Assembly (NCBI GenBank): GCA_002347295.1 | Contig: DDXZ01000030.1 | Coordinates: 45,216 to 109,215 of the forward strand | Direction of reading: 5' to 3' | Length of the DNA: 64,000 nucleotides | From: Dehalococcoidia bacterium UBA2247 | GTDB lineage: Bacteria; Chloroflexota; Dehalococcoidia; UBA2247 | Shown: positions 1-64,000 of the stretch, one piece after another | How positions within the stretch are numbered: the stretch's first letter is position 1 | How the letters are laid out: every line of letters begins with the position of its first letter | Notes under the pieces: model-generated | Seen by the model: the letters and a program-made list of their open reading frames with translations, nothing else | The model's database searches: none | Told to the model about the DNA's origin: nothing | Made by a program: the position numbers and the translations under genes

Positions 1-1559
1 AGGTAAACGGTATTGTTATGATTTACACTCCACAAGGTTCATCAAGCTCAGTAGATATTGCTAAGGCTGTTTCTGATTACGTTAAAAAAATAAATAAACC
101 CGTTCTGTCCGCTCTTATTGGAGAAGAAGAAGTTAATAAAGCACGACAAATTTTTTATGCAAATAAAATACCCACTTACGAATTTCCTGAGGAGGCAATA
201 AAAACTTACCTTTATATGTATCAGTATGCGCGCAATTTGGAAATGCTCTATGAAACTCCTGAAGAAATATCTTTATCAATAGAAGCACCTAAAAATCATC
301 TTAAAATACTTGTAAGAAAAGCATTACAGGAGAAAAAAACACTTCTCAATGAAGAAGATTCCAAGAAATTTATGGAGGCATATCGTATTCCCGTTACTCT
401 TCCATTATTAGCACGAACAGTGCAGGATGCAGTTAAATTATCTTCTGATATGGGTTATCCCGTAGTTATGAAAATCGCTTCTCCCGATATTTCTCACAAA
501 ACTGATGTAGGTGGAGTTATTTTAAATATTACATCTGCTGACGAAGTTAAAAAAGCATTCCGTGAAATGATGGAAAATGTTAAGAAACATGAACCAAAAG
601 CTTGTATTGAAGGCGTTACTATTCAGAATATGATTACCAACTGTGATTACGAGCTTATTGTCGGCTGCAAAAAAGATGTTACTTTCGGTCCCGTTATACT
701 GTTCGGCATGGGAGGAGTTGAAGCAGAATTCTTCAAAGATATCTCAATTGGTATCCCACCGTTAAATCAGGTACTGGCAAGACGGGTACTGGAGCAAACC
801 AGAATATACCGTGTTCTATCTAAAGGCTTCCGAAACAAACCACCGGTTAAACTGCGGTTGTTAGATGAAACTCTGGTAAATATATCTAACCTGGTCGTCG
901 ATTTCCCGGAAATAAAAGAGATTGATATCAATCCGCTTGTAGTAAAAGGCGATAGTGTTATTGCTCTGGATGCCCGTATTATCCTTGACGAAAGCTACGT
1001 TCCTCGGGGATTACAGGACCATAGTCATCTTATTATCGCTCCTTATCCTAATCACTATACAACCCAGTGGACATGTAGTGATGGTAGGTCCATCTTACTA
1101 CGTCCCATACGTCCGGAAGATGAAGCTCTCGAAAAAGAATTACTTGCCGGACTCTCTGAGGAATCCAATAGATTTCGTTTCTTTTACATCTTAAAAGATA
1201 TTTCTCATGACATACTTACCAGGTTCTGCAATATAGACTATGACCGAGAGATGGCGATTCTGGCAGAATATACTGTTAGTGGAAAGAGAAGAAATGTTGG
1301 TGTAGGAAGATTAATTATGCATACAGCAGGTGATTCTGCTGAGTTTGCTACTCTTGTTGCCGATGACTTCCACGGTCTCGGTCTTGGATTAAAATTAACC
1401 GATATGCTTATTGGTATTGCCGAGGAGAGAGGAATAAAAACTATTTATGGTATCGTTTCCAACGAAAACGTTCGCATGCTCAATCTCTCAAGAAGATTAG
1501 GATTTACGATAGCAAAAGAATCACCGGAAGAAAGCAAAGTAACGCTTAATATCAGATAA
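1..1559 (+). CDS. Pat-like protein lysine acetyltransferase, 5'-partial (NDP-forming acyl-CoA synthetase-like CoA-binding/ATP-grasp domains + C-terminal GNAT)
   Basis: ORF 18..1559 is open to the window edge. It shows succinyl-CoA-synthetase-like flavodoxin/ATP-grasp motifs followed by a GNAT-like C-terminus. This architecture is typical of Pat/YfiQ-type acetyltransferases. Confidence 0.55.
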   Translation, partial: VNGIVMIYTPQGSSSSVDIAKAVSDYVKKINKPVLSALIGEEEVNKARQIFYANKIPTYEFPEEAIKTYLYMYQYARNLEMLYETPEEISLSIEAPKNHLKILVRKALQEKKTLLNEEDSKKFMEAYRIPVTLPLLARTVQDAVKLSSDMGYPVVMKIASPDISHKTDVGGVILNITSADEVKKAFREMMENVKKHEPKACIEGVTIQNMITNCDYELIVGCKKDVTFGPVILFGMGGVEAEFFKDISIGIPPLNQVLARRVLEQTRIYRVLSKGFRNKPPVKLRLLDETLVNISNLVVDFPEIKEIDINPLVVKGDSVIALDARIILDESYVPRGLQDHSHLIIAPYPNHYTTQWTCSDGRSILLRPIRPEDEALEKELLAGLSEESNRFRFFYILKDISHDILTRFCNIDYDREMAILAEYTVSGKRRNVGVGRLIMHTAGDSAEFATLVADDFHGLGLGLKLTDMLIGIAEERGIKTIYGIVSNENVRMLNLSRRLGFTIAKESPEESKVTLNIR

Positions 1560-1560
1560 A

Positions 1561-2406
1561 ATGACAATAGATTTTCATACTCATATATTTCCTCGCCATA
1601 TGCTGAATCATCGCGAGGAATATATGAAAAGAGACTCGTGTTTTGCTGAACTTAATTCTTCACCAAAAGCAAAAATTATCTGTGCTGAAGAATTAATTGA
1701 GAGCATGGATAAAGAAAGTATTCAGACTTCAGTAATACTTAATATCGGCTGGTGTAGTCATGAGTTATGCGTTGAAACAAATGACTATATTATGGAATCA
1801 GCTGCGCGTTACTCCGGTCGCTTATATCCCTTTTGTACAATACAACCCACATCTGCTCATGCGCTCTCTGAACTGGAGCGCTGTATCCGTAATGGTATAT
1901 ATGGTATCGGCGAGATGCGACCTGATATTCAGGGATACGACTTGTGTGATAAACAATTGATGAGTGATATTGTTGCATTATGTATTAAGAACAACCTCTG
2001 TTTCTTAACACACAGCTCGGAACCAGTAGGCCACCAATATTCCGGCAAAGGGAATATTTCCACTGCCATGTTATTCCAATTCGCCAGCAATTTTCCTCAA
2101 CTTAAATTTATCTGCTCTCATTGGGGTGGTGGTTTGCCTTTTTATGCTTTAATGCCTGAGGTAGCAGAAATTTTAAAAAATACCTATTTTGATACTGCTG
2201 CTTCACCTTTTCTTTATCGTCCCCAAATATACGAACATATGGTTAATATTATCAGTAGTAAGAAAATACTCTTTGGTAGTGATTATCCTCTGATGCCACA
2301 AAGTAGAGTTATTTCACAAATACAACAAGCCCATATTACTAAAAAGGCAAAACAAGACATATTAGCAGATAATGCCAGAAATATACTTAACATAAACTGT
2401 TCTTAG
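1561..2406 (+). CDS. amidohydrolase family (TIM-barrel metal-dependent hydrolase)
   Basis: The N-terminal 'IDFHTHIFP' motif is characteristic of the Amidohydro_2 family. The gene is adjacent to and co-oriented with the upstream gene. Confidence 0.55.
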   Translation: MTIDFHTHIFPRHMLNHREEYMKRDSCFAELNSSPKAKIICAEELIESMDKESIQTSVILNIGWCSHELCVETNDYIMESAARYSGRLYPFCTIQPTSAHALSELERCIRNGIYGIGEMRPDIQGYDLCDKQLMSDIVALCIKNNLCFLTHSSEPVGHQYSGKGNISTAMLFQFASNFPQLKFICSHWGGGLPFYALMPEVAEILKNTYFDTAASPFLYRPQIYEHMVNIISSKKILFGSDYPLMPQSRVISQIQQAHITKKAKQDILADNARNILNINCS

Positions 2407-2423
2407 TTTATTATTTTATCATC

Positions 2424-3020
2424 ATGAATAAAAAGGGGAAAATACGTTCTTTTATCGCAATAGAGTTACCATCAGAGGTGCGTGATCAATTACGTATTCT
2501 CCTCGATAATAATCTGAAAAATAAATTAGATATTGTGGCAAGCTGGGTAAAACCCGAGAATTGCCACTTAACATTAAAGTTTCTGGGAGATGTGCCTCCG
2601 GAAGAAATATCCCGGATTACCAACACTCTCATATCAGTGACACAGGATATATCACCATTCTCCCTGAGGCTTGATAAGCTCGGAGTGTTCCCTAATATCA
2701 AGCATCCTCGCATCCTCTGGATAGGAATAGCAGGAGACACACAACAGCTTATATCTTTACATAACAATATCGATAGCAAATTAAAGCTGATAGGATTTCC
2801 TTCAGAAAATCGCGCGTTTGCTCCCCATCTAACACTCTGTCGTATAAGAGAAAATTTATCAGAATCAACATGCAAAAATATAAGTGATGTTTTAAACACG
2901 AACTGGATAGAAAGCTCTCATTTTCAAGTTTCTGAAATTGTATTATTCAGAAGTGAGCTCACACCAAAAGGACCAATACATAGCCGACTCGCTACTGCAA
3001 CATTTAAAAAAGCACAGTAA
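2424..3020 (+). CDS. thpR: RNA 2',3'-cyclic phosphodiesterase (2'-5' RNA ligase family, ThpR/LigT)
   Basis: Two H-x-T-x motifs (HLTLKF and HLTLCRI) are present in a ~200-aa protein. This is the 2H phosphoesterase signature. Confidence 0.7.
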   Translation: MNKKGKIRSFIAIELPSEVRDQLRILLDNNLKNKLDIVASWVKPENCHLTLKFLGDVPPEEISRITNTLISVTQDISPFSLRLDKLGVFPNIKHPRILWIGIAGDTQQLISLHNNIDSKLKLIGFPSENRAFAPHLTLCRIRENLSESTCKNISDVLNTNWIESSHFQVSEIVLFRSELTPKGPIHSRLATATFKKAQ

Positions 3021-3100
3021 TAGTGATTTCGTCGTATTGCGCGCTTACAGGCTATGTGATAGTATAATTTGTCTGATTTCATTTCATAACAAATACAAAT

Positions 3101-3140
3101 GGGCCCATTAGCTCAGCAGGTTAGAGCACAGTCCTGGGCA
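3101..3140 (+). other. tRNA 5'-portion-like remnant (acceptor + D-arm + anticodon-stem-like, no T-arm)
   Basis: GGGCCCATTAGCTCAGCAGGTTAGAGCACAGTCCTGGGCA has a canonical D-arm (TAGCTCAGCAGGTTAGAGC). No matching 3' anticodon stem or T-arm follows. The first 12 nt form the palindrome AATGGGCCCATT. The sequence abuts the integrase N-terminus. Confidence 0.4.
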
Positions 3141-3159
3141 AAATGACTTAAAGTCATGT

Positions 3160-4047
3160 TTGAAATATTATTTGTTATCTTGCAAAGTAGACGGTAAAAC
3201 ACAAGCTACTATTGATACCTATCAAATGCGGCTAGGGCTGTTTGTTGAATTCGCCCAGGGTAATGGCTTTTCCATGACGGATCAGCTTACCGGGAATAAT
3301 ATCCGGATGTTTCTCTTATCGCTCAATGACCGGCATTTACAGCCGGCAACGATCCATGCTTATCATCGGGCACTCCGGACCTGGTTCACCTGGTTGGTAA
3401 ACGAAGGTTTCTTGGAGAAAACCCCGATGCAGAATATCAAGCCACCGCGACTACCCAAGAAGATTCCTCATCCTTTCAGCACGCAGGATCTGGAGAATTT
3501 ATTGCTGCTTACCTCAGGACATCACTTTGTCAATATCCGGAACCGTGCTATAATCCTCGCATTCCTCGATACCGGTCTCAGATTAAATGAGTTACTCAAT
3601 ATCAATCTTGTTGACATAAGTACAGAATACGATACAATTAGAGTATTCGGTAAAGGTAGCAAAGAGCGTATTGTTTCCCTAGGGAAAGTATCACGAAAGG
3701 CCTTTTTGAAATACCTTATGTTGAGAAGTGACAGATATCCTAATTTTTGGGTTACTGAGGAAAGACGTCCGCTGCAGAGGGACGGGCTACGCATTATTAT
3801 CCGGAGGCTTTGTGAAAGAGCAAACATTACGGATGCAAAATATGGCGCCCATACTTTCAGACATACCTTCGCAACGAACTCAATTCGCAACGGAGCCAAT
3901 ACCTTCTTTGTATAAAGCTTGCTGGGGCATTCCACTCTGGAAATGACCAGGCGATATGCTGGGATGATAAACTCGGAAACAGCAATTGAAAAGCATAATG
4001 AATTCAGTCCTGCGGATAGACTATTTAAGGTAGAGTATCTCTTATGA
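3160..4047 (+). pseudogene. tyrosine recombinase/phage-type integrase interrupted by an in-frame TAA (3913-3915)
   Basis: An N-terminal core-binding region is followed by catalytic motifs (HTFRHTF ... LLGHSTLEMTRRYAGM with the catalytic Tyr). The single TAA separates '...GANTFFV' from 'SLLGHS...' and sits where Gln is conserved. The reading frame is otherwise continuous to TGA at 4045-4047. Confidence 0.7.
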
Positions 4048-4107
4048 ATTAATAGCTGGTAATAATTATGTCTTAGTGGCTGACAGTATTTATTACAAGG
4101 TTAGATA

Positions 4108-4524
4108 ATGAATTACGATTACGACATCTTCGAGGATCTTTATGAGGAGGAATCTCCCGAGGGACGTCCGCGGGATGTAAAAATTGATGAAGCTAGAGCG
4201 AGTTTAGAGAAATTTTTTAATCAACAGGACAGAGAAGTATTCCATGGGAAACAAGTAGAAGTATTATTTGAAAAGACATTCTTTCATTGGATTACAAGCA
4301 AAGCATTAGATGAGATGGTAAAAGAAGGAAAAATTATAGGGTCAGAAGAAATGCCTTTATTAGGAAAAACTAGAGTAAAGTTCGTATTTAACAAAAAATA
4401 TAGGGACCGTAAACTAGAAATGAGAGATCATCTGAGGGTTGTTCGTGGATATTCTACACCACCGTTACCCGGTGATTGTGGTAGACAAGCAGAAATAATG
4501 TTCGAGAAATGCTTTGGCTGGTAG
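4108..4524 (+). CDS. hypothetical protein (island cargo)
   Basis: 138-aa ORF with an acidic N-terminus and no recognisable motif. It overlaps the next ORF by 11 nt. Confidence 0.35.
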   Translation: MNYDYDIFEDLYEEESPEGRPRDVKIDEARASLEKFFNQQDREVFHGKQVEVLFEKTFFHWITSKALDEMVKEGKIIGSEEMPLLGKTRVKFVFNKKYRDRKLEMRDHLRVVRGYSTPPLPGDCGRQAEIMFEKCFGW

Positions 4525-4963
4525 AGGTTTTAAGATATGTGGGGAGAAAGTGAAGGAGTACAAAGGGAAAAAGTGGGATAAAACAAATAACGACTTAGAT
4601 TTTGTAGTGGAAAGGGATGGGGTTACTTACGGTAGTGAAGTAAAAAATACGTGGAGTTATATAAACAGAGATGAGATGATTGTGAAATTGGACATGTGCA
4701 AATATTTTGGGGTGAGACCATTATTCATAATGAGAGGATCACCAAAAAGCTATAACTGGGAAATTAAAAGATGGGGTGGGTATGCTATGATATTTGTAGC
4801 ACAAATTTATCCATTGTCCCAGGGGATGGTGGTGAAAGAGATAAAAGAGAAACTAGGGTTGGAAGCAGATTGTCCAAGGGCAATACCGAGTGGGATAATA
4901 GATAGGTTCATTAACTGGGAAAAGGATAATTTGGGGGATATTAAAAAAAATCCTCAATATTGA
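4514..4963 (+). CDS. hypothetical protein with a PD-(D/E)xK-like nuclease motif
   Basis: The start is TTG. The segment 'DLDFVVERDGVTYGSEVKN' fits the D...(D/E)xK spacing of restriction-endonuclease-fold nucleases. The frame is blocked upstream by TAA at 4496-4498, so it is a separate or frameshift-fused ORF. Confidence 0.35.
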   Translation: MAGRGFKICGEKVKEYKGKKWDKTNNDLDFVVERDGVTYGSEVKNTWSYINRDEMIVKLDMCKYFGVRPLFIMRGSPKSYNWEIKRWGGYAMIFVAQIYPLSQGMVVKEIKEKLGLEADCPRAIPSGIIDRFINWEKDNLGDIKKNPQY

Positions 4964-5062
4964 GGGTAGAATAGGCACAGAAATTGGTACCCCTATGAAT
5001 ACTAATTTGTCTAGTAAATATACTGAAATAGCTATTGACAAGATGTCAACTTATAGATTAAC

Positions 5063-5442
5063 ATGAAACTGAAACAGGTAAAAAACGGTATAATATTTAA
5101 TATTTTCGCTATCATACTAGATAATGGTGTATGTCCGGTTGAAGAATTTCTTGAGCAGTTAAAAATAAATGACCCATCTTCGCTTAAATCATTCGTTACC
5201 ATATTCAATAGGCATGCAGATCATGGTTCTTTGCGAAACGAAAAAAGTCTAAAGTTCTTAAAGATAGAGAGAATTTACTAGAGTTTAAAACCGATCATGG
5301 GGATAGAATAATGTATTTTTATTTGCCAGGTAAAATGACAGTTTTAACACACGGATTTCATAAAGGTGCACCAGAGTCTCAAGAATATGATAGGGCTGAA
5401 TCAATAAGAGACCGCTATTGTCAGGAGATTAAAAATGGTTAG
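5063..5442 (+). pseudogene. HigB/Gp49-like (RelE/ParE superfamily) toxin, frameshifted at an A6 tract (5241-5246)
   Basis: The N-terminal 72-aa ORF and the +2-frame continuation 'ENLLEFKTDHGDRIMYFYLPGKMTVLTHGFHKGAPESQEYDRAESI' together match the Gp49/HigB toxin pattern. Inserting one A in the A6 run restores a ~126-aa protein. Confidence 0.6.
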
Positions 5443-5812
5443 CAGTGATGCAGAATTAATTTTAGAGAAATACTCAAATGAATATGCCAAGGATCCCGAT
5501 TTTATAGCAGAGGGACTTGCAGTTAAAATAACGGAGGAAATGCTTGAATGCCTCGAGAAAAGGGGCCTCAATCAGTCTTGGTTGGCAGAGAAGATGGGTG
5601 TTTCAAGAGAACGCATTTCTCGTATACTTAATGCAAAGCCGAACATGACTCTATTAACCATTGCTAAAATCGCAGTCGCGCTCGATGTGCAACCTGATGT
5701 TTGCCTTAATGCTTGGGATCTAAGATTAATACAAGCTGATTCTGACATACAATCTCAAAAACCTGCCGATATATGGACAGCAAGCGATCTCATGTTTTCC
5801 GAGATACCATAA
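5435..5812 (+). CDS. HTH XRE-family antitoxin (HigA-like)
   Basis: The helix-turn-helix 'WLAEKMGVSRERISRILN' is present. The start overlaps the toxin 3' end by 8 nt, which is typical toxin-antitoxin coupling. Confidence 0.6.
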   Translation: MVSSDAELILEKYSNEYAKDPDFIAEGLAVKITEEMLECLEKRGLNQSWLAEKMGVSRERISRILNAKPNMTLLTIAKIAVALDVQPDVCLNAWDLRLIQADSDIQSQKPADIWTASDLMFSEIP

Positions 5813-5896
5813 CCTGACAAAATAGAATCCGTAACCGCATGAGGAACAGATGAGAATTTACTTGAAACAACAAGAGTAGTTTAGGAGATACTGAAT

Positions 5897-6316
5897 ATGA
5901 AATTATCTGCAAATAATAAAAACATCTTAGTAAAAGAGATTAGAACTGCCGCCGAATACATGAGCAAAGCTAATAATGCTCAGCAAAAAATGTATTTCTT
6001 TAGTGCGGTTTTTGGAATATCCAATCGGCTGATGAATCTTGAATTTGACCCAGAATTAGTCTTCATTCATCATGTCACTGAGAGTACCTTTAAAAACATC
6101 AATACAAATTTGATGATGATGTCACAAGGGCAATCTCTTCCCTCTATCCCGCCATCTCTATTTAATAAATTGGAGGATGCTCTCGTTCAGTTAGCTAATT
6201 ATATTGAAGAAGGGAACCCAACTTATCCTGCGCTGGAGAGAATTTCCAACTTATCTTACAGTACATCAGGCAATGGATATTATCTCTTTCTTAAGGGTAT
6301 GCTTAAAATAGATTAA
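5897..6316 (+). CDS. hypothetical protein
   Basis: 139-aa ORF with no recognisable domain. It is co-oriented with the next ORF across a 62-bp gap. Confidence 0.4.
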   Translation: MKLSANNKNILVKEIRTAAEYMSKANNAQQKMYFFSAVFGISNRLMNLEFDPELVFIHHVTESTFKNINTNLMMMSQGQSLPSIPPSLFNKLEDALVQLANYIEEGNPTYPALERISNLSYSTSGNGYYLFLKGMLKID

Positions 6317-6378
6317 TTTTTATCGAGTTTAAGCAGGTTATCAATAAATTGGGAGGATTGTAATAATAGTATAAGCAT

Positions 6379-7215
6379 ATGCCTTCTTTGCATGGGCCCA
6401 GATTGAAGCTTGGCAGGGCAGAGGAACATCTCAGCACCATCAAGGCGATTATTCAGAGATTCCTCGAATCTAATCCCTATTCCTTTATTCTCCAACCTAA
6501 TCCTAATCCCCCGGATTATGTCCTCCGCGCTAACATTAACCAAGTTCCTCCGATTCAACTGTCTTGCATTGTCGGTGATTTCGCTCACAATGCTCGCTCT
6601 GCTCTCGACCTGCTGGTCTATCAACTCAGTGACCTCGTAGAAGGGGATAAAAATAGACTTAAACTGCAATTCCCGATTTTTAATAATGCTGTCGATTATT
6701 CCAAAAATGAAAAGGCTTATCTAAGCGGAGTCAAACCTGAATATAAGACAATTATTGAGAGGCATCAACCTTACAAGAGACCTCAACGGGATGGAAGTGA
6801 TGCTCTTACAATCCTCCAAAGCATCAACAATACAGATAAACATCGTCTTATCAATGTCGTTGGTGCGATTGCCAACTTGGACTATTTTAATTTCGATAGT
6901 TCCAGTGGATTGCCCGACAATATCAAGCTCGAAGCAGGAGCTCATATTAGAGTTGGACAAAGCTTTAATTTTGGTAATGGATTCACTGGTAGTAAGATTG
7001 GGAATGGGGCAATAACCAAAGACAATGCAATAGTCGCCAAACTGACTATCCCGCAACCCGAAAAAGTGAAGGTGACTCCGGACTATCATGTCGCGATACA
7101 ATTTTATGTAACTGACCAAACGGTTAATGGACGCCCGGTAGTGGATACACTAACGCTCATCTATGATGGTGTAAACGAAATTATTAGGGATTTCGAGCCG
7201 TTCTTTCATAAGTGA
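6379..7215 (+). CDS. hypothetical protein
   Basis: 278-aa ORF in a clean long frame with no motif I can place. It is island cargo lying next to an IS. Confidence 0.45.
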   Translation: MPSLHGPRLKLGRAEEHLSTIKAIIQRFLESNPYSFILQPNPNPPDYVLRANINQVPPIQLSCIVGDFAHNARSALDLLVYQLSDLVEGDKNRLKLQFPIFNNAVDYSKNEKAYLSGVKPEYKTIIERHQPYKRPQRDGSDALTILQSINNTDKHRLINVVGAIANLDYFNFDSSSGLPDNIKLEAGAHIRVGQSFNFGNGFTGSKIGNGAITKDNAIVAKLTIPQPEKVKVTPDYHVAIQFYVTDQTVNGRPVVDTLTLIYDGVNEIIRDFEPFFHK

Positions 7216-7370
7216 TTCTTTCATTTCTCAACCTTATACAAAGATGACATAGTCACTAATATTAAAGAGGGTAATATATGACTAAAAAAACACACTAAAA
7301 CCAAAATACATAAACAAAATCCACGTCGGCAAAATAAAAATACTGATACGGGTAATAAAGACAAACATCT

Positions 7371-8288
7371 CCGTAAATATCCGACATTCTTACTCCTTTT
7401 TCTTAAGTAATGGAGGGATCATACCCAGCCCCATATGGGGACGATGGTAATGATAGTGCTTAAGAAATAATTCTACCATGTTCCGATACTCCGGTAAGTC
7501 CTGGATACGATACGTCTGCCAGCCCAAGCATTCTTTTCTCACTGTCCGGTTAAAACTTTCTATATATGATTGTTCATTCTTACGATATGGATGAGCAATA
7601 CGATGGCGATCACAGAATAAACTTACTTCAGTCTTAAATTCAGCTTTAAACTCTGAGCCGCCATCAGTCTGTAGTAAGTGGACATGTTTATCAAACCTTC
7701 TCTCCCTGCTTTGGTAGAGGAATTCACAGCCATACCTTGCCGTAAGCTGGGATGCTAACAGAATATCGGCTTCTTTACTGAAGATATCTACCGCTGTAAA
7801 GGCATAAAGCTCACCAAAGTCTATCGTGTCCATCTGTATTACCTCCCTGGAATGAGAGGCTACCGGTAAAATCCCACGCACTTTATTCTTTTTCCACTTA
7901 GAACGAAGAACATATTTCTCAGCGAGAATTTCATAAATCCTGGGAACAGATAAGGGAATGCCATAATCATGCTCAAGAAAGTACTGGATTTTTTGTCCGC
8001 AACAATCGTATTCTCGCTCTCTGATGTCCCGTATCCGGCGTTTAATGAGTGGGTCTACCTGTCTTCTCTTACGCTCTCCCTTTTGGGCTTGTGCATAACT
8101 ATTCAAGAATTCCAGTAAACCATACGTTTTGCGGGCATGTATCCAGATGCTTATCGTTTCCCGGTGTTTGCCCATTCTTTGAGCAATATGGGTCATGGGA
8201 ATACATTGCTCATGGAGTTCCCAACATAGAGTAATTAATGTTTCATTTGTCATATCCATATTCTACATAGAATGTCGGATATTTACGG
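7371..8288 (-). mobile_element. IS481-family-like insertion sequence, complete, 918 bp
   Basis: Perfect 20-bp terminal inverted repeats ccgtaaatatccgacattct (7371-7390) and agaatgtcggatatttacgg (8269-8288) flank a single DDE (rve) transposase gene. Confidence 0.7.
7390..8259 (-). CDS. DDE transposase (integrase core/rve domain), IS481-like
   Basis: An HTH N-terminus is followed by the D (IQMDTIDFG), D (QTDGGSEF) and E (ESFNRTVRKE) motifs. Confidence 0.75.
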   Translation of the reverse strand: MDMTNETLITLCWELHEQCIPMTHIAQRMGKHRETISIWIHARKTYGLLEFLNSYAQAQKGERKRRQVDPLIKRRIRDIREREYDCCGQKIQYFLEHDYGIPLSVPRIYEILAEKYVLRSKWKKNKVRGILPVASHSREVIQMDTIDFGELYAFTAVDIFSKEADILLASQLTARYGCEFLYQSRERRFDKHVHLLQTDGGSEFKAEFKTEVSLFCDRHRIAHPYRKNEQSYIESFNRTVRKECLGWQTYRIQDLPEYRNMVELFLKHYHYHRPHMGLGMIPPLLKKKE

Positions 8289-8329
8289 AAATATTGCGCG
8301 TTATTGACATCCGACACCATATTCTTTAA

Positions 8330-10762
8330 TCAAAGCAGACTTACCGGGTCAACATCTATTGTCCAGCCCGGAGGGAATTCAATATTTGCTAGAAAAGAGG
8401 ATATGTTATTGCCTCTAATTATTATTTGCCAGCGGAATTTATCCTTAATTTTGTAGAGATATGCAGGAGCAGGACCTATGAGTTGCATATCAGACAGCTT
8501 GTTAAGTTTAATCTTTTCCCCTAGTAGTCGGGAAATCTTTCTTGTCTCTTTCTGACAGGAGAATTCATTGGAGTTAATATAAACCAGACGGGCAAGTTGC
8601 CGGAAAGGTGGGGCAAGGAATTGGTGGCGGTATGCAATTTCTTTTTTATAGAAAAAGGAATAGTCATTTTTTGAAAGAGCAGCAATAGCATAATGTTGAG
8701 GATTATAGGTCTGAATGATAGCTTTGCCCTGTTGATTACCCCGCCCTGCTCTTCCGGCAACCTGGCTCAGAAGCTGGAAAGTACGCTCACTGGCGCGGAT
8801 ATCGGGTAGTGTTAGTATGGTATCCGCAGAAATTACTCCAACAAGTGATACAGATGGGAAATCAAGGCCTTTAGCAATCATTTGTGTGCCTACAAGGATA
8901 TCAGCTTTATGAGAACTGAATTGAGACATTAATTTCTCATGTGAATATCTGTTCATAGTAACGTCTTTGTCCCACCGCATAATTTTGGCTTCCGGAAAAG
9001 TTTGGGCAGTTTTTTGTAATAATCCTTCTGTTCCTAATCCAAGAAACTTTATTTTCTTACTACCGCATTTTGGGCAGATATCAGGAACAGGAATATGACG
9101 ATTACAGTGATGACAGATTAGTTCGTTTCTTGCAGCGTGATGTGTGAATGCTACATTGCAATCATTACAGCGGAGCACGAAGCCACATTCACGACATTGT
9201 ACGAAAGTGGAAGTTCCTCTTCTGTTAAGAAAGAGAATAATCTGTTCTTTTGCCTCTAGGGATTTCTCAATAGCGGAGCGTAGTTGCCGGCTGAATATAC
9301 TGCTGTTACCAGTTTTTAATTCTTGCCGCATATCTACAATTTCTATTTCGGGTAGTTGCGGTTTACCGTTAAGAGTAAATTTCTCTGGTAGTGTTAGTAA
9401 TTCATATTTTCCCGTTGTACTATGGTAATAGCTTTCTATATCAGGAGTGGCACTACCAAGTATTAATGTTGCGTCATTGAGCTTTGCCAGAACACGAGCA
9501 ACTTCTCGTGCATGGTAGCGCGGCATCTGATCCTGCTGCTTGTATGTCCATTCATGCTCTTCATCCAGGATAATTAATCCAAGGTCAGGTTGCGGAGCAA
9601 AGATAGCCCCTCGTGCCCCAATTACAACATTGCATAATCCTTCTTTTATTTGTAACCATTCATCGAATTGTTCTCTGCGTGTTAATTTGCTATGGAAAAC
9701 AGCCACCTGGTCAGGAAAACGTGATGTGAAACAGGCTATTGTCTGCGGAGTAAGGGAGATTTCCGGCACAAGCACGATGCCGCGTTTCCCCTGTGCAATG
9801 ATATTACTGAGTGCATGCATATATATTTCAGTTTTTCCGCTTCCATTAATACCATGTAGCAAAAATGTTTTAAAATGTGGATGAATCAGGTGAGATTCTA
9901 TTTTTTTCCAGACTATTTCTTGTGTCGTGCTTAGTGCAGGTGGTGATGCAGGAAAAGATGTATATTGCGATATACGATTACGTTGGACACGTATAGAAGA
10001 CGTAGATATAAACTTCTTTTTTTCTAGAGCTCTTATTAAGGAGGAAGTAGCAGGAATATTCCGAGATAATTCGGAATATCGTACAGGACGATTTTTATCC
10101 GCCAGGAAACGTAATAACTCTGCTTGCCTTCGAGCCTTTTTGCCGTCAAGTTTGGTTGCTTCCTGGTATGCTACATCTATTCCTATAGTTAGTTTCATAT
10201 AGAGTTCTTCTCTCGGTTTCATAAAGCTCATATTAGGAGTATGGATTCTGCTGACAAGTCCTTTATTTTGCATTTGTGTCAAAATTCGGTCAGCTTTACT
10301 TTTGCCGAGAGATTTCTCAATAGTTTTGATATTAACGGCGGTATTTGTTTTAAGCATATCGAGAATAAATTTCTGGTCAATGGATAAAGAGGGTAGTGGG
10401 ACAATATCGGATACGAGTTGAATAAATGTAACCTGGTTTTTTTCAAAACCTGGCGGTAACATTAAAGCAAGACTTTCAAACAGAGGAGCGAGATAATAAT
10501 CACTAATCCAGCGTGCTAGTTGTATCTGGTGGGAAGACAGTACCGTTTGTGTGTCGATAACTGCCGTTATCTCTTTAATGCCTGCGGTATCAGATAACGA
10601 TGGATTATCCGTTAATTCGAGGACTATTCCTTGTCGCAAACTTGAACCAAATGGAACCCATACCGGTTGACCGGGGTAGAGTTCCATATTTACAGGTATT
10701 GCATAGCTAAAAGCCTTGCGTTGTGCTAGAGGTGAATTAACAGCGACCTCAGCGTAATTCAT
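8330..10762 (-). CDS. priA: primosomal protein N' (PriA helicase)
   Basis: 810 aa with DEAD/DEAH helicase motifs and a Cys-rich CxxC zinc-binding insert. Confidence 0.85.
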   Translation of the reverse strand: MNYAEVAVNSPLAQRKAFSYAIPVNMELYPGQPVWVPFGSSLRQGIVLELTDNPSLSDTAGIKEITAVIDTQTVLSSHQIQLARWISDYYLAPLFESLALMLPPGFEKNQVTFIQLVSDIVPLPSLSIDQKFILDMLKTNTAVNIKTIEKSLGKSKADRILTQMQNKGLVSRIHTPNMSFMKPREELYMKLTIGIDVAYQEATKLDGKKARRQAELLRFLADKNRPVRYSELSRNIPATSSLIRALEKKKFISTSSIRVQRNRISQYTSFPASPPALSTTQEIVWKKIESHLIHPHFKTFLLHGINGSGKTEIYMHALSNIIAQGKRGIVLVPEISLTPQTIACFTSRFPDQVAVFHSKLTRREQFDEWLQIKEGLCNVVIGARGAIFAPQPDLGLIILDEEHEWTYKQQDQMPRYHAREVARVLAKLNDATLILGSATPDIESYYHSTTGKYELLTLPEKFTLNGKPQLPEIEIVDMRQELKTGNSSIFSRQLRSAIEKSLEAKEQIILFLNRRGTSTFVQCRECGFVLRCNDCNVAFTHHAARNELICHHCNRHIPVPDICPKCGSKKIKFLGLGTEGLLQKTAQTFPEAKIMRWDKDVTMNRYSHEKLMSQFSSHKADILVGTQMIAKGLDFPSVSLVGVISADTILTLPDIRASERTFQLLSQVAGRAGRGNQQGKAIIQTYNPQHYAIAALSKNDYSFFYKKEIAYRHQFLAPPFRQLARLVYINSNEFSCQKETRKISRLLGEKIKLNKLSDMQLIGPAPAYLYKIKDKFRWQIIIRGNNISSFLANIEFPPGWTIDVDPVSLL

Positions 10763-10784
10763 TTTATTAACGCAAATAAAACAA

Positions 10785-11204
10785 TTATGTTTCTTGTTCA
10801 GATTCCGCTACAGCTACGGGAGCATCTTCTACGGCTGCGGTGGTTTCTGTTGTGCTTTTTGCTAAATCCCGTTTTTCTTTAATACGGGTAGCTTTTCCGC
10901 TCAGGCCACGCAGATAATATAATCTGGCGCGCCGGACACTACCACGGCGTGCAATTTCGACTTTTTCCAGGAGGGGAGAATTAATGAAGAAAGTACGCTC
11001 CACGCCGATACCATAAGTAACACGTCTTACTGTAAAGTTACTACGTATTTTACCATTGGATACCCCGGTTACAACACCTTGAAAGACCTGAATACGTTCG
11101 CGGTCCCTCTCTTTAATTTTAAAGCTAACCTTAACAGTATCACCGGGACTGATCTCCGGGATATTGGTTTTTGGTTCTAAATCGATTAATGACTCTATTT
11201 CCAT
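10785..11204 (-). CDS. rplS: 50S ribosomal protein L19 (with an acidic C-terminal extension)
   Basis: The L19 core '[14 protein letters not shown]' is conserved. It lies downstream of trmD as in the canonical operon. Confidence 0.85.
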
Positions 11205-11243
11205 TTATTTTAATCCTTCCATCAATTTGTATGAATAACGACT

Positions 11244-12002
11244 TTATTTATTTTCATCCTGATTAAATTTATCAATTAACATTTTATCTTGCGAGGACAA
11301 TACTATTTTTTCTATTAGATCAGGGCGACGTCTTAAGGTGCGTTTTAAAGATTGTTCCCTGCGCCACCGGGCAATAGCAGCATGATTTCCTGACAATAAT
11401 ATTTTCGGTACCTTCCAATCTTGAAATAAAGGAGGTCGGGTATATTGAGGGTGTTCCAGTAGCCCATTAACATGCGATTCATCTTCTATTGATGTTTCTG
11501 CCCCCAGTACCCCTGGTATTAACCTTACTGTTGCATCTATGACTACCATTGCCGGTAATTCCCCACCGGTAAGTACATAATCACCAATACTTATTTCATC
11601 ATTAGCCAGATGTAATCGTATCCTTTCGTCAACACCCTCGTAATGTCCGCAAATAAAAACCACATTATCTTCCTTCGATAGCTCCAGAGCGATCTTTTGC
11701 GAAAATAACCTTCCCTGTGGTGTGAGAAGAACTATTCTTGGTGTGGCTCCTTCATAGGGATAATTTGTACTTATTGATTCGAATGCTTCAAATAAAGGCT
11801 CCGGCTTAAATATCATTCCGGAACCACCTCCATAGGGATAATCATCTACTGTATGATGTTTATCATGAGTGTAATCCCGGATATTATAGATATTTAGGTT
11901 TACATACCCCCCTTTAATAGCTCGTCCAATTATGCTCTCCTCAAATGGTCCGATAAACATTCGAGGAAATAGAGTTAAAACATCTATACGCATAACGCCC
12001 AT
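11244..12002 (-). CDS. trmD: tRNA (guanine37-N1)-methyltransferase
   Basis: The '[13 protein letters not shown]' N-terminus and the SPOUT-fold TrmD pattern are present. Confidence 0.85.
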
Positions 12003-12056
12003 CTTCTATTTGATATGGACGGCATTATAACGTTATTTTTATGTCTTTGCAAAGAG

Positions 12057-12094
12057 GGCTCTCTTCCGGTAACATTTTTATTTGAGTTGACACG
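12057..12094. repeat. 38-bp repeat (ggctctcttccggtaacatttttatttgagttgacacg), inverted partner at 25321..25358
   Basis: It is an exact reverse-complement match to 25321..25358. In both copies it is preceded by a short hairpin ending in GCTCTCTT. Confidence 0.7.
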
Positions 12095-12273
12095 TCCACC
12101 TGTGCATTGGACCAGATAAGACGTAATCGGGATGCCTACCAATTGATGCGTGTAAATACCTGATTCCGTTCACATTTATCTTCATATTTAGAAGGATAAA
12201 TAAGCAAAGAGGTAATGACTCCGGCCGAAAGAGGAAGATTTTCGGTATCAAACGAGGCAGGGTCATTCAGTCA

Positions 12274-12738
12274 TTAATTTGGGAGATGGTTATAACTGTC
12301 TTCTACTTTGACCAATTGATAGATGGCCCACATTGTGTCCCTCGGGCACCGGGCTAACCATACTTCATCGTCTATCACATAAAGGCGGTATTGTTCATTG
12401 ATACTGTACTGGTGACGCTGTTGGTAGCCAGAAATGTCCGGTATGCCCATTTCGAATATAAACAAAGCGTTAAATGTTTCCGTATCCACTTTGCTTTTCT
12501 CAAAACTACCCGTGATTTGCTCTTTGGTGTCATCTGTATGCAGGATAGTGAGGGATTCCGTTGCGATAATATAATCGGGAGCATTCTCCTTTACCATCAG
12601 ATGCGAACTTGCCGGTTTCATATAGATGGTTTTCTCATAACGATAGTAGCCAGTGACATCTTCATTATTTGATGTGCAACTTATGTTAGAGAGCAAGCAG
12701 CCGACCAGAACCAAAGGTAATATTATGATTTTAGACAT
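12274..12738 (-). CDS. hypothetical secreted protein/lipoprotein
   Basis: N-terminal signal-like 'MSKIIILPLVLVGCLLS'. No domain recognised. Confidence 0.4.
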   Translation of the reverse strand: MSKIIILPLVLVGCLLSNISCTSNNEDVTGYYRYEKTIYMKPASSHLMVKENAPDYIIATESLTILHTDDTKEQITGSFEKSKVDTETFNALFIFEMGIPDISGYQQRHQYSINEQYRLYVIDDEVWLARCPRDTMWAIYQLVKVEDSYNHLPN

Positions 12739-13088
12739 AATATAGCCTCCCCATTTTAATTCCTAAAATAAAGACGTAGTGACGGGATGTTTTGCTTATT
12801 CATGAGAACGGGACTAAAAGAGCTACTAAGCAAGTACCTTACAAAATGATGCGATCTGACCTGCAGAGGTTAATGTATAAACTGAACCTTAACACGTCGA
12901 GTTCTGTTACTGCGGCTGAATGGAGTATTAATTAATGTATTGCCTGCTTCATTTGGTAGAAAATGAAGCATTTATAGAGAACAGTAACCAGTAACAATAG
13001 GCTGAAGATAATAACATAATAAATATTCCTTGTCTTCGTGATATATCCTTCATTATAATCAATAATCACGTTATATTATTTTAAGTAA

Positions 13089-13898
13089 TTGACAGGAGAG
13101 CATTTTCTAATGCCGGAAGAGAAGAAAGACGAATTTACCAAATTCAGAGAGATTATTGCCCGCTTGCGTGCTCCTGAGCCGGACGGCTGTCCCTGGGACC
13201 GCCAGCAGACACATATTTCTCTAAAGCCTTATCTTGTAGAAGAATGTTACGAAGTCATTGATGCTCTGGATAAGGAAGAACCTCAAAAATTACGGGAGGA
13301 ACTGGGGGACCTTATGCTGCAAATTATGCTTCATGCTCAGATTGCCGCCGAGCATGATGAATTCAATATTGATGATGTTATTCATGATATTAATGAAAAG
13401 CTCGTCCGTCGTCACCCCCACATTTTTAGTAATGTAGAAGCGAAAGATGCGCGGCAGGTGCGTTTGAACTGGGAAGAAATCAAGACCCGGGAGCATGGTA
13501 AAAAGAAATCTATTCTTGATGGTGTTTCCACTGAAATACCGGCCTTACCTGCCAGCCAAATTTTGCAGCAGCGCGCTTCACGCGTGGGATTCGATTGGGA
13601 TGATATGGCCGGTGTGTTAGATAAGGTCGTAGAAGAAGCCGGCGAATTGAACCGGTCAGCTAATCATCAGGAAAAAGTAGCGGAGTTTGGTGATTTACTT
13701 TTTGCTCTGGTGAATTTAGGACGGTGGCTGGATGTAGATGCTGAAGCTGCATTAAAATCGGCAAACCAGCGATTTATTCGGCGGTTCCAGCATATGGAGC
13801 AGATTTGCCACGAGAAAAATCTATCACTGGATAAACTTACCCTGAATGAAATGAATATTTTATGGGAACAGGCTAAGGCGGAATTAAAAGAATCCTGA
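13089..13898 (+). CDS. mazG: nucleoside triphosphate pyrophosphohydrolase MazG
   Basis: Tandem MazG-like domains with EExxE/D motifs (LVEECYEVIDAL; GDLLFALVNL). Confidence 0.75.
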   Translation: MTGEHFLMPEEKKDEFTKFREIIARLRAPEPDGCPWDRQQTHISLKPYLVEECYEVIDALDKEEPQKLREELGDLMLQIMLHAQIAAEHDEFNIDDVIHDINEKLVRRHPHIFSNVEAKDARQVRLNWEEIKTREHGKKKSILDGVSTEIPALPASQILQQRASRVGFDWDDMAGVLDKVVEEAGELNRSANHQEKVAEFGDLLFALVNLGRWLDVDAEAALKSANQRFIRRFQHMEQICHEKNLSLDKLTLNEMNILWEQAKAELKES

Positions 13899-13908
13899 AA
13901 TAAAAAAA

Positions 13909-13982
13909 TCGGGGCGGGCAGGTTTGAACTGCCGACTTCTTGGTCCCGAACCAAGCGCGCTACCGGGCTGCGCTACGCCCCG
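13909..13982 (-). tRNA. tRNA-Pro (anticodon CGG)
   Basis: The reverse complement folds as a cloverleaf. Acceptor CGGGGCG/CGCCCCG, D-arm GCGC..GCGC, anticodon stem CTTGG/CCAAG with loop TTCGGGA, T-arm GGCAG-TTCAAAC-CTGCC and discriminator A are all present. CCA is not encoded. Confidence 0.8.
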
Positions 13983-14161
13983 TGGATGTACTATTATATC
14001 CGCATATATGAGTGAATACAATCATTTGTAACAACCGGTATGTATATCAATGAATATATGGGGTAAATAAGTTTATCTACCATTAAATTTTCTTAAATGT
14101 TAAAAATTATAAATTTCCCTGTCTGAACATGCTATAATTGCGCAAATTTGAAGGAATAGTA

Positions 14162-15067
14162 TTGGATAAAGTTAGTATTGCAATACCGGCAACTTCAGCA
14201 AATATGGATTCCGGGCTTGATTGCCTGGGAATGGCTTTGAACATTTATAATATAGTTACTTTTATGATAGGTGATATTCCTTGCGGGATTAATATTACCG
14301 GAGAAGGTGCGGAAAAGTTATCGCATGACACCAATAATTTGATTTATTGTACGGCAGTTCGGGTATATCAGAAATTGGGGAAATCAGTACCGGGATTAAC
14401 CATCAACTGTCAAAATAATATTCCCTTTATGCGTGGTCTGGACAGTAGTTCTGCTGCTATTATGTACAGCATTATGGCGGTAAATGAATTTTGTGATAGG
14501 CCGTTTTTTCAGGATGATATGCTGGAGTTGGGGTTGGAAATTGAAGAGCACCCGGATAACATCACTCCGGCACTGCTGGGTGATTGTCAGGTAGTAGTCA
14601 AAGATAGTGATAACCATTTATTACATTGCTCTATACCTCTACCTTCCGGGTTGAAAGCAGTATTATTTATTTCTGATTTTATAATGGCAACAAGGGAAGC
14701 ACGTAATATTTTACCGCAACAAGTGAAACGAGAGGATGCTGTTTATAATGTCGGGCGAGCTGCTCTTCTGATTGCTTCATTAATAGAAGGTCGAGTTGAG
14801 TATTTAAAGACGGCCACCGATGATAGACTGCATCAGACAGCGCGTCAGCGTTTATTCCCGACTATGGGCAATATTTTTGCTGCCGCTCTCTCTGCCGGAG
14901 CATTGGGAGTATTCCTTTCCGGCAGCGGTCCTACTATACTGGCATTTGCTATGGGTAATACAGAAGAAATCGGTAAAAAAATGGCAACAGTTGCCCGAGA
15001 GAAGGGTATTAATGGTAGAATAAGAGTCGCTGAGTCATGTAATGAAGGAGCGCATATTGTTTCTTGA
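14162..15067 (+). CDS. thrB: homoserine kinase
   Basis: The GHMP kinase motif 'PATSANMDSGLDCLG' is present. The likely start is TTG 14162, preceded by RBS GAAGGAA and a TATAAT at 14133-14138. The ORF track extends it to 14138. Confidence 0.7.
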   Translation: MDKVSIAIPATSANMDSGLDCLGMALNIYNIVTFMIGDIPCGINITGEGAEKLSHDTNNLIYCTAVRVYQKLGKSVPGLTINCQNNIPFMRGLDSSSAAIMYSIMAVNEFCDRPFFQDDMLELGLEIEEHPDNITPALLGDCQVVVKDSDNHLLHCSIPLPSGLKAVLFISDFIMATREARNILPQQVKREDAVYNVGRAALLIASLIEGRVEYLKTATDDRLHQTARQRLFPTMGNIFAAALSAGALGVFLSGSGPTILAFAMGNTEEIGKKMATVAREKGINGRIRVAESCNEGAHIVS

Positions 15068-15097
15068 TTTAATAATAGGGGAGAAAATTTAGGGATA

Positions 15098-16324
15098 ATG
15101 GATATTATCGTACAAAAATATGGTGGGACTTCAGTAGCTAATGCGGAGAGAATAAAAGCCGTAGCCCGGAAGATAATCGCTACGAAGGAAAAAGGAAATC
15201 AGGTAGTAGTAGTAGTCTCGGCCATGGGTGATACTACCGATGACCTTATTGCACTCAGTCATCAGGTTTCCGAGAAACCTTCCGATAGGGAACTGGACGT
15301 TCTGCTTTCTACGGGAGAAGTTGTTTCCAGTACTTTACTGGCAATGGCTCTGCGTTCAATGGGATGCAAGTCTATCAGTCTGACCGGATTTCAGGCGGGT
15401 ATTGAGACGGATACAGAACACAGCAAGGCACAAATATTAAATATTAATCCGCAGAGAATCATGCGCGAATTATCCCGCGGGAATGTAGTTATCGTTGCTG
15501 GATTTCAGGGTATAACTCAGGATATGGATATTACTACTCTGGGTCGGGGTGGTTCCGATACTACTGCGGTAGCTCTGGCTGCCAGTTTGGAAGCTAAAAT
15601 ATGTGAAAGATATACCGATGTGAAGGGGGTATTTACTGCTGACCCTAATTATGTTCAGGAAGCGCGTAAATTAGACTTCATTAGTTATGATGAAATGCTG
15701 GAATTAGCAATACAGGGCTCGAAAATAATACATCCCCGGGCGGTAGAACTTGGAGAATTGTATAATGTACCGATTCTGGTAGCATCCAGTTTTGTAGATG
15801 AACCGGGAACGCTGATAAGTGGAGGAAATAATATGCAAGTTGGCGAATTACAGAACAAGGTACGAGGTATTGCTCATGACCTTGATGTGGCGAAAATAAC
15901 AGTTATCGGAGTACCGGACAAGCCCGGTATTTCTGCCAGTATTTTTACTGCCCTGTCCGATGCCGGTGTTAGCGTGGATACTATTGTACAAAATATGAGT
16001 ATCGCCGGAATTACCGACCTTACCTTTACCGTTAGTATCGGTGATATGAATAAAGCACTGGATGTAATTAAGCCAGTAGGAAAAACTATCGGGGCGAAGG
16101 ATTGTGTCGGTGATGACAAAGTAGGTAAGATTAGTATCGTCGGTACCGGAATGCAAAATAAGCCGGGTTATGCTACCACTATGTTCCGCGCCCTGGCCGA
16201 TGCCGGAATTAATATTGAGCTTATCACTACTTCTGAAATACGTATTACCTGTATTATAAGAAAAGACCGAATGAAGGACGCCGTACGTATCCTGCATCGT
16301 GCTTTTGAACTGGATAAGCCATAA
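15098..16324 (+). CDS. lysC: aspartate kinase
   Basis: 'IVQKYGGTSV' N-terminus, amino-acid kinase fold and two C-terminal ACT domains. Confidence 0.85.
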   Translation: MDIIVQKYGGTSVANAERIKAVARKIIATKEKGNQVVVVVSAMGDTTDDLIALSHQVSEKPSDRELDVLLSTGEVVSSTLLAMALRSMGCKSISLTGFQAGIETDTEHSKAQILNINPQRIMRELSRGNVVIVAGFQGITQDMDITTLGRGGSDTTAVALAASLEAKICERYTDVKGVFTADPNYVQEARKLDFISYDEMLELAIQGSKIIHPRAVELGELYNVPILVASSFVDEPGTLISGGNNMQVGELQNKVRGIAHDLDVAKITVIGVPDKPGISASIFTALSDAGVSVDTIVQNMSIAGITDLTFTVSIGDMNKALDVIKPVGKTIGAKDCVGDDKVGKISIVGTGMQNKPGYATTMFRALADAGINIELITTSEIRITCIIRKDRMKDAVRILHRAFELDKP

Positions 16325-16460
16325 TCGTTAATTTCGAGAATCTAATTTCTAAACACATGAAACACATTAGAATTATCGAAATTCTAATGTTCTGAATGCT
16401 TTTACAAAAAAATTTATTGTTTCGTATTTGAGATTTCATATTTCGGGCTTTAGATAGACA

Positions 16461-17501
16461 ATGCATCTTTCAGATTTTGATTATCATCTCCCTCCCGAAT
16501 TCATTGCTCAGACTGCGGTAGAACCACGCGACCGTTCCCGCCTTATGGTACTTAAAAGAGAGTCGGGGACGATTGAGCATCACCATTTCGGGGAAATTAT
16601 AGATTTTCTGCGTGCAGGAGACGTTATGGTTTTTAATGACAGTCGTGTCATTCCTGCGCGCCTGAACGGTCACAAAATAAGTACCGGTGCAAAATGTGAA
16701 ATATTTCTCTTACGTAAACTGGAAAGTTGTGTTTGGGAGACGCTGGTAAAACCAGCCAAGCGCATCCGTACCGGGACTAAAATAGAAATAAGTAATAGTG
16801 ATATTCTATCGGGATTTAGTCTGGAAGGAGAAGTAGTAGAGGAAAAGGAACATGGAGTAAGAATATTCCGCTTTTCCAATGAAGAACTTCTTTTTAAGGC
16901 AGGCAATATACCTTTGCCTCCTTATATTCATGAGAAATTACCTGACCCGGAACGATATCAAACCATTTATTCCAGAGTAGATGGCAGTGTTGCCTCCCCT
17001 ACGGCCGGCTTACATTTTACAGAGAGGCTATTAAATGATATCAAGGCAAAAGGAGTAGAACTGGCTTTTATTACTCTGCATATTGGATTGGGGACATTCC
17101 AGCCAGTACGTGAAGAGGATCCTCTGCAGCATGAAATGCACTCCGAGTATTACGAACTCAGTACTGCTGCTGCGGCACAAATATCCCGAGCCAGGAAAGA
17201 AGGCAGACGTATTATCTGTGTAGGGACTACGACGGTAAGGACACTGGAGCAGGCAGCAGAGTATCAGGATGCCAACGGTAATCTAAAGTCTTCCAGCGGT
17301 TGGACAAAACTATTTATTTTACCCGGTTATAAATTCCGTATGGTAGATATTATGCTGACGAATTTCCATCTTCCGCGTTCCACACTCTTAATGCTTGTTT
17401 CTGCTTTTGCCGGGCATGAAATTCTTATGCAGTCCTACAATGAAGCGATAAAAGAACAATACCGATTTTACAGTCTTGGCGATGCGATGCTAATTTTATG
17501 A
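16461..17501 (+). CDS. queA: S-adenosylmethionine:tRNA ribosyltransferase-isomerase
   Basis: 'LSDFDYHLPPEFIAQ' N-terminus and QueA length and pattern. Confidence 0.85.
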   Translation: MHLSDFDYHLPPEFIAQTAVEPRDRSRLMVLKRESGTIEHHHFGEIIDFLRAGDVMVFNDSRVIPARLNGHKISTGAKCEIFLLRKLESCVWETLVKPAKRIRTGTKIEISNSDILSGFSLEGEVVEEKEHGVRIFRFSNEELLFKAGNIPLPPYIHEKLPDPERYQTIYSRVDGSVASPTAGLHFTERLLNDIKAKGVELAFITLHIGLGTFQPVREEDPLQHEMHSEYYELSTAAAAQISRARKEGRRIICVGTTTVRTLEQAAEYQDANGNLKSSSGWTKLFILPGYKFRMVDIMLTNFHLPRSTLLMLVSAFAGHEILMQSYNEAIKEQYRFYSLGDAMLIL

Positions 17502-17918
17502 TATAAAACCTGGCTGTTAGAGAATAGAATTGCAGTGCATATTTTCATCAGTTTTTTTCAGGCTTTTTACAGTTTTTTAATCGGTTTTTACATCATTATT
17601 ACCACTTGTTTGGCTTGTCTCAGGGAAGTTTTGCCCTTGGAGTACACTTACCCCATACTCACCTGTAATTCTTTCCGTACCAGGCTCAAAGTCGAGTGTA
17701 GATGAGTGTAAGCGAAACTGATAAAATAGGGGCAAAGGAGGTAGCTCTAATGCTTCGTATAGATAATGGTAGTCAGCACAACCCGTCGTTGTAGGAGACG
17801 GTGTTACCGCCTGAGCTTTTTCAGATTCTTTCAGTGTCAGTACTATATATATCCACTTTAGCAACTTTGCTACTTCCGGAACTGTTACTGCCAATATAAG
17901 TATATCTTATACACTTTC

Positions 17919-18458
17919 ATGAGATATTTACAAAAAAGTAACGCTGAATATTCTCTGTTTAATACTAGTTGGGGCTGGGTAGGAGTTATAATCTCAGAAA
18001 GAGGGATAAGGCGAATAATTCTTCCCCAGTCTAACAGTGATATTATATATGAAATAATAAGAAATGAATCCCCGTTAGCCACTTTTACTAGTCATGCTAG
18101 TGATATCACTCAAAAAATAACTGCATACTTAAGCGGACAAAAAGTAAAATTTAATAACACACTGGATTACCCGAATATAACACAGTTTCAAAATGATGTT
18201 TATCAAACTACCTGTTCCATACCTTACGGAGAGACACGCAGTTATTCGTGGGTTGCAAAAGAGATAGGAAATATACGCGCAACACGTGCTGTAGGACAAG
18301 CACTGGCACATAATCCTACACCTATAATAGTCCCCTGCCACAGAGTAATATCACTTAGTGGAAATCTACAGGGATTCCGTGGTGGAATTGATATGAAGAA
18401 ACGTTTAATTCTAATGGAAAAATCAGTAGCAAGAAGAAAGCTACAACCGGATTGTTAG
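17919..18458 (+). CDS. ogt: methylated-DNA--protein-cysteine methyltransferase
   Basis: The active-site motif 'IVPCHRVI' is present. Confidence 0.75.
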   Translation: MRYLQKSNAEYSLFNTSWGWVGVIISERGIRRIILPQSNSDIIYEIIRNESPLATFTSHASDITQKITAYLSGQKVKFNNTLDYPNITQFQNDVYQTTCSIPYGETRSYSWVAKEIGNIRATRAVGQALAHNPTPIIVPCHRVISLSGNLQGFRGGIDMKKRLILMEKSVARRKLQPDC

Positions 18459-18479
18459 ATACATCTTCCCATTTTAATA

Positions 18480-21400
18480 CTATTCTTCTGATACAGTCAT
18501 TTTCAGACCTAATTCGATAATTTGTTTTTGCAGATCATCACAATATTTTACCAGAAGAGACGGCATTTCTAATCTAACCATAGCATTATCATTTGACACT
18601 AATACTTCAACTACATCTTTACCGGGATACTCTCTCAGAATATCTAGTGCCCCACGCAAAAGCATGATATCGCCTTTTTCATTACCACTCTGGTTAATGT
18701 TTAATGTAATCTTTTTATTTTTCGCCTCAATAACCGGTTCTTCTTTTAGTTTCAATATCGAATCCTCAGTGGCGATAGAATCAAATGATTGAACCTCGTT
18801 ACAGACTACACCAGGACGGTCATCTCTCATTCTAACTACACCGCGTATTACAATTATGTTACCTTCGTACCATAAATCCCTGGTACGAGAATAAAGTTCT
18901 GCCCATGCAGTTACTTCCATATTACCATCCAGGTCTTCCAGTTCCGCAATAACAAAAGTTGTTCCTTTACGCGTTACCAGAGACCTTACTTTAGCAATAA
19001 TACCAGCAATAACCACTCCCCTCCCTGCCATATCAGCATCAATCTGACCGCAGGTAGTAGTAGTAATCGTCTTGAGTTTTTCTGTCGCATGTACAAAAGG
19101 GTGCTCCGAGAGATAAGTGCCCAGCATTTCCTTCTCCCAGGCATGTCGCTCTGCGGGAGAAATTTTTACCTCTGGTAGTTCCAGGACAGGAAGAGGCATT
19201 GATGCCTTTGCTCCCCACATATCAAACATAGTAACCTGCCCCGTTTCTTTCATTTTCTGCTCACGTTGTGAAGCAGACAAAATTACCTCGACACCCTGTA
19301 ATAATTGACCACGGTCGCCTATTTTATCTAATGCTCCTGCCTTTATTAAACTTTCCAGAGTTTTCCTGTTCATAACACGCAAATCAACCCGCCGGGAGAA
19401 ATCTTCAACAGATTTAAATTCCCCTCCTGTATTACGTGCAATTATTATGGGATTAATAGCTCCCTTACCAACATTTTTTATGTCCCCCAACCCAAAACGA
19501 ATAGCCGGCGTTCCATTGTCATCTTGTGCAATACTGAATGTAACATCACTACTGTTTATATCAGGTGGAAGAACATTAATACCCAAACGGCGACATTCAT
19601 TAATTGCAGAACTAATCTTATCCACCTTTCCGGAATGTACTACCAGAAATGCAGCCATATATTCCAGTGTAAAGTTCGCCTTCAAATATGCTGTTTGATA
19701 AGCAACCATAGCATAGCTCACACTATGAGCTTTATTAAAAGCATACCCGGCAAATGGCTCGATAAGAGCAAATATATCCTCTGCTACTTTTTTAGAGAAA
19801 TTTTTATTTGCGGCTCCATCCAGAAATTTCTGCCGCTCTTTTTTCATCACTTCTGGAATTTTCTTGCCCATCGCCTTACGTACTATATCTGCCTCTCCCA
19901 GGCTATATCCGGCAACGGACTGCACTATACGTAATACCTGATCCTGATAAACAATAACACCATATGTCTCTTTTAAGAATGGCTCCAGTACAGGATCGGG
20001 ATACTTGATAGGTTCCTTACCATGTTTCGCTTTAATAAAGGTAGGAATATGTTCCATAGGACCAGGTCGATAAAGCGCAATCATCGCGGCAATATCATTA
20101 AAGGTAGTTGGTTTAAGTTCTTTGATAAAACGCCTCATTCCGCCACCCTCAAGCTGGAAAACACCTTGTGTTTCTCCGGAACAGAATAAAGCAAAAGTCT
20201 TCGGATCATCCAGAGGAAGTTTATGCAAGTCAATATCAATTCCTCTGGTACTGGCAATGATATCCTTCGCTTTGGCTAAAACAGTTAAATTAGCCAGTCC
20301 CAGGATATCCATCTTTAATAGTCCCACGCGAGCCAAGCTTTCCATACTATATTGGGACATCACCATTCCCGTCTCGGAATCTCCTATTCTCTGTAGTGGC
20401 ACACGCTCAATAAGAGTATCATGGGCGATAACTATTCCTGCCGCATGAGTGCTAGCATGACGGGAAAAGCCTTCCAGCTGTCTTGCTGAATCTATCAAGC
20501 TTCGAATAATTTTATCCTGTTGGTATATATCCTGAAGTTCTGCACTTTCCGCAAGTGCCTTATCCAGAGTAATATTCAATACCTGTGGCACCAGTCTCAC
20601 GACACGGTCAACATCACTATATGTCATGCCCAGAGCACGACCAACATCACGCAATGCAGCACGAGCACCCAGAGTTCCAAAAGTTATGATTTGTGCCACA
20701 TGGTCTTCACCATATTTTTGCGAAATATAAGAAATAACCTCGTCCCGGCGGTCATCCTGGAAATCAAGATCAATATCTGGCATTTCTCTACGTTCAATAT
20801 TGAGAAAACGTTCGAAAACAAGTTCACTGGCAAGCGGATCAATATCAGTCACTTCAATACAATATAAAACAAGACTCGCGGCAGCACTGCCACGTACTCC
20901 AAAAAGGATATTTTGCTTTCTCACAAAAGATACGATGTCCCATATAACCAAAAAATAGTTGGCAAATTTTGTTTCATGAATAACACTAAGTTCATATCTC
21001 AGACGCTCTTCAATTTGTGGAGTGATATTATCATAACGCCTCTTCAATCCTTCCCAGCAGAGATCATTCAGATAATCCTCGGCATTTTTACTTTCCGGCA
21101 TATCGATTTCCGGAAGAAGAGGCCGACCAAACTCAAGATTTAAATTACACATTTCAGCAATGCGCCCGGCATTTTCTATTGCTTCAGGAATATCCTGATA
21201 TAAATCATTCATTTCCGCAGGACTTTTTAAATAAAAATAATCACCGGGCATCTTCATTCTCTTCTCACTGGAAACAGAGGAGTTCGTCTGAATGCATAAA
21301 AGTAAATCGTGTGCTGTGGCGTCCTTTTGATCAACGTAATGAACATCATTGGTGGCTACAAGAGGAATATCTAATTCTTTACCGATAGAAATTAGCTGGG

Positions 21401-21947
21401 AATTAACTTTTTCCAGATCCGGTATAGGATGTTTTTGTATCTCCAGATAATAATCCTGAAAAGTCTCCTTTGACCAGCGTGCAACATCACGAGCTTCGTC
21501 ATAGCAGCCTTTAACGATCAAACTGGGGATTTCACCCTGCAAACACCCTGAAAGCACAACCAGCCCCTTGTTGTACTGTTGCAGAAGGTCTTTATCAACT
21601 CTTGGCTTATAATAAAACCCTTCTAGATGTGCTAGACTTACCAAGCGCAACAAGTTCTTGTACCCCGTATCATCTTTAGCTAACAGAGTGAGATGATATG
21701 CAGTCTTTGCTTCAGCCTTTTTGTTCAGCCTTCCCTGCGGGGCAACATAAACTTCACAACCAATAATAGGCTTTATTCCTGCTGTACGAGCCGCAAGGTA
21801 AAAATCAATTGCGCCGTACATAACACCATGGTCCGTGATAGCAAGGCTATCCATCCCCATTTCCTTAGCCCGAGAAATAAGGGTTGAGATACGACACATG
21901 CCATCCAACAAACTGTATTCAGTATGCACATGAAGATGAGTAAACAT
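18480..21947 (-). CDS. dnaE: DNA polymerase III subunit alpha
   Basis: 1155 aa with a PHP N-terminal domain (HLHVHTEYSLLDG), polymerase core and OB fold. Confidence 0.9.
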   Translation of the reverse strand: MFTHLHVHTEYSLLDGMCRISTLISRAKEMGMDSLAITDHGVMYGAIDFYLAARTAGIKPIIGCEVYVAPQGRLNKKAEAKTAYHLTLLAKDDTGYKNLLRLVSLAHLEGFYYKPRVDKDLLQQYNKGLVVLSGCLQGEIPSLIVKGCYDEARDVARWSKETFQDYYLEIQKHPIPDLEKVNSQLISIGKELDIPLVATNDVHYVDQKDATAHDLLLCIQTNSSVSSEKRMKMPGDYFYLKSPAEMNDLYQDIPEAIENAGRIAEMCNLNLEFGRPLLPEIDMPESKNAEDYLNDLCWEGLKRRYDNITPQIEERLRYELSVIHETKFANYFLVIWDIVSFVRKQNILFGVRGSAAASLVLYCIEVTDIDPLASELVFERFLNIERREMPDIDLDFQDDRRDEVISYISQKYGEDHVAQIITFGTLGARAALRDVGRALGMTYSDVDRVVRLVPQVLNITLDKALAESAELQDIYQQDKIIRSLIDSARQLEGFSRHASTHAAGIVIAHDTLIERVPLQRIGDSETGMVMSQYSMESLARVGLLKMDILGLANLTVLAKAKDIIASTRGIDIDLHKLPLDDPKTFALFCSGETQGVFQLEGGGMRRFIKELKPTTFNDIAAMIALYRPGPMEHIPTFIKAKHGKEPIKYPDPVLEPFLKETYGVIVYQDQVLRIVQSVAGYSLGEADIVRKAMGKKIPEVMKKERQKFLDGAANKNFSKKVAEDIFALIEPFAGYAFNKAHSVSYAMVAYQTAYLKANFTLEYMAAFLVVHSGKVDKISSAINECRRLGINVLPPDINSSDVTFSIAQDDNGTPAIRFGLGDIKNVGKGAINPIIIARNTGGEFKSVEDFSRRVDLRVMNRKTLESLIKAGALDKIGDRGQLLQGVEVILSASQREQKMKETGQVTMFDMWGAKASMPLPVLELPEVKISPAERHAWEKEMLGTYLSEHPFVHATEKLKTITTTTCGQIDADMAGRGVVIAGIIAKVRSLVTRKGTTFVIAELEDLDGNMEVTAWAELYSRTRDLWYEGNIIVIRGVVRMRDDRPGVVCNEVQSFDSIATEDSILKLKEEPVIEAKNKKITLNINQSGNEKGDIMLLRGALDILREYPGKDVVEVLVSNDNAMVRLEMPSLLVKYCDDLQKQIIELGLKMTVSEE

Positions 21948-21974
21948 AATTCTCAGGTAACTATTTATTACTTT

Positions 21975-22853
21975 TTATAATACTATGTCTGCTATTCTTT
22001 TACCCGAGAGAGCAGCAAGCTGTTCTACTGACTCAAGGGGAACATTAATGCTGCCTATTTCTGCACCAATATCTCCTGTGTTAATACCATGATAATCGCT
22101 GCCACCCGTAGGTATCAGGCCATATTGTTGGGATATATTTGTTAAATATTCGATAGTCTCATTATTATAAAATCCGTAGTAAGTCTCAATACCAACTAAT
22201 CCCACAGACTTTAACTCATTTAGTATATTATCCAGATTCTCAATATTAGCCGGATGCGCCAGTACCGGTAGCGCTCCTGACCGCACCAGTAATTGGACCG
22301 CCTCAACAGGAGTTATTTTCTCTCTCTCAACGTAGGCCGGGCCATCATGACCAATATATTTATCAAATGCTTCCCGAAAATTAGATATCTGCCTGTTTTC
22401 CAGCATTACTTGAGCAATATGAGGACGCCCGATTGAACCTCCCGCTGACAATTGCTTAACACGTTCCAGGCTTATCGGCAAGCCCATATCCGCCAGTTTG
22501 GCTACCATCCTGACCGCACGTCTTTCCCGTGAATCCTTGAGTGTTTTCAAGACGCGTAATAACTCATCATCATGATAATTAATGTAATATCCCAGCACAT
22601 GTATTTCCCCTGCCGAAGTATCTGTACTTATTTCTATCCCGGGAATTACTATTATCCCTCCCGATTTACCGGCACTTTCCAGGGCCTCACTAATACCACC
22701 AATAGTATCATGGTCTGTAATTGCGATTACCTTCAATCCTCTATCAATTGCTGTAGCCACCACATCTGCGGGCCTCAGTTGCCCATCTGAAGCACTGGTA
22801 TGGATATGTAAGTCAACTAATCCCAAATTATTAACCAACCTTCCTGTCAACAC
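21975..22853 (-). CDS. PHP-domain phosphoesterase
   Basis: 'DLHIHTSASDG' PHP motif. The real start is probably the TTG near 22826 rather than the overlapping GTG. Confidence 0.6.
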   Translation of the reverse strand: MLTGRLVNNLGLVDLHIHTSASDGQLRPADVVATAIDRGLKVIAITDHDTIGGISEALESAGKSGGIIVIPGIEISTDTSAGEIHVLGYYINYHDDELLRVLKTLKDSRERRAVRMVAKLADMGLPISLERVKQLSAGGSIGRPHIAQVMLENRQISNFREAFDKYIGHDGPAYVEREKITPVEAVQLLVRSGALPVLAHPANIENLDNILNELKSVGLVGIETYYGFYNNETIEYLTNISQQYGLIPTGGSDYHGINTGDIGAEIGSINVPLESVEQLAALSGKRIADIVL

Positions 22854-23598
22854 GCTTAATATTCATGGCTTTACCTGTGTTTTCATCTATATCAATCAGT
22901 ACTGAATTTAAAAATAGATTCCCCTTACCAACCAGTATCGCATGGGGCATCTGCGTAAGAAACCTTTTCAGCACAGTATCAATATCATCTCCGATAATAG
23001 ATTCTGTCCCTCCTGCCATCCCGATATCAGTAACACGAGCGGTACCTCCGGGTAACACACGTGTGTCCACTGTTCCAACATGTGTGTGCGTTCCCACAAC
23101 AGCACTAACACGCCCATCCAGATAATAAGATAGAGCTCCTTTTTCTGAAGTGGCTTCCGCATGAAAATCCACTATTATGATACGCTTCGTGCCACCAATA
23201 TCGGATAACAACTTATCCATAGCGCGAAAAGGACAATCGTTAGCGGCCATAAACGTACGCCCTACCAGATTAACTACAATAACATTTCCTGCTTCCAGAT
23301 AACCTCTTCCCGGTAATCCGGGAGGAAAGTTCAAAGGACGCACAATGGGTAACTCGCTATCAAGATAGGGAATAATCTCTTTCTTATGCCAGATATGATT
23401 ACCTGTTGTAAGAACATCTACACCACCATTGAGTAATTCCTTCGCTGTTTCAGATGTTAATCCTACTCCACCTGCTGCATTCTCCGCATTCGCAATAACC
23501 AGATCTATACTATATTCACTTCGTAGTTCCGGAACAATATGCCTCACTGCTCGACGTCCCGGCCTACCGATAACATCTCCTACAACAAGAATCCTCAA
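22831..23598 (-). CDS. ymdB: YmdB-like metallophosphoesterase (2',3'-cyclic-nucleotide 2'-phosphodiesterase family)
   Basis: The N-terminus 'MRILVVGDVIGRPGR' is present. It lies immediately downstream of rny, as in the conserved rny-ymdB pair. Confidence 0.7.
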   Translation of the reverse strand: MRILVVGDVIGRPGRRAVRHIVPELRSEYSIDLVIANAENAAGGVGLTSETAKELLNGGVDVLTTGNHIWHKKEIIPYLDSELPIVRPLNFPPGLPGRGYLEAGNVIVVNLVGRTFMAANDCPFRAMDKLLSDIGGTKRIIIVDFHAEATSEKGALSYYLDGRVSAVVGTHTHVGTVDTRVLPGGTARVTDIGMAGGTESIIGDDIDTVLKRFLTQMPHAILVGKGNLFLNSVLIDIDENTGKAMNIKRVDRKVG

Positions 23599-23647
23599 AC
23601 TCTACCTCATTACCGGATTTTCAAAACAACTTTACTTTTAAACGCCT

Positions 23648-25177
23648 TTATTTAGCGTAATCAACTACTCTTGTCTCTCGAATAACCGTCACCTTTATCT
23701 GACCGGGATATTGCAGCTCTGCCTCTACTTTACTGGCAATATCTCTCGCTAACTTCGATGTTTCCAGGTCATTAACCTGTTCCGGTTTAACCAGAATACG
23801 AATCTCACGTCCTGCCTGAATAGCATATGACTTTTCTACACCATTAAAACTATTAGCAACACTCTCCAATGCTTCCAGACGCTTTAAATACTGGTCAATT
23901 GACTCACGTCTTGCCCCCGGTCTGGCTCCGCTTACGGCATCTGACGCTGCCACGATAAAACTTTCCACACTACTGAATGCTGACTCCTCATGGTGCTCTG
24001 CCACAGCTTTTGTCACGGCAGGCGATCTTTCCCATTTTTGCACAACATCAGCACCAATAGATGCGTGTGTTCCTTCTACTTCACAATCAATTGCCTTACC
24101 AATATCATGAAGTAGCGCAGCCCGCTTCGCGATATTAACATCAGCCCCCAGTTCGGCTGCGATAGCCGCAGCGATATGAGCCGCCTCGATACTATGAATA
24201 AGTACATTCTGTCCGTAGCTGAATCTATATTTCAAGCGACCTAAGAGCTTAATCAATTCAGGGTGTAATCCCTGCACTGCACCTTCATAAGCGGCTCGTT
24301 CACCTTCACTCTGTATTGTTGCTTCTACTTCGTTCTTTGCTTTTTGTACTACTTCTTCAATACGCGCAGGATGAATACGGCCATCAAGTATAAGCTTACT
24401 TAACGCGAGACGAGCTATTTCACGGCGTACAGGATCAAAACAAGAAAGAGTAACCGCTTCCGGAGTATCATCAATAATGAGTTCGACACCCGTAGCATGT
24501 TCCAGAGCACGAATATTGCGTCCTTCCCGCCCTATTATACGCCCCTTCATTTCATCACTGGGGATAGGAACTGTCGACACAGTTGCTTCTGATACAACAT
24601 CAGTAGCACATCTTTGAATAGCTGAGGCAAGAATTTCTCTTCCTCTATTATTCGCTTCTGCACTAAGACGTACTTCTAATTCACGCAGACGTTGCGCATT
24701 TTCTTCCCGTACCTGTGCCTCCAGTTTTTGTGCTAATAGTTCTTTTGCTTCAGCAGAAGTCATACCACCAATTAGCTCCAGCTGGTGGATTTGTTGTTGT
24801 TCTACTTTTTCAAGACGCTCTTTTATTTCCTCGGCAGCTTTTTCTTTGCGAGCTACGTCTTCCTCACGTTTTCTCACTACACCTGTGCGCTGCTCAATAC
24901 TATCTTCTCTTTGTGATAAACGCTTATCCCATCTCTGTAATTCTACACGGCGGTCCCGGCAATCTGCCTCCGCCTCCATTTTTATTTGTACCGCTTCTTC
25001 TTTTGCTTTTAATAATATTTCTTTACATTCATCTCTCGCTTGAGTTAGTAACTTATCGGCTTCCACCTCGGCCATACGAGCCTTACGAACAACACTCAAT
25101 TTTCTGATTAGATATCCAGCTATGCCTCCGACGACAAGCCCAATGATGAGCCAAAATAATATATCTCCAAATACCAC
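23648..25177 (-). CDS. rny: ribonuclease Y
   Basis: N-terminal TM helix, coiled-coil, KH domain and HD domain (HDIGK). Confidence 0.85.
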
Positions 25178-25320
25178 ATTGTCACCTCTTTATAAATCAT
25201 TAATAAATAACCCTAACGAGTTAACCTGAATCAGGATTACTACTTTAGCCAATAGTACCTTTCCCGCAATTTTGTGTCAAGAAATACCCCAGAAAATAAT
25301 CACTGGTAATCCACCCCTCT

Positions 25321-25358
25321 CGTGTCAACTCAAATAAAAATGTTACCGGAAGAGAGCC
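25321..25358. repeat. 38-bp repeat, inverted copy of 12057..12094, adjacent to the IS5-family remnant
   Basis: Exact reverse-complement identity over 38 bp. It lies between rny and the decayed IS5 transposase. Confidence 0.7.
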
Positions 25359-25513
25359 ATCCCCAGAGGGACTGCTCTCTGGCAACAAAAGTATGACAAG
25401 CGTACCAGTGTCGAGAGAGCTTACTCCGAAGAGAAGGGCAGTCACAAGTTATCCGATCCCCGAGTGAGGGGATTATCTAAGGTCAAGATCCATGTTTATC
25501 TAGCTCTGTGTGC

Positions 25514-26367
25514 TCAGATAATGAAGCACATCGGAGTTGCCGTAACCAAAGGATGGGTTAGACCGGAACCGGTAGCTTGTCCCATCAGAGCTTGAGCGAA
25601 CCTTAAAAAGATAATTCGGTTCTCTCCTGCTATTAGCGGGATCAGGTGGCTTTGTCTTAATGGGCTGATTATGCTGTTGTTAAAGTGCAATATCCTGCTA
25701 AGTTCGCGTCCTCCTGCCACCGTCTTGTCCCATCCAAAAATCTCCTCGACACGCTTGCGTATCCGTTGGCTCACCTGGTATCCGGAATGTCGAGTAGTAC
25801 GTCCGTCCACAATCGAAGTCTCGCGGCGGGCTACGTGTGGTGTGACTGCCATCGAGCGGCAACTTTTAACGAAATCCTTTGTGTCGTAGTTCTTATCTCC
25901 GCCTACGGTGATCCGTCGCTTCCCCGGTACTTTCCTCAGCATCTCAAACGTAGCGTCCCATCTACAGTGAAGTGGTCTTCTGATAACAGCTCGCGGCCTC
26001 TGGCCTCAGCAAGCACCGCCCCAAGAAACTCCCTAGCTATATCGTGCTCCAGCAGTCTCTCTTTGTTCTTGGAGAACACCGAGTTATCAAAGGCCGGGTC
26101 GATGATGTTCATGTCCATAAACCACTTGAATAACAGGTCATACTGAAGCCGCTCACAGAACTGGCGCTCGCTGCGCACCGAGTAAAGCGCCATCAGCAGA
26201 CATGCTTTCAAAAGGTGCTCCGGCGGTATCGATGGACGCCCAGTCTCGGCGTACATGCGCGTAAATGTGGGTGAAAGCTCGGCTAGCGCCTTGTCCACCA
26301 TCGGCTTGATCTTCCGAATCGGGTGGTCCTCAGGAACCAGGTCATTAGCTGTCACCAGACTCAACAT
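25514..26367 (-). pseudogene. IS5-family transposase remnant (N-terminal DUF772-like part and C-terminal DDE part in different frames, internal deletion)
   Basis: ORF 25936..26367 has the InsH-like N-terminus ('...FTVDGTL'). ORF 25514..25942 has the DDE_Tnp_1 C-terminal part. The two frames overlap by 7 nt and the middle of the domain is missing. Confidence 0.6.
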
Positions 26368-26719
26368 CGTTGTTTAACTGTCCGCTTTCCCTCTCATTGT
26401 GGCCTCCGATAATTTCGTTGGACTTAATCTACCACAATTACCGCACGAAGTCAGCTATTTTAAGGAACTTTTTCAACACCCTGTTAGTTACCGGTGATCA
26501 GGAGTTTCACAAATTTTAGCCGGACTGTAACTTGCAGATAGAATGGCTGGTCAACCAATAATTTGTTCTGACCCCAGTAGTGGAAAAACTGGAGCCTCAG
26601 TTGTATTATCAAAGGGGAGGAACGTCATGTGTTCTTTCGCTTAAGTGATTAAATTTTTAACGTGAGGAATTGTCTTCCCCGCTACGGATAAATATAAAAT
26701 ACTTTTACAGGAGTCTTCA

Positions 26720-27781
26720 ATGGAAGAGTTTTTTCAGAACTGGAAACCGGTTATCTATAATATTGGTATTATTGCTGGTGCTGTCATTACCGGCATCATA
26801 GTGCATTTTATCATCTTCCGCATTCTTGGTCGATTACACCGGAAGACATCAACTGTGTTTGATGATTCTTTGATAAAGCATATCCGAAGGCCATCAAAAT
26901 ATCTTTTAATACTACTGGCTCTTAATATTGTGATACCCTTCGTAGAGTTACCCCCAAGTCTTAATCTTATTTTTAATGATGTTTTTCGCTCTCTTTTTAT
27001 TATATCGGTATCATGGCTCATAATCCGTTTTCTCCTGGTGGGCGAGGATGTAATGCTCAGCCATTATGATATCAAGACCAAAGATAATCTGCGGGCGAGA
27101 AGATTATATACCCAGACACAAACAATCCGGAAAATAATAACTGTCGTTATAATAATAGTAACAGTGGCATTGGTATTAATGGGTTTCGATAAGTTTCGTC
27201 AGCTCGGTACAGGGATACTGGCTTCAGCAGGTATCGCCAGTATAATAATCGGACTGTCGACCCAGAAGATGCTTTCCAATTTTATCGCCGGTATTCAAAT
27301 AGCATTTACACAACCCATTCGTCTGGACGACGTCGTCATCGTGGAAAATGAATGGGGCTGGATAGAAGAGATATCATTAACCTATGTTGTTGTCCGAATA
27401 TGGGATTTGCGGCGTCTGATCTTGCCCATAAGCTATTTTATTGAAAAACCTTTTCAGAACTGGACAAGGACATCTGCCGACCTTCTTGGCACAGTTTTTC
27501 TCTATACTGATTACACTATACCGGTTCAAGAATTAAGAGCAGAACTCCAGCGTATTCTGGAAAGCTCGGATAAATGGGATGGGAAAGTATGTGGATTACA
27601 GGTAACAAATACCACCGAACGCACCATGGAATTGAGAGCGCTAATGAGTACGGCAGATTCATCCTTAGGATGGGACCTGCGCTGTGAAGTCAGGGAAAAA
27701 CTTATTGACTTTATCCGGGAAAAATATCCCGGTGCCTTACCGAAGACACGGGCGGAATTGCATAAGATAGACGATATTTAA
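26720..27781 (+). CDS. mechanosensitive ion channel family protein (MscS-like)
   Basis: Multiple N-terminal TM helices and a conserved MscS pore/beta-domain region ('GIQIAFTQPIRLDDVV'). Confidence 0.7.
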   Translation: MEEFFQNWKPVIYNIGIIAGAVITGIIVHFIIFRILGRLHRKTSTVFDDSLIKHIRRPSKYLLILLALNIVIPFVELPPSLNLIFNDVFRSLFIISVSWLIIRFLLVGEDVMLSHYDIKTKDNLRARRLYTQTQTIRKIITVVIIIVTVALVLMGFDKFRQLGTGILASAGIASIIIGLSTQKMLSNFIAGIQIAFTQPIRLDDVVIVENEWGWIEEISLTYVVVRIWDLRRLILPISYFIEKPFQNWTRTSADLLGTVFLYTDYTIPVQELRAELQRILESSDKWDGKVCGLQVTNTTERTMELRALMSTADSSLGWDLRCEVREKLIDFIREKYPGALPKTRAELHKIDDI

Positions 27782-27846
27782 TTATTATCGTTTGAATGTT
27801 TAATTCAGATTGACTATAAATAAACTGATAATACCCAACAAGCCAG

Positions 27847-28911
27847 TGATCTCGTTCAGATAGACAACTGACACTATAATAGTGTCATGAAAATAAGATA
27901 TAACATCGTTAAAGGAAGCTATCAATTAAGCAGATTAGCAATTGATCTGTCTAAAGAAGCGCAAGTCAGACTGAGCTGGTTTGATTCCTACCGGAATCAT
28001 CAGTATAACGCCCGCTTAACTTGCCGACACTTCGGGATATCGCCGCAGACCTTTTATCGCTGGCAGAAACGTTATGATCTTCATCATCGCAAAACTCTGG
28101 AAACCCGTTCCCGCCGTCCAAAGAGAGTGCGCCAACCAACCTATACTCTGGCACAGATTGAAGCCGTACGTAAGGTACGAGAATGTTATCCCCACAGAGG
28201 CAAAGACAAACTGGCGGTAGTGCTACGGGCAGCAGGATATGAATTGTCCGTTTCTCTGGCAGGACGCATCATCCCTTATCTCAAGAAACGTAATGTCTTA
28301 CGGGAATCCATAAGACATAAGGTATCCTCACGCAAATACGGAAGACCGGGACATTATGCCGTTCGTAAACCGCAAGAATACCAGGCGAAACTGCCGGCAG
28401 AATTAGTGCAACTGGATACTATGGATATCCCGCCCCTTACCCGGTATCGTCTTGAAACACTTCTCTTCTTACGATGTCGTCTCCCGTTGGAATGTCCTCG
28501 CTATTTACCATCAAGCTCCCGCGGAGAATGCCGCTCTCTTCTGGGATGATATCCCAAAACGTACTCCCCATATCATCAAATCCATACAGAGCGACGGCGG
28601 TAGTGAATTTCAATTCGGTATTCGAAGAGGAATGCCAAAAACGAAAGAGCAAACTCTTCGTTTTACCACTCCGATCACCCCAACTGAACGGAGTAGTGGA
28701 AAGAGCCAATCGTACCCATGCCGAGGAGTTCTATGAAGTCATTGATAGTACCTTTGACCTTGCAAATATCAGACCTGAACTCTTACAATGGGAACAGGTA
28801 AGTAATACTATCCGTCTCAACCAGGACTTGCGTTATCTCACCCCGCAACAGAATCTGGAGAAATATTATAAGAAGGTAATGTGTCACTAATGTACTGAAC
28901 GAGTACATTTA
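27847..28911 (+). mobile_element. rve-type IS (IS481-like), copy 1, transposase frameshifted
   Basis: Terminal sequences TGATCTCGTTCAG... and ...CTGAACGAGTACATTTA are shared with copy 2. The transposase is split over ORFs 27887..28549, 28452..28736 and 28474..28890, with D/D/E motifs LVQLDTMDI, SDGGSEF and VERANRT. Confidence 0.65.
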
Positions 28912-28979
28912 CGGACCGGGTTTTCGCAGGCAATCCGGCGGCAGTTTGCCTGCTGGATAAGTGGATTCCCGATGCCCTC

Positions 28980-29657
28980 ATGCAAAGCATTGCCACCGAA
29001 AATAATCTTTCGGAAACGGCTTTCGTCGTACCGGCAGGACCGCACTTTGAAATACGCTGGTTTACTCCCCAAGCGGAGATTGATCTGTGTGGTCACGCGA
29101 CACTGGCATCAGGTCATGTCCTTTTTCAGCATAAAAAATTCAGCGGTTCCAGCATCGAATTCTATTCTAAGAGCGGATTACTCACGGTGGAAAGGAATGG
29201 AGATATCCTCGTTCTCGATTTCCCCTCCCGCCCACCCGTACCCTGCACCATACCCCCAGGATTGGGGCAAGCTTTAGGACAGCATCCGCTGGCAGTACTT
29301 ACCGCGCGAGATTATCTCGTCGTCTTTCCCTCTGAAGAAATAGTGCGGAAACTCCAACCGGATATCGCTTTGCTCAACCAACTGGAGAAAGCTGTTATTG
29401 TAACTGCCTGGGGGAAGGAAGTTGATTTTGTTTCCCGCTTCTTTGCTCCGATATACGGCATACCGGAAGACCCCGTAACCGGTTCTTCTCACTGTACTCT
29501 TATCCCCTACTGGTCGAAGCAGTTGTCGAAGGATATTCTGGTTGCACTCCAGGTCTCGGCAAGAGGGGGAAAGCTCTACTGCCAAAACTGCGGCGACCGG
29601 GTGAAAATCGGCGGACATGCTGCCACTTATCTGCAGAGCTACCTGTCAAATTATTAA
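28980..29657 (+). CDS. PhzF-family isomerase-like protein, 5'-truncated by IS copy 1
   Basis: The PhzF signature 'GNPAAVCLL...SETAFV' is present. The frame continues upstream to the IS boundary at 28911, so the native N-terminus is lost. Confidence 0.5.
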   Translation: MQSIATENNLSETAFVVPAGPHFEIRWFTPQAEIDLCGHATLASGHVLFQHKKFSGSSIEFYSKSGLLTVERNGDILVLDFPSRPPVPCTIPPGLGQALGQHPLAVLTARDYLVVFPSEEIVRKLQPDIALLNQLEKAVIVTAWGKEVDFVSRFFAPIYGIPEDPVTGSSHCTLIPYWSKQLSKDILVALQVSARGGKLYCQNCGDRVKIGGHAATYLQSYLSNY

Positions 29658-29838
29658 CTATTTTCCCGGCGGAATTTATTTTCGTTTTCTTTAATTTACT
29701 TATCCCACAGCGATAACAAATGCGCTATTTTATCAATAAAAGCAGAACAGAACAAAACGTCGAGCGATGCTAACTCTCATTTGCCTCCGATAACAGGACG
29801 TGATATATTAGAGGACAAATATCGTCAGGAGGTTACGG

Positions 29839-30411
29839 ATGGTCCGCATTCCTTATGTTGAAAAAGAGAACGCTGCTCCGGAAGTGGCTGAGCTTTATGC
29901 TAAGATGGAGAGCCGGGGATTCCCCATACAGAATCTCTGGAAGATGGCCGCTCATTGTCCCGCTGCGCTGGGACATATGATCAGATTGGGTGATGCTGTG
30001 CTGTTGAAGACCAGACTGAACCCGACTCTGCGCGAAATAGCCATTCTCCGCTCCGCTGTGATTCTTGATTGCGCATATGAGACCAAGGCGCACACCGGGA
30101 TGGGCAAACAGGCGGGAGTGACTGATGAGCAAATCCAGGCTGTAAAGGACTGGAAAATATCCCGAGCTTTTAACAAGACGGAACAGGCAGTATTACGTTT
30201 CACCGATGAAATCACCAGAGAAGCTAAGGTTTCTGACGAGACCTTTACCAACCTGCAACAGTATCTCGATGCTGATATGATGGTAGAACTGGCGATTACC
30301 ATTGGCTTCTACGGCATGCTTGCCCGCGTTCTCCTGCCCTTCCAGGTAGACCTGCAGGAGATATCTCAGTCAACCGGGCAGAATTTACTCAATCGCTCTC
30401 GCGGTCAGTAA
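29839..30411 (+). CDS. carboxymuconolactone decarboxylase/AhpD-like family protein
   Basis: CMD-family helical core pattern. Confidence 0.6.
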   Translation: MVRIPYVEKENAAPEVAELYAKMESRGFPIQNLWKMAAHCPAALGHMIRLGDAVLLKTRLNPTLREIAILRSAVILDCAYETKAHTGMGKQAGVTDEQIQAVKDWKISRAFNKTEQAVLRFTDEITREAKVSDETFTNLQQYLDADMMVELAITIGFYGMLARVLLPFQVDLQEISQSTGQNLLNRSRGQ

Positions 30412-30623
30412 AAACTATAAATTAGCGGAAGCCAAGTTGACCCGAACAACTTATTACGTTAACTATGCTCTGTTAGCAATTTGTTAGCAAAATCTATCTG
30501 GACATTACACCTTATTAGTGTTCAGTTTCATCGTCAGCCCTACGAATAAATTCTACTAAGGAAACTCTGAAAAAGTCTCCGGATATGAGATAATAGTGAT
30601 ATCGAATATCATAGGAGCAAAAT

Positions 30624-31151
30624 ATGAGAACATTATCCTTTGCCAGCTTAGTCTATGAACAGAAGAAAAAGAAAACCCGACGGGAACAATTTCTGGAAGA
30701 GATGGACGAGGTTATTCCCTGGGAAGCTATGGTGAAAATCATCCGTCCATATTATCCAAAAGCAGGCAACGGACGTCAACCAATGCGGTTGGAGATGATG
30801 CTGAGGATATACTTCCTGCAGCAATGGTATGGTCTGTCAGACCCTGCGATGGAAGATGCGCTCTACGATATAGAAGCGATAAGGCGATTTGCGGGAATTG
30901 ATCTTCAAACGGATGCGGTGCCTGACGAAACGACGATATTGCACTTTCAACACCTTTTGGAGAAGTACAAACTGACGGAGAAGTTGTTTGAGCAGTCGCG
31001 GCGATATCTCATAGACAAGGGATTGATGGTAAGAGAGGGAACGATAGTTGATGCCACGATACTGAATGCGCCCTCAGCGACGAAAAACAAGGGAAATGCT
31101 CGTGATAAGGAGATGAAGCAGACCAAGAAAGGGGAGCTAATAGTTCCTTGA
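30624..31151 (+). pseudogene. IS5-family transposase, N-terminal ~175-aa fragment
   Basis: It is strongly IS5-like: 'YPKAGNGRQPMRLEMMLRIYFLQQWYGLSDPAMEDALYDIEAIRRFAGIDL...GTIVDATILNAPSATKNKGNARDKEMKQTKKG'. The ORF stops there and the C-terminal half of the DDE domain is absent. Confidence 0.7.
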
Positions 31152-31660
31152 AAACCTGCACTACCTCTGCTACACTGATTTCTACTTTCATAGGCGCTTC
31201 TCCTTTCTTATTGTTTTATTTCTTTCAATAAAACCTTGTAAAGGAAAGCGCCCTATTTTCAATCCCCCGCAATTTCACACAAAAAATTTTACACTACCGG
31301 CAATAGGGGATATGTTTTTTTTGCAGTGACACCAGGTCATGGGATGCAAATGCTCTGGGTAGAGAATCCGGCAGTAGTGGCCGACAAGAACGGCTTCTTA
31401 AAGAGTGGTTGGGTCGTCGCTTCTATTGGTGATGTACTCAATACAATTGTCGGATTGTCAAAGAAGATAAACTCCAGCGACTGGCGGGAGGCGGTAGCTT
31501 GGATTGCGACATATGGAGACTGTCGTTTCTCGTAATTTCGACGTCGAAACATAGGACAGTAACCATTTGAATTCGGTGTCCTATATTCTATCGGAGACAA
31601 TGGATATAGTCTCTTTTAGCTACGAAATAGCATCAACACTGATTTCAACCAGCCCTTTTA

Positions 31661-31678
31661 TGGTGGAGACGGGGGAGA
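31661..31678. repeat. 18-bp direct repeat copy A (tggtggagacgggggaga), tRNA-3'-end-like
   Basis: It is identical to 40007..40024. On the minus strand it reads TCTCCCCCGTCTCCACCA. Confidence 0.6.
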
Positions 31679-32008
31679 GTAGATCTCTCTCTAAAATAAA
31701 TTCTTCTCATGTTAGTGAATTAGTAAACATGAGTGGTGCATCGAATGTAATTCCTTCTTTTGTTTGATCCAGCTTTGTCATAATACAATTAATTACGAAT
31801 CAGTCTAACATGTTCGTGTATTTTGCCCTTATGTTAGATAAGATGCCGTGTAACATGTAAAGTGTTGCTAATCTGTCAAACAGGGACAAAACAGGGACGA
31901 GTTCCGTGTCGTTCTTGATAAGCAAATTAAAAGGGAATATAATCGCCCCCAACCACAAAGTACTAAGAATTGCCAACCGCTGGTTCCCTAAGCTAAAAGG
32001 AGGATGAT

Positions 32009-32554
32009 ATGTCGATTGATAACCTGTCTATTGTGCAGAAGATTCTAGATAATGAGAACCTTTTGGCTCAGCGTGCCGACCAGAAAGCAATATCTTTATT
32101 GTCAATCCTGGGAGTATTCATGGTGTTCTTTATTATTAATTATCGCGTTATCCCGGTAAACATATTTACTATAATATTAATTGTTTTATATTTTTTAGGG
32201 GCTATCTTGTCTATTATTAACCTTCTGATGGCTATCCGTCCCCGGGTACGGGTAGAAATCAGCGACATGAAAGTAAGAAATAATATGCCCGCTCATGATC
32301 CCGCCTTTTTTGGTGGTATTTGTAATTATCCCCATGCCTCTGCTTATAAAGAGGCTCTAAATCAGGTGATTGGAGACGAAGCCACTATCATGGATATTTA
32401 CATCCGTCAAATTTATACTGTAGCCCAGATTAATGCATCAAAATATATGCATGTCCAGCGTGGTGTATTACTGGTAGTGACCACATTATCCATTGAATTC
32501 GCTCTTATCGTTTATCTCTTTATATCATTTTGGGGAGCAGGGAAAATACAATAA
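32009..32554 (+). CDS. small membrane protein (2 N-terminal TM helices, ~95-aa soluble region, C-terminal TM)
   Basis: The hydrophobic segments 'ISLLSILGVFMVFFIINY', 'IFTIILIVLYFLGAILSIINLLMAI' and 'VLLVVTTLSIEFALIVYLFISFW' are present. No domain recognised. Confidence 0.4.
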   Translation: MSIDNLSIVQKILDNENLLAQRADQKAISLLSILGVFMVFFIINYRVIPVNIFTIILIVLYFLGAILSIINLLMAIRPRVRVEISDMKVRNNMPAHDPAFFGGICNYPHASAYKEALNQVIGDEATIMDIYIRQIYTVAQINASKYMHVQRGVLLVVTTLSIEFALIVYLFISFWGAGKIQ

Positions 32555-32602
32555 TTTCTTAAAGATTTAAATGCAAAAGTATTACTGTAGTAATATTCCA
32601 GA

Positions 32603-34450
32603 TCAATTGTTATCTTTTATTTTTATTACTCTGTAGACAGTAACCGGTGCTGTTTTCCCTTTGAACGTCTGCGGTTCCATGATTTCACTCTCAATATATT
32701 CCTTTGTTTGCGCATATGTTTCCGGACCAATCCATACTTCACCACCCGGCGTGACACTGCAAATACGAGAGGACAGATTAACAGTATCTCCGATAACAGT
32801 ATATTCTACCCGTCCGGCAGAACCGACGTTGCCGGCTAAAGCTTTCCCGGTGTTGATACCGATACCAAACTGAACAATAATACCCCCCGGTTTGTCTTGC
32901 TGTAATTTTTTCAGTTTCTCCTGCGCTTCCAGGGCTGTTTTTACCGCCAGCAAAGCGTGTTTTTGTTGAGAGTAAGGGGCATTCCAGAGCGCCATAACAT
33001 TGTCCCCGGCAAATTTATTGATGATACCGCTATTTTCCATGGTGGTATCTATCACCGCTCCGAGATAAGTATTTAACATTTGCACCACTTCTGCAGGGGA
33101 GAGGCGTTCACTGATACGGGTAAAATTACGCATATCCGCAAAGAGAATAGTGACCTCTCTTTCTTCACCACCCAGGTCCAGTTTCCCGCAATTTGCCAGA
33201 CTGATTATGCTTTCCGAAATCTGGGGCGAAACATACCTCCCGAAGAGTCCTTTTACAAACTGTTTATCTGATTGTTCCGTTATCAGCATATAAATAACGT
33301 TACCAATGTACAGTACCAATAATAACAATAACGGATAAAGAATATTCATGATATACCCTTTACCGGCCATAACCGTACCCGCAATTATGTAACAAAGAGA
33401 TAAACCTATTACAATACCCGTTACCTTTACTATGTCCCTCCAGCTCCATGTTCCGCAGCGAGACCAAACAAGTGCCGTGATAAAAGTGAGGAGCAGCATT
33501 AACAATACTGTGATACTCATACCAACCGGTCTTAAGAAATTCTGTTGCAGAATAGTGTCCATGGCCGCCGCATGAATATAAATTCCCGGAACTTTAGCTG
33601 CCATATTGGGAATAGGCCAGACATCCAATTCTCCGGTAGCCGTCATACCAATTATCACTACTTTACCTTTAACCAGTGACGGATCAAAGTTTCCCCGGAT
33701 GATATCTCCATAAGAAATATAAGGACGACTTACGTGCCCGGCACTAAAGTTAATCAACAGGGAATAATATTCTTCTACCGGAACATTACGGGCAATCAAA
33801 TAGAGAGAACCCTCTGTCAGTGCATATTGCTCCGGTAAAGGCATGCGGAATAAAGAATGAAGTACTGCGAGAGTAAGTGAGGGGTGGATTTGCCCTGCGT
33901 AATCTTCTACTACTAACGGTAAATGACGTACCTTACCATCAGAATCAGGAATTACATTAGCATGTCCTGTATTCAGAGAAGCTTCTTCTAACAGTTCCGC
34001 CGGTAATAAAAAATTAGTGTAAGTAATCATATTTTCCGCTGGGATACTCCCCGTCCCGGTTTCTGCCAGAACAACATTACCGGCATTAAGCATGGCAGCA
34101 GCCATACTCTCATCATCAGGAGAACTATCGGTAAAAAGAACATCAAATCCAATCACCCTTGCTCCCGCCTGACTGAGGTTATTTACTGCTTCTGCATGCA
34201 GTGAGCGCGGCCACTCCGACCATCTGCCATAAGTCTCCAGAGTATCATCATCGATACCGGCAATAATGATGTTGGGAGATAGCGAACCGGAAGGATAAAA
34301 CTGGTCTGATGTCCATAAATTAATGTTATGTAGCGGTTGCACCAGAGCCAGAATGAGAACAGAGATGCATCCTGTTATAGCAATTGCCAGGGCATGAAAC
34401 AGACGCTTATGCTGCCGCCGATTTTTCAGAACTTTATGTAAAAATGCCAT
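32603..34450 (-). CDS. CHASE2 sensor domain-containing class III adenylate/guanylate cyclase
   Basis: The N-terminal TM and CHASE2 pattern ('IIIAGIDDDTLETYGRWSEWPR...VIGFDVLFTD') is present. TM helices follow, then a C-terminal cyclase homology domain ('VTILFADMRNFTRISE...FAGDNVMALW'). Confidence 0.75.
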   Translation of the reverse strand: MAFLHKVLKNRRQHKRLFHALAIAITGCISVLILALVQPLHNINLWTSDQFYPSGSLSPNIIIAGIDDDTLETYGRWSEWPRSLHAEAVNNLSQAGARVIGFDVLFTDSSPDDESMAAAMLNAGNVVLAETGTGSIPAENMITYTNFLLPAELLEEASLNTGHANVIPDSDGKVRHLPLVVEDYAGQIHPSLTLAVLHSLFRMPLPEQYALTEGSLYLIARNVPVEEYYSLLINFSAGHVSRPYISYGDIIRGNFDPSLVKGKVVIIGMTATGELDVWPIPNMAAKVPGIYIHAAAMDTILQQNFLRPVGMSITVLLMLLLTFITALVWSRCGTWSWRDIVKVTGIVIGLSLCYIIAGTVMAGKGYIMNILYPLLLLLVLYIGNVIYMLITEQSDKQFVKGLFGRYVSPQISESIISLANCGKLDLGGEEREVTILFADMRNFTRISERLSPAEVVQMLNTYLGAVIDTTMENSGIINKFAGDNVMALWNAPYSQQKHALLAVKTALEAQEKLKKLQQDKPGGIIVQFGIGINTGKALAGNVGSAGRVEYTVIGDTVNLSSRICSVTPGGEVWIGPETYAQTKEYIESEIMEPQTFKGKTAPVTVYRVIKIKDNN

Positions 34451-34480
34451 AATTTAAATTATGCTCGACCTTAACTTTAT

Positions 34481-35707
34481 TTAATCAAGAGCTTGCCATT
34501 CGTAAGCTCCTATGTCAGTAACCCCATTATAAGGACGAACCTGTCCCACAATATCAAAAAGTGGCGCATTTACATTGGTACCGCTGTCAATACAGGGAGA
34601 ACTTTGTGTCAGATTAAAATTGTTGAATTCCGGATAGACGAATAGTGGGTCAGCACTGATATTATCCTCGCCGTCATAACCATTCTCAATATCGGAATAG
34701 GTGACTGTGATAGTGTTTTCATCATCTGTGACAATGTCGTACGGTGTATTATTATCCCAAATAATGGTGTTTGTTATCGTTATTGCCGTGGCACTATTGT
34801 TTAAAGTACCACCTAACTCGCTCATATTATTGGAGAACGTGCAGTTGGTTAGCACAAGAGCATTAGAAACAGTAGCAATTGCCGCGCCCGCAGAATAAGC
34901 ACTGTTACCCGTAAACAGGCAGTTGGTGAAGACAACATCTGATGCATCATCGTACACTGCACCGCCTTCAGTACCAGAAAAGTTACTGATAAATATGCAG
35001 TTGGTGAAGATAGCATCCGATATTTCATTATAGACCGCACCGCCGCAGTTCAGAGGAATAGAACTAGTGGACATATTACTGGAAAATATACAGTCGGAGA
35101 CTAACAATGCAGACTGGTAATTATAGAGCGCGCCACCGGAAAGAGCAGCATTTCCAAAGAAGGCGCAGTGTCCGATAACAAGCGTGGAATTCTCACAATA
35201 AATCCCTCCACCCAGACCATCTATATCTTCTCCGGAGGCATTTCCTCCCGTAATACTGAATCCATCCAGTACACCACTAACACCGGAACTATAGATTACG
35301 TGGTAACAATTAGCAATATCAATCTGGCCGCTGAGAACAGTGATATTCGTCTGCCAATCCCGCCCTGCGAGGGAAGCTTCTGTACCGTCAAAATCACCAT
35401 AAAGAGAAACACCATCTTTTAATGGGAAAGACACTGTACCACCAATTTCTACAGAGGGATAATATGTTCCGGACGCCACCCATATCTGGTCACCGCTGCC
35501 ACTAAGATCCAGGGCACTCTGCAAACTATTAAATGCATCTACCCAGGAAGAACCATCATTAATCCCCTGAGCATTGGTATTAACAAAAATCACTCTGGTA
35601 AACATAACCACATTATCACTGCTGCTGGAAGCAGCATTAGTATTACCAGCAGCATCCGAAGCGACACCGGCACCAATAGTCGCCATTACTGTGCCGCTGG
35701 CGGTCAT
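34481..35707 (-). CDS. parallel beta-helix protein with Pmp-like GGA(I/L/V) repeats, probably the C-terminal part of the same surface protein
   Basis: The repeats 'GGAIY/GGALYN/GGAVYN/GGAVYD' and 'FxxN' are typical of polymorphic-membrane-protein/pectin-lyase-fold proteins. There is no signal peptide. Its frame is open upstream into the preceding ORF ('...GGSGGTGTTYNIAVSGMTASG'). Confidence 0.55.
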   Translation of the reverse strand: MTASGTVMATIGAGVASDAAGNTNAASSSSDNVVMFTRVIFVNTNAQGINDGSSWVDAFNSLQSALDLSGSGDQIWVASGTYYPSVEIGGTVSFPLKDGVSLYGDFDGTEASLAGRDWQTNITVLSGQIDIANCYHVIYSSGVSGVLDGFSITGGNASGEDIDGLGGGIYCENSTLVIGHCAFFGNAALSGGALYNYQSALLVSDCIFSSNMSTSSIPLNCGGAVYNEISDAIFTNCIFISNFSGTEGGAVYDDASDVVFTNCLFTGNSAYSAGAAIATVSNALVLTNCTFSNNMSELGGTLNNSATAITITNTIIWDNNTPYDIVTDDENTITVTYSDIENGYDGEDNISADPLFVYPEFNNFNLTQSSPCIDSGTNVNAPLFDIVGQVRPYNGVTDIGAYEWQALD

Positions 35708-37419
35708 ACCGCTAACTGCAATATTATAAGTTGTCCCCGTCCCACCACTTCCACCGTCGTTGCCCCTGCCGTACCGCTGAGAGTAACATCTTCTGACGTA
35801 AAACCGGTCACCGCTTTACTAAAGACAGCGGTAAAATTAACCGATGTATTTGTCGTAGGATCAACCTGGTTTATCCCCTGATTAATAGTAACGGTGGGAA
35901 TTAAGGTATCTTTAACAGCCGTGGTACTACCTGCTTCACTGATATTGCCAGCGGCATCAGTAAGAATAAGGGAAACTGTTAATTTACCGTCTGCAAGACT
36001 ACTGACATTTATATTACTAATGCTAAAAATTCCGGAACCATCCACGATAGCAGAACCGGTAACAGCAACACCCCCGGCAATATCACTGATACTGTAATTT
36101 ATAGTAGCCCCTGCCTCTCCTGAACCAGATAATATCACACCAGCCTGATTACCATAATTAACGGGATCCGTAAGATAAATTGAGTAGGGCGCGCCCGGGA
36201 CCGTAGTATCCAGAATAATACTATGCGTATAATTAATTGACCAGTTACCATATGAATCCTGATACTGCACGGCAACTGTCTTGCTACCATCCCCGGAAGG
36301 AAGTGGCCAGATAATATCGGCGCTATAACTGGTATGACTACTACTGAAGCTTGTAGTTGATGACTCTGAGGCATCCGTACCATTAGCTACCCGGTATCCC
36401 GTCACTCCACTTGAGTCTGATGCATACAAGTTTAAACTAACATCCAGATTGTTAGTATGAGAGACACCACTATTAATATTTAATGAACCGGAGGGTCCCG
36501 TAACATCAGCAGGGGAATAATAAACCACTACCGGCTCCGGTGTAGGGCTGGGCGTTGGTTCCGGAGTTGGAGTTGGCGTGGGCTCCGGGGTTGGTTCCGG
36601 CGTCGGAGTGGGTGTGGGCTCCGGGGTTGGAGTTGGTGTCGGCGGTGGAGCCGGTTCCGGTTCGCTGGGTGGTTCACTCGGCGCAATAAAACTTTGCATC
36701 CCTGGCGGTACATAAACTGCTATACCCTGCGCAATCGCCACTATTGTGCCTTCCCTGTTTATCACTGTAACCAGGCCGCTGGCCGCGATTATTAAATTCA
36801 AAATACTACCCCTGACTGCTGCTACACCATCAGGGGTTTCAATCTCATAGCGTGACGATGAATCAACAAGTTTTTTAACATTGCTGACAGTTTCACCAAT
36901 ACTCTGCTTTAAAAGAATAGTGGTGGAACCCGTATCCGAAATACTCAATTCAGATACATCAATTTGTGTATTTGCCATTAATTCTATGGTGCTGCCATCA
37001 AAAAAAGTAATAATGGCACGGGAACCATCACCCGCTTTAATTTTATCCCGGGGAATTATCGTAGTACCAACCTGAGCTTCTACCCAGGCACTGGAGCCCG
37101 ACTTCAGAACAAATACGCTCCCTTCACTGATAGAAAGCATGGTTAGAGGAGTAGCGTCGATTATTTGTGCTGGTGTAGCAGTGGGTGCAGTTGTTTTTGC
37201 AGGCACTGGCGAAGAAGTTGCCGCTGCTGTTTTTGTTGGTGATGCCGTAGCAGCAGATGAAGACCCGGATGTGGTGTCCGACGGCACTACTGTAGAGGAA
37301 TCTACCGGAAATGGTGTTGTCTTTTGCTGCTGATTACAACCAGTCAGTAAAGTACCTGCCAGTAGAATAACAATCAGAATTATAATCAGTAGCTGGTGTA
37401 AATATTGTTTTGGGGACAT
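35704..37419 (-). CDS. surface lipoprotein, N-terminal part (lipobox signal, FecR-like domain, Pro/Thr repeat linker, Ig-like domains)
   Basis: The lipobox 'LLAGTLLTGC' and a FecR-like 'VFVLKSGSSAWVEAQ...GDGSRAIITFFDGSTIELMANTQIDV' segment are present. A (PTPTPEPT)n linker follows. The reading frame continues into the next ORF after a frame change. Confidence 0.6.
   Translation of the reverse strand: MSPKQYLHQLLIIILIVILLAGTLLTGCNQQQKTTPFPVDSSTVVPSDTTSGSSSAATASPTKTAAATSSPVPAKTTAPTATPAQIIDATPLTMLSISEGSVFVLKSGSSAWVEAQVGTTIIPRDKIKAGDGSRAIITFFDGSTIELMANTQIDVSELSISDTGSTTILLKQSIGETVSNVKKLVDSSSRYEIETPDGVAAVRGSILNLIIAASGLVTVINREGTIVAIAQGIAVYVPPGMQSFIAPSEPPSEPEPAPPPTPTPTPEPTPTPTPEPTPEPTPTPTPEPTPSPTPEPVVVYYSPADVTGPSGSLNINSGVSHTNNLDVSLNLYASDSSGVTGYRVANGTDASESSTTSFSSSHTSYSADIIWPLPSGDGSKTVAVQYQDSYGNWSINYTHSIILDTTVPGAPYSIYLTDPVNYGNQAGVILSGSGEAGATINYSISDIAGGVAVTGSAIVDGSGIFSISNINVSSLADGKLTVSLILTDAAGNISEAGSTTAVKDTLIPTVTINQGINQVDPTTNTSVNFTAVFSKAVTGFTSEDVTLSGTAGATTVEVVGRGQLIILQLAV
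36528..36672 (-). repeat. coding tandem repeat (Pro-Thr-Glu linker: PTPTPEPT units)
   Basis: Near-perfect short tandem nucleotide units (ggctccggggttgg/agttggtgtg...) encode PTPTPEPTPTPTPEPTPEPTPTPTPEPTPSPTPEP. Confidence 0.6.
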
Positions 37420-37633
37420 TTTAATTCCTGCTTATCATAAAAATCTTAATATGAATAATTTTTCTTATATCTTATATATAGAACTACCGGTAAATCTCAG
37501 CAAAACACATTTATTTCCCGGTAATAATACATCTTTTCTGCTATAACTTCATCAGAAAATATGGCATCTGCTTTTCTGATTATTAACTTACTATAATACG
37601 TTCCCCCGGTATAGAACCTGTGTCCCAATTTAT

Positions 37634-38401
37634 TTATATAAATAATTTTTGGTCTTCCGTGACGATATTAATAACCGTTCCCAGTTCCCTGGCTACCATT
37701 TCCAATTCTTTTCTAATGGCTTTTTCATATCGAGGATACAAGTGTACTACGGCAATTTGCGGTAAATAGCCCTTCACCTTATGAAATTCCATTAATTCTA
37801 TCTTTAACAGACCGGGACACAGGTGTTCCGCCTCCAGGGCAGTTTTACCAAGCTTATCGGGATAAGTAGTATCGATAATTAATAATTGGGGTGCAATATT
37901 CTCCCATATTGCTGTCAACCCGGGACCAGTATCACCGGTATAAAATACGCACTTTCCTTCCTTACTTATTACAAAGCCGGTGGCAGGCAGAGGATGATTT
38001 ACGGGGACAGGCATTACAATATAACCATTTACTTCTACACTTTTAAATAGTTTTATCGAAATTAATTGCAGAGCCTTATTTTTCAAAAAAGCAACTTTTT
38101 CAGAGAATGCCGGATATATTTTACCGTCTATGAGATGTGATTTTAGCATATCAAGGGTCTCTGCCAAAGCAAAAACAGGGGTGGTTCGACTCGAATTATT
38201 GAAGGCATAAGTCGGCATACCGCAGAGATGGTCATAATGTCCGTGTGATAAAAATATAGCTTTAATCTTTTTCTGCTCTGTAAAAGAGAGCCCGGTAGTA
38301 ATACTACCAGCATCCAAAACTATAATATTATCAATTAAAACCGATACCAGTCTTGCACTATCAGACTCGGAGTTATGCGTTCCTAAAAATCTAATTTCCA
38401 A
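37634..38401 (-). CDS. MBL-fold metallo-hydrolase
   Basis: 'HGHYDH' metal-binding motif and beta-lactamase fold pattern. Confidence 0.65.
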   Translation of the reverse strand: MEIRFLGTHNSESDSARLVSVLIDNIIVLDAGSITTGLSFTEQKKIKAIFLSHGHYDHLCGMPTYAFNNSSRTTPVFALAETLDMLKSHLIDGKIYPAFSEKVAFLKNKALQLISIKLFKSVEVNGYIVMPVPVNHPLPATGFVISKEGKCVFYTGDTGPGLTAIWENIAPQLLIIDTTYPDKLGKTALEAEHLCPGLLKIELMEFHKVKGYLPQIAVVHLYPRYEKAIRKELEMVARELGTVINIVTEDQKLFI

Positions 38402-38811
38402 TTCTTAACATCCTGTAAATAATTATTAATCCCTCTTTAACAAAAACCGTCTTTAATACACCGATACTTTCATATTTTGGGTCATATCTACGAAGAAAAC
38501 GTAAATTTATACCGCTAATCTCAAGTCAATATATTTACTATTAAAATAATTGTCAAGGAATAATAATAGTACTTTTGTTCAAACACAGTTGAAAGATTAA
38601 ACCCGCCACTATGAGCGACGGGATTCCCCAATTCACACTGATAATCTTATTTCTCCCAATGTCTTGATGAAATATTTACAGCAGGAATATAATAACGTCC
38701 AGCATACCACCAATTCCGCCAGGAAAAAACTACAGTCTCAGAAGTGGACTGATTAGAGACGGATTATTGGTATATAATAAGCATTAAGAAGAATATTTGA
38801 GGACACAACAA

Positions 38812-39819
38812 ATGTACCGCAAGTTTATAAAGCCTGGAATAATAGTAGCGATAGTATTAATCGTGGGAACAATTGGATACTGGTTTATCGGAGACAAACA
38901 ATATTCTTTTCTTGATGCTTTCTATATGACCTTTATTACTATCGCCACGATAGGATATGGCGAAATTATCGATCTCAGCGGTAATCCCTGGGGCAGAGTA
39001 TTTACTATGATTATCACCGTCTGCGGACTGGGAACAATATTATATGTTATCACTAATTTGACTGCCCTCATTGTAGAGGGAGACCTCAGGCAATCTTTCA
39101 GGAGAAGAAAAATGGAAAAAATGATCAGCAATTACGAGAACCATTTCATCGTGTGCGGTATTGGTGAAGCGGGATTTCATATCGTAAACGAGCTTTATGC
39201 CACAAAGAGGCTATATGTTGCCGTTGATACAAGCAGGAATCACCTGGAAAGCAGCCTGGAGACATTTAAGGATGAAGTATTCATACAGGGAGATGCTACC
39301 GACAGCGAAGTATTAATAAAATCCGGAATTATGAAGGCCAGAGGATTATTTGCCGTAACCGCGGACGATAATCAGAATCTGGTGATAATTATTACAGCAA
39401 AACAACTTAATCCCTCTTTAAGAATAGTAGCACGATGTAATCAAATCAAAAACAGCGATAAGATGAGAAGAGTCGGTGCTAATTCCGTAATTTCTCCCAG
39501 TTTTATCGGTGGACTAAGAATGGCTTCAGAAATGATTCGGCCGGTGACCGTTTCATTTCTGGATATAATGCTACGGGATAAAGAGAAAGGGTTGCGCGTT
39601 GAAGAGATTTCCGTACCAGACTCATTTGTGGGGAAGGCTATATCTACTTTAAACATGAAGAAATACTCTCATTCTTTGTTACTCGCGATAAAGATTAAGG
39701 ATAAGGACGGCTGGATCTACAATCCAGCCGGTGACTATCTCATTCAACCCGGAAACACTCTTATTTTTATGACTAATCCGGAAGAGCGCTATAAGCTGGA
39801 AGATATTTTTAATAGCTGA
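38812..39819 (+). CDS. potassium channel protein with RCK/TrkA domains
   Basis: Two TM helices flank the selectivity filter 'TIATIGYGE'. A Rossmann 'CGIGEAGFHIV' TrkA-N and a TrkA-C follow. The start is ATG 38812 with a GAGGA RBS. Confidence 0.7.
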   Translation: MYRKFIKPGIIVAIVLIVGTIGYWFIGDKQYSFLDAFYMTFITIATIGYGEIIDLSGNPWGRVFTMIITVCGLGTILYVITNLTALIVEGDLRQSFRRRKMEKMISNYENHFIVCGIGEAGFHIVNELYATKRLYVAVDTSRNHLESSLETFKDEVFIQGDATDSEVLIKSGIMKARGLFAVTADDNQNLVIIITAKQLNPSLRIVARCNQIKNSDKMRRVGANSVISPSFIGGLRMASEMIRPVTVSFLDIMLRDKEKGLRVEEISVPDSFVGKAISTLNMKKYSHSLLLAIKIKDKDGWIYNPAGDYLIQPGNTLIFMTNPEERYKLEDIFNS

Positions 39820-40006
39820 TAATTTTTCCCTGTTAATCAATTCGAGATAGGGTAAGGTCAATATTAAAGAAACAAAATCAATCGTGGCAATAAAACCTAA
39901 ACCGCCCTTTGCTCCCATCTTTCAGGTGGCAATAATGCGTGAGAGAGCTGGTATCAAATTAGTGAATGAGCCTCAGGAAATTACCCCTGAGGCTCAGAAT
40001 TGTTTC

Positions 40007-40024
40007 TGGTGGAGACGGGGGAGA
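40007..40024. repeat. 18-bp direct repeat copy B (tggtggagacgggggaga) with an adjacent T-loop-like GAATTGAAC
   Basis: It is identical to copy A. The minus strand reads GTTCAATTCTCCCCCGTCTCCACCA, a tRNA T-loop/acceptor/CCA-like 3' end with a degenerate T-stem. Confidence 0.6.
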
Positions 40025-40463
40025 ATTGAACTCTACCTGAAACAATCTGAAGTCATCCGTTATAATTAAATGAGCTTATAAGAAGTTGTGGAAATTGATG
40101 ACGCATTGATAAAGAAAGGCGTATCCTTCCAGTAAGAGAAAAATCCATATAAAGAATGGCGGGATAACGCCCTTTACCTGGTATTCAAGATCATACAGCG
40201 GCTAAGCCGGAACTGGAGAACTCTCAATGGTGGTGCCAATTTGATGACCCTGGTACTGGAGGGACGGGAGTTTAAAGATGGCATCCTGCAGCGAGAAAAG
40301 GTAGCCGAGCTGGCAGGGGTAAGGAGTTAATGATCAACGGTGCTGGAAGGAATTTCCACAACATTTGACAAGAGCTCTACGATTGACCATATGATATTCT
40401 TATGTTAGTATAGAAATAAATATTATGTATGATTTGGTTAGTACCTATGTATGTTAAGCTCTT

Positions 40464-41492
40464 GTGGTGCGTAAAAAAATGGTTAGAGTAGCTGTAGATA
40501 CTATGGGAGGTGATTTTGCTCCTGCAGAGATTATTAAAGGGGCGATACAGGCGGCGGGAGAAGGTATCGAAACTATTCTTGTTGGGCCTGAGACTCTTAT
40601 ACGGCAGGAGCTAAAATATTATGATATCACTAATTTATCATTACAGATAGTAAGTGCAAATGAAGTAATCCACAATAATGAATCACCAATAGTAGCGTTG
40701 CGCCAAAAACCCGAATCATCGGTGGCAGTTGCGGTAAATCTTGTTAAAAATGGCATTGCTGATGCAATGGTAAGTATGGGATCTACTGGTGCTGTGATGG
40801 CATGTGCTAAAGAAGTACTGGGTGTATTAAAAGGAATGCGGCGTCCTGTAATGGGAGGGGTACTTTTTGGCTTTGCTCCTCATACCCTGGTGTTCGATAT
40901 GGGTGCTAATGTGGATTGCAAGCCGCAACAGTTATTAGGATTTGGCGCTTTGGGTTGTGCCGTGATGAAGACAATGCATGGTATTAGTAATCCTACCGTA
41001 GGAATACTCAGTAATGGTGTAGAAGAGGGAAAAGGCAACAGATTAGTAAAAGAGACGTACCCGCTTCTGAAAAATTCTGGCATGAATTTTATTGGTAATA
41101 TAGAAGCCAGTGATATTCCTGCCGGCAGAGTAAATGTTGTGGTTTGTGACGGATTTACCGGGAATGTTCTTATTAAGATTGTAGAAAGTATGGGTTGGAT
41201 AATTGCTGAGCAGATAAGAAAAAGATTAGATGGTAAAATTGCCGAAGCGGAGATTCGCACTATAGAATCAGAATTGATTGCAGCGACTGATGTAACAAAT
41301 TGTAAAGGAGGAGGGATGCTTTATGGAGTTGATGGGGTTATAGTGAAAGGTCATGGGCGCTATAAAGCACGGGAAGTAAATAATGCAATACACTATGCTG
41401 ATATGTTAATTCAGAAAAATTTGTTACAGACAATAAAATTTGAATTGTCGAAATATGCTTCTGAGGTAGCAGATGTTATCCCGACGCAGTAA
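40464..41492 (+). CDS. plsX: phosphate acyltransferase PlsX
   Basis: 'VAVDTMGGDFAP' N-terminus and PlsX length. Confidence 0.85.
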   Translation: MVRKKMVRVAVDTMGGDFAPAEIIKGAIQAAGEGIETILVGPETLIRQELKYYDITNLSLQIVSANEVIHNNESPIVALRQKPESSVAVAVNLVKNGIADAMVSMGSTGAVMACAKEVLGVLKGMRRPVMGGVLFGFAPHTLVFDMGANVDCKPQQLLGFGALGCAVMKTMHGISNPTVGILSNGVEEGKGNRLVKETYPLLKNSGMNFIGNIEASDIPAGRVNVVVCDGFTGNVLIKIVESMGWIIAEQIRKRLDGKIAEAEIRTIESELIAATDVTNCKGGGMLYGVDGVIVKGHGRYKAREVNNAIHYADMLIQKNLLQTIKFELSKYASEVADVIPTQ

Positions 41493-41553
41493 CTCTTTTT
41501 AATAATATATTAAGTTCCATCCTAACTATCAGTTATTGATATAATAATGATAA

Positions 41554-42504
41554 ATGAGAGGTGCACTAATGGCAATGGTACAAGAACTTGACGGACAATA
41601 TCTAAGAACAGCTTTTGTGCAGGCCAAAACATATATTGAGGAGCATGTTGCTGAGTTAAATGCCCTTAATGTATATCCTGTGCCCGATGGTGATACCGGT
41701 ATTAATATGTTGTGTACTATGCGTGCAGCAGTTGAAGCTCTGGATGGAGTAACCAGCACGTCGGCTAGCGTCATTTCTGCGAAAGCAGCAAGAGGAGCTC
41801 TTTTAGGAGCGAGGGGAAATTCCGGTGTTATTCTGTCCCAGATATTAATGGGAATCGCAAAAGGAATGGAAAAGAAAGATAGATTTTCTCCTCTGGATTT
41901 TGCCAATTCCCTCCGTATTGCAACTGAAATGGCTTATAGAACGGTTACAAATCCCGTAGAAGGAACAATTCTTACAGTTATTAATGAAGTGGCGAAAGTA
42001 GCATCTCAGGTAGCAGCACGAGGACTTAGTTTTGGTAGAGTTGTCGCTGCAATAATTATTCGTGCAGAAAAGATAGTCGAAAAGACCCCGGAAATGTTGC
42101 CTGTATTAAAGGATGCAGGAGTTGTCGATGCTGGAGCAAAAGGATTGTTGTATATACTGCATGGCATGAGATGCTTTAGTGGTAATGAGTCTGACAAAAG
42201 TAAGAAATTAGATATGTCACAGCAGTCTAAAATTGTTTCGCCGGAAAATGGTTATGGTTTTGATGTTCAATTTCTGATTGAAGGTAGAAATATGCCGATT
42301 AGCGAAATGCGGGATAGAATTACAAATATGGGGGAATCGGTTTTAGTTGTAGGAGATGAAAATCTTGTCAGGGTACATATCCATACTTATAAACCGGATA
42401 TCGTACTGGAATATGCTCGTGGTTTGGGTAAACTGAAAGATATTATTGTAGATAATATGGATGAACAGGTTAATAAAAGGCAAGAAATGAGGCATGAAAG
42501 ATAG
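41554..42504 (+). CDS. DAK2 (DhaL-like) domain-containing protein
   Basis: The DAK2 motif 'PVPDGDTGINM' is present. The gene lies between plsX and fabF. Confidence 0.55.
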   Translation: MRGALMAMVQELDGQYLRTAFVQAKTYIEEHVAELNALNVYPVPDGDTGINMLCTMRAAVEALDGVTSTSASVISAKAARGALLGARGNSGVILSQILMGIAKGMEKKDRFSPLDFANSLRIATEMAYRTVTNPVEGTILTVINEVAKVASQVAARGLSFGRVVAAIIIRAEKIVEKTPEMLPVLKDAGVVDAGAKGLLYILHGMRCFSGNESDKSKKLDMSQQSKIVSPENGYGFDVQFLIEGRNMPISEMRDRITNMGESVLVVGDENLVRVHIHTYKPDIVLEYARGLGKLKDIIVDNMDEQVNKRQEMRHER

Positions 42505-42507
42505 GGT

Positions 42508-43749
42508 TTGGTAATTAGAGAAAAGGGAAGAGTAGTTATTACAGGTATGGGGTGTATCACACCCATTGGTTTAAATATTGGAGATTTCTGGAAGGGATTA
42601 TCCAGTGGAAAATCAGGTATTAAACCTATTACCAGTTTTGATGTGGAAAATTTGCCGGTTAAAGTGGCTGCTGAGGTACAGGATTTCGTAGCGGATAATT
42701 ATATTGATGCCAAAGTGGTTCGTCGTACGGGAAGATTTGTACATTTTGGTATTATTTCGGCATTAGAAGCGATAAATTCTTCGGGTTTAGACTTATCCCG
42801 GGAGGATTTACAGCGTATTGGTGTGGTAATGGGAACAATAGGAGATTTCTATCAGGCAATACCGCAAATGGATATACTTCGTGCCAGAGGTTATCGCCTG
42901 GTAGACCCATGTCTTACCACGAAAATATCCGGGCATTCCGTAGCGAGCCAAATAGGATTTTATCTGGGTGTAAAAGGACCAAATACAACGGTTAATAGCG
43001 CTTGTGCCAGTGGCTCTGACTCACTGGGAACAGCAATGTTGCATTTACGTTCCGAAAATGCAGATGTAATGCTGGCGGGTGGTACCGAGAGTCTTATTAA
43101 TCCTTTGATGGATGCCATGTTGGGGCGTATTGGAGCACTTTCTAAAGAGCCTGACCCCGGATGTGCCTGCCGGCCTTTTGATTTGAATCGTAACGGTTTT
43201 GTCACGGGGGAAGGGGCAGGAATAATGGTGCTGGAAACGTATGAACATGCTCGCAAAAGGGGTGCCCATATTCTCGCCGAGTTAGCTGGGGTGGGTTGGT
43301 CTTTTGATGCCTATAATGATTCCGCTCCGGATGCTGAAGGTCAGGCGCTGGCGATGAGGGCTGCTATTGCAGATGCTGGTATAAATACCGGTGATATCGA
43401 TTACATTAATGCTCATGGAACGTCAACTAAGCTAAATGATGCTACTGAGACAAAGGCAATAAAAATAGTATTAGGAAATCGAGCATCAGAGATCCCGATT
43501 AGTTCCAATAAATCCATGACCGGACATATTATTGGTGCAGCAGGCACTATTGAGGCAATAGCTTCTGTTCTCACTATTAATGAGGGAGTAATACCACCTA
43601 CAATCAATTATGAAATTCCAGACCCTGATTGCGATTTGGATTATGTGCCCAATGTCGCTCGGAAAGCGGAAATAAATGTTGTGCTCTCCAACTCTTTTGG
43701 TCTGGGAGGGCAGAACTGTTGTTTGGTTATCAGGCGTTTCGAAGAGTAG
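42508..43749 (+). CDS. fabF: beta-ketoacyl-ACP synthase II
   Basis: KAS fold with active-site Cys ('VNSACASGS') and His-His motifs. Confidence 0.85.
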   Translation: MVIREKGRVVITGMGCITPIGLNIGDFWKGLSSGKSGIKPITSFDVENLPVKVAAEVQDFVADNYIDAKVVRRTGRFVHFGIISALEAINSSGLDLSREDLQRIGVVMGTIGDFYQAIPQMDILRARGYRLVDPCLTTKISGHSVASQIGFYLGVKGPNTTVNSACASGSDSLGTAMLHLRSENADVMLAGGTESLINPLMDAMLGRIGALSKEPDPGCACRPFDLNRNGFVTGEGAGIMVLETYEHARKRGAHILAELAGVGWSFDAYNDSAPDAEGQALAMRAAIADAGINTGDIDYINAHGTSTKLNDATETKAIKIVLGNRASEIPISSNKSMTGHIIGAAGTIEAIASVLTINEGVIPPTINYEIPDPDCDLDYVPNVARKAEINVVLSNSFGLGGQNCCLVIRRFEE

Positions 43750-43754
43750 ATTTA

Positions 43755-45452
43755 CTAACCTTCTGTCAGTACTTCAAGTTGTTTTGCGATATCATCCGGT
43801 GCGATAAGGTGTATTTTATCAGAGCTACGCCACTTCAGTTCTATCTGATTGGCTTTTACTGTGCGTGGGCTGATAGTTAATCTAACAGGCATACCTAACA
43901 GGTCAGCATCATTGAATTTAATCCCTGCTGACTCCTGTCGGTCATCATATAGTACATCCAGACCGGCAACGATTAAGCGCTGATATAATTCTTCTGCGGC
44001 TTTCTGAACCTGCTGATCGGTTATAGTTAAAGCACACAGGTGAACTTGAAACGGAGCAATATTTATCGGCCAGATTATGCCTTTATCATCGTGGTTCTGT
44101 TCGATGATTGCTGCTAATAAACGACCTATGCCAATACCATAACATCCCATGAGTATTGGTTTACGCGTGCCATCTTTATCCAGATATTTTGCGTCAAGTT
44201 TTTCACTGAAAACAGTACCCAGTTTGAAGGTATGACCAACTTCGATACCTTTTTGAGACTGTAGCTTTTCACCGCATTTGGGACATTTATGACCTGCTTT
44301 GACAGCAGCAATATCCAAAATAGTATCGGCATGAAAGTCTCTGGGATAATTAACATTTTTAAAATGATATTCTGCTTTATTAGCACCGGCAATATAATTA
44401 TTACCTGATGTTATGGAGTCATCGGAAATGACTTTAATTCCTGATATTCCTACAGGAGATATTGCCCCAACAATAAACCCTTGAGCTATTGTTTCTTCAT
44501 CAGAAGCTAATCTTAAATTATGGCATTTCAGACTATTTTTAAGTTTTATCTCGTTAATATCAAGGTCGCCTCGTATAACTACAAGAATAATTTCGTCATC
44601 AGCAGAATAAACCAGTGTTTTTATTGTATGTTCTTTGCTAACTTTAAAGAAATCGGCAACTTCTTCAATAGTCTTTTTCCCAGGTGTAGCTATTTCTTGC
44701 AGTGGCAGAGTCTGCTCTTTACGTAATTTTAATTTTGTGCTTTCAGCTTTTTCTACATTGGCGGAATAGCCACATTCAGAACAGAAAATGATTTCATCCT
44801 CCCCTGTACTCAGAGGCAACATAAATTCATGTGAGTCCTTCCCGCCAATTGCGCCACTATCAGCTTCTACCATTGTTGTAGACAGACCACAGCACGCATA
44901 AATATGTTTATATGCTTGAACTAGAGAGTTATAACTCTTATCCAGAGATTCTTCATCTGCATCGAAGCTGTAAAGGTCCATCATATCGAATTCTCTCACA
45001 CGTATCAGACCACCTCGCGGACGGGGTTCGTCACGGAATTTAGTTTGAATCTGGTAAAGGAGAAGAGGTAAGTCGCGATAGCTACGGACATTACTGGCTA
45101 CAATAGTTGTGATTAATTCTTCATGTGTAGGTCCGAGACAAAATTCACGGTCACGGCGGTCTTTTAGAGTAAACAGATTATCACCGAATGCTGTATCACG
45201 TCCTGTCTTACGCCAAATTTCCATAGGTTGCAGAACGGACATACTAAGTTCTTGGCCGCCGATAATATCTAGCTCGTTCCGAATAACCTGGCATACCTTG
45301 TTTATTGCCCGCCATCCTAGTGGTAGATAAGCATATATGCCGGTAGCAACTTGATATATCATGCCTGTCTTGAGCATGAGTTGATGGCTTATGGTATCAG
45401 CTTCAGCAGGTACTTGTCGTGTTGTTTTTCCCAACATAGTGGATAAACGCAT
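43755..45452 (-). CDS. proS: proline--tRNA ligase (bacterial type with editing domain)
   Basis: Class II aaRS motifs, INS editing domain and anticodon-binding domain in 565 aa. Confidence 0.85.
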   Translation of the reverse strand: MRLSTMLGKTTRQVPAEADTISHQLMLKTGMIYQVATGIYAYLPLGWRAINKVCQVIRNELDIIGGQELSMSVLQPMEIWRKTGRDTAFGDNLFTLKDRRDREFCLGPTHEELITTIVASNVRSYRDLPLLLYQIQTKFRDEPRPRGGLIRVREFDMMDLYSFDADEESLDKSYNSLVQAYKHIYACCGLSTTMVEADSGAIGGKDSHEFMLPLSTGEDEIIFCSECGYSANVEKAESTKLKLRKEQTLPLQEIATPGKKTIEEVADFFKVSKEHTIKTLVYSADDEIILVVIRGDLDINEIKLKNSLKCHNLRLASDEETIAQGFIVGAISPVGISGIKVISDDSITSGNNYIAGANKAEYHFKNVNYPRDFHADTILDIAAVKAGHKCPKCGEKLQSQKGIEVGHTFKLGTVFSEKLDAKYLDKDGTRKPILMGCYGIGIGRLLAAIIEQNHDDKGIIWPINIAPFQVHLCALTITDQQVQKAAEELYQRLIVAGLDVLYDDRQESAGIKFNDADLLGMPVRLTISPRTVKANQIELKWRSSDKIHLIAPDDIAKQLEVLTEG

Positions 45453-45533
45453 ATTTTATGTCTCCTTAAATATTATACCGGAGCAGTGTTTTTGTATGAT
45501 GATATTGGCGAATTATAGTATATGAGGTAAATC

Positions 45534-46583
45534 TCAGGCAAGAGAATCTATTTCATCAAATAATCCTTGTAAAATATCTTTCTCTTCTAATGTTTGAACA
45601 ACCTTACCCTTCCTAAAAATAACCCCTTTCCCTTTACCGCAAGCTACCCCGACATCGGCTTCTTTTGCTTCTCCAGGACCATTAACAACACAGCCCATGA
45701 CGGCTATTTTCAATGGTTTATGAATATTGTGCAGTTTGTCCTGTACTTTGTCTGTTAATTCCATTAAATTGACGTCACAACGTCCACAAGTAGGACAGCT
45801 GACCAGAGTAGGACCATATTCCCTTAAGTTGAGAGTTTTAAGTATCTCATAAGCTGTTATTACTTCTTCAACGGGAGAAGAAGTAAGGGAAACACGAATT
45901 GTATCTCCGATGCCATGCTGTAATAATATTCCGATACCAACGGCACTGCGAATTTTACCGGTGACCGATGGTCCTGCTTCGGTAATTCCTAAATGAAGCG
46001 GGTATGGTATTTTGTCGGCAATCAAATTGTATGCATCTATGGTTGTTTCTACATCAAAAGCTTTGAGTGAAACTTTAATCAAATTAAAATCAAGGTTCTC
46101 CAGAAGATGTACCTGTTCAAGTGCAATTATCACCATGCGCTGAGGAAGCGGTAATTTATTAGAGGAATCGAGTGGGATACTGCCAGCGTTAATCCCTATA
46201 CGAATGGGAACATGGCGTTCTCTGGCTGATGTTACTATTGCCGTAATATGTTCTTTATTACTGATATTACCCGGGTTAAGACGTAATCCATCCGCACCAT
46301 TAGTGAGTGATTCAAGAGCGAGACGGTAATCAAAGTGAATATCTGCGATAATGGGAATTTTTGTCTTCTTTTTAATTTTGTATAGCGCTTGTGCCGCTTC
46401 CATATCCGGAATCGCAATTCTGACTATTTCACAACCATATTCTTGCAGTTGACTGATTTGTTTTACTGTTGCTGTAATATTACGTGTATCAGTTTTAGTC
46501 ATGGACTGTACGATAATTGGCGCATTACCACCAATGATAATATCACCAATACGAATAGGCTGGGAGATACGTCGTTTAATCAT
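45534..46583 (-). CDS. ispG: 4-hydroxy-3-methylbut-2-en-1-yl diphosphate synthase (flavodoxin)
   Basis: 'IGGNAPIIVQSMTKTDT' N-terminus and C-terminal Cys ligands. Confidence 0.85.
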   Translation of the reverse strand: MIKRRISQPIRIGDIIIGGNAPIIVQSMTKTDTRNITATVKQISQLQEYGCEIVRIAIPDMEAAQALYKIKKKTKIPIIADIHFDYRLALESLTNGADGLRLNPGNISNKEHITAIVTSARERHVPIRIGINAGSIPLDSSNKLPLPQRMVIIALEQVHLLENLDFNLIKVSLKAFDVETTIDAYNLIADKIPYPLHLGITEAGPSVTGKIRSAVGIGILLQHGIGDTIRVSLTSSPVEEVITAYEILKTLNLREYGPTLVSCPTCGRCDVNLMELTDKVQDKLHNIHKPLKIAVMGCVVNGPGEAKEADVGVACGKGKGVIFRKGKVVQTLEEKDILQGLFDEIDSLA

Positions 46584-46591
46584 GATATGAA

Positions 46592-47620
46592 CTAACCTCT
46601 GATGAGACGCAAAATATCGTTATACCAGACAAAGACTGTTAGAATTATTAGTAGAAATGTTCCTAAGGTGTAAATTAACTGCTCATATTTTATCGAAAGC
46701 CGTTTGCCCCGGCGTAGTATTTCAAGCAGGGCTAAAGCCATACCTGCTCCATCAAGCGGAGGGATGGGAATCAAGTTAAATAATGCCAATCCTAAACTGA
46801 TGCTACCTGCCACGCTGACAACAGAAGATGCCCCATATTTAATCATTTCTCCGGTTACTTGTGCTGCTCCAATAGGACCCATTAAGTTATCCGCAGGATT
46901 TCGTATTAATGATGATATTAAGTTTCTCATTGTTGTTGGGATATGTATAATAATATCTGCCGATTCGGAAATAGCTTCCAGAAGACTCAGACGGTATGTA
47001 GTAGTATACTCCTTTAACCAGCCTAATGTTATGCCTAGTGGTCTTTCTCCTGTTGCTGGGACCAGATTAATAGTGATAATTTCATCGGCTCGTTGTAGCG
47101 TTATTTGTGTTTCTGTTCCAGTCCGGTCTTGTATTATTTTACTGACATCGGTTAATGCCTGGACATCTTGGCCATTTATACTCAGGATTACATCTCCTTC
47201 GCGGATATCGGCTTCTGCAGCGGGATAACCTGCTGATACTTGTGTCACCTTTACCCCTTCTCCTCCCGTAATAATAGAAGTTGGCATTGTTAGAGCGGTA
47301 GTGAAGAGAATAAAGGCTAATATGATATTGAATATCAAGCCTGCGGAGTTTTCTAATAATTTGAACCAGGGATTCTTAAAATACAGGTTCCGGGGGGTAA
47401 GTTCTTCTCGGTTGGGCATTCTAACGAAAGCTCCTACCGGTATCAGGTTGACTGAATATTTCGTTTCACCATGCTGGAACGCAAAAATTTTAGGTGGAAA
47501 ACCCAGACCAAATTCATCTACTCTAACCCCGCCCAGTTTGGCAATAAGGAAGTGGCCGAATTCATGAAACAACAGCAGTGCTGATAAAATTGCAATAATG
47601 ATAATAATATTAAGAATCAT
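46592..47620 (-). CDS. rseP: RIP metalloprotease RseP (site-2 protease)
   Basis: 'HEFGHF' zinc motif, PDZ domain and C-terminal TM helices. Confidence 0.8.
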   Translation of the reverse strand: MILNIIIIIAILSALLLFHEFGHFLIAKLGGVRVDEFGLGFPPKIFAFQHGETKYSVNLIPVGAFVRMPNREELTPRNLYFKNPWFKLLENSAGLIFNIILAFILFTTALTMPTSIITGGEGVKVTQVSAGYPAAEADIREGDVILSINGQDVQALTDVSKIIQDRTGTETQITLQRADEIITINLVPATGERPLGITLGWLKEYTTTYRLSLLEAISESADIIIHIPTTMRNLISSLIRNPADNLMGPIGAAQVTGEMIKYGASSVVSVAGSISLGLALFNLIPIPPLDGAGMALALLEILRRGKRLSIKYEQLIYTLGTFLLIILTVFVWYNDILRLIRG

Positions 47621-48768
47621 TTAGATCTTCCCCACTCTCTGGCATATGCTCTTGCTTCAATATCAGCAGCCAGAATATCTTCTATAGAGGTTCCTTTTAT
47701 ATTATGATGTTTTAAAGCATATTCTATTATTTTAGCAATATCCGTGAAATTAATCATGCCGGAAAGGAATAATTCTACTGCAACTTCATCGGCCGCTGAT
47801 AGTACTGCAGGATAAGTGCCTCCCTTTTTACCAGCTTCAAGAGCAAGTTGCAGGCAGGGGAATTTATCCTTATTAACCGGATTAAAAGTTAATTGTGATG
47901 AGACCGTCCAATCTATCGACGGTAAATTCGCATGATGAGGACGTTCGGGATATAGTAGAGCATATTGTACTGGTAGTCTCATATCAGGGTAGCTTAATTG
48001 TGCCTTTGTGGAACCATCAGTAAATTCTATCATAGAATGTACAATACTTTGCGGATGAATAACGACTTGTATTTTCTCCAGAGGTACATGAAATAGCCAG
48101 TGCGCTTCCAGTATCTCCATACCTTTATTCATTAATGTTGCAGAATCAATAGTTACTTTCCTTCCCATTTTCCAGGTAGGATGTTTTAGTGCTTCAGAAA
48201 CAGTAACTGTATCCAATTGACTTTGAGTATAGTGATAAAAAGGTCCGCCGGAAGCAGTTAAGATAATTCTGGAAATAGTATTCGTTTTTTCTCCGCGCAA
48301 ACACTGCCAGATAGCGCTATGTTCACTATCGATGGGTAATATTTTTGCCTTATGCCTTCTGGCTTCAGGAATGATGATGGCTCCTCCGATTATTAAGGCT
48401 TCTTTGTTGGCAAGGGCGATTTTTTTACTCGCTTTTGCCGCAGCCAGAGTGGGCAAGAGTCCTGTTTTACCACTGGTTGCAATAACAACTATATCCACAA
48501 TCGGGAGAACCGCGATTTCTTCAAGAGTCAGCCAGGGATAGTCTTGCAGTAGATTATCGGCCGGGCGGGAATCTTTTGCCGGGCGGATATAATGAACAAT
48601 ATCGGGGTGAAATTCTCTAACCTGATTGGCTAATAACTCGATATTGAATCCGGCTGCCAGTGCAACAATATTGAATCTCTCAGGGAATGTGCGTAAGACA
48701 TCAAGAGTTTGTTGTCCTATCGAGCCAGTTGATCCCAGTACGGCAATGCGAATTTTTTCACGAGTCAT
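47617..48768 (-). CDS. dxr: 1-deoxy-D-xylulose 5-phosphate reductoisomerase
   Basis: 'IAVLGSTGSIGQQTLDV' NADPH-binding N-terminus and Dxr pattern. Confidence 0.85.
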   Translation of the reverse strand: MTREKIRIAVLGSTGSIGQQTLDVLRTFPERFNIVALAAGFNIELLANQVREFHPDIVHYIRPAKDSRPADNLLQDYPWLTLEEIAVLPIVDIVVIATSGKTGLLPTLAAAKASKKIALANKEALIIGGAIIIPEARRHKAKILPIDSEHSAIWQCLRGEKTNTISRIILTASGGPFYHYTQSQLDTVTVSEALKHPTWKMGRKVTIDSATLMNKGMEILEAHWLFHVPLEKIQVVIHPQSIVHSMIEFTDGSTKAQLSYPDMRLPVQYALLYPERPHHANLPSIDWTVSSQLTFNPVNKDKFPCLQLALEAGKKGGTYPAVLSAADEVAVELFLSGMINFTDIAKIIEYALKHHNIKGTSIEDILAADIEARAYAREWGRSK

Positions 48769-48801
48769 GACGCTTAATAGTATATTTTTATGATTGCGGC
48801 G

Positions 48802-49656
48802 TCAATGTATGTTCCAGGATACATAGTAATATATTATTAATCCGGTGAATATCATGCTGCCAATTCTATCAAGGATGCCGCCGTGTCCTGGTAATATAGT
48901 GCCTGAATCCTTCACTCTGTTAATTCGCTTAATTCGTGAACATAGTAAATCACCTAACTGCGCAAAGATACCTGTAAGACAACCCAGAATTGCGGCAGTT
49001 CCATAACCTAGGAGGGGCATGGAGGAAGACCTGTGAAAAATAAAAGCAAGGAGAATTGTGGTGCTCACTGCTGCGCAGAAACCGGCGATTGCTCCTTCCC
49101 AGGTTTTATTTGGGCTGACAGAGGGGGCTAATTTATGTTTACCACGACTTTTCCCTACGAAATAAGCAGCTGTATCACAGGCAAAAGTGGGTAGCATAGC
49201 AATTAGTATCCATTGTTTACCTGACGGATAATCTATTAACAAGACATAATGTTGCAACGCCCACCCGAGATAGAAGATGGGTATTATAGTCCAGACCCAG
49301 TGGCTAAAAAGATTATTTTTTTGAGAGCATATTATTATCGAGAGTAAAGGAACAAGTAGAGCTGCTATAGACAAAATAAGCAATAGACTAATTTCGGTGG
49401 ATGTTACATAGTAAGGAATGATGATAATCAAAGCGGTGAATAGAGTTCCTATTATAGTTAAATAATGATGCTCTGAATGAAATGACATGCGGTAAATTTC
49501 CAGAGCTCCTAATATGGCCAGAATAGTAATAAAAAAAAGGAACAAAGGATTACCGAGTTTAATAACGACCAGAATAACAAGCAGACTAGTTAATCCGGTG
49601 ATTACTCTTTTAGTTACAACACTGGTCTCATTTTTTTTGCCAGAAGTAAAATTCAT
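48802..49656 (-). CDS. cdsA: phosphatidate cytidylyltransferase
   Basis: Multi-TM protein with the C-terminal CDS signature 'KRINRVKDSGTILPGHGGILDRIGS'. Confidence 0.8.
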   Translation of the reverse strand: MNFTSGKKNETSVVTKRVITGLTSLLVILVVIKLGNPLFLFFITILAILGALEIYRMSFHSEHHYLTIIGTLFTALIIIIPYYVTSTEISLLLILSIAALLVPLLSIIICSQKNNLFSHWVWTIIPIFYLGWALQHYVLLIDYPSGKQWILIAMLPTFACDTAAYFVGKSRGKHKLAPSVSPNKTWEGAIAGFCAAVSTTILLAFIFHRSSSMPLLGYGTAAILGCLTGIFAQLGDLLCSRIKRINRVKDSGTILPGHGGILDRIGSMIFTGLIIYYYVSWNIH

Positions 49657-50384
49657 TTAGACAAGCCACCAAAACGTCTGCATCTCTGCTTATATATTTT
49701 AAATGCTTTGTTAATTTCATCTTGATTAAAATCGGGCCATAAAGTAGATGTGAAATAATATTCACTATATGCGCTTTGCCAGAGAAGAAAATTACTGATA
49801 CGCATTTCTCCTCCTGTACGGATAATAAGGTCAGGAGAAGGTATTTTATCAGTATATAAATAACTATTGAATAATTCCTCGTTAATATCCCTTGGTTTTA
49901 TTTTGTCCTGTACAATTCTTTGTGTTGCATTTATTATTTCTGCTCTTCCTCCATAATTTACAGCGATAATAAGATGCAATCCGGTATTGTTTTGAGTCAG
50001 TTCTGTTGCTGCATGAATTTTACCCTGTAATTCCTTAGGTAACTTACTGAAATCACCGATGAAATTTATTTTGACGAATTCTTTATGCAGTAAGGGAGTA
50101 TTATGGGTAATAAACTCTCCCATTAAAATAAAAATACCTTGAACTTCAATAGAAGGACGTCTCCAATTTTCTGTAGAAAATGCATATAATGTAAGATATT
50201 TCACACCATAGCTAGACATAGTCTGAATAATAGGGCGACAATTTTCTGCTCCAGCATGGTGTCCAGCAATCCGCGGAAGTTTTTGTTTTGCTGCCCAGCG
50301 GCCATTACCATCCATAATAATAGCAACATGATGAGGAATGGAATCGGAAACTGCTCTTGAAGTTGTTGAGATGTGTTCCTTCAA
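49653..50384 (-). CDS. uppS: isoprenyl transferase (undecaprenyl-diphosphate synthase)
   Basis: 'HVAIIMDGNGRWA' motif. Confidence 0.85.
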   Translation of the reverse strand: MKEHISTTSRAVSDSIPHHVAIIMDGNGRWAAKQKLPRIAGHHAGAENCRPIIQTMSSYGVKYLTLYAFSTENWRRPSIEVQGIFILMGEFITHNTPLLHKEFVKINFIGDFSKLPKELQGKIHAATELTQNNTGLHLIIAVNYGGRAEIINATQRIVQDKIKPRDINEELFNSYLYTDKIPSPDLIIRTGGEMRISNFLLWQSAYSEYYFTSTLWPDFNQDEINKAFKIYKQRCRRFGGLSK

Positions 50385-50387
50385 ATA

Positions 50388-50945
50388 TTAGATTTCCATA
50401 ATTTCTGATTCTTTATCTTTACATATAGTATCTATTTCTTCAATTAATATATCTGTTGTTTTTTGTAGTTGGGCTAATGCTCTCTTTTCGTCATCCTCTG
50501 TTATTTCACTGTCTTTCTTTAATTTGCGTATATTTTCCATAGTGTCCCGTCTGATATTACGCAGGACAACTTTAGCGTCTTCGCCCCTTTTCTTAAGTAT
50601 CTTAACCATGTCTTTTCTTTGTTCATTAGTTAACGATGGTATAGTAATACGGATGATAGTACCATCATTAGAAGGATTAAGATTAAGATTAGATTTTTGT
50701 ATGGCTTTCTCAATTTTACCCAATGCAGATTTATCCCAGGGTTGAATTACGAGTAATCTGGCTTCAGGTACAGAGATATTAGCAATGTGCTTAATGGGAG
50801 TAGGCACACCCTGATAATCTACTTTCACCTGTTCCAGAAGCGCTGGTGTTGCCCGTCCGGTTCGTATTGCAGCTAAATCACGACGGAATATCTCATTACT
50901 TTTCTGCATTTTAGCGTTAGCATTTGCAAGAACGTCAGTAATCAT
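50388..50945 (-). CDS. frr: ribosome recycling factor
   Basis: 185 aa with RRF pattern. It sits between pyrH and uppS. Confidence 0.85.
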   Translation of the reverse strand: MITDVLANANAKMQKSNEIFRRDLAAIRTGRATPALLEQVKVDYQGVPTPIKHIANISVPEARLLVIQPWDKSALGKIEKAIQKSNLNLNPSNDGTIIRITIPSLTNEQRKDMVKILKKRGEDAKVVLRNIRRDTMENIRKLKKDSEITEDDEKRALAQLQKTTDILIEEIDTICKDKESEIMEI

Positions 50946-50951
50946 CTTTCA

Positions 50952-51668
50952 TCACCTACTTGAGACTAATGTTCCAATACGCTCCCCATCCACAACTCGT
51001 TCTATTCCGTGTGGTTCTAGAATATTAAAGACTACGATAGGTAGTTTATTATCCATACATAATGAAAAAGCTGTGGAGTCCATTATTTCTAAGTGCCTTG
51101 TAATAGCTTCAGAATGAGTAATAACGTCGAATTTTACTGCCCCCTGTTTTTTTGCAGGATCATTATCGTAAATACCATCGACGTTATGTTTTGCCATAAG
51201 TAGTATTTCAGCCTGGATTTCGATGGCTCGTAATGCTGCTGTGGTATCGGTAGTCATATACGGGTTACCGGTGCCGGCGGCAAATATTACCACCCGTCCT
51301 TTTTCTAGATGACGAATAGCTCTGCGCCGGATAAATGGTTCAGCAACTGTTTGAATAGGTATTGCTGTCATAGTACGACATTCTATATTAGCTTTTTCCA
51401 GTGCGTCCTGCAGGGTAAGAGCATTAATAATTGTTGCTAACATTCCGGCATAATCAGCAGTGACACGATCCATTCCTCTGTTTTCGGCATCTGCACCGCG
51501 CCATATGTTACCGCCGCCAACAACAATTCCAATCTGGGTTCCACTTCTGGTGGTTTCGGATATTTGATCTGCGATATGTGTTACTGCTGTGGTATCAATG
51601 ACGGAGTCGCCCTTTCCTCCCAGCGCTTGACCACTTATTTTTAATAAGACCCGTCTATACCTCGGCAT
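50952..51668 (-). CDS. pyrH: UMP kinase
   Basis: '[15 protein letters not shown]' N-terminus and amino-acid kinase fold. Confidence 0.85.
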
Positions 51669-51677
51669 TTATAACAC

Positions 51678-52181
51678 TCAACAACCCAGCGCAAAACGAC
51701 AGAATCTTTTTATCTTGATATTCTCTCCAGTTTTGGCAATAGCTTCATTAATAATATCCTGAACAGTTTTGCTTGGGTCCTTAATAAAAGGTTGTAATAG
51801 TAAACATGCTTCTTCAGGAGTAAGGTCAGTATTATTAACCAGGTCTTCTTTATTAACACAAAGCGGATTTGCCCCTGCAACTTGAAGTGCCAGATTATGG
51901 GCTAATTCTTTAAAAACATCGGTACGTGCAACAAAATCGCTCTCGCAATTTATTTCCACCATAACTCCGAGGTGCCCACCTTGATGTACATATGTTTCAA
52001 TAGTTCCCTGTGCGGTGACTCTTTCTGCTCTTTTTGCGGCTCTAGCCAGGCCCTTCTCTTTTAATATTTCTGTAGCCTGTTCTATGTTACCATCGGTTGT
52101 AATTAAAGCATTACGACAATCCATTATCCCCGCGCCAGTTGCCTCACGCAAAGTCTTAATAAGTGCAGTGGTAATCTCCAA
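51678..52181 (-). CDS. tsf: translation elongation factor Ts (short form)
   Basis: UBA-like N-terminus 'ALIKTLREATGAGIMDCRNAL'. It lies downstream of rpsB. Confidence 0.8.
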   Translation of the reverse strand: MEITTALIKTLREATGAGIMDCRNALITTDGNIEQATEILKEKGLARAAKRAERVTAQGTIETYVHQGGHLGVMVEINCESDFVARTDVFKELAHNLALQVAGANPLCVNKEDLVNNTDLTPEEACLLLQPFIKDPSKTVQDIINEAIAKTGENIKIKRFCRFALGC

Positions 52182-52197
52182 GAAAAATCCTCCTCAA

Positions 52198-53049
52198 TTA
52201 TTGTGTTTTATTATCAGCAATATCAGTTGTAGTCTCAATATTATTCGTATTTTCAAGTTTGGAAGGTTCAGAGTCAGGGCTGAAACTTAATACTTTTTGA
52301 TTTATTAATGCTTCAGCGCTTTCGGCTGCCAATTGTTCTTGTTCAACTTTCTGAAGTGCTTTTCCTTCGAGAATTGAGTCAGCCATTTTAGTGGTGATTA
52401 ACTTTATTGTTCTGATAGCATCATCATTAGCCGGGATAACATGGTCGATGACAAACGGATCAGAATTAGTATCAACTACGCCAATAATGGGAATTTTCAT
52501 TCGGTTAGCTTCTGCTACGGCAATAGACTCCCGGCTAGTATCAATAATAAATAGAGCTCCGGGAATTTTGGTCATTGTTTTAAGACCACCCATAGAGCGT
52601 TCCAATCTTTGTATTTCTCGCTCTAATTTTAATACTTCTTTTTTGGGTAAACGCTCAAATTCGCCTTTGGATTTACGATCTTCTAACTGCGACAAATAAT
52701 TAATACGCGATTGAATAGTATTAAAATTAGTTAGAGTTCCACCTATCCATCGCTGGTTAACAAATGGCATACCACAGCGTGTTGATTCTTGTGCAATTGA
52801 TTCTTGAGCTTGTCTTTTGGTCCCGACAAAAAGAATATCGTGGCCTTCGGAAGCAATTTTTCTTACTAATTCACACGCTTTATTCAGTAGTAATTCAGTT
52901 TTTTGCAGGTCTAGTATATGTATCCCGTTACGCTGGGTATAGATATAGCTTTTCATACGCGGATTCCATCTACCCACCTGATGACCAAAATGAGCACCAA
53001 CTTCTAATAACTGTTTAATTGAGATAGTTTCAACAGGACTTTCTGCCAT
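52198..53049 (-). CDS. rpsB: 30S ribosomal protein S2
   Basis: '[19 protein letters not shown]' signature and an acidic C-terminal tail. Confidence 0.85.
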
Positions 53050-53106
53050 ACAACCTCCTTAATTTTGTGCACAAGAGTTTACCACAAATGATAGGTCTAA
53101 AACAAC

Positions 53107-54271
53107 TAAATGTACTCGTTCAGTTCATTGGTGACACATTACCTTCTTATAATATTTCTCCAGATTCTGTTGCGGGGTGAGATAACGCAAGTCCTGGTTG
53201 AGACGGATAGTATTACTTACCTGTTCCCATTGTAAGAGTTCAGGTCTGATATTTGCAAGGTCAAAGGTACTATCAATGACTTCATAGAACTCCTCGGCAT
53301 GGGTACGATTGGCTCTTTCCACTGCTCCGTTCAGTTGGGGTGATCGGGGTGGTAAAACGAAGAGTTTGCTCTTTCGTTTTTGGCATTCCTCTTCGAATAC
53401 CGATTGAAATTCACTACCGCCGTCGCTCTGTATGGATTTGATGATATGGGGAGTACGTTTTGGGATATCATCCCGGAAGAGAGCGGCATTCTCCGCGGGA
53501 GCTTGATGGTAAATAGCGAGGACATTCCAACGGGAGACGACATCGTAAGAAGAGAAGTGTTTCAAGACGATACCGGGTAAGGGGCGGGATATCCATAGTA
53601 TCCAGTTGCACTAATTCTCCCGGCAGTTTCGCCTGGTATTCTTGCGGTTTACGAACGGCATAATGTCCCGGTCTTCCGTATTTGCGTGAGGATACCTTAT
53701 GTCTTATGGGTTCCCGTAAGACATTACGTTTCTTGAGATAAGGGATGATGCGTCCTGCCAGAGAAACGGACAATTCATATCCTGCTGCCCGCAGCACTAC
53801 TGCCAGTTTGTCTTTGCCTCTGTGGGGATAACATTCCCGTACCTTACGTACGGCTTCAATCTATGCCAGAGTATAGCAGGGTGTTGAAAAACCTTGTTTT
53901 GGATTAAAAAGGGGTGTTGGCTAGGCACGAATTTTGGATGATTTTCACGCATTTTGCCTTTTTCAACACCCTGATAGGTTGGTTGGCGCACTCTCTTTGG
54001 ATGGCAGGAACGGGTTTCCAGAGTTTTGCGATGATGATAATCATAACGTTTCTGCCAGCGATAAAAGGTCTGCGGCGATATCCCGAAGTGCCGGCAAGTT
54101 AAGCGGGCGTTATACTGATGATTCCGGTAGTAATCAAACCAGCTCAGTCTGACTTGCGCTTCTTTAGACAGAACAATTTCTAATCTGCTTAATTGATAGC
54201 TTCCTATAACGATATTATATCTTATTTTCATGACACTATTATAGTGTCACTTATCTATCTGAACGAGATCA
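53107..54271 (-). mobile_element. rve-type IS (IS481-like), copy 2, inverted relative to copy 1, carrying a MITE insertion
   Basis: It has the same termini and transposase as copy 1 (ORFs 53797..54231, 53468..53797 and 53125..53565 on the minus strand). It is ~101 bp longer because of the insertion at 53877-53973. Confidence 0.65.
53877..53973. mobile_element. MITE-like element (~97 bp) inserted into IS copy 2
   Basis: 15-bp terminal inverted repeats cagggtgttgaaaaa / tttttcaacaccctg are present. It is absent from the otherwise collinear copy 1. The flanking CTAT is duplicated (ccaacCTAT|MITE|CTATactc versus ccaacCTATactc in copy 1). Confidence 0.6.
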
Positions 54272-54420
54272 ATAACATAAAAATATTAATTATATATAAA
54301 TGCCATAAATTATATAATACTGGTATATTCCTAATATCTGGTTGTTTTTTGGGATCAGGTAAAACAATGCAATAATTAAAAACATATCATGTTATAATAT
54401 TCCAATCACAACGGTATCAG

Positions 54421-56802
54421 GTGTATATTATGGACAGAAAAAGTCTCGAAATACTGGAATTTCCGCAAATAAAACAAATACTAGCGGGATATACCTCCTT
54501 TTCAGTAAGCCGACAGATGGCACTTGACCTGACTCCTACATCAGACTATAAGAGGATAGTTCATCTTCTTAATCAATCAACGGAAGCGCGCAAATTACTT
54601 GCCTCCGAAATTGGATTTTCCCTTGGAAAATTGCATGATATCCGCTCCGAAGTCCAGATGGCCGCACGCGGAAAAACACTGGAGCCCCAAAACCTGCTTG
54701 ATATACAACAAACTCTAATGGTAATGAGTGAGACACGTTATAAATTAGAAAGATATGCCGATGAATTACCTCTAATATGGAATATCGCTTCACAACTGGT
54801 TAATCTAGAAAATATCGCTTACCATATCAATCACTGTCTCGCGCCAAATGGTGAAATACTGGATAATGCATCTGATCATCTGGCAGAACTTCGACAACAA
54901 ATAAAAGATTTACGCCAAAAGTTATCCGGTATATTGGAAGGCATTATACAATCACCACGCGGTCAGGAGTTTATCCAGGAAGCCATTATTACCGAACGTG
55001 AAGGAAGATATGTCATTCCGGTAAAGATTGAACGACGTCGGGAAATAAAAGGCATTGTACATGATATTTCTAATACCGGTGCTACCATATTTGTCGAACC
55101 ATGGACTACGATTGAAACAGGAAACAGCCTTCGTGAAACAATTGCCGAAGAAAAACGAGAGGTAGAAAGAATTCTCCAAAATTTAAGTTCTGAAGTCGGA
55201 GTATATGAAACAGAAATAACACAGAGCATTAACCTCATAGCGGAATTAGATTTATTATTGGCTAAAGCATATTTTGCAAAGAGATATCATGCAGCGGAAC
55301 CGGCATTAGTAGTATATGATGATATTCCCACACAAAGTACCGTTTTAAAAATATTAGAGGCACGCCATCCTTTACTAGGAGATAATGCAGTACCGCTTTC
55401 TATCGAAATAGGAAGGGATTTCTCAATACTTATCATTACCGGGCCCAATACCGGTGGCAAGACAGTAGCACTAAAAACAATTGGTTTGCTTAGCTTGATG
55501 ACACAAGCCGGCATTCCGATTCCAGCATCAGGTGATAGCCAGATCCCTATATTTGATAATATTTTCGCTGATATCGGGGATGAACAAAGTATAATACAAA
55601 CTCTTTCCACTTTTGGCTGGCACATAGGCAACATCAATCATATTATCCGGGAAGCAACTCCCAGAAGTCTAGTTTTACTTGATGAGCTCGGTACCAGTAC
55701 TGACCCTGTAGAAGGTTCCGCTCTGGCTATTTCCATTCTACGTCATTTTTTAAAAGCAGGGACTATGACTGTTGCTACCACTCATTTCAGCGAAGTTAAG
55801 GCTCTAGCGCATTCAACGACAGGAATGCAAAATGCTTCTTTTGATTTTGACCCGGTGACATTATCTCCCACATTCCATTTAACATTAGGTATACCGAGTG
55901 GAAGCAACGCTCTGGCAGTTGCCCGTCATCTGGGATTACCATCAGAAATCATTATGGATGCTGAAAAAATGATACCTCAGGGTATTAGAGAATTAGAAGC
56001 GCTATTGAACAATCTAAAGAGTAAAGAACAAGAAATTGCCACTTTACACCGGCAGTTAGAAAAAGAGAAGGAAACCATAGCCCAAAATAAAAGGGTTTTT
56101 GAAGAAGAATTGCGTGCTTCACGTATCGAAATGAATAGTACCATCTTAAAAGCACGCCGTAAAATTGAATCCGAGGTTACCGAACTAAGCAGACAAGTTA
56201 ATGAAGCAGCTACCGAACTAAAAAAGGAAAAGTCACGCGAGAAGGTGGAACAGACACGTAAAATCATTGCCGAAGTACGGGAGCAGATGAGCAAAGAAAT
56301 TTTTCAAACAGAAGAAGGAGAAACAGGGCAAATAGTTAACGGAAACCACATATCTATTGGAGATACTGTATCTATTAGAGACATGGCAATTAAAGCAAAG
56401 GTACTCTCTATATCGGAAGACAGGCATGAAGTAGAGCTACAGGCAGGGCATAGCAGGCTTTGTCTCAGTATTGATAAAATAGACAAAATAAACAATGCTA
56501 AACCATTGGATACTAGTGCTAAACCATATATCAGGATTAAAGAACGCCCCTTACTTTCAGCCAACCGTGAGCTTAATCTACGAGGTAAACGTGCTGACGA
56601 AATTGAACCGATGCTCGACCATTTTCTCAATGAGGCATCCCTGACCGGTTTTAATCTTGAATTACGCATAGTACATGGTTACGGCACAGGAACTGTACGC
56701 CAGATTACACGTGATTTTCTCGCCCGGCACCCTCTGGTAAAATCATTTCGCCCAGGCAATCCCAACGAAGGCGGAGATGGGGCTACAATAGTGCAACTCT
56801 GA
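54421..56802 (+). CDS. mutS2: endonuclease MutS2 (MutS ATPase paralogue with C-terminal Smr domain)
   Basis: Walker A 'GPNTGGKTVALKTIGL', a long coiled-coil and a C-terminal Smr domain ('LELRIVHGYGTGTVRQ'). Confidence 0.85.
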   Translation: MYIMDRKSLEILEFPQIKQILAGYTSFSVSRQMALDLTPTSDYKRIVHLLNQSTEARKLLASEIGFSLGKLHDIRSEVQMAARGKTLEPQNLLDIQQTLMVMSETRYKLERYADELPLIWNIASQLVNLENIAYHINHCLAPNGEILDNASDHLAELRQQIKDLRQKLSGILEGIIQSPRGQEFIQEAIITEREGRYVIPVKIERRREIKGIVHDISNTGATIFVEPWTTIETGNSLRETIAEEKREVERILQNLSSEVGVYETEITQSINLIAELDLLLAKAYFAKRYHAAEPALVVYDDIPTQSTVLKILEARHPLLGDNAVPLSIEIGRDFSILIITGPNTGGKTVALKTIGLLSLMTQAGIPIPASGDSQIPIFDNIFADIGDEQSIIQTLSTFGWHIGNINHIIREATPRSLVLLDELGTSTDPVEGSALAISILRHFLKAGTMTVATTHFSEVKALAHSTTGMQNASFDFDPVTLSPTFHLTLGIPSGSNALAVARHLGLPSEIIMDAEKMIPQGIRELEALLNNLKSKEQEIATLHRQLEKEKETIAQNKRVFEEELRASRIEMNSTILKARRKIESEVTELSRQVNEAATELKKEKSREKVEQTRKIIAEVREQMSKEIFQTEEGETGQIVNGNHISIGDTVSIRDMAIKAKVLSISEDRHEVELQAGHSRLCLSIDKIDKINNAKPLDTSAKPYIRIKERPLLSANRELNLRGKRADEIEPMLDHFLNEASLTGFNLELRIVHGYGTGTVRQITRDFLARHPLVKSFRPGNPNEGGDGATIVQL

Positions 56803-56865
56803 TTTTTAATACTAATTGTAACAATGAAATTTTTCGGTGATAATTAAACAAATGAGGCCTATTCT

Positions 56866-57603
56866 ATGTTCTCCTCTCATAAATTTTATCTTAACCGACA
56901 GAAAATGCTCTTACTCCTCCATGAATTAAAAACTACTGCTCTCCCTGCCCAATCGCTATATATCCCGGTAGGTCAAACCACTATACAAACCACATCACAA
57001 ATACAAAAAGTCGTCCCGCAAGACATGGTCACCGAACTGTCAGATATCGCTGTCAAATCACAAACCGGCTCTATTCTATTCTGGAGTAATGTAAAAAGAT
57101 ACCTCATCTATCCGCCATTTCCAATATTACTTCCCTCTGGAGATAATAACTTGAATGTAGACCATTTTATTGCCACATTAAAACAGGATTATCGTATCGC
57201 ATTAATACTCATTCGTGCAGGATTTTATGCTATTGGTCTCTGTCAGGGAGAAATACTTATCGCCAGTAAAGTCGGCACCGGTAACATTCATTCACGCCAA
57301 AGACAGGGAGGACGCTCGGCAAAGAGATTTGAACATCGCCGTGATAAACAAATTGAATATTTCCTTAGTCGTATTTACCAGTACACATCTGAAATAATTC
57401 TACCTCAAGCAAAAACAATTAATTACATCGTCTATGGCGGGTCACGTGAGATAATCCAGACATGTCAAAAACAGTGCCCCCTGCTTCAACAATTTAATAA
57501 TCGACAACTACCATATATATTGGATATTCATAATCCCAACCAATCAGTTCTTGAAGAATCCGTATTACGTATCTGGTCCAGTACCATAATAGAAATTATA
57601 TAA
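56866..57603 (+). CDS. Vms1/ANKZF1-like (VLRF1-domain) protein, putative peptidyl-tRNA hydrolase
   Basis: The segment 'RQRQGGRSAKRFEHRRDKQ' resembles the conserved GGQ-like/'SAxRFxRxRE' catalytic loop of Vms1-family release-factor-like domains. It lies 64 bp downstream of mutS2 on the same strand. Confidence 0.45.
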   Translation: MFSSHKFYLNRQKMLLLLHELKTTALPAQSLYIPVGQTTIQTTSQIQKVVPQDMVTELSDIAVKSQTGSILFWSNVKRYLIYPPFPILLPSGDNNLNVDHFIATLKQDYRIALILIRAGFYAIGLCQGEILIASKVGTGNIHSRQRQGGRSAKRFEHRRDKQIEYFLSRIYQYTSEIILPQAKTINYIVYGGSREIIQTCQKQCPLLQQFNNRQLPYILDIHNPNQSVLEESVLRIWSSTIIEII

Positions 57604-57695
57604 ATAATTATTTACAGTAATCAATGCGATATACGTTATAATTGAAACATCTCTACCTCATACCAAAATATAAACGTAAATAAAAGGAGACCAAT

Positions 57696-59167
57696 ATGAC
57701 ATCTGCCAGAACAATAAAAAATAGTAAACTTCAAGCCGATATTGTCATAATCGGTGCCGGTGCAGCGGGATTTTTCGCGGCAGTTGCCGCAGTAGAATCA
57801 GGCATCAAAAATATCGCATTATTGGAAGAGAGACGTATTCTGGGAGGGAATGGTATCTTTCCTGAAGGCATATTCGCGGCCGGAAGTTATCTTCAGAAAC
57901 GACAGGGAATCGATGCCTCTACTGATAGTGTCTTCAAAATGGCAAGGGAGTTTTCGCACTGGAAAACTAACCCGCGCCTTGTCCGGGCATTAATTGATAA
58001 ATCAGCAGATACCATTCTCTGATTAAAAGAAAAAGGAGTAAATTTTACTGGTGTTATCCCTCATTATCCTAATCAGGAACCTGCTTTCTTCCATGTCATT
58101 TCTGATACCAAATCACTCGGGGCAGTAGTAATAAGTACACTATCCCGAATCTGTCAAGAGCAAAATGTACCAACCCTCTGCCAAACAGAAGCAATAAAAT
58201 TGGTCACCGATAAAAAAGGACACCTGAAAGGAGTTATTGCTCTTTCCGAAGATAAAGAAATTACTATCGAAACCAAGGCAGTAATTATTACCACCGGTGG
58301 ATTTGCAGGAAATGAGGAATTAATAAAAACATATATTCCTTCATATAATAAGGAAGAGATACGGCTTGATGGACTACCTCATCAGGAGAGTGGATTCCTT
58401 ATGGCTTCAGAAATAGGGGCGGCTCAAGAAGATGCCATAACACTGGAAATAATAGGACCTGCTTATTTCGGTCCAGCTTCAATAGCATCTTTTACCCGCC
58501 GCCCCAATATGCTCTGGATTAATAAAAAAGGAGAAAGATTTGCTGATGAGAGCACTATTTTTCATATTCATTCCAAATCAGTAAATGCTCTCTTTCAGCA
58601 ACCGAGTAAAATGGCATACGCCCTATTCGATGAAAGTATTAAACAGAGTATAATCCAGGAAAGTCCGGGACCTTTTGAATATTTCGCTTTGCACGGCAAA
58701 GCATGGCTGGCAAATATAGAAACTGATCTTAAATCGCAGTTAGATAAAGATACAGTTAAGATAGCTGGTTCCTGGAATGAAATTGCCCAATGGATATCCG
58801 TGGCACCGGAAATATTGAACAATACTGTAGAAACATATAATTTGTACTGTAAATGTGGTTATGACGAAGTTTTTGCCAAAGAGAGACAAAAATACCTTAT
58901 TCCTCTACGTACTCTTCCGTATTACGCCTTAAAAGACGGCATAGCGATGGTTGCCACACACGGTGGCATTAAGGTCACCATGATATGGAAGTTCTTGATC
59001 AAGATGATTATCCTGTCCCCGGGCTGTATGCTGCCGGAGTAGACACAGGCGGTACAGATGCCGATACCTATAATTTTGCACTTACCGATCATTCTTTTGG
59101 ATTTGCGATTAACGGTGGCCGTATTGCCGGTGAAAACGCAGCAAATTACGCTATTAACAAAAATTAG
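57696..59167 (+). pseudogene. FAD-dependent oxidoreductase (fumarate-reductase/succinate-dehydrogenase flavoprotein-like) with an in-frame TGA (58020-58022) and a frameshift near 58975-58985
   Basis: N-terminal 'DIVIIGAGAAGFFAA' FAD-binding motif. The frame continues through the TGA (DTIL*LKEKGVNFTG, where Trp is expected) into ORF 58200..59042. The C-terminal 'GLYAAGVDTGG' lies in another frame (58985..59167). Confidence 0.6.
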
Positions 59168-59196
59168 AGTCTCACAACTCAAAAAAATTATATAGT

Positions 59197-59229
59197 AAAG
59201 GGGCGTAATAAAACGTGCCCCCTTTTACT
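59197..59229. terminator. putative bidirectional rho-independent terminator
   Basis: aaaggggc-gtaataaaacgt-gccccctttt is a GC-rich hairpin with flanking A/T runs. It lies between convergent genes, the + strand pseudogene and the - strand gene ending at 59260. Confidence 0.5.
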
Positions 59230-59259
59230 ATATATCATAGCAAAATGCTAAATGAAACA

Positions 59260-60126
59260 TCACGGTAAATTCATTGCTGCCATAATAGCTACCGGATCAT
59301 AGTTAAATTTTGACGCCGGAGCATCTGTTTGGTCCGGATGACCGACCGCAGGTTCTCCTTTAACTGATTTAATCAAAGAGAAGGCTCTCTCCAGGTTTTC
59401 CTCATTCCCTTCTATAACCAACACCACCGCTCCTTCCGAACCGCCAATACCACCGGAAGCAACATGAGTTGACCTCACCCCGGCCAATACCGCAAGGGCC
59501 TGAATCTCTGTAATCACTTCAGCATTAACTAAAGGGATAAGAGCACAGGGCATCCCTGTTGAATATTTGTATTTATAAATACCAGTTTTAGGTATAGCAT
59601 CGCTAACAGACGGAATCATCCGCTCCAATCCGGTAGGAACGATAAGATGCGCCGCTCTTGCCATTAATATCGGAAGGGCATATCCGATAGTCCCGCTATC
59701 TGCTCCCGCTGCCAGAACAGCCGCATTCCCCGAACTATCAATAGCACTAGCACCTTTAATAAAAATATCATCCTGTCGAAAATTTTGAATAATATCCCGT
59801 GGATTAACATCCTCTATTGTGCCTTGCCGTACAACATAACCATTTCCCAGACCTCTCTTGATGTTTATATGTAACTCACCATTTACAATAAGACCACGGC
59901 CATAATTGGATTTTGGCTCTACCGAAATATTAATGAGTTCTTCAACAACGAATGCATTGGTAGTTCCGCGTGCTATAATTATTAAACCATTCTGAAGTGC
60001 ATTCTTTATTTCCGGTAGAGCAGCGACTCCTCGGGAAATAAGTCGCATTGATTCTGCAGGAGTAAGACTAATCATAGCCAAAACCGCTTTTCCTTTTATC
60101 TCAGGAACATCTACATGATAAAACAT
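59260..60126 (-). CDS. conserved hypothetical protein
   Basis: 288-aa clean ORF with Gly-rich segments. I cannot place the family. Confidence 0.4.
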   Translation of the reverse strand: MFYHVDVPEIKGKAVLAMISLTPAESMRLISRGVAALPEIKNALQNGLIIIARGTTNAFVVEELINISVEPKSNYGRGLIVNGELHINIKRGLGNGYVVRQGTIEDVNPRDIIQNFRQDDIFIKGASAIDSSGNAAVLAAGADSGTIGYALPILMARAAHLIVPTGLERMIPSVSDAIPKTGIYKYKYSTGMPCALIPLVNAEVITEIQALAVLAGVRSTHVASGGIGGSEGAVVLVIEGNEENLERAFSLIKSVKGEPAVGHPDQTDAPASKFNYDPVAIMAAMNLP

Positions 60127-60225
60127 TGTCTGCTCTTCTCCTATTTAAGATATTAGTACGATACTTTTATAATTCACTTATTAAAAATTATATTCCTATT
60201 TCTCTATTACAAACATGAAACTAAT

Positions 60226-61077
60226 TTATTGTAATATTATCTCTCCTGATAATGGATTACCATTTTCTACCGATTCCAGAAATTCCAGCACTGCGGGATT
60301 AAAAACATCAGGACGCCAGACTGCCGTCTCATGAACTGAACCCTCTATTTCAACATAGCGTGAGTTTTTAATTTGTCGATGCAGTATTGCAGCGCCCTGT
60401 TTTAAATGATCATCACCGCCAACAACAATTAATGTGGGAACTTTAATATCATCTGCTACTGTAGGAAGCCAACTATCTCTCCATGGTTCAGCACGTTGTA
60501 CCCCGGCAAAACCATTAAACGAGAAACGCGCCATACGGGCGATATACCACTCCTGGAGAGCTTCATCATTCAGTACAGGACGAGGTGCAGTAGCATTACC
60601 GATGCGACGTCTTGCCAGATCTGCCATGCCTCTCTCCACCGCATATTTTACATCCTCTTCTATCATCATACGCCTTAGAGCATCACTTTCGGGCTCGGGA
60701 GGCTGAAATCCACCATCTGTATCAAAAATAAGCAACGCTTCTACTCTTTCCGGATGCTTTCCGGCATAACCCATTGAAGCAGCACCACCCATTGATAATC
60801 CACCTACATATGCCTTATCTATTTTTAAATAGTTAAGCAAACGATGTAAATCTTCAACTATAAGCTCCAGAGTGTAATTCTCCGCACCTGCAGGAGCAGA
60901 TGATAATCCGTGACCACGTACATCATACACAATAAGCTTATATTTCTTTGAAAATGCTTCTATCTGAGGTGTCCACACTTCAAGATTACCGGAAAAACCA
61001 TGAGTTAATATCAGGGGAAAACCTGAACCATAAACATGATAATTAATATTGAGGTCGTCTGACTTACAAACCGGCAT
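60226..61077 (-). CDS. alpha/beta hydrolase fold protein
   Basis: Nucleophile elbow 'GGLSMGG' and N-terminal 'HGFSGN' oxyanion region. Confidence 0.7.
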   Translation of the reverse strand: MPVCKSDDLNINYHVYGSGFPLILTHGFSGNLEVWTPQIEAFSKKYKLIVYDVRGHGLSSAPAGAENYTLELIVEDLHRLLNYLKIDKAYVGGLSMGGAASMGYAGKHPERVEALLIFDTDGGFQPPEPESDALRRMMIEEDVKYAVERGMADLARRRIGNATAPRPVLNDEALQEWYIARMARFSFNGFAGVQRAEPWRDSWLPTVADDIKVPTLIVVGGDDHLKQGAAILHRQIKNSRYVEIEGSVHETAVWRPDVFNPAVLEFLESVENGNPLSGEIILQ

Positions 61078-61320
61078 ATTTCTCTCCTCCTTTTAAGATC
61101 TGTAGATAATTTATTCAAATAAATTAAGAAAATAATACGACATTAACAGGCAACTTGTCATTTTTTCATCAGTGATATATCACTTTAGCGATTAACCCGA
61201 CGGGGTCCTGTTTCCGGTAACAACTTACCACAAATAAACAAGCTCAGTGACGCAATACTGGTATAGGATAGAAAAAACGTACACCAAAGTCATGTAAAAT
61301 AGAACGACGGAGGTGTCATG

Positions 61321-62498
61321 ATGAAAGGGATCCCATGAGGGAAGTACACGAAAGAGTTCCGCCAGGAAGCAGTCAAACTGGTTATTGAGGAGAAGTTGTC
61401 CTGGGGGAAGGCCGGACGGTGGTTAAATCTGGCGCCATCAACCATTGGCAACTGGGTCAAGGCTTACCAGAAAGGCAAACTGGGAGAGATCGGCAAGGCG
61501 TACCGACCTCTGACCGATACCGAGATGGAGCTGGCGAGGACCAAGAAGGAACTGTTTGAAGTGAAGATGGAGCGGGATATCTTAAAAAAAGCAGTTGCGT
61601 ACTTTGTCAGGGAGTCGCTGCCCGGTACGCGGTCATGAGAGTAATGCGGCTCACTTATCCTCTTCCCCTTCCAGGTCGTATGCTTAAAGTCTTCTTAAGT
61701 GGTTACTACGGCTGGATAGACCGCCCGCTATCAAAGCGAGATCTGGAGGAGTTGCGGCTGGGGTTGGAAATCAAGGTGGCGCATCGGCGTACCCGGCAGA
61801 CTTACGGAGCGGAGAGATTACAGCATGAGCTGGCGGAGCATGGTGTGAGAGTGGGGATTTGCCGCCTCAAGCGTCTGCGGCGGAAGCTGGGAATAAGATG
61901 TAAGCAGAGGAAGAAGTTCAAGGCTACTACGGACTCGAAGCATAAACTACTGGTGGCCCAGAATCTGCTTAAGCAGGAGTTCAAGGTGTCTGCCCCTGAT
62001 AAGGTATGGGGTCAGCGACATCACCTATGTACCCACGGATGAAGGATGGCTGTACCTGGCCGGGCACAAGGACCTATTCAACGGAGAGATCGTGGGCTAT
62101 GCTATGGGGGAGAGGTTGAGTAAGAATCTGATAGAAGAATCTCTTCTGCGAGCAGTATCGTTAAGGCCGCCGGAGAAGGAGATATTGCATCACTCCGACC
62201 GTGGTGTTCAATACTGCAGCGGCGAGTACCGGAGGTTGCTGAAGTGTTTTGGGCTGGTAGTAGTATCAATGAGCGGGAAAGGGAACTGTTATGATAATGC
62301 ACCGATGGAGAGTTTTTGGGCATTCTCAAACAGGAATTGGTGTACCACAGTCATTACCGCACTCGGCGGGAAGCGATGGCTGAGATAAGAGAATACATAG
62401 AGATCTTCTCTAACCGGGAGCGTTTGCAGGTCGGGTTGGGTTATTTATCCCCGGCAGCATACATCCAGAAATATTACCAGGGATTACTGGTAGCATGA
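61321..62498 (+). mobile_element. IS3-family element remnant (orfA with in-frame TGA at 61336-61338; orfB DDE domain broken by at least 2 frameshifts)
   Basis: orfA HTH/leucine zipper ('YTKEFRQEAVKLV...MELARTKKELFEVKMERDILKKA') with an A6G slippery run at 61585-61591. orfB rve pieces are ORFs 61635..62042, 62092..62388 and 62316..62498. Confidence 0.6.
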
Positions 62499-62849
62499 GA
62501 GGTTTGGTTTACGTTATTGACATCCAACACCAAACACTTCGGAGTAATTATAGAGATTACCCTGTATTACCTCTACCTTATTCTCAATACCCGCGATACG
62601 ATTACGGTTAATAGCAATATCAAAAAAGAACGACTTCTTCACCATCCGCCACAAGCATACGTGCCAGCTCTGTTCCGATAAATCCAGTTCCACCGGTAAT
62701 TAATTGTCATTTTTTTCCACTCCCTTAAATATCCATTATACATTTATACATTACATAAAAAATATTGAAAACAGATAATTATCCATCTAATATGACATAA
62801 CATCATTACTATCCCGACTCAAAACGACGATTGATTCTAGAACAGCGAA

Positions 62850-63854
62850 TTGTTACACTTACTAATAATAATGACTTACTCTTTAATTATAGAAAACATT
62901 GATAATCTGTCTTCCTCATGGAACCAGAAATACAACCACCTCAAGGGTAATTCTATCTTTATATATCCAGGCTGGCTCAAAGTATGGTGGCAACAATTCG
63001 GTGCCGGTGAACTGTATCTTTCCATTATCCAAGAAGATGATCATATTATTGGTTTTGCTCCTCTTGTAATTAATAACGCCACAGCATCATTTGTGGGCAG
63101 TCCGGATGTTTGTGATTATCTTGATTTTCTTATTACTCCCGGACGTGAAAGAGATTTTTTTTATGTCCTATGTCTCGAGTTACAAAAAAAAGGAATCAGG
63201 CAACTAAATCTGAATCCCGTACGTGAAGACTCTAATATATATTCCCATTTACTAAAGATAGCAGAGCAAATGGGATATCAAACTTCCAGTGTCTATACTG
63301 ATGTATCACTGGAAATTGAACTCCCCTCCGACTGGAATACATATCTAAATATGTTGAACACAAAACAACGTCATGAAGTAAGAAGAAAATTGAATCGCTT
63401 ATATGAAGCTGGTAAAGTTAATTATTATACGGTTGGTAATGATACTGATATTGCTAAAAAAATGGATTTATTTTTAAAAATGTTCCGGGAAAGCCGTCGA
63501 GAAGAAAAAGCCAATTTCATGACCGTAAAAATGGAGGCCTTTTTCAGGTCTTTTGCGGAGAGTATGCCCATAGCTCATCTTTTGCGAATGGGCATTCTTG
63601 AACTGGACGGTCTTCCTGTCGCTTCAGTTTTAAGTTTTATTTATAACAACAGAGAATATCTTTATAATAGCGCTTACTATCCTCAATTCAGTAACTTAAG
63701 TGTTGGTCTTATGGCAAAAGTACTCCACATTAAGGATAGCATTGAACAGGGCAGGTCTATTTATGATTTTCTTAAAGGTGCAGAGCCCTATAAATATCGT
63801 CTGGGAGGAACAGAAAAAAGAATATATAATTGCGGGATAACGCTGTATAATTGA
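62850..63854 (+). CDS. GNAT-fold acetyltransferase (FemAB/BioF2-like Acetyltransf_6 family)
   Basis: Overall pattern of the CelD/BioF2-like acyltransferase family. Moderate confidence only. Confidence 0.45.
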   Translation: MLHLLIIMTYSLIIENIDNLSSSWNQKYNHLKGNSIFIYPGWLKVWWQQFGAGELYLSIIQEDDHIIGFAPLVINNATASFVGSPDVCDYLDFLITPGRERDFFYVLCLELQKKGIRQLNLNPVREDSNIYSHLLKIAEQMGYQTSSVYTDVSLEIELPSDWNTYLNMLNTKQRHEVRRKLNRLYEAGKVNYYTVGNDTDIAKKMDLFLKMFRESRREEKANFMTVKMEAFFRSFAESMPIAHLLRMGILELDGLPVASVLSFIYNNREYLYNSAYYPQFSNLSVGLMAKVLHIKDSIEQGRSIYDFLKGAEPYKYRLGGTEKRIYNCGITLYN

Positions 63855-63883
63855 CATAACTTTTTATATATTCAACCAGAATT

Positions 63884-64000
63884 ATGAATATTGCAATATT
63901 AAGTATTCACAGTTGTCCGCTAGGACGATTGGGTAGTAAGGATACCGGTGGTATGAGCGTTTACATACGTGAACTCGCACGTGAATTAGGTAAGCGCGGT
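63884..64000 (+). CDS. glycosyltransferase family 4, N-terminal fragment (3'-partial at window edge)
   Basis: 'IAILSIHSCPLGRLGSKDTGGMSVYIRELARELGKRG' is a typical GT4 N-terminal domain start. Confidence 0.5.
   Translation, partial: MNIAILSIHSCPLGRLGSKDTGGMSVYIRELARELGKRG

Follow-up and report, generated by a model that had tools for sequence, protein, structure and literature searches.

A strain-variable hot spot between thpR and priA of a Dehalococcoidia bacterium, probably gathered from five independent and mostly decayed selfish modules

The window, a stretch of 64,000 nucleotides from Dehalococcoidia bacterium UBA2247, carries a block of small genes between thpR and priA, which raises the question of whether this block is one functional islet or a collection of independent elements, and whether its two unannotated genes belong together. 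A sequence-only reading had described an accessory islet with a tyrosine recombinase at one edge and, at the other, a complete IS481-like element just downstream of the priA stop; the cargo was said to comprise decayed addiction genes (a HigB/Gp49-like toxin with an XRE antitoxin), a nuclease-like unit and an unknown pair of ORFs. Most of this description stands: all ORFs are present where they had been placed, both flanks are confirmed via Pfam, and pseudogene lesions are found in the toxin as well as the nuclease-like gene. Relatives do not share the gene block as a conserved unit, and the two unknown ORFs are both without a housekeeping homolog. The region from 3101 to 8305 is probably a strain-variable hot spot, which has gathered five independent selfish modules, most of them decayed. 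These would be a tRNA-like stub and a XerC/D-like integrase that a nonsense codon has inactivated; a frameshifted PD-(D/E)xK-like orphan gene; a HigB/Gp49 toxin, an XRE/HigA antitoxin and the small protein P139, with the toxin disabled via poly-A slippage; the protein P278 and one terminal repeat as the putative remnant of an IS1595-family (ISNwi1-like) element that lost its transposase; and an intact IS481-like element. The features of the locus are:

2424..3020, plus strand: thpR/LigT-type 2',5' RNA ligase family gene, left chromosomal flank (PF02834, 4e-28)
3102..3138, plus strand: tRNA-like 5' stub with acceptor 5' strand, D arm, 5' anticodon stem and CTGGGCA loop, no 3' half (read from the sequence)
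3143..3157, no strand: perfect 7-bp palindrome ATGACTT-A-AAGTCAT between the tRNA-like stub and the integrase start (read from the sequence)
3160..4047, plus strand: XerC/XerD-like tyrosine recombinase pseudogene (PF00589, 1.8e-20)
4108..4963, plus strand: frameshifted orphan gene with an invariant D...ExK (PD-(D/E)xK-like) motif (homolog alignment)
5035..5064, plus strand: promoter-like site TTGACA-18-TAACAT just 5' of the toxin start (consensus match alone, 10/12)
5063..5442, plus strand: HigB/Gp49 (RelE/ParE superfamily) toxin pseudogene (repaired protein versus PF05973, 1.6e-6)
5435..5812, plus strand: XRE/HigA-type antitoxin, intact (HTH_3, 2.4e-10; TIGR02607 antidote_HigA, 1.3e-8)
5897..6316, plus strand: P139, 139 aa, third gene of the toxin-antitoxin cassette; six-helix all-alpha, no family assignment (intact ORF)
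6379..7215, plus strand: P278, 278 aa, predicted IS1595-family (ISNwi1-like) passenger gene; N-terminal, possibly HEPN-like four-helix bundle and beta-rich domain (intact ORF)
7233..7271, no strand: relic of the right terminal inverted repeat of an IS1595-type element (alignment to L007)
7354..8305, minus strand: complete IS481-like insertion sequence (rve/rve_3 domains; transposase 7390-8259)
8330..10762, minus strand: priA, right chromosomal flank (PriA_3primeBD, DEAD, PriA_C and Zn_ribbon_PriA domains)

The thpR-priA stretch is an accessory, strain-variable hot spot, because the sister-strain contig L191, which is 99.6% identical to the window from 19762 down to 8203, through priA, holds entirely different cargo beyond this point. 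IS3-like fragments, a DUF433/PIN_10 pair and a 217-aa gene are followed there by an intact copy of the same integrase, and only the priA-proximal 100 bp of the IS481-like element survive. The variant L003 lacks the nuclease-like gene, and both its integrase and its HigB are intact. An identical thpR is present in other samples, whose contigs end 7-43 nt past the thpR stop codon; no contig joining thpR directly to priA (an island-free allele) was found, and no att-like direct repeats were found flanking the islet. The IS481-like element occurs as a single copy within the window and is complete as proposed: its 37-nt inverted repeats (7354-7390 and 8269-8305) agree perfectly over a 21-bp core, and 24 nt lie between its end and the priA stop. 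Its transposase matches NF033577 transpos_IS481 at 3.3e-30, which is below the curated cut-off.

At the thpR side, positions 3102-3138 are plausibly a tRNA-derived stub. Its acceptor 5' strand and D arm are canonical, and the D-arm pattern TWRGCTCAGNNGGTTAGAGCA, which was composed after the sequence had been seen, has one match in the window versus none expected; neither ARAGORN nor Rfam calls a tRNA here. The adjacent integrase scores about 1e-50 against the XerC/XerD NCBIfam models, yet stays below their cut-off. Its ORF (3160-3915) is ended by an in-frame TAA codon at 3913-3915, upstream of the region of the catalytic Tyr, and past this codon the same frame encodes the LLGHS...RRY C-terminus, as far as 4047; the L003 and L191 alleles have CAA (Q) at this position and are intact. 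The nuclease-like part had been read as a two-ORF unit with a PD-(D/E)xK-like motif, and the motif holds; the ORFs 4108-4524 and 4514-4963 are one gene with a frameshift near 4500-4520. The reconstructed protein has 131 full-length homologs of about 275 aa, which cover 91-98% of it; D166, E179 and K181 do not vary among 27 sequences, and the gene stands alone in L184-L188. The HigB ORFs 5063-5281 and 5281-5439 likewise represent one gene, which carries a -1 frameshift in an A6 run (5241-5246). This run is A6 in the window and in L002, and A8 in L004 and L005; both alleles are out of frame because A7 is needed. An intact 126-aa HigB is encoded by L003.

P139 and P278 have no match in Pfam, NCBIfam, PADLOC or PHROGs, and both belong to real conserved families with 94 and 70 hits, respectively. 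HigB/HigA-type toxin-antitoxin operons have in P139 a third gene that is conserved and undescribed. The sample consists mostly of short metagenome contigs, and the family is largely from Chloroflexota-like sources. In 64/64 unique metagenome loci that extend 450 nt or more upstream of P139, a co-directional ORF ends no more than 200 nt before the P139 start. The ORFs just upstream match HTH_3 (XRE) in 65 of 68 cases and HicB in one, and the next ORF further upstream matches Gp49 in 38 of 53 cases and HicA in one. The toxin-antitoxin-P139 operon is conserved, and two Gp49/XRE clades that diverge from each other carry P139, as does one HicAB operon. In 27/70 loci the antitoxin gene and P139 share 4 or 1 nt at the stop/start junction, and the pairwise identities of P139 and antitoxin correlate (Spearman 0.49 overall, 0.68 in the distant clade). 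The mean pairwise identity is 0.54 for P139 versus 0.35 for the toxin and 0.36 for the antitoxin. The antitoxin tails at P139 loci are highly variable, with a median of 71 aa beyond the HTH and a range of 36-103 aa; curated HigA models span only 81-89 positions. The higher conservation of P139 together with the variable tails fits a conserved host partner of P139 at least as well as binding to the tails. E14, R44, N47 and a G125-N-G-Y-Y motif are invariant in P139. The charge pattern of the window cassette fits a toxin-antitoxin system (pI 9.6 for the toxin, 5.2 for the antitoxin, 6.4 for P139), and the antitoxin start overlaps the toxin stop. The cassette is atypical in that 84 nt separate XRE and P139 and that the antitoxin tail, with about 37 residues past the HTH, is the shortest seen.

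P278, in turn, is predicted from its genomic neighbourhood to be a passenger gene of an IS1595-family insertion sequence. An IS1595 transposase (PF12762, PF12760) adjoins the P278 homolog in 22 of 82 loci and is absent from the adjacent position in the other 60. In five loci (L007, L108, L136, L164 and L176), P278 homologs are enclosed within IS1595 inverted repeats: repeat pairs with the core GGTAAnTATCCCTTGAC bracket transposase and P278 homolog over 1945-2063 bp. We take the element of these relatives to belong to the ISNwi1-type group of the IS1595 family, which has passenger genes (ISfinder). DNA similarity of the window to the L007 element starts 13 nt upstream of the P278 start; window positions 7122-7271 match L007 6756-6906 over 151 nt with 71% identity, and the match ends at the outer edge of the right repeat of L007. 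The right-repeat relic is known by its match of about 71% to this one comparator. At the window locus, no transposase was detected (tblastn E > 0.07), and the left repeat is also gone. The P139 and P278 modules are both decayed in the window. Actinobacterial plasmids also carry P278 homologs, as does the Gordonia phage ZiggyZoo in its integrase-proximal region; no description of this passenger family was found in the searched literature. The helical bundle of P278 is faintly suggestive of a HEPN fold, and vinculin and FAT-type bundles score as well as HEPN. A HEPN assignment fails the motif test, as an Rx4-6H motif is not conserved; the residues that are invariant are R73 and D153-K154-H155. 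The HEPN models of Pfam give no match, even with E values of up to 10 allowed. P278 might be a nuclease- or toxin-like accessory protein from which its element gains via exclusion, addiction or defence.

The two unknown ORFs had been singled out as a pair and the best candidate for a defence or addiction system, and they are indeed co-oriented, intact, unannotated and only 62 nt apart, with no terminator-like site between them on the plus strand. Such a system is extremely improbable, since a P278 homolog occurs in 0/87 P139 loci and a P139 homolog in 0/82 P278 loci. Their recurrent partners differ, a promoter-like site with a TG extension lies just before P278, and the stretch resembling the L007 IS1595 element starts between the two genes. 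P139 and P278 therefore belong to different units, because P139 joins a toxin-antitoxin cassette and P278 an IS1595 remnant. That the islet genes are all functional and the frameshifts and the stop codon reflect sequencing or assembly errors could be argued from two of the three lesions, which are single-base events, one of them in a homopolymer. This is very unlikely: the independent assembly L002 (SRA run) is 100% identical over 3315-7397 and reproduces all three lesions, the two assemblies with A8 in place of A6 are likewise out of frame, and the TAA/CAA difference in the integrase is a substitution.

Tentatively, P139 may play the part that the 'C' component has in TAC systems. Its partner would then be the antitoxin, bound most plausibly at the long Ala/Pro/Ser-rich C-terminal tail, and by controlling antitoxin stability P139 would gate the release of the RNase toxin. 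Alternatively, P139 could be autonomous cargo whose separate function may be enzymatic or ligand-binding; it would repeatedly ride downstream of toxin-antitoxin operons and be stabilised or regulated by them without acting on toxin or antitoxin. Its far higher conservation, its occurrence with three different toxin-antitoxin types, the pocket-like look of its invariant residues and its intactness in the window, and apparently in L046, despite a decayed toxin would fit such cargo. This is nevertheless unlikely, as the position and order of P139 are strictly fixed, with frequent stop/start overlap and an antitoxin gene upstream in all 64 informative loci, and no stand-alone or fused P139 was found in the best 150 of 466 clusters, whose sequences carry no genomic context. 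The same operon architecture would also be expected if P139 were a regulatory or adaptor part rather than a stabiliser, i.e., a transcriptional co-repressor, a protease adaptor that brings the antitoxin (or toxin) to its degradation, or a sensor of phage proteins that triggers the module. At their C-termini the antitoxins often have small Ala-rich motifs (VTA, LSA, LAA, KAA, GAAR), which we take, by pattern recognition only, to resemble ssrA-like C-terminal degrons, and SecB-type TAC systems sense a phage protein where antitoxin and chaperone meet. P139, however, bears no DNA-binding or protease-adaptor family signature, and a regulatory or adaptor role appears quite improbable.

Several parts of the locus can be compared with known systems. 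As in tRNA-linked integrase islands, a tyrosine recombinase lies by tRNA-derived sequence at the edge of variable cargo; such islands, however, have a complete tRNA gene and a direct repeat of its 3' end, whereas the window has a 5' stub only, no att-like repeats and an integrase pseudogene. The relatives of the P278 module share with IS1595-family elements the DDE_Tnp_IS1595 and Zn-ribbon transposase and terminal repeats starting GGTAAnTAT, and, like those with passenger genes, are about 2 kb long with one extra gene; the window keeps only the passenger gene and the right-repeat relic. From HEPN toxins and Abi proteins (HepT, AbiA C-terminal domain, LsoA), P278 differs by its extra beta-rich domain and the missing Rx4-6H. 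The window cassette agrees with classical two-gene HigB/Gp49 (PF05973)-XRE/HigA modules in being toxin-first, in the overlap of the genes and in pairing a basic toxin with an acidic HTH antitoxin; P139 cassettes, however, add a conserved downstream gene and long antitoxin tails, and the window toxin is frameshifted. The third gene of TAC systems, e.g., HigB1-HigA1-SecB(TA) (Rv1955-57) of M. tuberculosis and HigBAC of E. coli, is of SecB type, whereas P139 is a six-helix protein unrelated to SecB. The order of toxin, antitoxin and third gene, however, is the same, the third gene is modular and tied to HigBA-type and HicAB-type pairs in both (PMC5105189), and antitoxins with C-terminal extensions varying in length and sequence are common to TAC systems (PMC5105189) and P139 loci.

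Two intact open reading frames stand next to each other in the islet between thpR and priA, encoding proteins of 139 aa (P139) and 278 aa (P278). A reading of the sequence only had proposed them as one unknown pair; they turned out to belong to two unrelated modules. A P278 homolog is present in none of 87 P139 loci (7 obtained by exact look-up, 80 by scanning metagenomes), and P139, HigB, XRE or nuclease-like genes are present in none of 82 P278 loci. P139 is a third gene, so far undescribed, in operons of the HigBA/HicAB type, and P278 is a conserved IS1595 passenger gene. The anatomy that the sequence-only reading had assigned to the islet was accurate, and the features between its borders are as follows.

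2424-3020, plus strand: thpR/LigT, left border
3102-3138: tRNA-like stub, a 5' tRNA part of 37 nt read from the sequence
3160-4047: tyrosine recombinase, XerC/XerD-like (PF00589; XerC/XerD models below cut-off)
4108-4963: nuclease-like gene, one gene cut by a frameshift, with single proteins as homologs
5063-5442: HigB/Gp49 toxin with a -1 frameshift in the A6 run at 5241-5246
5435-5812: XRE/HigA antitoxin, intact (HTH_3, 2.4e-10; TIGR02607, 1.3e-8, below cut-off)
5897-6316, plus strand: P139
6379-7215, plus strand: P278
7354-8305: complete IS481-like element with 37-nt inverted repeats, 24 nt from the priA stop
8330-10762, minus strand: priA, right border

The stub next to thpR comprises an acceptor strand, U8, a GCTC/GAGC D stem, G18G19, the 5' strand of the anticodon stem and a CTGGGCA loop, and on direct reading it lacks the 3' half. 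A D-arm consensus pattern, devised after the sequence had been seen, matched the stub as its single hit with none expected. Neither ARAGORN nor Rfam called a tRNA at 3101-3140, and the local fold of the stub was not significant (z -0.78). The arrangement of an intact tRNA gene at one islet end and a directly repeated copy of its 3' portion at the opposite end was not found, and searches for att-like direct repeats flanking the islet gave chance-level matches only. A perfect 7-bp palindrome (ATGACTT-A-AAGTCAT, 3143-3157) lies between the stub and the integrase start and could be a recombinase site, a repressor site or a chance occurrence. In the integrase, an in-frame TAA at 3913-3915 precedes the LLGHS...RRY segment and parts it from the R..HxxR region. 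The window copy therefore does not encode the catalytic domain, including the C-terminal tyrosine, in one frame; the copies in the islet variant L003 and in the sister-strain contig L191 are intact.

Judging by the contig names (Iso3TCLC, NAPDCCLC), the window derives from metagenomes of hydrocarbon-degrading methanogenic enrichments, and the proposal that the islet is real and accessory was borne out by the different cargo of L191 and L003. The clearest evidence for strain variability is contig L191, which comes from a sample shared with the assembly L004. Its identity to the window is 99.6% between positions 19762 and 8203, a span that covers priA, the right repeat of the IS481-like element and the first 19 transposase codons. 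Past 8203, L191 carries IS3-like fragments, a DUF433/PIN_10 pair, a 217-aa gene and an intact version of the same integrase (87% DNA identity), and because of this different cargo the thpR-priA interval is regarded as a cargo-swapping hot spot. In L003, the integrase is only 81% identical at the DNA level and has CAA (Q) in place of the TAA. The nuclease-like gene is missing, and the integrase directly adjoins an intact gene for a 126-aa HigB, after which come XRE, P139, P278 and the IS481-like element, this whole stretch from HigB onward being 99% identical to the window. An island-free contig with thpR joined to priA was not found among the compared contigs; other contigs with an identical thpR end 7-43 nt past its stop codon, just before the stub, and in the moderately related L057 unrelated genes come after thpR.

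Further rearrangements were seen around the islet. In L191, an IS3-like element takes the place of most of the IS481-like copy beside priA, and this element (11563-12716) is 79-89% identical to a fragmented IS3-like element at window positions 61258-62528 (HTH_Tnp_1, rve_2). In the contigs L192 and L193 (NAPDCCLC; GCA_002383345.1), window position 25316 is joined to 12058 with the orientation reversed; each breakpoint (window approximately 12054-12094 and 25321-25361) carries a copy of a 41-nt repeat (97.6%), and together the junctions and the repeat point to an inversion of 13 kb by which strains differ. The contig that holds the window (L001/L179) has a DDE_Tnp_1 transposase gene (1279-2190) upstream of an acetyl-CoA synthetase-like gene; L180, which is 99.6% identical elsewhere, lacks this gene, which is thus a further strain-specific IS insertion, close to the window but outside it.

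The element beside priA has the layout of the IS481 family, namely inverted repeats, a single transposase ORF and a length of around 1 kb. Its repeats are 84% identical over 37 nt with a perfect 21-bp core and enclose a span of 952 bp. The transposase matches rve_3 above the Pfam cut-off, and its best NCBIfam match is NF033577 (3.3e-30; 105.6 bits against a curated cut-off of 224 bits). The flanking sequence, on reading, showed no obvious target duplication.

The sequence-only reading was right to call the islet decayed. All three lesions, the integrase TAA and the frameshifts in the nuclease-like and HigB genes, recur in L002, an independent SRA assembly that is 100% identical across 3315-7397. 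The nuclease-like gene has 131 homologs of about 275 aa, whose coverage of the repaired protein is 91-98%. All 27 aligned sequences of the family share D166, E179 and K181, which make up a PD-(D/E)xK-like motif of the form D...(D/E)-x-K; no match to Pfam, NCBIfam, PADLOC or PHROGs was obtained. In L184-L188, Dehalococcoidales contigs from several samples, intact members stand alone between flavodoxin-like and M24 peptidase genes, so that this family is not always found on mobile DNA. The window HigB gene does not encode an intact toxin of the RelE/ParE-fold Gp49 type, and it matches PF05973 only when the -1 frameshift is repaired. An A7 run would keep the frame; the window and L002 have A6, the assemblies L004 and L005 have A8, hence two different out-of-frame alleles circulate. 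The intact allele of L003 has an interrupted poly-A run. The A6 and A8 runs suggest that slippage recurs in the population or that an active toxin is selected against there. The antitoxin gene lies downstream of the toxin gene and overlaps it, with its ATG at 5435 and the toxin stop codon at 5440-5442. Another toxin appears to have decayed with antitoxin and P139 persisting in L046, where only a 47-aa Gp49-like fragment (2953-3096) precedes an intact antitoxin and P139 (coordinates also 3498-4417).

Neither P139 nor P278 matched a family in Pfam, NCBIfam, PADLOC or PHROGs, and the scans gave generic XRE matches only. P139 has 94 close homologs of 130-142 aa, all annotated as "hypothetical" in MAGs of Chloroflexota or Dehalococcoidales. 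An exhaustive profile search extended the family to 466 clusters at 50% identity, the best 150 of which are all single-domain proteins of 106-158 aa; no member was found in the phage and plasmid collections. A match to the Hsp82 middle domain among PDB sequence profiles (whole-sequence E 0.0025, domain i-E 0.79) was taken as chance.

The genomic context of P139 is uniform. All 64 informative loci, which are unique and have at least 450 nt of upstream sequence, contain an ORF on the P139 strand that is at least 100 aa long and has its end within 200 nt of the P139 start. Among 68 unique ORFs of this kind, 65 are HTH_3/XRE and 1 is HicB. Among 53 unique ORFs in the second position upstream, 38 match Gp49 (E ≤1e-3) and 1 matches HicA; the remaining ones are mostly cut off at contig ends. 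In 27/70 unique loci, the antitoxin stop codon and the start codon of P139 share 4 or 1 nt. Close relatives of P139 (at least 58% identity) come after HigB/XRE pairs like that of the window, distant relatives (41-57%) after another Gp49/XRE clade with antitoxins of 150-188 aa, and one relative (L079) after HicAB. Median pI values are 9.6 for the toxins (basic), 5.2 for the antitoxins (acidic) and 6.4 for P139 (near neutral).

The closest full cassette (HigB 72%, P139 68% identity), found in L012-L015, has a 959-aa TIR_2-DctP protein, a SLATT-domain protein and a 708-aa TIR protein as neighbours, a setting that is defence-island-like. The Chloroflexota-like contigs L055, L057 and L093 have a Gp49-XRE-P139 cassette directly 5' to homologs of the window amidohydrolase (1561-2406), and in L057 it is upstream of thpR too; the same housekeeping neighbourhood thus draws cassettes on its other side as well.

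P278 has 70 homologs, and its relatives in species-representative genomes occur in Anaerolineaceae, Dehalococcoidia, Actinomycetota, Acidobacteriota, Gemmatimonadota, Streptomyces and others. Conservation is found mainly in the N-terminal 160 or so residues, with invariant R73 and D153-K154-H155 in the motifs GDFAHNARSALD and NNTDKHR. Membership in the HEPN group was rejected: the protein failed the Rx4-6H motif test, and H78 after R73 is not conserved. PDB sequence profiles gave no match, and two unnamed viral proteins in BFVD match the P278 fold. In 22 of 82 loci, the P278 homolog directly adjoins an IS1595-family transposase (PF12762 with a PF12760 zinc ribbon). In five of the loci (L007, L108, L136, L164, L176), inverted repeats with the core GGTAAnTATCCCTTGAC flank transposase and P278 homolog; these units measure 1945-2063 bp, and their repeat alignments score higher than all shuffles. 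The elements presumably correspond to the passenger-carrying ISNwi1-type group of ISfinder. Nucleotide similarity between the window and the L007 element sets in 13 nt ahead of the P278 ATG, continues beyond the stop codon and ceases at 7271, exactly where the right repeat in L007 has its outer end; a relic of this right-end repeat is present at 7233-7271. No IS1595 transposase (tblastn E > 0.07; no DDE_Tnp_IS1595) and no left repeat were found in the window. Since the similarity ends at the L007 repeat and transposase and left repeat are lost, the window P278 is a relic of an IS1595-type element. No description of this passenger family was found in the literature searched.

The phage and plasmid collections contain only distant, unannotated matches to the N-terminal domain of P278, and distant homologs are encoded on actinobacterial plasmids. 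Gp32 of Gordonia phage ZiggyZoo (MW601225.1 27339-28166; 275 aa) shares this domain (27% identity, E 2e-6) and lies in a reverse-oriented gene block beside a serine integrase.

A third gene behind a toxin-antitoxin pair is known from toxin-antitoxin-chaperone (TAC) systems, in which a SecB-like chaperone is encoded after HigBA, HicAB or MqsRA pairs and binds a variable C-terminal extension of the antitoxin, thereby protecting it (PMC5105189). Antitoxins upstream of P139 all possess tails of 36-103 residues past the HTH (median 71), and they are longer-tailed than the curated models of two-component HigA, which have 81-89 positions and end just past the HTH. Ala, Pro, Ser, Val and Thr are abundant in the tails, whose sequences vary; recurrent ends are VTA, LSA or LAA for one clade and GGAAR or GGTV for the second. 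By analogy, the best guess, held at well below even confidence, is that P139 handles the antitoxin via this tail and so sets antitoxin stability. A conserved host partner or an autonomous function of P139 fits equally well, because P139 is highly conserved whereas the tails are variable: mean pairwise identity is highest of the three for P139 (0.54) and amounts to 0.35 and 0.36 for its toxin and antitoxin partners. Pairwise identities of toxin and antitoxin correlate with a Spearman coefficient of 0.85, those of toxin and P139 with 0.44, and those of antitoxin and P139 with 0.49, rising to 0.68 inside the distant clade. Were P139 tail-acting, this small, helical protein would found a second, non-SecB class of third components in toxin-antitoxin operons, one that HigB/Gp49-XRE and HicAB modules would have acquired independently of each other. 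Antitoxin stability would be governed via the long, disordered tail at the C-terminus, and P139 could act as the trigger through which phages are sensed in Chloroflexota and related bacteria. The joint reading, in which P139 is a non-SecB, tail-acting third component and P278 a nuclease- or toxin-like passenger serving the maintenance of IS1595-type elements, is offered tentatively and at less than even confidence.

If P139 truly acts on the antitoxin, chaperone-type control of toxin-antitoxin systems has evolved at least two times from unrelated proteins, and the family would add about 466 clusters (50% identity) to the few known tripartite systems, which are now studied as phage sensors. P278 provides a clean case of a conserved passenger gene in a minimal IS. 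The window locus itself is a pointer to these families rather than a working system, as its toxin is dead and its transposase lost. For annotation, it follows that neighbouring unknown ORFs of one islet may stem from different decayed modules, which can be sorted by comparing their context across metagenomes.

No report of a non-SecB third component was found in the literature searched. The P139 operons resemble TAC systems in having three co-directional genes in the order toxin, antitoxin and third gene, and in using HigBA or HicAB pairs, mostly Gp49/HTH_3 and, in L079, HicA/HicB. They differ in that the third gene, P139, is no SecB homolog. As a SecB-like chaperone is the defining component of TAC systems, the P139 operon is described here as TAC-like in architecture and not as a member of this group.

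Follow-up and report, generated by a model that had tools for sequence, protein, structure and literature searches.

Inverted, defective IS481-like copies around the rpsB-proS gene cluster of a Dehalococcoidia contig probably mark old breakpoints

Results

Two inverted IS copies enclose an accessory block and a block of core genes

We analysed a window of 64,000 nucleotides from Dehalococcoidia bacterium UBA2247 (assembly GCA_002347295.1, contig DDXZ01000030.1, positions 45,216 to 109,215), in which two copies of an insertion sequence (IS) stand in inverted orientation at the positions given by the first-pass annotation (Table 1); the arms found by repeat search match those positions exactly. 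The rpsB-to-proS cluster that had been described inside the pair was found there with its genes as named (rpsB, a short tsf, pyrH, frr, uppS, cdsA, dxr, rseP, ispG and proS, all on the - strand at 43755-53049), and the further region of decayed IS sequence reported within the segment is an IS5-family fragment. This fragment belongs to an accessory-like block, block D, of which the first 2.2 kb has a GC3 of 0.51-0.57, compared with 0.30-0.36 in the core blocks. Between block D and the core genes of block E lies an intergenic region whose 43-nt repeat resembles a tRNA 3' end, with no match in tRNA and Rfam searches, and whose ORF fragment (40.1-40.33 kb) matched no Pfam or NCBIfam family.

Table 1. 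Features of the region around the two IS copies (window coordinates)
Feature	Position	Strand	Remarks
MscS-like channel gene	26720-27781	+	outer flank of copy 1
IS481-family IS, copy 1	27847-28911	+	1065 bp, defective
PhzF-family gene, truncated	28911-29657	+	at right end of copy 1
Block D, accessory-like	28912-39819		PhzF', CMD-domain gene, IS5 fragment, PycTM protein, CHASE2 cyclase, K+ channel
Decayed IS5-family fragment	30550-31151		within block D
Intergenic region with left skew switch	39820-40463		43-nt repeat (40003-40045) and ORF fragment
Block E	40464-53049		plsX-yloV'-fabF (+); proS-ispG-rseP-dxr-cdsA-uppS-frr-pyrH-tsf-rpsB (-)
IS481-family IS, copy 2	53107-54271	-	1165 bp, defective
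MITE nested in copy 2	53877-53973		97 bp, 15-bp terminal inverted repeats CAGGGTGTTGAAAAA
mutS2	54421-56802	+	outer flank of copy 2
Block F	54.4-61 kb		mutS2 side of copy 2

The PhzF-family gene that adjoins copy 1 on the right has an open frame as far as the junction with the IS and lacks about 11 residues of its N-terminus; its 5' part was found in none of the known left-end flanks of the IS, nor nearby. Copy 1 marks a breakpoint, because this gene is cut where the IS ends and has lost its 5' part. The genes between the copies and those adjoining them include no recombinase gene, and the sole integrase-like gene lies at 3160-3915. With no recombinase nearby and with whole IS copies as its borders, the segment was rejected as a programmed invertible segment of the kind switched by a site-specific invertase.

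Both copies belong to one IS481-like element and have lost an intact transposase

The two copies align as three collinear inverted-repeat arms (copy 1/copy 2: 27847-28144/53974-54271, 28141-28614/53403-53876 and 28615-28911/53107-53403). Mismatches number 12 of 298 positions in the left part and 11 of 771 in the right part, so that the copies differ in total by 23 substitutions, a 1-bp indel and the nested 97-bp MITE. The indel is a single extra T at 28615, private to copy 1. The description of the pair as the same IS in inverted orientation is borne out. In copy 2, the 101-bp insertion consists of the MITE and a 4-bp duplication, CTAT in the orientation of the IS, which stands on each side of it (53873-53876 and 53974-53977). 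The terminal repeat of the MITE, CAGGGTGTTGAAAAA, is also present at the end of an IS5-family element at 26469-26483.

The terminal inverted repeats of the IS, TG(AT/TA)CTCGTTCAG, are present at the four IS ends and nowhere else, and the two ends TGATCTCGTTCAG and TGTACTCGTTCAG are identical at 11/13 positions. The 1065-bp element therefore has the length of about 1-1.3 kb and the short terminal inverted repeats starting with TG that are expected of the IS481 family; neither copy has the single intact transposase ORF. After repair of its lesions, the transposase (333 aa) matched positions 2-282 of the 284 in NF033577, the IS481 model, with an E-value of 8.7e-43 and 146.9 bits, which is the best family match (IS3 scored 59 bits) but falls short of the curated threshold of 224 bits. 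The unrepaired fragments match the same model, and the precomputed Pfam matches of the IS were rve_3 and HTH_28. Judged by sequence, the element appears to be a distant member of the IS481 family that scores below the NCBIfam cut-off.

A +1 frameshift directly after LVQLDTMDI (about 28465 in copy 1) is common to both copies. Copy 1 carries a second frameshift in addition, while copy 2 carries a CAG>TAG nonsense codon and the MITE insertion. Since both transposases are dead, the copies are open to host homologous recombination only, and now serve solely as inverted stretches of 1.1-kb homology on which RecA-type recombination can act. Copy 1, copy 2, the copy in contig L003 of another sample and the remnant in L120 all lacked target-site duplications, both direct and crossed ones, and therefore no junction can be paired with another by this means. 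The missing duplications are compatible with later recombination among copies of the IS.

Strand composition is reversed between plsX and rpsB

Bulk GC skew was set aside and four-fold degenerate sites were used instead, because bulk skew is dominated by gene strand. On the + strand, four-fold G/C skew was -0.14 and -0.27 to the left of the window and -0.23 to its right; inside the window it was -0.23 in block C (17.6-27.8 kb), -0.11 in block D, +0.21 in block E and -0.30 in block F. Against a contig background of -0.14 to -0.30, the positive value extends over about 39.6-53.0 kb, from plsX to rpsB, and block E differs from block F (p=7e-14), from block C (p=1e-12) and from block D (p=2e-8), at about 600 sites per block. 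The positive skew of block E holds for genes of both strands, low-expression genes included. Genes of the + strand differ in skew between blocks E and F when compared with one another (p=2e-7), and the reversal is therefore not a coding-strand effect. The background itself is not uniform, with a weaker block of positive skew at 7.4-16.3 kb.

Two changepoints only, 39.5 kb and 52.9 kb, came out of penalised segmentation. The support interval of the right changepoint (52669-54606) contains copy 2, whereas that of the left one (37838-40553) leaves copy 1 outside. Copy 2 thus parts two blocks of opposite replication-strand composition and, presuming the usual leading-strand excess of G in this uncultured lineage, we infer that the stretch from plsX to rpsB, about 13.5 kb, is turned around with respect to the remaining contig. 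Judged by its length, the independent contig of L002 should end near 40237, within the intergenic region of the left skew switch.

The first-pass annotation had proposed a past or potential inversion of the whole 28.9-53.1 kb segment. A reversed-skew footprint ending at copy 2 supports the right-hand half of this proposal; the left edge, at about 39.5 kb and not at copy 1, does not agree with it. We consider it probable that the two copies are a defective pair from a multi-copy IS481-family element standing at old breakpoints, and that the region was shaped by several IS-associated events rather than by one 24-kb flip. These events may have comprised an inversion or translocation, a deletion and the gain of the accessory block at 28.9-39.8 kb, in an order that we can only suggest. 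The host is an uncultured Dehalococcoidia-like member of the Chloroflexota from methanogenic hydrocarbon-degrading cultures, with a genome rich in IS and prone to rearrangement.

We regard it as unlikely that the entire 28.9-53.1 kb was flipped once, by homologous recombination of copy 1 with copy 2. In favour of such a flip, the inverted repeats are 1.1 kb long with an identity of 96-99%; the polarity of block E is reversed, and re-inverting the segment would match it to both flanks. Placing the left changepoint at copy 1 improves on a model with no changepoint by 24 log-likelihood units, but is 14.4 units worse than placing it at 39.5 kb, and the skew therefore does not demonstrate that all 24.2 kb were inverted in one step. 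Block D differs from block E and leans to the background. The GC3 of block D, above all at 28.9-31.2 kb, is foreign-like, so that the block may have been in the host too briefly to take on its skew, or may have come in later; a single inversion of the whole segment is possible only if 28.9-39.8 kb was acquired later. An inversion of this kind also predicts the PhzF 5' end at the left-end flank of copy 2, from which it is absent, and crossed target duplications, which are absent as well.

Less probable still is an account free of rearrangement, with two independent simple IS insertions and a skew that reflects gene-specific codon usage or a horizontal origin of the block. In its favour, the order from rpsB to proS is widely conserved, few genes lie behind the skew measure, and copy 2, which sits 57 bp upstream of rpsB, spares a promoter-like TGnTAAACT element. 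This account is at odds with the reversed skew of + and - strand genes alike in block E, with the truncation of PhzF at copy 1, where the 5' half is not found across the IS, with the lack of target duplications, and with an outer flank of copy 2 that varies among strains exactly at the IS end.

The nearest relatives available (62% identity for MutS2, 75% for MscS) had no synteny at either junction and are too distant for the ancestral order to be read from them. The best MutS2 relative (62% identity) carries no gene of the window in the 10 kb upstream of its mutS2, and where long contigs hold an MscS homologue, of 73-75% identity, its neighbours are unrelated.

The IS junctions recur in other samples and vary among strains

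JGI contig 3300002821 Iso3TCLC_10002495 matches the window at 100% identity, and all four junctions between IS and flank recur in contigs of other samples and assemblers. Exact-match look-ups with the proteins of the IS ORFs, plsX, the longer mutS2 ORF and the window's last gene gave no match, probably owing to differences in start codon or indexing. Eight contigs from several samples preserve the junction of MscS with the left end of the IS; this junction and that of the right end with PhzF' were seen in L012-L018 and L100/L101. For copy 2, the link from mutS2 through the left end to the MITE is present in L008, and the link from the MITE through the right end to rpsB in L003, both from other samples. 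A tail in L014 that diverges from the IS proved to be Nextera adapter and not biology. When the IS left end was compared with a metagenome DNA collection, one that evidently lacks the source sample, the 15 matches shared about 26-33 nt or nothing with it, and none carried the transposase.

The flanks of copy 2 differ among strains. In L003, from a strain 99.4% identical, the mutS2 flank is replaced by other DNA, the change falling exactly at the IS end, and the left end of the MITE-bearing copy adjoins other genes (396 aa, MatE and 403 aa). L003 spans one whole IS with this third flank, and the first 100-140 bp of its IS is a third variant. The skew of the L003 flank is also opposite to that of the rpsB block, and therefore neither of the known arrangements gives a uniform polarity. 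In L009, the outer flank of copy 2 differs in the proximal 25 bp.

Markers that tell the two copies apart form mosaics in L003, L008 and L012, which show exchange between IS copies, in line with the earlier view of the inverted pair as a recombination substrate. Gene conversion between the two copies is visible here. L008 carries 18 markers of copy-2 type followed by four of copy-1 type and ends 40 bp short of the flank; its most economical reading is that both copies are identical over 28399-28887 in that sample, which implies gene conversion and leaves an inverted isomer unproven. Because L003 and L008 are k=141 short-read assemblies, graph chimeras are possible in both.

Were the two copies to cross over, the 24 kb between them would be inverted with every junction left as it is. 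We think it improbable that the segment actively flip-flops, with both orientations coexisting through recurrent recombination between the dead copies and the L008 hybrid as one trace of it; if it did, the essential rpsB-proS cluster would toggle between running co-directional with replication and running head-on to it.

An artefact, in which one IS was duplicated in assembly or the contig mis-joined through the repeat, is more improbable again, even though the contig was assembled from short metagenome reads across repeats of 1.1 kb. The differences at 23 sites, the indel and the 101-bp insertion identify two real copies, and the recurrence of the four junction links in other samples (L003, L008, L012-L018 and L100/L101) rules out the duplication of a single IS, a possibility raised in the first-pass annotation.

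Discussion

In composite transposons of the Tn5 and Tn10 type, inverted IS arms surround other genes, and here likewise one IS brackets the segment twice, with its left ends outward. That such a transposon mobilises the 24-kb segment is nevertheless very improbable, as the first-pass annotation had also judged from the core genes enclosed, because neither transposase gene is intact, no target duplication is shared by the outer flanks (...AAGCCAG and AATAACAT...), which are unrelated, and the cargo consists of single-copy, essential housekeeping genes, whose junctions other samples show in the same fixed chromosomal context.

The preferred reading, of old breakpoints and several IS-associated events, has a parallel in Bordetella pertussis, where most breakpoints are reported to be IS481 and nearly all rearrangements to be inversions with inverted repeats at their flanks (PMC4888882). 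In both organisms inverted IS481-family copies lie at breakpoints and near-identical strains differ in structure; unlike in B. pertussis, the IS described here is an apparently distant IS481 member with a low copy number in a Chloroflexota host, and both copies are dead. As in GC-skew discontinuities left by IS- or rRNA-operon-mediated inversions in IS-rich genomes, a local reversal is bounded by a repeat. Here, only one of the two boundaries lies at a copy of the IS in question, the other falling in a degenerate intergenic region.

The locus is a case of ordinary IS-driven genome shuffling, that is, known biology in a new lineage, with no new mechanism or kind of element. It documents IS-driven structural variation among strains of 99-100% identity in an uncultured Dehalococcoidia-like organism, and indicates that skew at four-fold sites can expose a flipped block of essential genes from one metagenomic contig. 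This helps in reading MAGs of this lineage, in which contigs break at these IS copies and may be mis-joined across them. A further right-end remnant of the IS lies to the left of the window, and other IS-linked differences exist among the strains.

Two inverted copies of a defective IS481-like element

A repeat search of the whole window recovered three collinear inverted arm pairs, 27847-28144/53974-54271 (298 nt, 96%), 28141-28614/53403-53876 (474 nt, 99%) and 28615-28911/53107-53403 (297 nt, 99%), which coincide exactly with the two inverted IS copies recorded in the first-pass annotation. Pairwise alignment and direct counts gave 23 substitutions between the copies, unevenly spread (12 within the first 298 bp, 11 across the other 771 bp; Fisher p=0.016), in addition to an extra T at 28615 in copy 1 and a 101-bp insertion in copy 2. 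The termini, TGATCTCGTTCAG and TGTACTCGTTCAG, were found at the four IS ends only.

ORF fragments of both copies matched the NCBIfam IS481 transposase model. Three-frame translation revealed a +1 frameshift directly after LVQLDTMDI in both, a second frameshift in copy 1 that is caused by the extra T, and further lesions in copy 2, namely a CAG>TAG nonsense codon and a MITE. Conceptual repair of the frameshifted and interrupted ORF yielded a 333-aa protein covering positions 2-282 of 284 in the IS481 model (E 8.7e-43), by far its best family, though its score of 146.9 bits falls short of the curated 224-bit threshold. Judged from the sequence, this match and the lesions identify the element as a distant IS481-family IS of 1065 bp, with both copies non-autonomous. 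The insertion in copy 2 consists of the 97-bp MITE, which forms a hairpin (folding z = -4.7), and a 4-bp duplication, CTAT. Since the terminal repeat of the MITE is also found at 26469-26483, at the end of a frameshifted IS5-family element (~25.4-26.48 kb), this IS5 family is the probable source of the MITE.

Both copies are real and not assembly duplicates of a single IS, because every junction recurs in independent public metagenome contigs: MscS gene to IS left end (L012-L018), IS right end to the truncated PhzF-family gene (L100, L101), IS right end to rpsB (L002-L006), mutS2 to left end and MITE (L008), and MITE through right end to rpsB (L003). The linkage shown by the window is corroborated piecewise, and a 126-kb JGI metagenome contig (3300002821 Iso3TCLC_10002495) is 100% identical to it. 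The organism also occurs in several "hydrocarbon metagenome" samples and others; the nearest genomes are Dehalococcoidales/Chloroflexota MAGs, at 62% (MutS2) and 75% (MscS) identity.

A programmed invertible switch was rejected, as no invertase was found among the genes between or beside the copies and each border is a complete IS. The first-pass annotation had doubted a composite transposon, rightly: the transposases are dead, no target-site duplication, direct or crossed between copies, was found at any junction inspected, and the enclosed DNA includes the core genes it had named, which NCBIfam models confirmed (Table).

Table. Features and four-fold G/C skew in and around the window
Feature	Position	Strand	Skew	Remarks
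Two regions left of window			-0.14 and -0.27	
Block C	17.6-27.8 kb		-0.23	
MscS-like channel gene	26720-27781			Outside pair, copy 1 side
IS copy 1	27847-28911	+		
Block D	28.9-39.8 kb		-0.11	PhzF-family gene, CMD-domain gene, truncated IS5-family transposase, PycTM-domain protein, CHASE2 cyclase, two large secreted-type proteins, MBL-fold hydrolase, K+ channel
Block E	40.5-53.0 kb		+0.21	
plsX, truncated yloV/fakA, fabF	40464-43749	+		NCBIfam
rpsB, tsf, pyrH, frr, uppS, cdsA, dxr, rseP, ispG, proS	43755 (proS) to 53049 (rpsB)	-		NCBIfam
tsf	51678-52181	-		167 aa; covers only N-terminal third of 293-position Tsf model
IS copy 2	53107-54271	-		
MITE	53877-53973			97 bp; nested in copy 2; perfect 15-bp terminal repeats CAGGGTGTTGAAAAA
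Block F	54.4-61.1 kb		-0.30	
mutS2	54421-56802			Outside pair, copy 2 side
Right of window			-0.23	

A probable inverted block bounded by copy 2

Skew discontinuities are in general use as inversion footprints. Given that bulk GC skew follows gene strand, we compared G with C on the + strand at four-fold degenerate sites. Block E differed from F (p=7e-14) and from C (p=1e-12), and the + strand genes of E and F also differed (p=2e-7). The + strand G excess in E was seen for its three + strand genes and ten - strand genes alike, indicating that it belongs to the chromosome strand and does not reflect transcription or codon choice. Penalised segmentation over the full set of 2830 sites placed two changepoints only, at 39.5 kb and 52.9 kb, with likelihood-profile intervals of 37838-40553 and 52669-54606, the latter containing copy 2. 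Forcing the left changepoint to copy 1 was 14.4 log-likelihood units worse, still 24 units above no changepoint. Provided that the leading strand is enriched in G here, as is usual, we infer that ~13.5 kb from plsX to rpsB now lies opposite to its long-term orientation and that copy 2 is one breakpoint of this flipped block. The reversal at copy 2 agrees with the general skew footprint of inversions.

The first-pass annotation had proposed that the IS pair marks a past or potential inversion of the core-gene segment. This reading is partly supported: both copies sit at rearrangement breakpoints, with the flipped block ending at copy 2 and the PhzF-family gene truncated at copy 1; a single flip of the whole 24 kb is not shown, the left changepoint missing copy 1, and present-day flipping is unproven. 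The pair is in this respect like IS481 in Bordetella pertussis, whose copies are well described as inversion breakpoints (PMC4888882).

The left breakpoint maps to the intergenic stretch at 39820-40463 (645 bp) or close to it. This stretch holds a 43-nt repeat and an ORF fragment that has no Pfam or NCBIfam match; judged by its length, an independent MEGAHIT contig should end near 40237, inside this region. The 43-nt direct repeat (31657-31699/40003-40045, 81%), with its second copy in the left skew-switch region, resembles a tRNA 3' end, although tRNA calling gave none there. Elsewhere, a 41-nt inverted repeat (12054-12094/25321-25361, 98%) occupies two intergenic regions 13 kb apart. A different rve_3-type transposase (7390-8259, - strand, 289 aa), with only 28% identity in the catalytic core, lies at another four-fold skew switch, negative leftward and weakly positive over 7.4-16.3 kb; to its left, 3160-7215 holds a phage-integrase gene and small ORFs resembling an integrated element.

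Copy 1 is not a simple insertion

The PhzF frame is open to the last IS base (TDRVFAGNPAAVCLL...) and lacks its start codon and ~11 N-terminal residues, which are neither encoded in the 65 bp between the MscS gene and the IS left end nor present in the left-end flanks of copy 2, L003 and L009. Block D has a GC3 of 0.41 overall and 0.51-0.57 in its first three genes, compared to 0.30-0.36 in the core blocks, so D may be acquired DNA in which skew is little informative. Speculatively, recombination between copy 1 and copy 2 would first have inverted block E alone, after which D would have arrived next to the right end of copy 1 in an IS-associated event; this order fits all observations.

IS-linked variation among near-identical strains

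Near-identical strains of this lineage show repeated IS-linked structural differences, with the caveat that short-read assemblies represent all of them. L003 (ERZ27315056) is 99.4% identical over rpsB-pyrH and has a MITE-bearing IS adjoining rpsB; beyond the IS left end, mutS2 is replaced by genes that the window lacks, coding for a beta-propeller protein, a MatE transporter and a protein of 403 aa, and the skew of this flank is also opposite to that of the rpsB block. The first 100-140 bp of its IS represent a third sequence variant, the remainder being of copy-2 type. In L009 (SRR5324039), the match to the window breaks off 25 bp beyond the outer end of copy 2.

In L008 (ERZ27315059), 18 markers of copy-2 type give way to 4 of copy-1 type, switching within a 143-nt stretch identical between the copies. 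Gene conversion, a k=141 graph path or the inverted isomer could each account for this hybrid. The positions where contigs stop (L008 at 28871; L002 and L100 at 28747) are best explained if both copies are identical over 28399-28887 in that strain, which would mean gene conversion. The end of one public MEGAHIT contig (L014, 2197-2257) is a Nextera adapter (CTGTCTCTTATACACATCT...), and was rejected as an assembly contaminant that cuts short the path through copy 1 there.

Two sister strains (L012, L013; 99.3% identity) part from the window precisely at 26547/26548. Where the window has the IS5-family element ahead of the MscS gene (region 25400-26547), they carry an amidohydrolase and an Asp/Glu racemase fragment. 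Further left, a solo 50-bp right-end remnant of this same IS481-like element lies 1.3 kb outside the window. It adjoins an IS5-family copy that is intact (288 aa; L120 6142-7148; 1.4-2.3 kb left of the window) and to which the truncated copy at 30550-31151 is 91% identical. Here too the flank differs in a sister strain, L121, which has a fatty-acid synthesis cluster.

Genes between and beside the copies

The short tsf is probably a genuine short form rather than a pseudogene, since its sequence is identical in all samples. The 28.9-39.8 kb region looks accessory. Within it, at 32009-38401, a PycTM-domain gene (Pycsar effector family, E 1.6e-12) is convergent with the CHASE2-guanylate-cyclase gene, with an Apyc1-like MBL-fold hydrolase 3 kb away; these genes may form a cyclic-nucleotide defence or signalling island. 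YloV/FakA (41554-42504) has 316 aa against a profile of ~530, a flavocytochrome/FAD-binding gene at 57696-59042 is broken into ORFs of 108 and 280 aa, and IS3-family transposase fragments occupy 61635-62388; together, these suggest ongoing gene decay in the window.

Follow-up and report, generated by a model that had tools for sequence, protein, structure and literature searches.

An 8.3-kb segment between two copies of the tmRNA 3' end is probably a decayed ssrA-specific integrative island

In a 64-kb stretch of DNA from Dehalococcoidia bacterium UBA2247 (the whole stretch that was analyzed, hereafter the window), two identical 18-bp sequences flank an 8.3-kb segment in direct orientation, which raises the question of what element left them and which gene it had used as its target. 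A sequence-only reading had taken them for attL and attR of an element integrated at the 3' end of a minus-strand tRNA gene that has since degenerated. Our analysis retains one part of this, namely att-type scars around an integrated element that has lost its integration functions, but replaces the target, which is ssrA (the tmRNA gene) and not a tRNA gene. The segment is probably what is left of an integrative island of the Dehalococcoidia type that was specific for ssrA and has since decayed.

The exact 18-mer TGGTGGAGACGGGGGAGA (plus strand) is present exactly twice in the window, at 31661-31678 (copy A) and 40007-40024 (copy B). No further copy was found in the window when up to 3 mismatches were allowed, and the pair is its sole exact direct repeat of at least 18 nt. 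The repeats noticed by the sequence-only reading are thus real, and the similarity is even wider, reaching 43 nt (31657-31699 and 40003-40045, 35 of 43 positions identical); its minus-strand reading, with both copies ending in ...CUCCCCCGUCUCCACCA and with GUUCAAUUC in copy B, is also correct. Because some exact 18-mer direct repeat also arose in 12 of 200 simulated windows (first-order Markov; ~6%), the exact pair by itself is not overwhelming evidence. Outside the 18-nt core, 17 of 25 flanking positions are alike (p ~1e-4).

On the minus strand the 18-mer reads TCTCCCCCGTCTCCACCA, and 78 of its 123 occurrences in GTDB species genomes show a native tmRNA T-arm context (Chloroflexota/Dehalococcoidia genomes), while the listed occurrences outside Chloroflexota are without it. 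The tmRNA genes predicted by ARAGORN in Dehalococcoidia loci terminate exactly on this 18-mer. At one native locus (L151), the order is smpB, ssrA (Rfam, 149 bits), core, GAAACAC, hairpin and recombinase relic, and the DNA of this locus is 79% identical to window positions 39861-40033. L151 and the window lineage are close in tetranucleotide composition (r = 0.93), which would fit a single organism but does not discriminate, as another Dehalococcoidales locus scores 0.906. To judge from the matches to tmRNA genes, each of the two repeats reproduces the final 18 bases of ssrA. Neither ssrA nor smpB was found in the 64-kb window or rightward to coordinate 71077 (~7 kb beyond), and we infer the link of the repeats to the host's own ssrA.

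The core of copy B (40007-40024, minus strand) matches the last 18 nt of ssrA exactly. In place of the 5' strand of the ssrA T-stem, copy B has a left, P-type arm, ATTGTTTCAGGTAGAGTTCAAT (40025-40046, minus strand), which agrees with the published motif of McMurdie et al., TTCAGRSMGMRKCCA, at 13 of 15 positions, and whose outermost 8 nt recur in inverted orientation at 39999-40006. The latter positions are the right, P'-type arm, GAAACAAT (minus strand), which comes straight after CCA; GAAACAC or GAAACAA follows the core both at native ssrA loci with an adjoining recombinase and at P-core-P' sites. An intact version of the element would be expected to have the arms AATTGTTTC and GAAACAATT. The P-type arm stands on the side where the body of ssrA would be expected, as at junctions within tandem island arrays, and the same arm architecture is found at five other loci. 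The window and strain L126 cease to be homologous exactly at the outer edge of this arm. Beyond the right arm there is a 13-bp hairpin (39967-39996, minus strand; -23 kcal/mol, z = -5.7), whose T-run has decayed; its homologue in islands is a terminator-like hairpin placed behind ssrA. Homologous hairpins, with compensatory changes, are present at five loci, including L151, where a T-run follows. By its sequence, copy B has all parts of a 48-bp attP-like site (left arm, core and right arm), together with the conserved hairpin.

Copy A is the more degraded att site, at the distal end of the island. Its core (31661-31678, minus strand) is the same ssrA 3' 18-mer, with one substitution (17/18) in sibling strains, and its diverged P-type arm, TTTATTTTAGAGAGAGATCTAC (31679-31700, minus strand), lies in register with that of copy B. 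The two aligned arms are identical at 14 of 22 positions, and the arm of copy A agrees with TTCAGRSMGMRKCCA at 11 of 15. Neither a hairpin nor a recombinase was found at copy A. Homology to the sibling strains runs ~350 nt beyond copy A, so this copy is not itself a strain breakpoint. A 69-aa ORF beside it has no homologues outside its own cluster and was of no use for tracing an ancestral attB. Patterns specific to copy B and to copy A gave no match in a metagenome collection, which lacks this lineage.

The statement of the sequence-only reading that no integrase remains inside the segment overlooked the C-terminus of a serine recombinase. A relic of ~66 codons from a DsiB-type large serine recombinase lies at 39851-40069 (plus strand), with its frame reading antisense through the core (..CFWWRRGRIEL..). 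Residues 475-541 of the recombinase of L108, a protein with Resolvase, Recombinase and Zn_ribbon_recom domains, match 39857-40048 at 45% identity (E = 2e-14, tblastn), and eight more recombinase-frame ORFs from seven loci match the relic stretch. Full-length homologues of the recombinase at five loci abut the ssrA 3' end or the repeat and read toward it, and a second resolvase-domain match lies just past the first recombinase in three of them. Four other loci show the same arrangement of recombinase and ssrA end. The DsiB-type feature is thus putatively present as a relic, correct in position, strand and overlap with the att site, by comparison with homologues that are full-length at ssrA in other genomes. 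When all ORFs from 14 recombinase-bearing loci were searched against the window with tblastn, the recombinase C-terminus was the sole match, and neither this search nor Pfam analysis of the ORFs in the block found DsiA, RecF-like, ParB, Mom-like or primase-domain genes. With no other part of the integration module left, the element is unable to move by itself.

The island body between the two cores comprises 8328 nt (31679-40006). The cargo genes listed by the sequence-only reading were confirmed inside it, and Pfam and PADLOC place there a PycTM gene (32009-32554, plus strand), a CHASE2 cyclase (32603-34450, minus), a PMP beta-helix protein (34481-35707, minus), a FecR/Big protein (35704-37419, minus), an MBL hydrolase (37634-38401, minus) and an RCK K+ channel (38797-39819, plus), the end of the channel gene being only 31 nt from the start of the recombinase relic. 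The GC content of the block is that of its flanks, without compositional contrast. The six cargo genes may all have come in with the element.

PycTM, the CHASE2 cyclase and the MBL hydrolase form a cyclic-nucleotide cargo. In the Pycsar anti-phage system, a pyrimidine cyclase and a cNMP-activated effector are encoded in one operon. Here, PycTM models match the 181-aa protein (7.6e-19), PycC models match only the generic cyclase domain of the CHASE2 sensor cyclase, and the two genes are convergent, not co-oriented. The label 'Apyc1' for the MBL protein came from precomputed tables only; it was rejected, as neither a Pfam scan nor a search of PDB sequences bore it out.

A mechanism of integration can be proposed by homology with intact relatives. 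The island would have been a circular element with an attP of ~48 bp spanning the 3' end of its own large serine recombinase gene, in the order arm P, copy of the ssrA 3' end and arm P' (GAAACAA/C). The recombinase and a small partner resolvase would cross this attP with the T-loop region of ssrA, by which ssrA would gain a new, identical 3' end and an element-borne terminator hairpin, and the original 3' end would come to lie beyond the far edge of the island, forming a direct repeat. Copy B is the recombinase-proximal site and copy A the distal one. Later, the array would have come away from ssrA by IS-associated rearrangement. The repeats are drifting neutrally, as the single substitution of copy A in sibling strains shows.

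The two repeats might instead be scars of two separate integrations, so that the intervening DNA is not one island. Copy B and the recombinase relic could, for instance, be the last traces of one element and copy A part of another, while the six genes, or some of them, came later or are resident in the chromosome. The reduction of the recombinase to 66 codons so close to the end of the K+ channel gene shows that a deletion or replacement took place there, and the differing arms of copies A and B, the lack of GC contrast and the tandem arrays with several repeats that are the norm among ssrA islands are all consistent with two events. However, the order and orientation suit a single island, one repeat having the end of the recombinase beside it and the other just a P arm, and the unit 31307-40046 is intact while both flanks vary between strains. 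On balance, two separate integrations seem unlikely.

It is very improbable that the target was a minus-strand type II Ser/Leu tRNA gene with acceptor GGAGACG, of which copy B would be the degenerated remnant. This idea came from a repeat that ends in an acceptor stem plus CCA, and from the T-loop-like GTTCAAT in copy B. However, the acceptor pairs as GGGGACG/CGUCUCC with a G3:U70 wobble, as in the tmRNA of L151, and GUUCAAU belongs to the island-derived left arm, the sequence 5' of it being a conserved island arm and no decayed T-stem. ARAGORN found no tRNA or tmRNA at either copy, and relaxed covariance-model searches of both repeat regions (Rfam, even at E<=10) returned nothing tRNA- or tmRNA-like. 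The 78 tmRNA 3' ends in Chloroflexota genomes and the adjoining recombinase relic of the ssrA-island type also argue against a tRNA. According to the sequence-only reading, the same block in relatives with no tRNA nearby, together with many genomic copies of the 18-mer, would indicate a dispersed repeat; relatives do carry the block without a tRNA nearby, but the 18-mer is not a dispersed repeat. A chance repeat, or a short dispersed REP- or MITE-like repeat without any integration, is hardly credible despite the frequency of such pairs in the simulations, in view of just two copies in the window at up to 3 mismatches, no copy at the relatives' other loci (the purC regions of the window strain and a distant relative, and the sibling plsX regions), the alike flanks, and a sequence that is a tmRNA terminus with a recombinase relic attached.

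The flanks of the decayed ssrA island differ between strains on both sides. On the left, a DUF772 (IS5-type) transposase fragment and the left rearrangement junction occupy 30624-31306 (plus strand), and homology to the sibling strains begins at 31307; the ORF of this fragment (30624-31151) is the truncated IS5 transposase that had been noticed just outside copy A. On the right, a 5'-truncated, weakly IS256-like transposase fragment with an internal stop in its translation (40047-40364, plus strand) joins copy B to the plsX region. This label is tentative, with weak tblastn matches to IS256 family transposases (E = 0.01), and the fragment has no Pfam match. Homology to the plsX region of three other loci begins at 40365. 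Because independent short-read assemblies break inside 40106-40348, the join of the block to plsX may be chimeric, through an IS copy.

In the sibling strains the same block stands beside purC, and their plsX adjoins dedA. Rearrangements associated with IS elements seem to have relocated the block. Every sampled relative of the lineage carries the block, and no genome with an empty site was found among them. A relative with 80% identical purC has no block beside purC, and no ssrA was found beside purC in this relative or in the window's own strain. Among 120 listed homologues of purC from the sibling contig, all those with organism names are labeled Chloroflexota/Chloroflexi or Dehalococcoidia/Dehalococcoidales, which places the lineage in Chloroflexota. 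A simple insertion of the unit 31307-40046 that split one IS was rejected, as the left fragment is of the DUF772/IS5 type, the right one is IS256-like, and no terminal inverted repeats were seen at the unit ends.

Because the strain breakpoint falls exactly at the outer edge of copy B, this attP-type site stranded from ssrA might still be, or recently have been, a substrate for DsiB-type recombinases in trans, and translocated array fragments could seed ssrA-independent secondary landing pads, a proposal that we consider unlikely. If it were true, the module on this pad would be Pycsar-like and coupled to a sensor, consisting of the CHASE2 cyclase, the PycTM effector and an MBL phosphodiesterase-like protein that act on cyclic nucleotides.

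Islands of this kind are known from Dehalococcoides (ssrA-GIs; McMurdie et al., 2011, PMC3146451) and from Dehalogenimonas (PMC13390414). The ssrA-GIs are recognized by ~20-bp direct repeats of the ssrA 3' end at their edges, with repeats within ~100 kb downstream of ssrA, and by the 15-bp motif TTCAGRSMGMRKCCA directly upstream of the repeat, in place of the ssrA T-stem. In Dehalococcoides, the overlap of DsiB with attL is a stated hallmark, and DsiB is described as homologous to CcrB and as having a second, small serine recombinase for its partner (PMC3146451). The window island is a decayed member of this already known family. It shares with the Dehalococcoides and Dehalogenimonas islands the ssrA 3'-end repeats at its edges, the motif upstream of the repeat, a large serine recombinase by attL, encoded on the opposite strand so that its 3' end runs into the att site, junctions with island arms on both sides, and a host from class Dehalococcoidia or related Chloroflexota. 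Unlike them, it keeps only 66 recombinase codons and has no DsiA, ParB, Mom or primase genes, its array does not adjoin smpB-ssrA, and it shows no low-GC contrast. The cargo is cyclic-nucleotide signaling and membrane proteins instead of reductive dehalogenases, and the host belongs not to Dehalococcoides but to an uncultured lineage of low GC (41%) found in methanogenic cultures that degrade hydrocarbons.

More distant likenesses exist as well. The SCCmec/CcrAB cassettes of staphylococci also insert at the 3' end of an essential single-copy gene that does not encode a tRNA, and short direct repeats remain afterwards, but their target is rlmH (orfX) and not ssrA, and the host phylum differs. 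The ssrA-targeting prophages and islands of other phyla (Williams' sublocations) likewise use the tmRNA 3' end as attB and bring an element-borne replacement 3' end, whereas they usually use tyrosine integrases and not a large serine recombinase.

With this assignment, the annotation of the locus is corrected to scars from serine-recombinase integration at a tmRNA gene, with no decayed tRNA. The ssrA-island family, best known for the spread of dehalogenases in Dehalococcoides and Dehalogenimonas, would gain an uncultured low-GC Chloroflexota host and a different cargo. The locus would also illustrate the end state of ssrA islands, with an integrase stub, drifting repeats and an array carried off from ssrA by IS elements, and the combination of 18-mer, GAAACA arms and hairpin is usable as an annotation signature for fossil ssrA islands. 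In addition, ssrA lies close to one end of a 22-kb IMG/VR viral contig in a Dehalococcoidia-type genome, and close to its other end there is a 21-nt repeat including the same 18-mer.

The 18-nt sequence TGGTGGAGACGGGGGAGA occurs in two exact copies on the plus strand at 31661-31678 (copy A) and 40007-40024 (copy B), and no third copy was detected in the window with up to three mismatches allowed. It is the sole exact direct repeat of at least 18 nt in the window; by itself the pair is weak evidence, because some exact 18-mer direct repeat was also present in 12 of 200 first-order Markov simulations. The likeness extends beyond this core (31657-31699 versus 40003-40045, 35 of 43 positions identical), with agreement at 17 of 25 flanking positions (p about 1e-4). 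The sequence-only reading had taken the copies for attL and attR of an element integrated at the 3' end of a minus-strand tRNA. The repeat pair is real and its arrangement right, but the target differs: the only find of ARAGORN and Rfam in the window is a tRNA-Pro (13909-13982), and the relaxed covariance search it proposed (Rfam, E<=10, both repeat regions) returned no tRNA or tmRNA match.

When the 18-mer was scanned across one genome per GTDB species, at least 120 loci were matched, and those listed came mainly from Dehalococcoidia and other Chloroflexota. The reverse complement, TCTCCCCCGTCTCCACCA, stands in the native context GGACGGGGAGTTCRAY-TCTCCCCCGTCTCCACCA at 78 of the 123 listed occurrences and forms the exact terminus of ARAGORN-predicted tmRNA genes. 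This context is absent from the listed matches outside Chloroflexota, which look coincidental. Given the tmRNA context and predicted gene ends, the repeat is the 3' end of ssrA, the tmRNA gene, comprising the T-stem 3' strand, the acceptor 3' strand and ACCA. A tRNA-targeting element was rejected on this ground.

The native arrangement of ssrA and an island end is seen in locus L151, a contig from ENA record ERZ27315071 (organism of 40% GC), whose number is close to those of the records with the window strain and its relatives (ERZ27315034/56/59). In this locus smpB is followed by ssrA, the core, GAAACAC, the hairpin and a recombinase relic, and window 39861-40033 is 79% identical to it at the DNA level. 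The acceptor pairing of its tmRNA is GGGGACG/CGUCUCC with a G3:U70 wobble, in place of the GGAGACG acceptor proposed earlier. This tmRNA (L151 2915-3270, beside smpB) was found by Rfam with 149 bits and missed by ARAGORN, so the lack of an ARAGORN tmRNA call cannot be fully trusted in this lineage.

On the minus strand, copy B reads ATTGTTTCAGGTAGAGTTCAAT / TCTCCCCCGTCTCCACCA / GAAACAAT, followed by a hairpin. Its left arm is non-ssrA sequence agreeing at 13 of 15 positions with the motif TTCAGRSMGMRKCCA; in Dehalococcoides, McMurdie et al. found this motif upstream of the direct repeats of ssrA and assigned it to the island side of the T-loop crossover (PMC3146451). The outer 8 nt of the arms form a perfect inverted repeat, ATTGTTTC / GAAACAAT (9 nt in sibling strain L126), and other genomes have the same layout with co-varying arms, e.g., CCGTGTTTC / GAAACACGG and CGGTGTTTC / GAAACACCG. 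The 13-bp hairpin (39967-39996, -23 kcal/mol, z = -5.7) is homologous to those after the core wherever a recombinase adjoins; in L151 it lies right behind the intact ssrA, followed by a T-run, and shows compensatory changes (GAGCC/GGCTC versus GATCC/GGATC). The hairpin would act as a terminator, and we infer that the island brought this terminator as well as a new 3' end for ssrA. Copy A reads TTTATTTTAGAGAGAGATCTAC / core / TAAAAGGGCTGG on the minus strand. Its left arm is a diverged arm of the same type, in register with that of copy B (14 of 22 identical, by reading) and agreeing with TTCAGRSMGMRKCCA at 11 of 15 positions; after its core there is no GAAACA arm, hairpin or recombinase. The P arm of copy B may have come from a tandem array. 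In sibling strains the core of copy A carries one substitution (TCTTCCCC), so the perfect match of the two cores in the window is not being maintained.

The earlier statement that no integrase remains overlooked a stub at 39851-40069 (plus strand), which encodes ..IVAIKPKPPFAPIFQVAIMRERAGIKLVNE..CFWWRRGRIELYLK, the C-terminal relic of a serine recombinase. By tblastn, residues 475-541 of a 578-aa ORF adjoining the repeat in L108 (Pfam: Resolvase, Recombinase, Zn_ribbon_recom) matched 39857-40048 (45% identity, E 2e-14), and eight more recombinase-frame ORFs matched the stretch (L062, L093, L052, L151, L119, L089, L088). Database search with the relic returned only C-terminal fragments of this family. 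Of all ORFs from 14 recombinase-bearing loci, matches beyond the relic were limited to a queA-type gene (16527-17498) and a hydrolase gene (60226-61077), both outside the block. Homologous recombinase genes lie directly beside the 3' end of ssrA, or beside its repeat, and are oriented toward it, also in L031, L080, L083 and L116; they are full-length in L052, L062, L093, L131 (IMG/VR viral contig) and L136 (integrated viral contig). In L062, L093 and L131 a second resolvase-domain match lies just past the first. The whole layout is that of DsiB/DsiA in the ssrA islands of Dehalococcoides, in which the dsiB 3' end always overlaps attL (PMC3146451). The relic residues FWWRRGR are simply the tmRNA terminus translated antisense. 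Only 31 nt separate the truncated recombinase from the end of the K+ channel gene, which implies one or more deletions or replacements at this point. The element cannot excise autonomously. Similar P-core-P' sites with N-terminally truncated recombinases exist in other Dehalococcoidia (L119, L089, L151), so such fossil ssrA-island sites seem common; at L119 (3261-3393 and neighbours) the recombinase lacks residues 1-175 and adjoins a queA-type gene.

The structure of the att sites, the recombinase relic, homology with ssrA loci that are occupied, and the breakpoints between strains are all directly observed, and the 8.3-kb block is very probably a decayed representative of the ssrA-specific genomic islands known from Dehalococcoides (PMC3146451) and Dehalogenimonas (PMC13390414). 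Unlike those, it lies in a different Chloroflexota lineage, with other cargo and away from ssrA, and so extends the known family in lineage and cargo; its six cargo genes may not all have arrived together. It would work like SCCmec/CcrAB cassettes, through a circular intermediate, with a DsiB/DsiA pair making the T-loop crossover in the manner of CcrAB. Neither an empty site nor a circular junction was found in the sequences compared. The block shows no GC contrast to its surroundings and is carried by all sampled relatives of the window lineage, so the event is old or the donor had similar composition. That lineage is Chloroflexota: with purC of sibling-strain contig L138 as a query, all organism-named homologues among the 120 listed were labelled Chloroflexota/Chloroflexi or Dehalococcoidia/Dehalococcoidales (60-64% identity), and the window's RNase Y region and IS3-like end also resemble Chloroflexota loci.

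Relatives came from methanogenic hydrocarbon-degrading cultures. A JGI contig (3300002821 Iso3TCLC_10002495; contig coordinate = window coordinate + 45213) is 99.98% identical over the 22 kb compared and collinear where checked. In sibling strains (L126/L138, L139, and L140 from MAG GCA_002383345.1) the block has an overall identity of 96% and homology covers 31307-40046; to its left are a small ORF, purC, purB, purE, purD and guaA, and on the right homology stops precisely at the copy B arm's outer edge. There, 355 apparently non-coding nt in L126 (1-355), with no match in the window, abut the arm before the contig ends. In GCA_002383345.1 and two other assemblies, the stretch from plsX to rpsB matches the window from 40365 on with 99.3-99.5% identity, and dedA, proB and proA, not the block, precede plsX. 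The window's own strain (L147/L148, from the same sample, 10903-16400) has a 151-aa ORF, an AEP-TOTE/DEAD primase-helicase gene and the AbiE genes AbiEii/AbiEi after purC, and its homology to the sibling strain stops 66 nt before the left edge of the block, which makes the purC-proximal site a variable hot spot. The block is bordered by an IS5-type fragment left of 31307 and a 5'-truncated, weakly IS256-like transposase fragment (40047-40364). Adjacency of smpB and ssrA is conserved across Dehalococcoidia loci, and neither gene was found in the window or as far as coordinate 71077. IS-associated rearrangements probably moved this piece of an ssrA-island array away from ssrA. Three independent short-read assemblies break within 40106-40348, which suggests that this transposase fragment has further copies in the genome or community, so the join of block and plsX rests on the JGI contig, the window itself and a 98-nt overlap of two contigs; the joins there in the window and the near-identical JGI contig could be chimeric.

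IS elements are abundant in the window (25514-26397; 27887-28890 and 53107-54271; 61264-62400). Among them are an IS5-type copy and an IS3-type element with a second copy at 95.6-98.4% identity. Another IS3-type left end shares 82% identity with one from a Dehalococcoidales MAG (L117), and a 32-nt repeat (12063-12094 and 25321-25352) also occurs in L127.

The cargo genes at 32009-38401 seem to form a self-contained cyclic-nucleotide set. The gene for a small membrane protein of the PycTM family (Pfam 1.6e-12, PADLOC 7.6e-19) is convergent with that of the CHASE2 sensor cyclase, whose catalytic domain matches PADLOC PycC models (3e-24). The MBL hydrolase is labelled PF23023 Anti-Pycsar_Apyc1 in precomputed tables; in our own Pfam scan it matched just Lactamase_B_2 and, below threshold, a class-II PDE, and no PDB sequence match was obtained. 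Most of the 8.7-kb unit is 97-100% identical between the window and L138, while the PMP beta-helix gene (34307-35506) is only 74-80% identical, with indels, and the CHASE2-encoding stretch (~32800-33400) is also lower (about 95-96%). The divergence of the beta-helix surface protein points to allelic replacement or diversifying selection.

Follow-up and report, generated by a model that had tools for sequence, protein, structure and literature searches.

A 97-bp MITE-like element with IS5-family termini in an IS481-like copy of a Chloroflexota contig

The window, that is, the whole 64-kb stretch of DNA analysed here, carries two ~1.06-kb copies of an IS481-like element, inverted relative to each other, which were delimited by a window-wide repeat search and a MAFFT alignment (Table 1). 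Copy 2 contains a short additional sequence. What this sequence is, how it came to lie there and which transposase may have moved it are the questions raised by this locus. It had been described in a first-pass annotation as a ~97-bp insert with 15-bp terminal inverted repeats and a ~67-bp non-coding interior, and its coordinates, termini and interior all proved correct.

Structure of the insert and of its empty site

The two arms of the 97-bp element are exact reverse complements (15 of 15 positions) with 67 nt between them, and the region 53873-53977 reads, in its context, ...gagtATAG, CAGGGTGTTGAAAAA, the 67-nt interior, TTTTTCAACACCCTG and ATAGgttgg.... The repeat finder stretched the arms to 18 nt at 94% identity, only because the flanking TA/TA also pairs. 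The 15-mer CAGGGTGTTGAAAAA is found three times in the 64-kb window when up to two mismatches are allowed, while 0.15 occurrences are expected from dinucleotide shuffles and none of 100 shuffles reached three. The element has no coding capacity: no ORF lies wholly within its bounds, and the ORFs crossing it are read-through out of the host IS. It shows several of the attributes by which MITEs are recognized, namely a size under ~300 bp, a non-coding sequence, terminal inverted repeats, a target-site duplication with an empty site, and termini identical to those of three ISs (L079, L097 and L098) and of a remnant located in the window, which are described below.

Other identities of the element were also considered. 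A known RNA was ruled out by the absence of any Rfam match at E ≤ 1. A promoter or terminator role was rejected as well, since the only promoter-like match was weak and did not exceed those of shuffled sequences, and no terminator-like site was present inside the element. Within its interior, the sequence GGGGTGTTGG (53911-53920) repeats the terminal-repeat core GGGTGTTG and is followed by CTAG. Its A-run is on the wrong side for a proper internal terminus, and it may be a vestige or a chance occurrence.

In the MAFFT alignment, the sole large difference between the two host copies is a 101-bp gap in copy 1, a length accounted for by the 97-bp insert and an additional ATAG; the remaining differences are 23 substitutions and one 1-nt indel. 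The arms of the repeat search stop right at the borders of the insert and have 4 nt in common (28141-28144), which are the single ATAG of copy 1, while copy 2 has this motif on both sides of the insert. As the plus-strand ATAG is CTAT on the minus strand, the earlier statements that the site is uninterrupted in copy 1 and that CTAT was duplicated are both borne out. The host IS encodes HTH domains and an rve_3 integrase core. The best NCBIfam model for both host ORF fragments is IS481, with 68-72 bits against a cut-off of 224, a low score that is explained by the splitting of the host transposase gene by frameshifts. The insertion site (about codon 85 of the copy-1 ORF) falls within residues 28-184, which are aligned contiguously to this model. 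Since the copy-1 ORF is unbroken across the site, the uninterrupted state is the ancestral one, and the 97 bp were inserted in copy 2 rather than deleted from copy 1. Together with the composition of the 101-bp gap, this agrees with the earlier proposal that the insertion took place after the two copies had separated.

A C-run between "DTMDIPP" and "LPGIVLKHFSS" (28440-28460 and 53555-53575) is frameshifted in both host copies alike, which indicates that both transposase genes were already broken, or required recoding, before the insertion. A further nucleotide (A at 28615) is inserted in copy 1 but not in copy 2. The 101-bp insertion adds a frameshift to the transposase gene of copy 2, but its functional cost was probably nil because this gene, like that of copy 1, was already frameshifted. 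The host copies have diverged unevenly: from the insertion site towards the transposase 5' end (27847-28144 versus 53974-54271), 12 differences were counted over 298 nt (4.0%), against 12 over ~767 nt (1.6%) on the other side (28145-28911 versus 53107-53872), which could result from gene conversion or chance. Searches with the copy-1 220-aa ORF, the copy-2 146-aa ORF and the right-edge gene gave no other contig on record with the host IS. Copy 2 adjoins a ribosomal protein S2 gene whose nearest relatives are from MAGs labelled Dehalococcoidia or Chloroflexota; the closest of them with a name is at 73%, and NCBI/JGI/ENA/Logan entries are at 100%. The ORF reading through the insert is also recorded on contig Iso3TCLC_10002495 (126,429 bp) of JGI metagenome 3300002821, where positions are higher by 45213 than those of the window. 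The contigs related to that of the window are from hydrocarbon metagenomes.

Table 1. Location of the 97-bp element, its host copies, the partner ISs and the related short elements. Locations without a locus prefix are window positions, except for the full-length ISs, which are numbered within their own loci.
Feature	Location	Strand	Remarks
97-bp non-autonomous MITE-like element	53877-53973	-	Strand set by the IS-left-end match coming first (16/16 nt, CAGGGTGTTGAAAAAG)
Terminal inverted repeat, CAGGGTGTTGAAAAA	53877-53891	+	Base 16 (C) as at the IS right end
Terminal inverted repeat, CAGGGTGTTGAAAAA on the minus strand (TTTTTCAACACCCTG on the plus strand)	53959-53973	-	Base 16 (G) as at the IS left end
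Target-site duplication, left	53873-53876		ATAG (minus strand CTAT)
Target-site duplication, right	53974-53977		ATAG
Host IS481-like copy 2	53107-54271	-	1165 bp including the insert; transposase ORF interrupted near codon 85 by the 101-bp insertion
Host IS481-like copy 1	27847-28911	+	1065 bp; empty site is the single ATAG at 28141-28144
Dead IS5-family partner remnant	25698-26483	-	IS positions 1-532 and 805-1066 kept, 95-96% identity to full-length L079
Left terminal repeat of the IS5 remnant	26469-26483	-	Identical to the termini of the 97-bp element; TTAG at 26484-26487
Full-length IS, L079	86-1425		Both termini CAGGGTGTTGAAAAA unchanged; CTAG duplication
Full-length IS, L097	187-1527		Both termini CAGGGTGTTGAAAAA unchanged; CTAG duplication
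Full-length IS, L081	2914-4233		One-change variant CAGGGTGCTGAAAAA at each end; CTAG duplication
IS, L098			Both termini unchanged; flanks mismatched (CTAA/CTAG)
Group A MITE family	L003-L078, e.g. L015:2089-2176, L018:1595-1682
97-98-bp AT-rich family	L019:4030-4127, L027:3290-3387, L082:412-509, L086:989-1085
97-98-bp AT-rich family	L089:1812-1909, L090:958-1055, L092:2129-2226, L094:1610-1707

The partner element of the IS5 family

In the window, the terminus is found for a third time at the 5' end of an IS5-family remnant that encodes the N-terminus of a DUF772 transposase and a DDE C-terminal fragment. When the full-length IS of locus L079 was compared to the window by BLAST, its positions 1-532 matched 26483-25952 with 95.3% identity and its positions 805-1066 matched 25959-25698 with 96.2% identity. 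IS positions 533-804 are deleted in the remnant, at an 8-nt overlap (microhomology), the last 274 bp of the IS are absent, including the right terminus, and a stop has replaced codon 8 (CAA to TAA). A 41-nt repeat (GAGGGCTCTCTTCCGGTAACATTTTTATTTGAGTTGACACG) is found twice in the window, inverted and with 98% identity, at 12054-12094 and 25321-25361; the latter copy is intergenic, upstream of an RNase Y gene, and adjoins the IS5 remnant.

A protein search gave thousands of relatives, the best of which have 367 aa and contain DUF772, DDE_Tnp_1 and DDE_Tnp_1_6. Such 367-aa relatives are mostly located on 1.3-1.6-kb contigs, a size typical of repeated ISs in short-read assemblies. Six loci encoding transposases of this type were inspected. 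The complete ISs of L079, L097 and L081 are 1320-1341 bp long (family size ~1.34 kb), and full-length relatives from other metagenomes have 95-96% DNA identity to the window remnant. The 367-aa transposase P0001, with the same three Pfam domains, passes the NCBIfam model NF033581 (IS5 family, transpos_IS5_4) with 254 bits for a cut-off of 140. The nearest named relative in PLSDB is ISAzs10 from Azospirillum sp. B510 (56% identity), whose ends are CAGGCCGCGGAAAAAGG...CCTTTTTCCGCGTCCTG, flanked by TTAG on each side. A literature search for the terminus sequence found no paper containing it, and none on ISAzs10.

The first-pass annotation had anticipated that an autonomous partner sharing these repeats would identify a transposon family currently active in this genome. 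A partner was indeed found, as the IS5-family remnant in the window and as intact full-length ISs elsewhere; two of the latter (L079 and L097) combine unchanged termini, CTAG duplications and a 367-aa transposase. The proposed current activity in this genome finds no support in the window, where the sole partner copy is dead.

Two further regions of the contig carry genes related to mobile elements. At 1.4 kb to the left of window position 1 (L100:6142-7008) is a different IS5-family transposase gene, whose 288-aa product contains DUF772, DDE_Tnp_1 and DDE_Tnp_1_3, and which is missing at the matching position in the related ENA contig L101. Beside it, at about L100:7110-7140, a short sequence resembles the end of the IS481-like host element (GTGTCACTAATGTACTGAACGA). 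For the window region ~3226-8260 (L100:11666-16699), the precomputed Pfam annotation gives a phage-integrase-family gene and, after it, several small ORFs with no Pfam hits, an HTH_3 protein gene and an rve/rve_3 gene; the region may be another integrated element.

Distribution of the terminus and origin of the body

A scan of GTDB, with one genome per species, for GGTGTTGAAAAA-N52-82-TTTTTCAACACC returned 76 loci that fall into two groups (A and B), and 13 more loci came from JGI metagenomes, which were scanned for the exact termini. Group B has the exact termini of the window element (CAGGGTGTTGAAAAA...CCCTG) and is hosted by MAGs labelled Fibrobacteria, Verrucomicrobiia, Pirellulales, Polyangiaceae, delta proteobacterium and others. 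It comprises 20 distinct elements of 85-110 bp, one of which runs off a contig end. Perfect 4-bp duplications with a central TA were observed for 17 of the 19 elements with both flanks readable: CTAA/TTAG in ten, TTAA in three, CTAG in two and CTAT/ATAG in two, the window element and L050. IS5 itself generates 4-bp YTAR duplications (PMC5009759), as do 15 of these 17 elements. The duplication of the window element has the same 4-bp length as those of the full-length partner copies and keeps the central TA, but departs from the YTAR consensus at one outer position, a one-base departure that is also that of L050.

The 67-bp body was not found a second time in the window, the extra 8.4 kb of contig, the 76 genome loci, the 13 metagenome loci, IMG/VR or the PLSDB plasmids. 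The 72 kb of contig that were read contain one copy of the 97-bp element, and the terminus does not recur in the extra 8.4 kb upstream of the window. When the element was compared by BLAST to the window and to all the loci inspected, only the termini matched. Within group B, a 97-98-bp AT-rich family, from a Verrucomicrobiia MAG and several JGI metagenomes, has the exact window termini and 4-bp central-TA duplications; L088, L093 and L085 are related to it more distantly, as judged by the profile score. Against this family, the window body gave z = 2.9 (profile) and ~5 (versus L088) with mononucleotide shuffles. With dinucleotide-preserving shuffles, the profile score was 18.4 for a null of 13.6 ± 4.1 and 137 of 1000 shuffles scored as well, while the best pairs were equalled by 17 and 23 of 1000, values uncorrected for ~40 comparisons. 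Homology of the body to the 97-98-bp family was rejected, as the signal was gone under these shuffles, and the 67-bp body is treated as an orphan on the basis of these comparisons. At least four body types are associated with the terminus: the 97-98-bp AT-rich family, a GC-rich family from Fibrobacteria MAGs, several singletons and the window orphan.

The body was also compared to the partner IS. Over the first 60 nt of each IS end, the 97-bp element is identical at nt 1-15 and nothing convincing is found further in. Base 16 differs between the two ends of the IS, being G on the left and C on the right, and the 97-bp element carries one end of each type, so that the match extends to 16 nt at each end when this asymmetric base is included. 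Local alignments of the 67-bp body with both IS ends and with the whole IS were no better than shuffles, and a derivation of the body by deletion from the partner IS was rejected because the similarity stops after 16 nt. These results bear on the possibility that a full-length IS5-family element inserted here with its duplication and later lost its interior, the 97 bp never having moved alone. The single known copy of the element would fit such an in-situ deletion, as would the internal deletion at an 8-nt microhomology of the partner IS in the window. However, the close full-length relatives and the remnant have well-conserved sub-terminal sequences (45 nt on either side), whereas the 97-bp element matches nt 1-16 only. 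Its body being unlike the partner IS beyond 16 nt per end, the element is no simple or recent product of internal deletion, which speaks against its formation in situ. Moreover, the many 85-110-bp elements with these termini lie at unrelated loci with their own duplications, and thus small units with these ends do move. An in-situ deletion is therefore considered improbable.

Group A has the termini GAGGGTGTTGAAAAA...TTTTTCAACACCCTC, a size of ~90 bp and mostly 6-8-bp duplications, and is found dozens of times in a small number of Chloroflexota MAGs (Ardenticatenia Nak82, Anaerolineae H106_27, PO_14 and KM4338-58). It is a different MITE family from the window element, despite its nearly equal terminus. 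This second family illustrates that similar ends can belong to different systems, and the window element could likewise be mobilized by a different, unseen transposase, its termini merely resembling those of the IS5 family; the 288-aa IS5-family gene just outside the window would also be compatible with this. Against it stand the exact 16-nt match at both ends to the IS with the 367-aa transposase, left/right asymmetry included, and the 4-bp central-TA duplication, which fits the same IS. The odds of a separate transposase appear slimmer still than those of an in-situ deletion.

Finally, a deletion in copy 1 without inverted-repeat or duplication structure, which the first-pass annotation had named as the alternative, or a chance palindrome or structural hairpin (REP- or terminator-like) that has nothing to do with transposition, is effectively refuted: the single-stranded element does form a long hairpin in which the terminal repeats pair to close it (-18.3 kcal/mol, z = -3.75), but this energy simply reflects the 15-bp repeat, the gap coincides exactly with the inverted-repeat boundaries and one 4-bp direct repeat, copy 1 aligns to the IS481 model without a break at this point, a transposase-bearing IS has the very same termini, and the element has neither Rfam matches nor a terminator-like site.

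Proposed mobilization and comparison with known systems

Taken together, these features suggest that the 97-bp insert is very probably a non-autonomous MITE-like derivative of the ISAzs10-like clade of the IS5 family, mobilized in trans into copy 2 after the two host copies had separated. In the mechanism that we infer, the 367-aa DDE transposase of the ~1.34-kb IS would recognize the 15-bp repeats of the element (16 bp with the asymmetric base) and would be supplied in trans by a full-length IS copy. It would bind both termini and, as established for DDE and IS5 transposition, transfer the 3' ends to a 4-bp staggered cut. The target would have been the central-TA site CTAT inside the transposase gene of the IS481-like copy 2, and repair of the stagger would have produced the ATAG/ATAG duplication, presumably at a time when the host copies were already apart. 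Four points count against this explanation: no second copy of the body in the collections searched, a body unlike the IS interior, an inactive sole partner copy, and a CTAT duplication that is not strictly YTAR.

A broader and more tentative possibility, to which we give less credit than to its converse, is that the terminus CAGGGTGTTGAAAAA marks a set of 85-110-bp elements that crosses phyla, has bodies unrelated to one another and would be serviced by one IS5 clade, the window element being a recently born MITE whose body did not come from the IS. If true, it would be evidence for repeated de novo genesis of MITEs rather than deletion of a parent IS. The locus itself records one transposition event, tied to a specific IS5 clade; the uncultured organism that carries it is from a hydrocarbon-associated metagenome. 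It is of use for the annotation of this contig and for the cataloguing of Chloroflexota MITEs, and leaves the understanding of such elements unchanged. The occurrence of many short elements with one terminus in MAGs of differing lineage labels may be of interest to curators of IS and MITE databases.

The window element shares with the ISAzs10-like clade of the IS5 family the CAGG-N6-AAAAAG terminal architecture and 4-bp central-TA duplications, which are CTAG and TTAG in the clade. It differs in that its CTAT is not a strict YTAR and in that the partner encodes a DUF772 and DDE_Tnp_1 transposase, whereas the element has no transposase and only 16 nt per end in common with it. The 97-98-bp elements with CAGGGTGTTGAAAAA (L019, L027, L082, L083, L086, L089-L092 and L094) resemble it in termini, length and 4-bp central-TA duplications, but not in their bodies, whose similarity is not significant when dinucleotide composition is controlled. 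Bacterial MITEs derived from IS5-family elements are known, such as the Correia elements of Neisseria and the Chunjie elements of Geobacter. No sequence relation of the window element to any named MITE was found in the literature search. While families of IS5-derived bacterial MITEs are defined by many copies per genome, one copy is documented here. As in the case of the Porphyromonas gingivalis MITE (PMC4596501), the window element is small, encodes nothing and has the terminal inverted repeats of an IS together with the type of duplication that this IS makes, and IS5-derived MITEs can insert into genes or other mobile elements. The 97-bp element is thus a real, cleanly delimited and ordinary example of a well-known kind.
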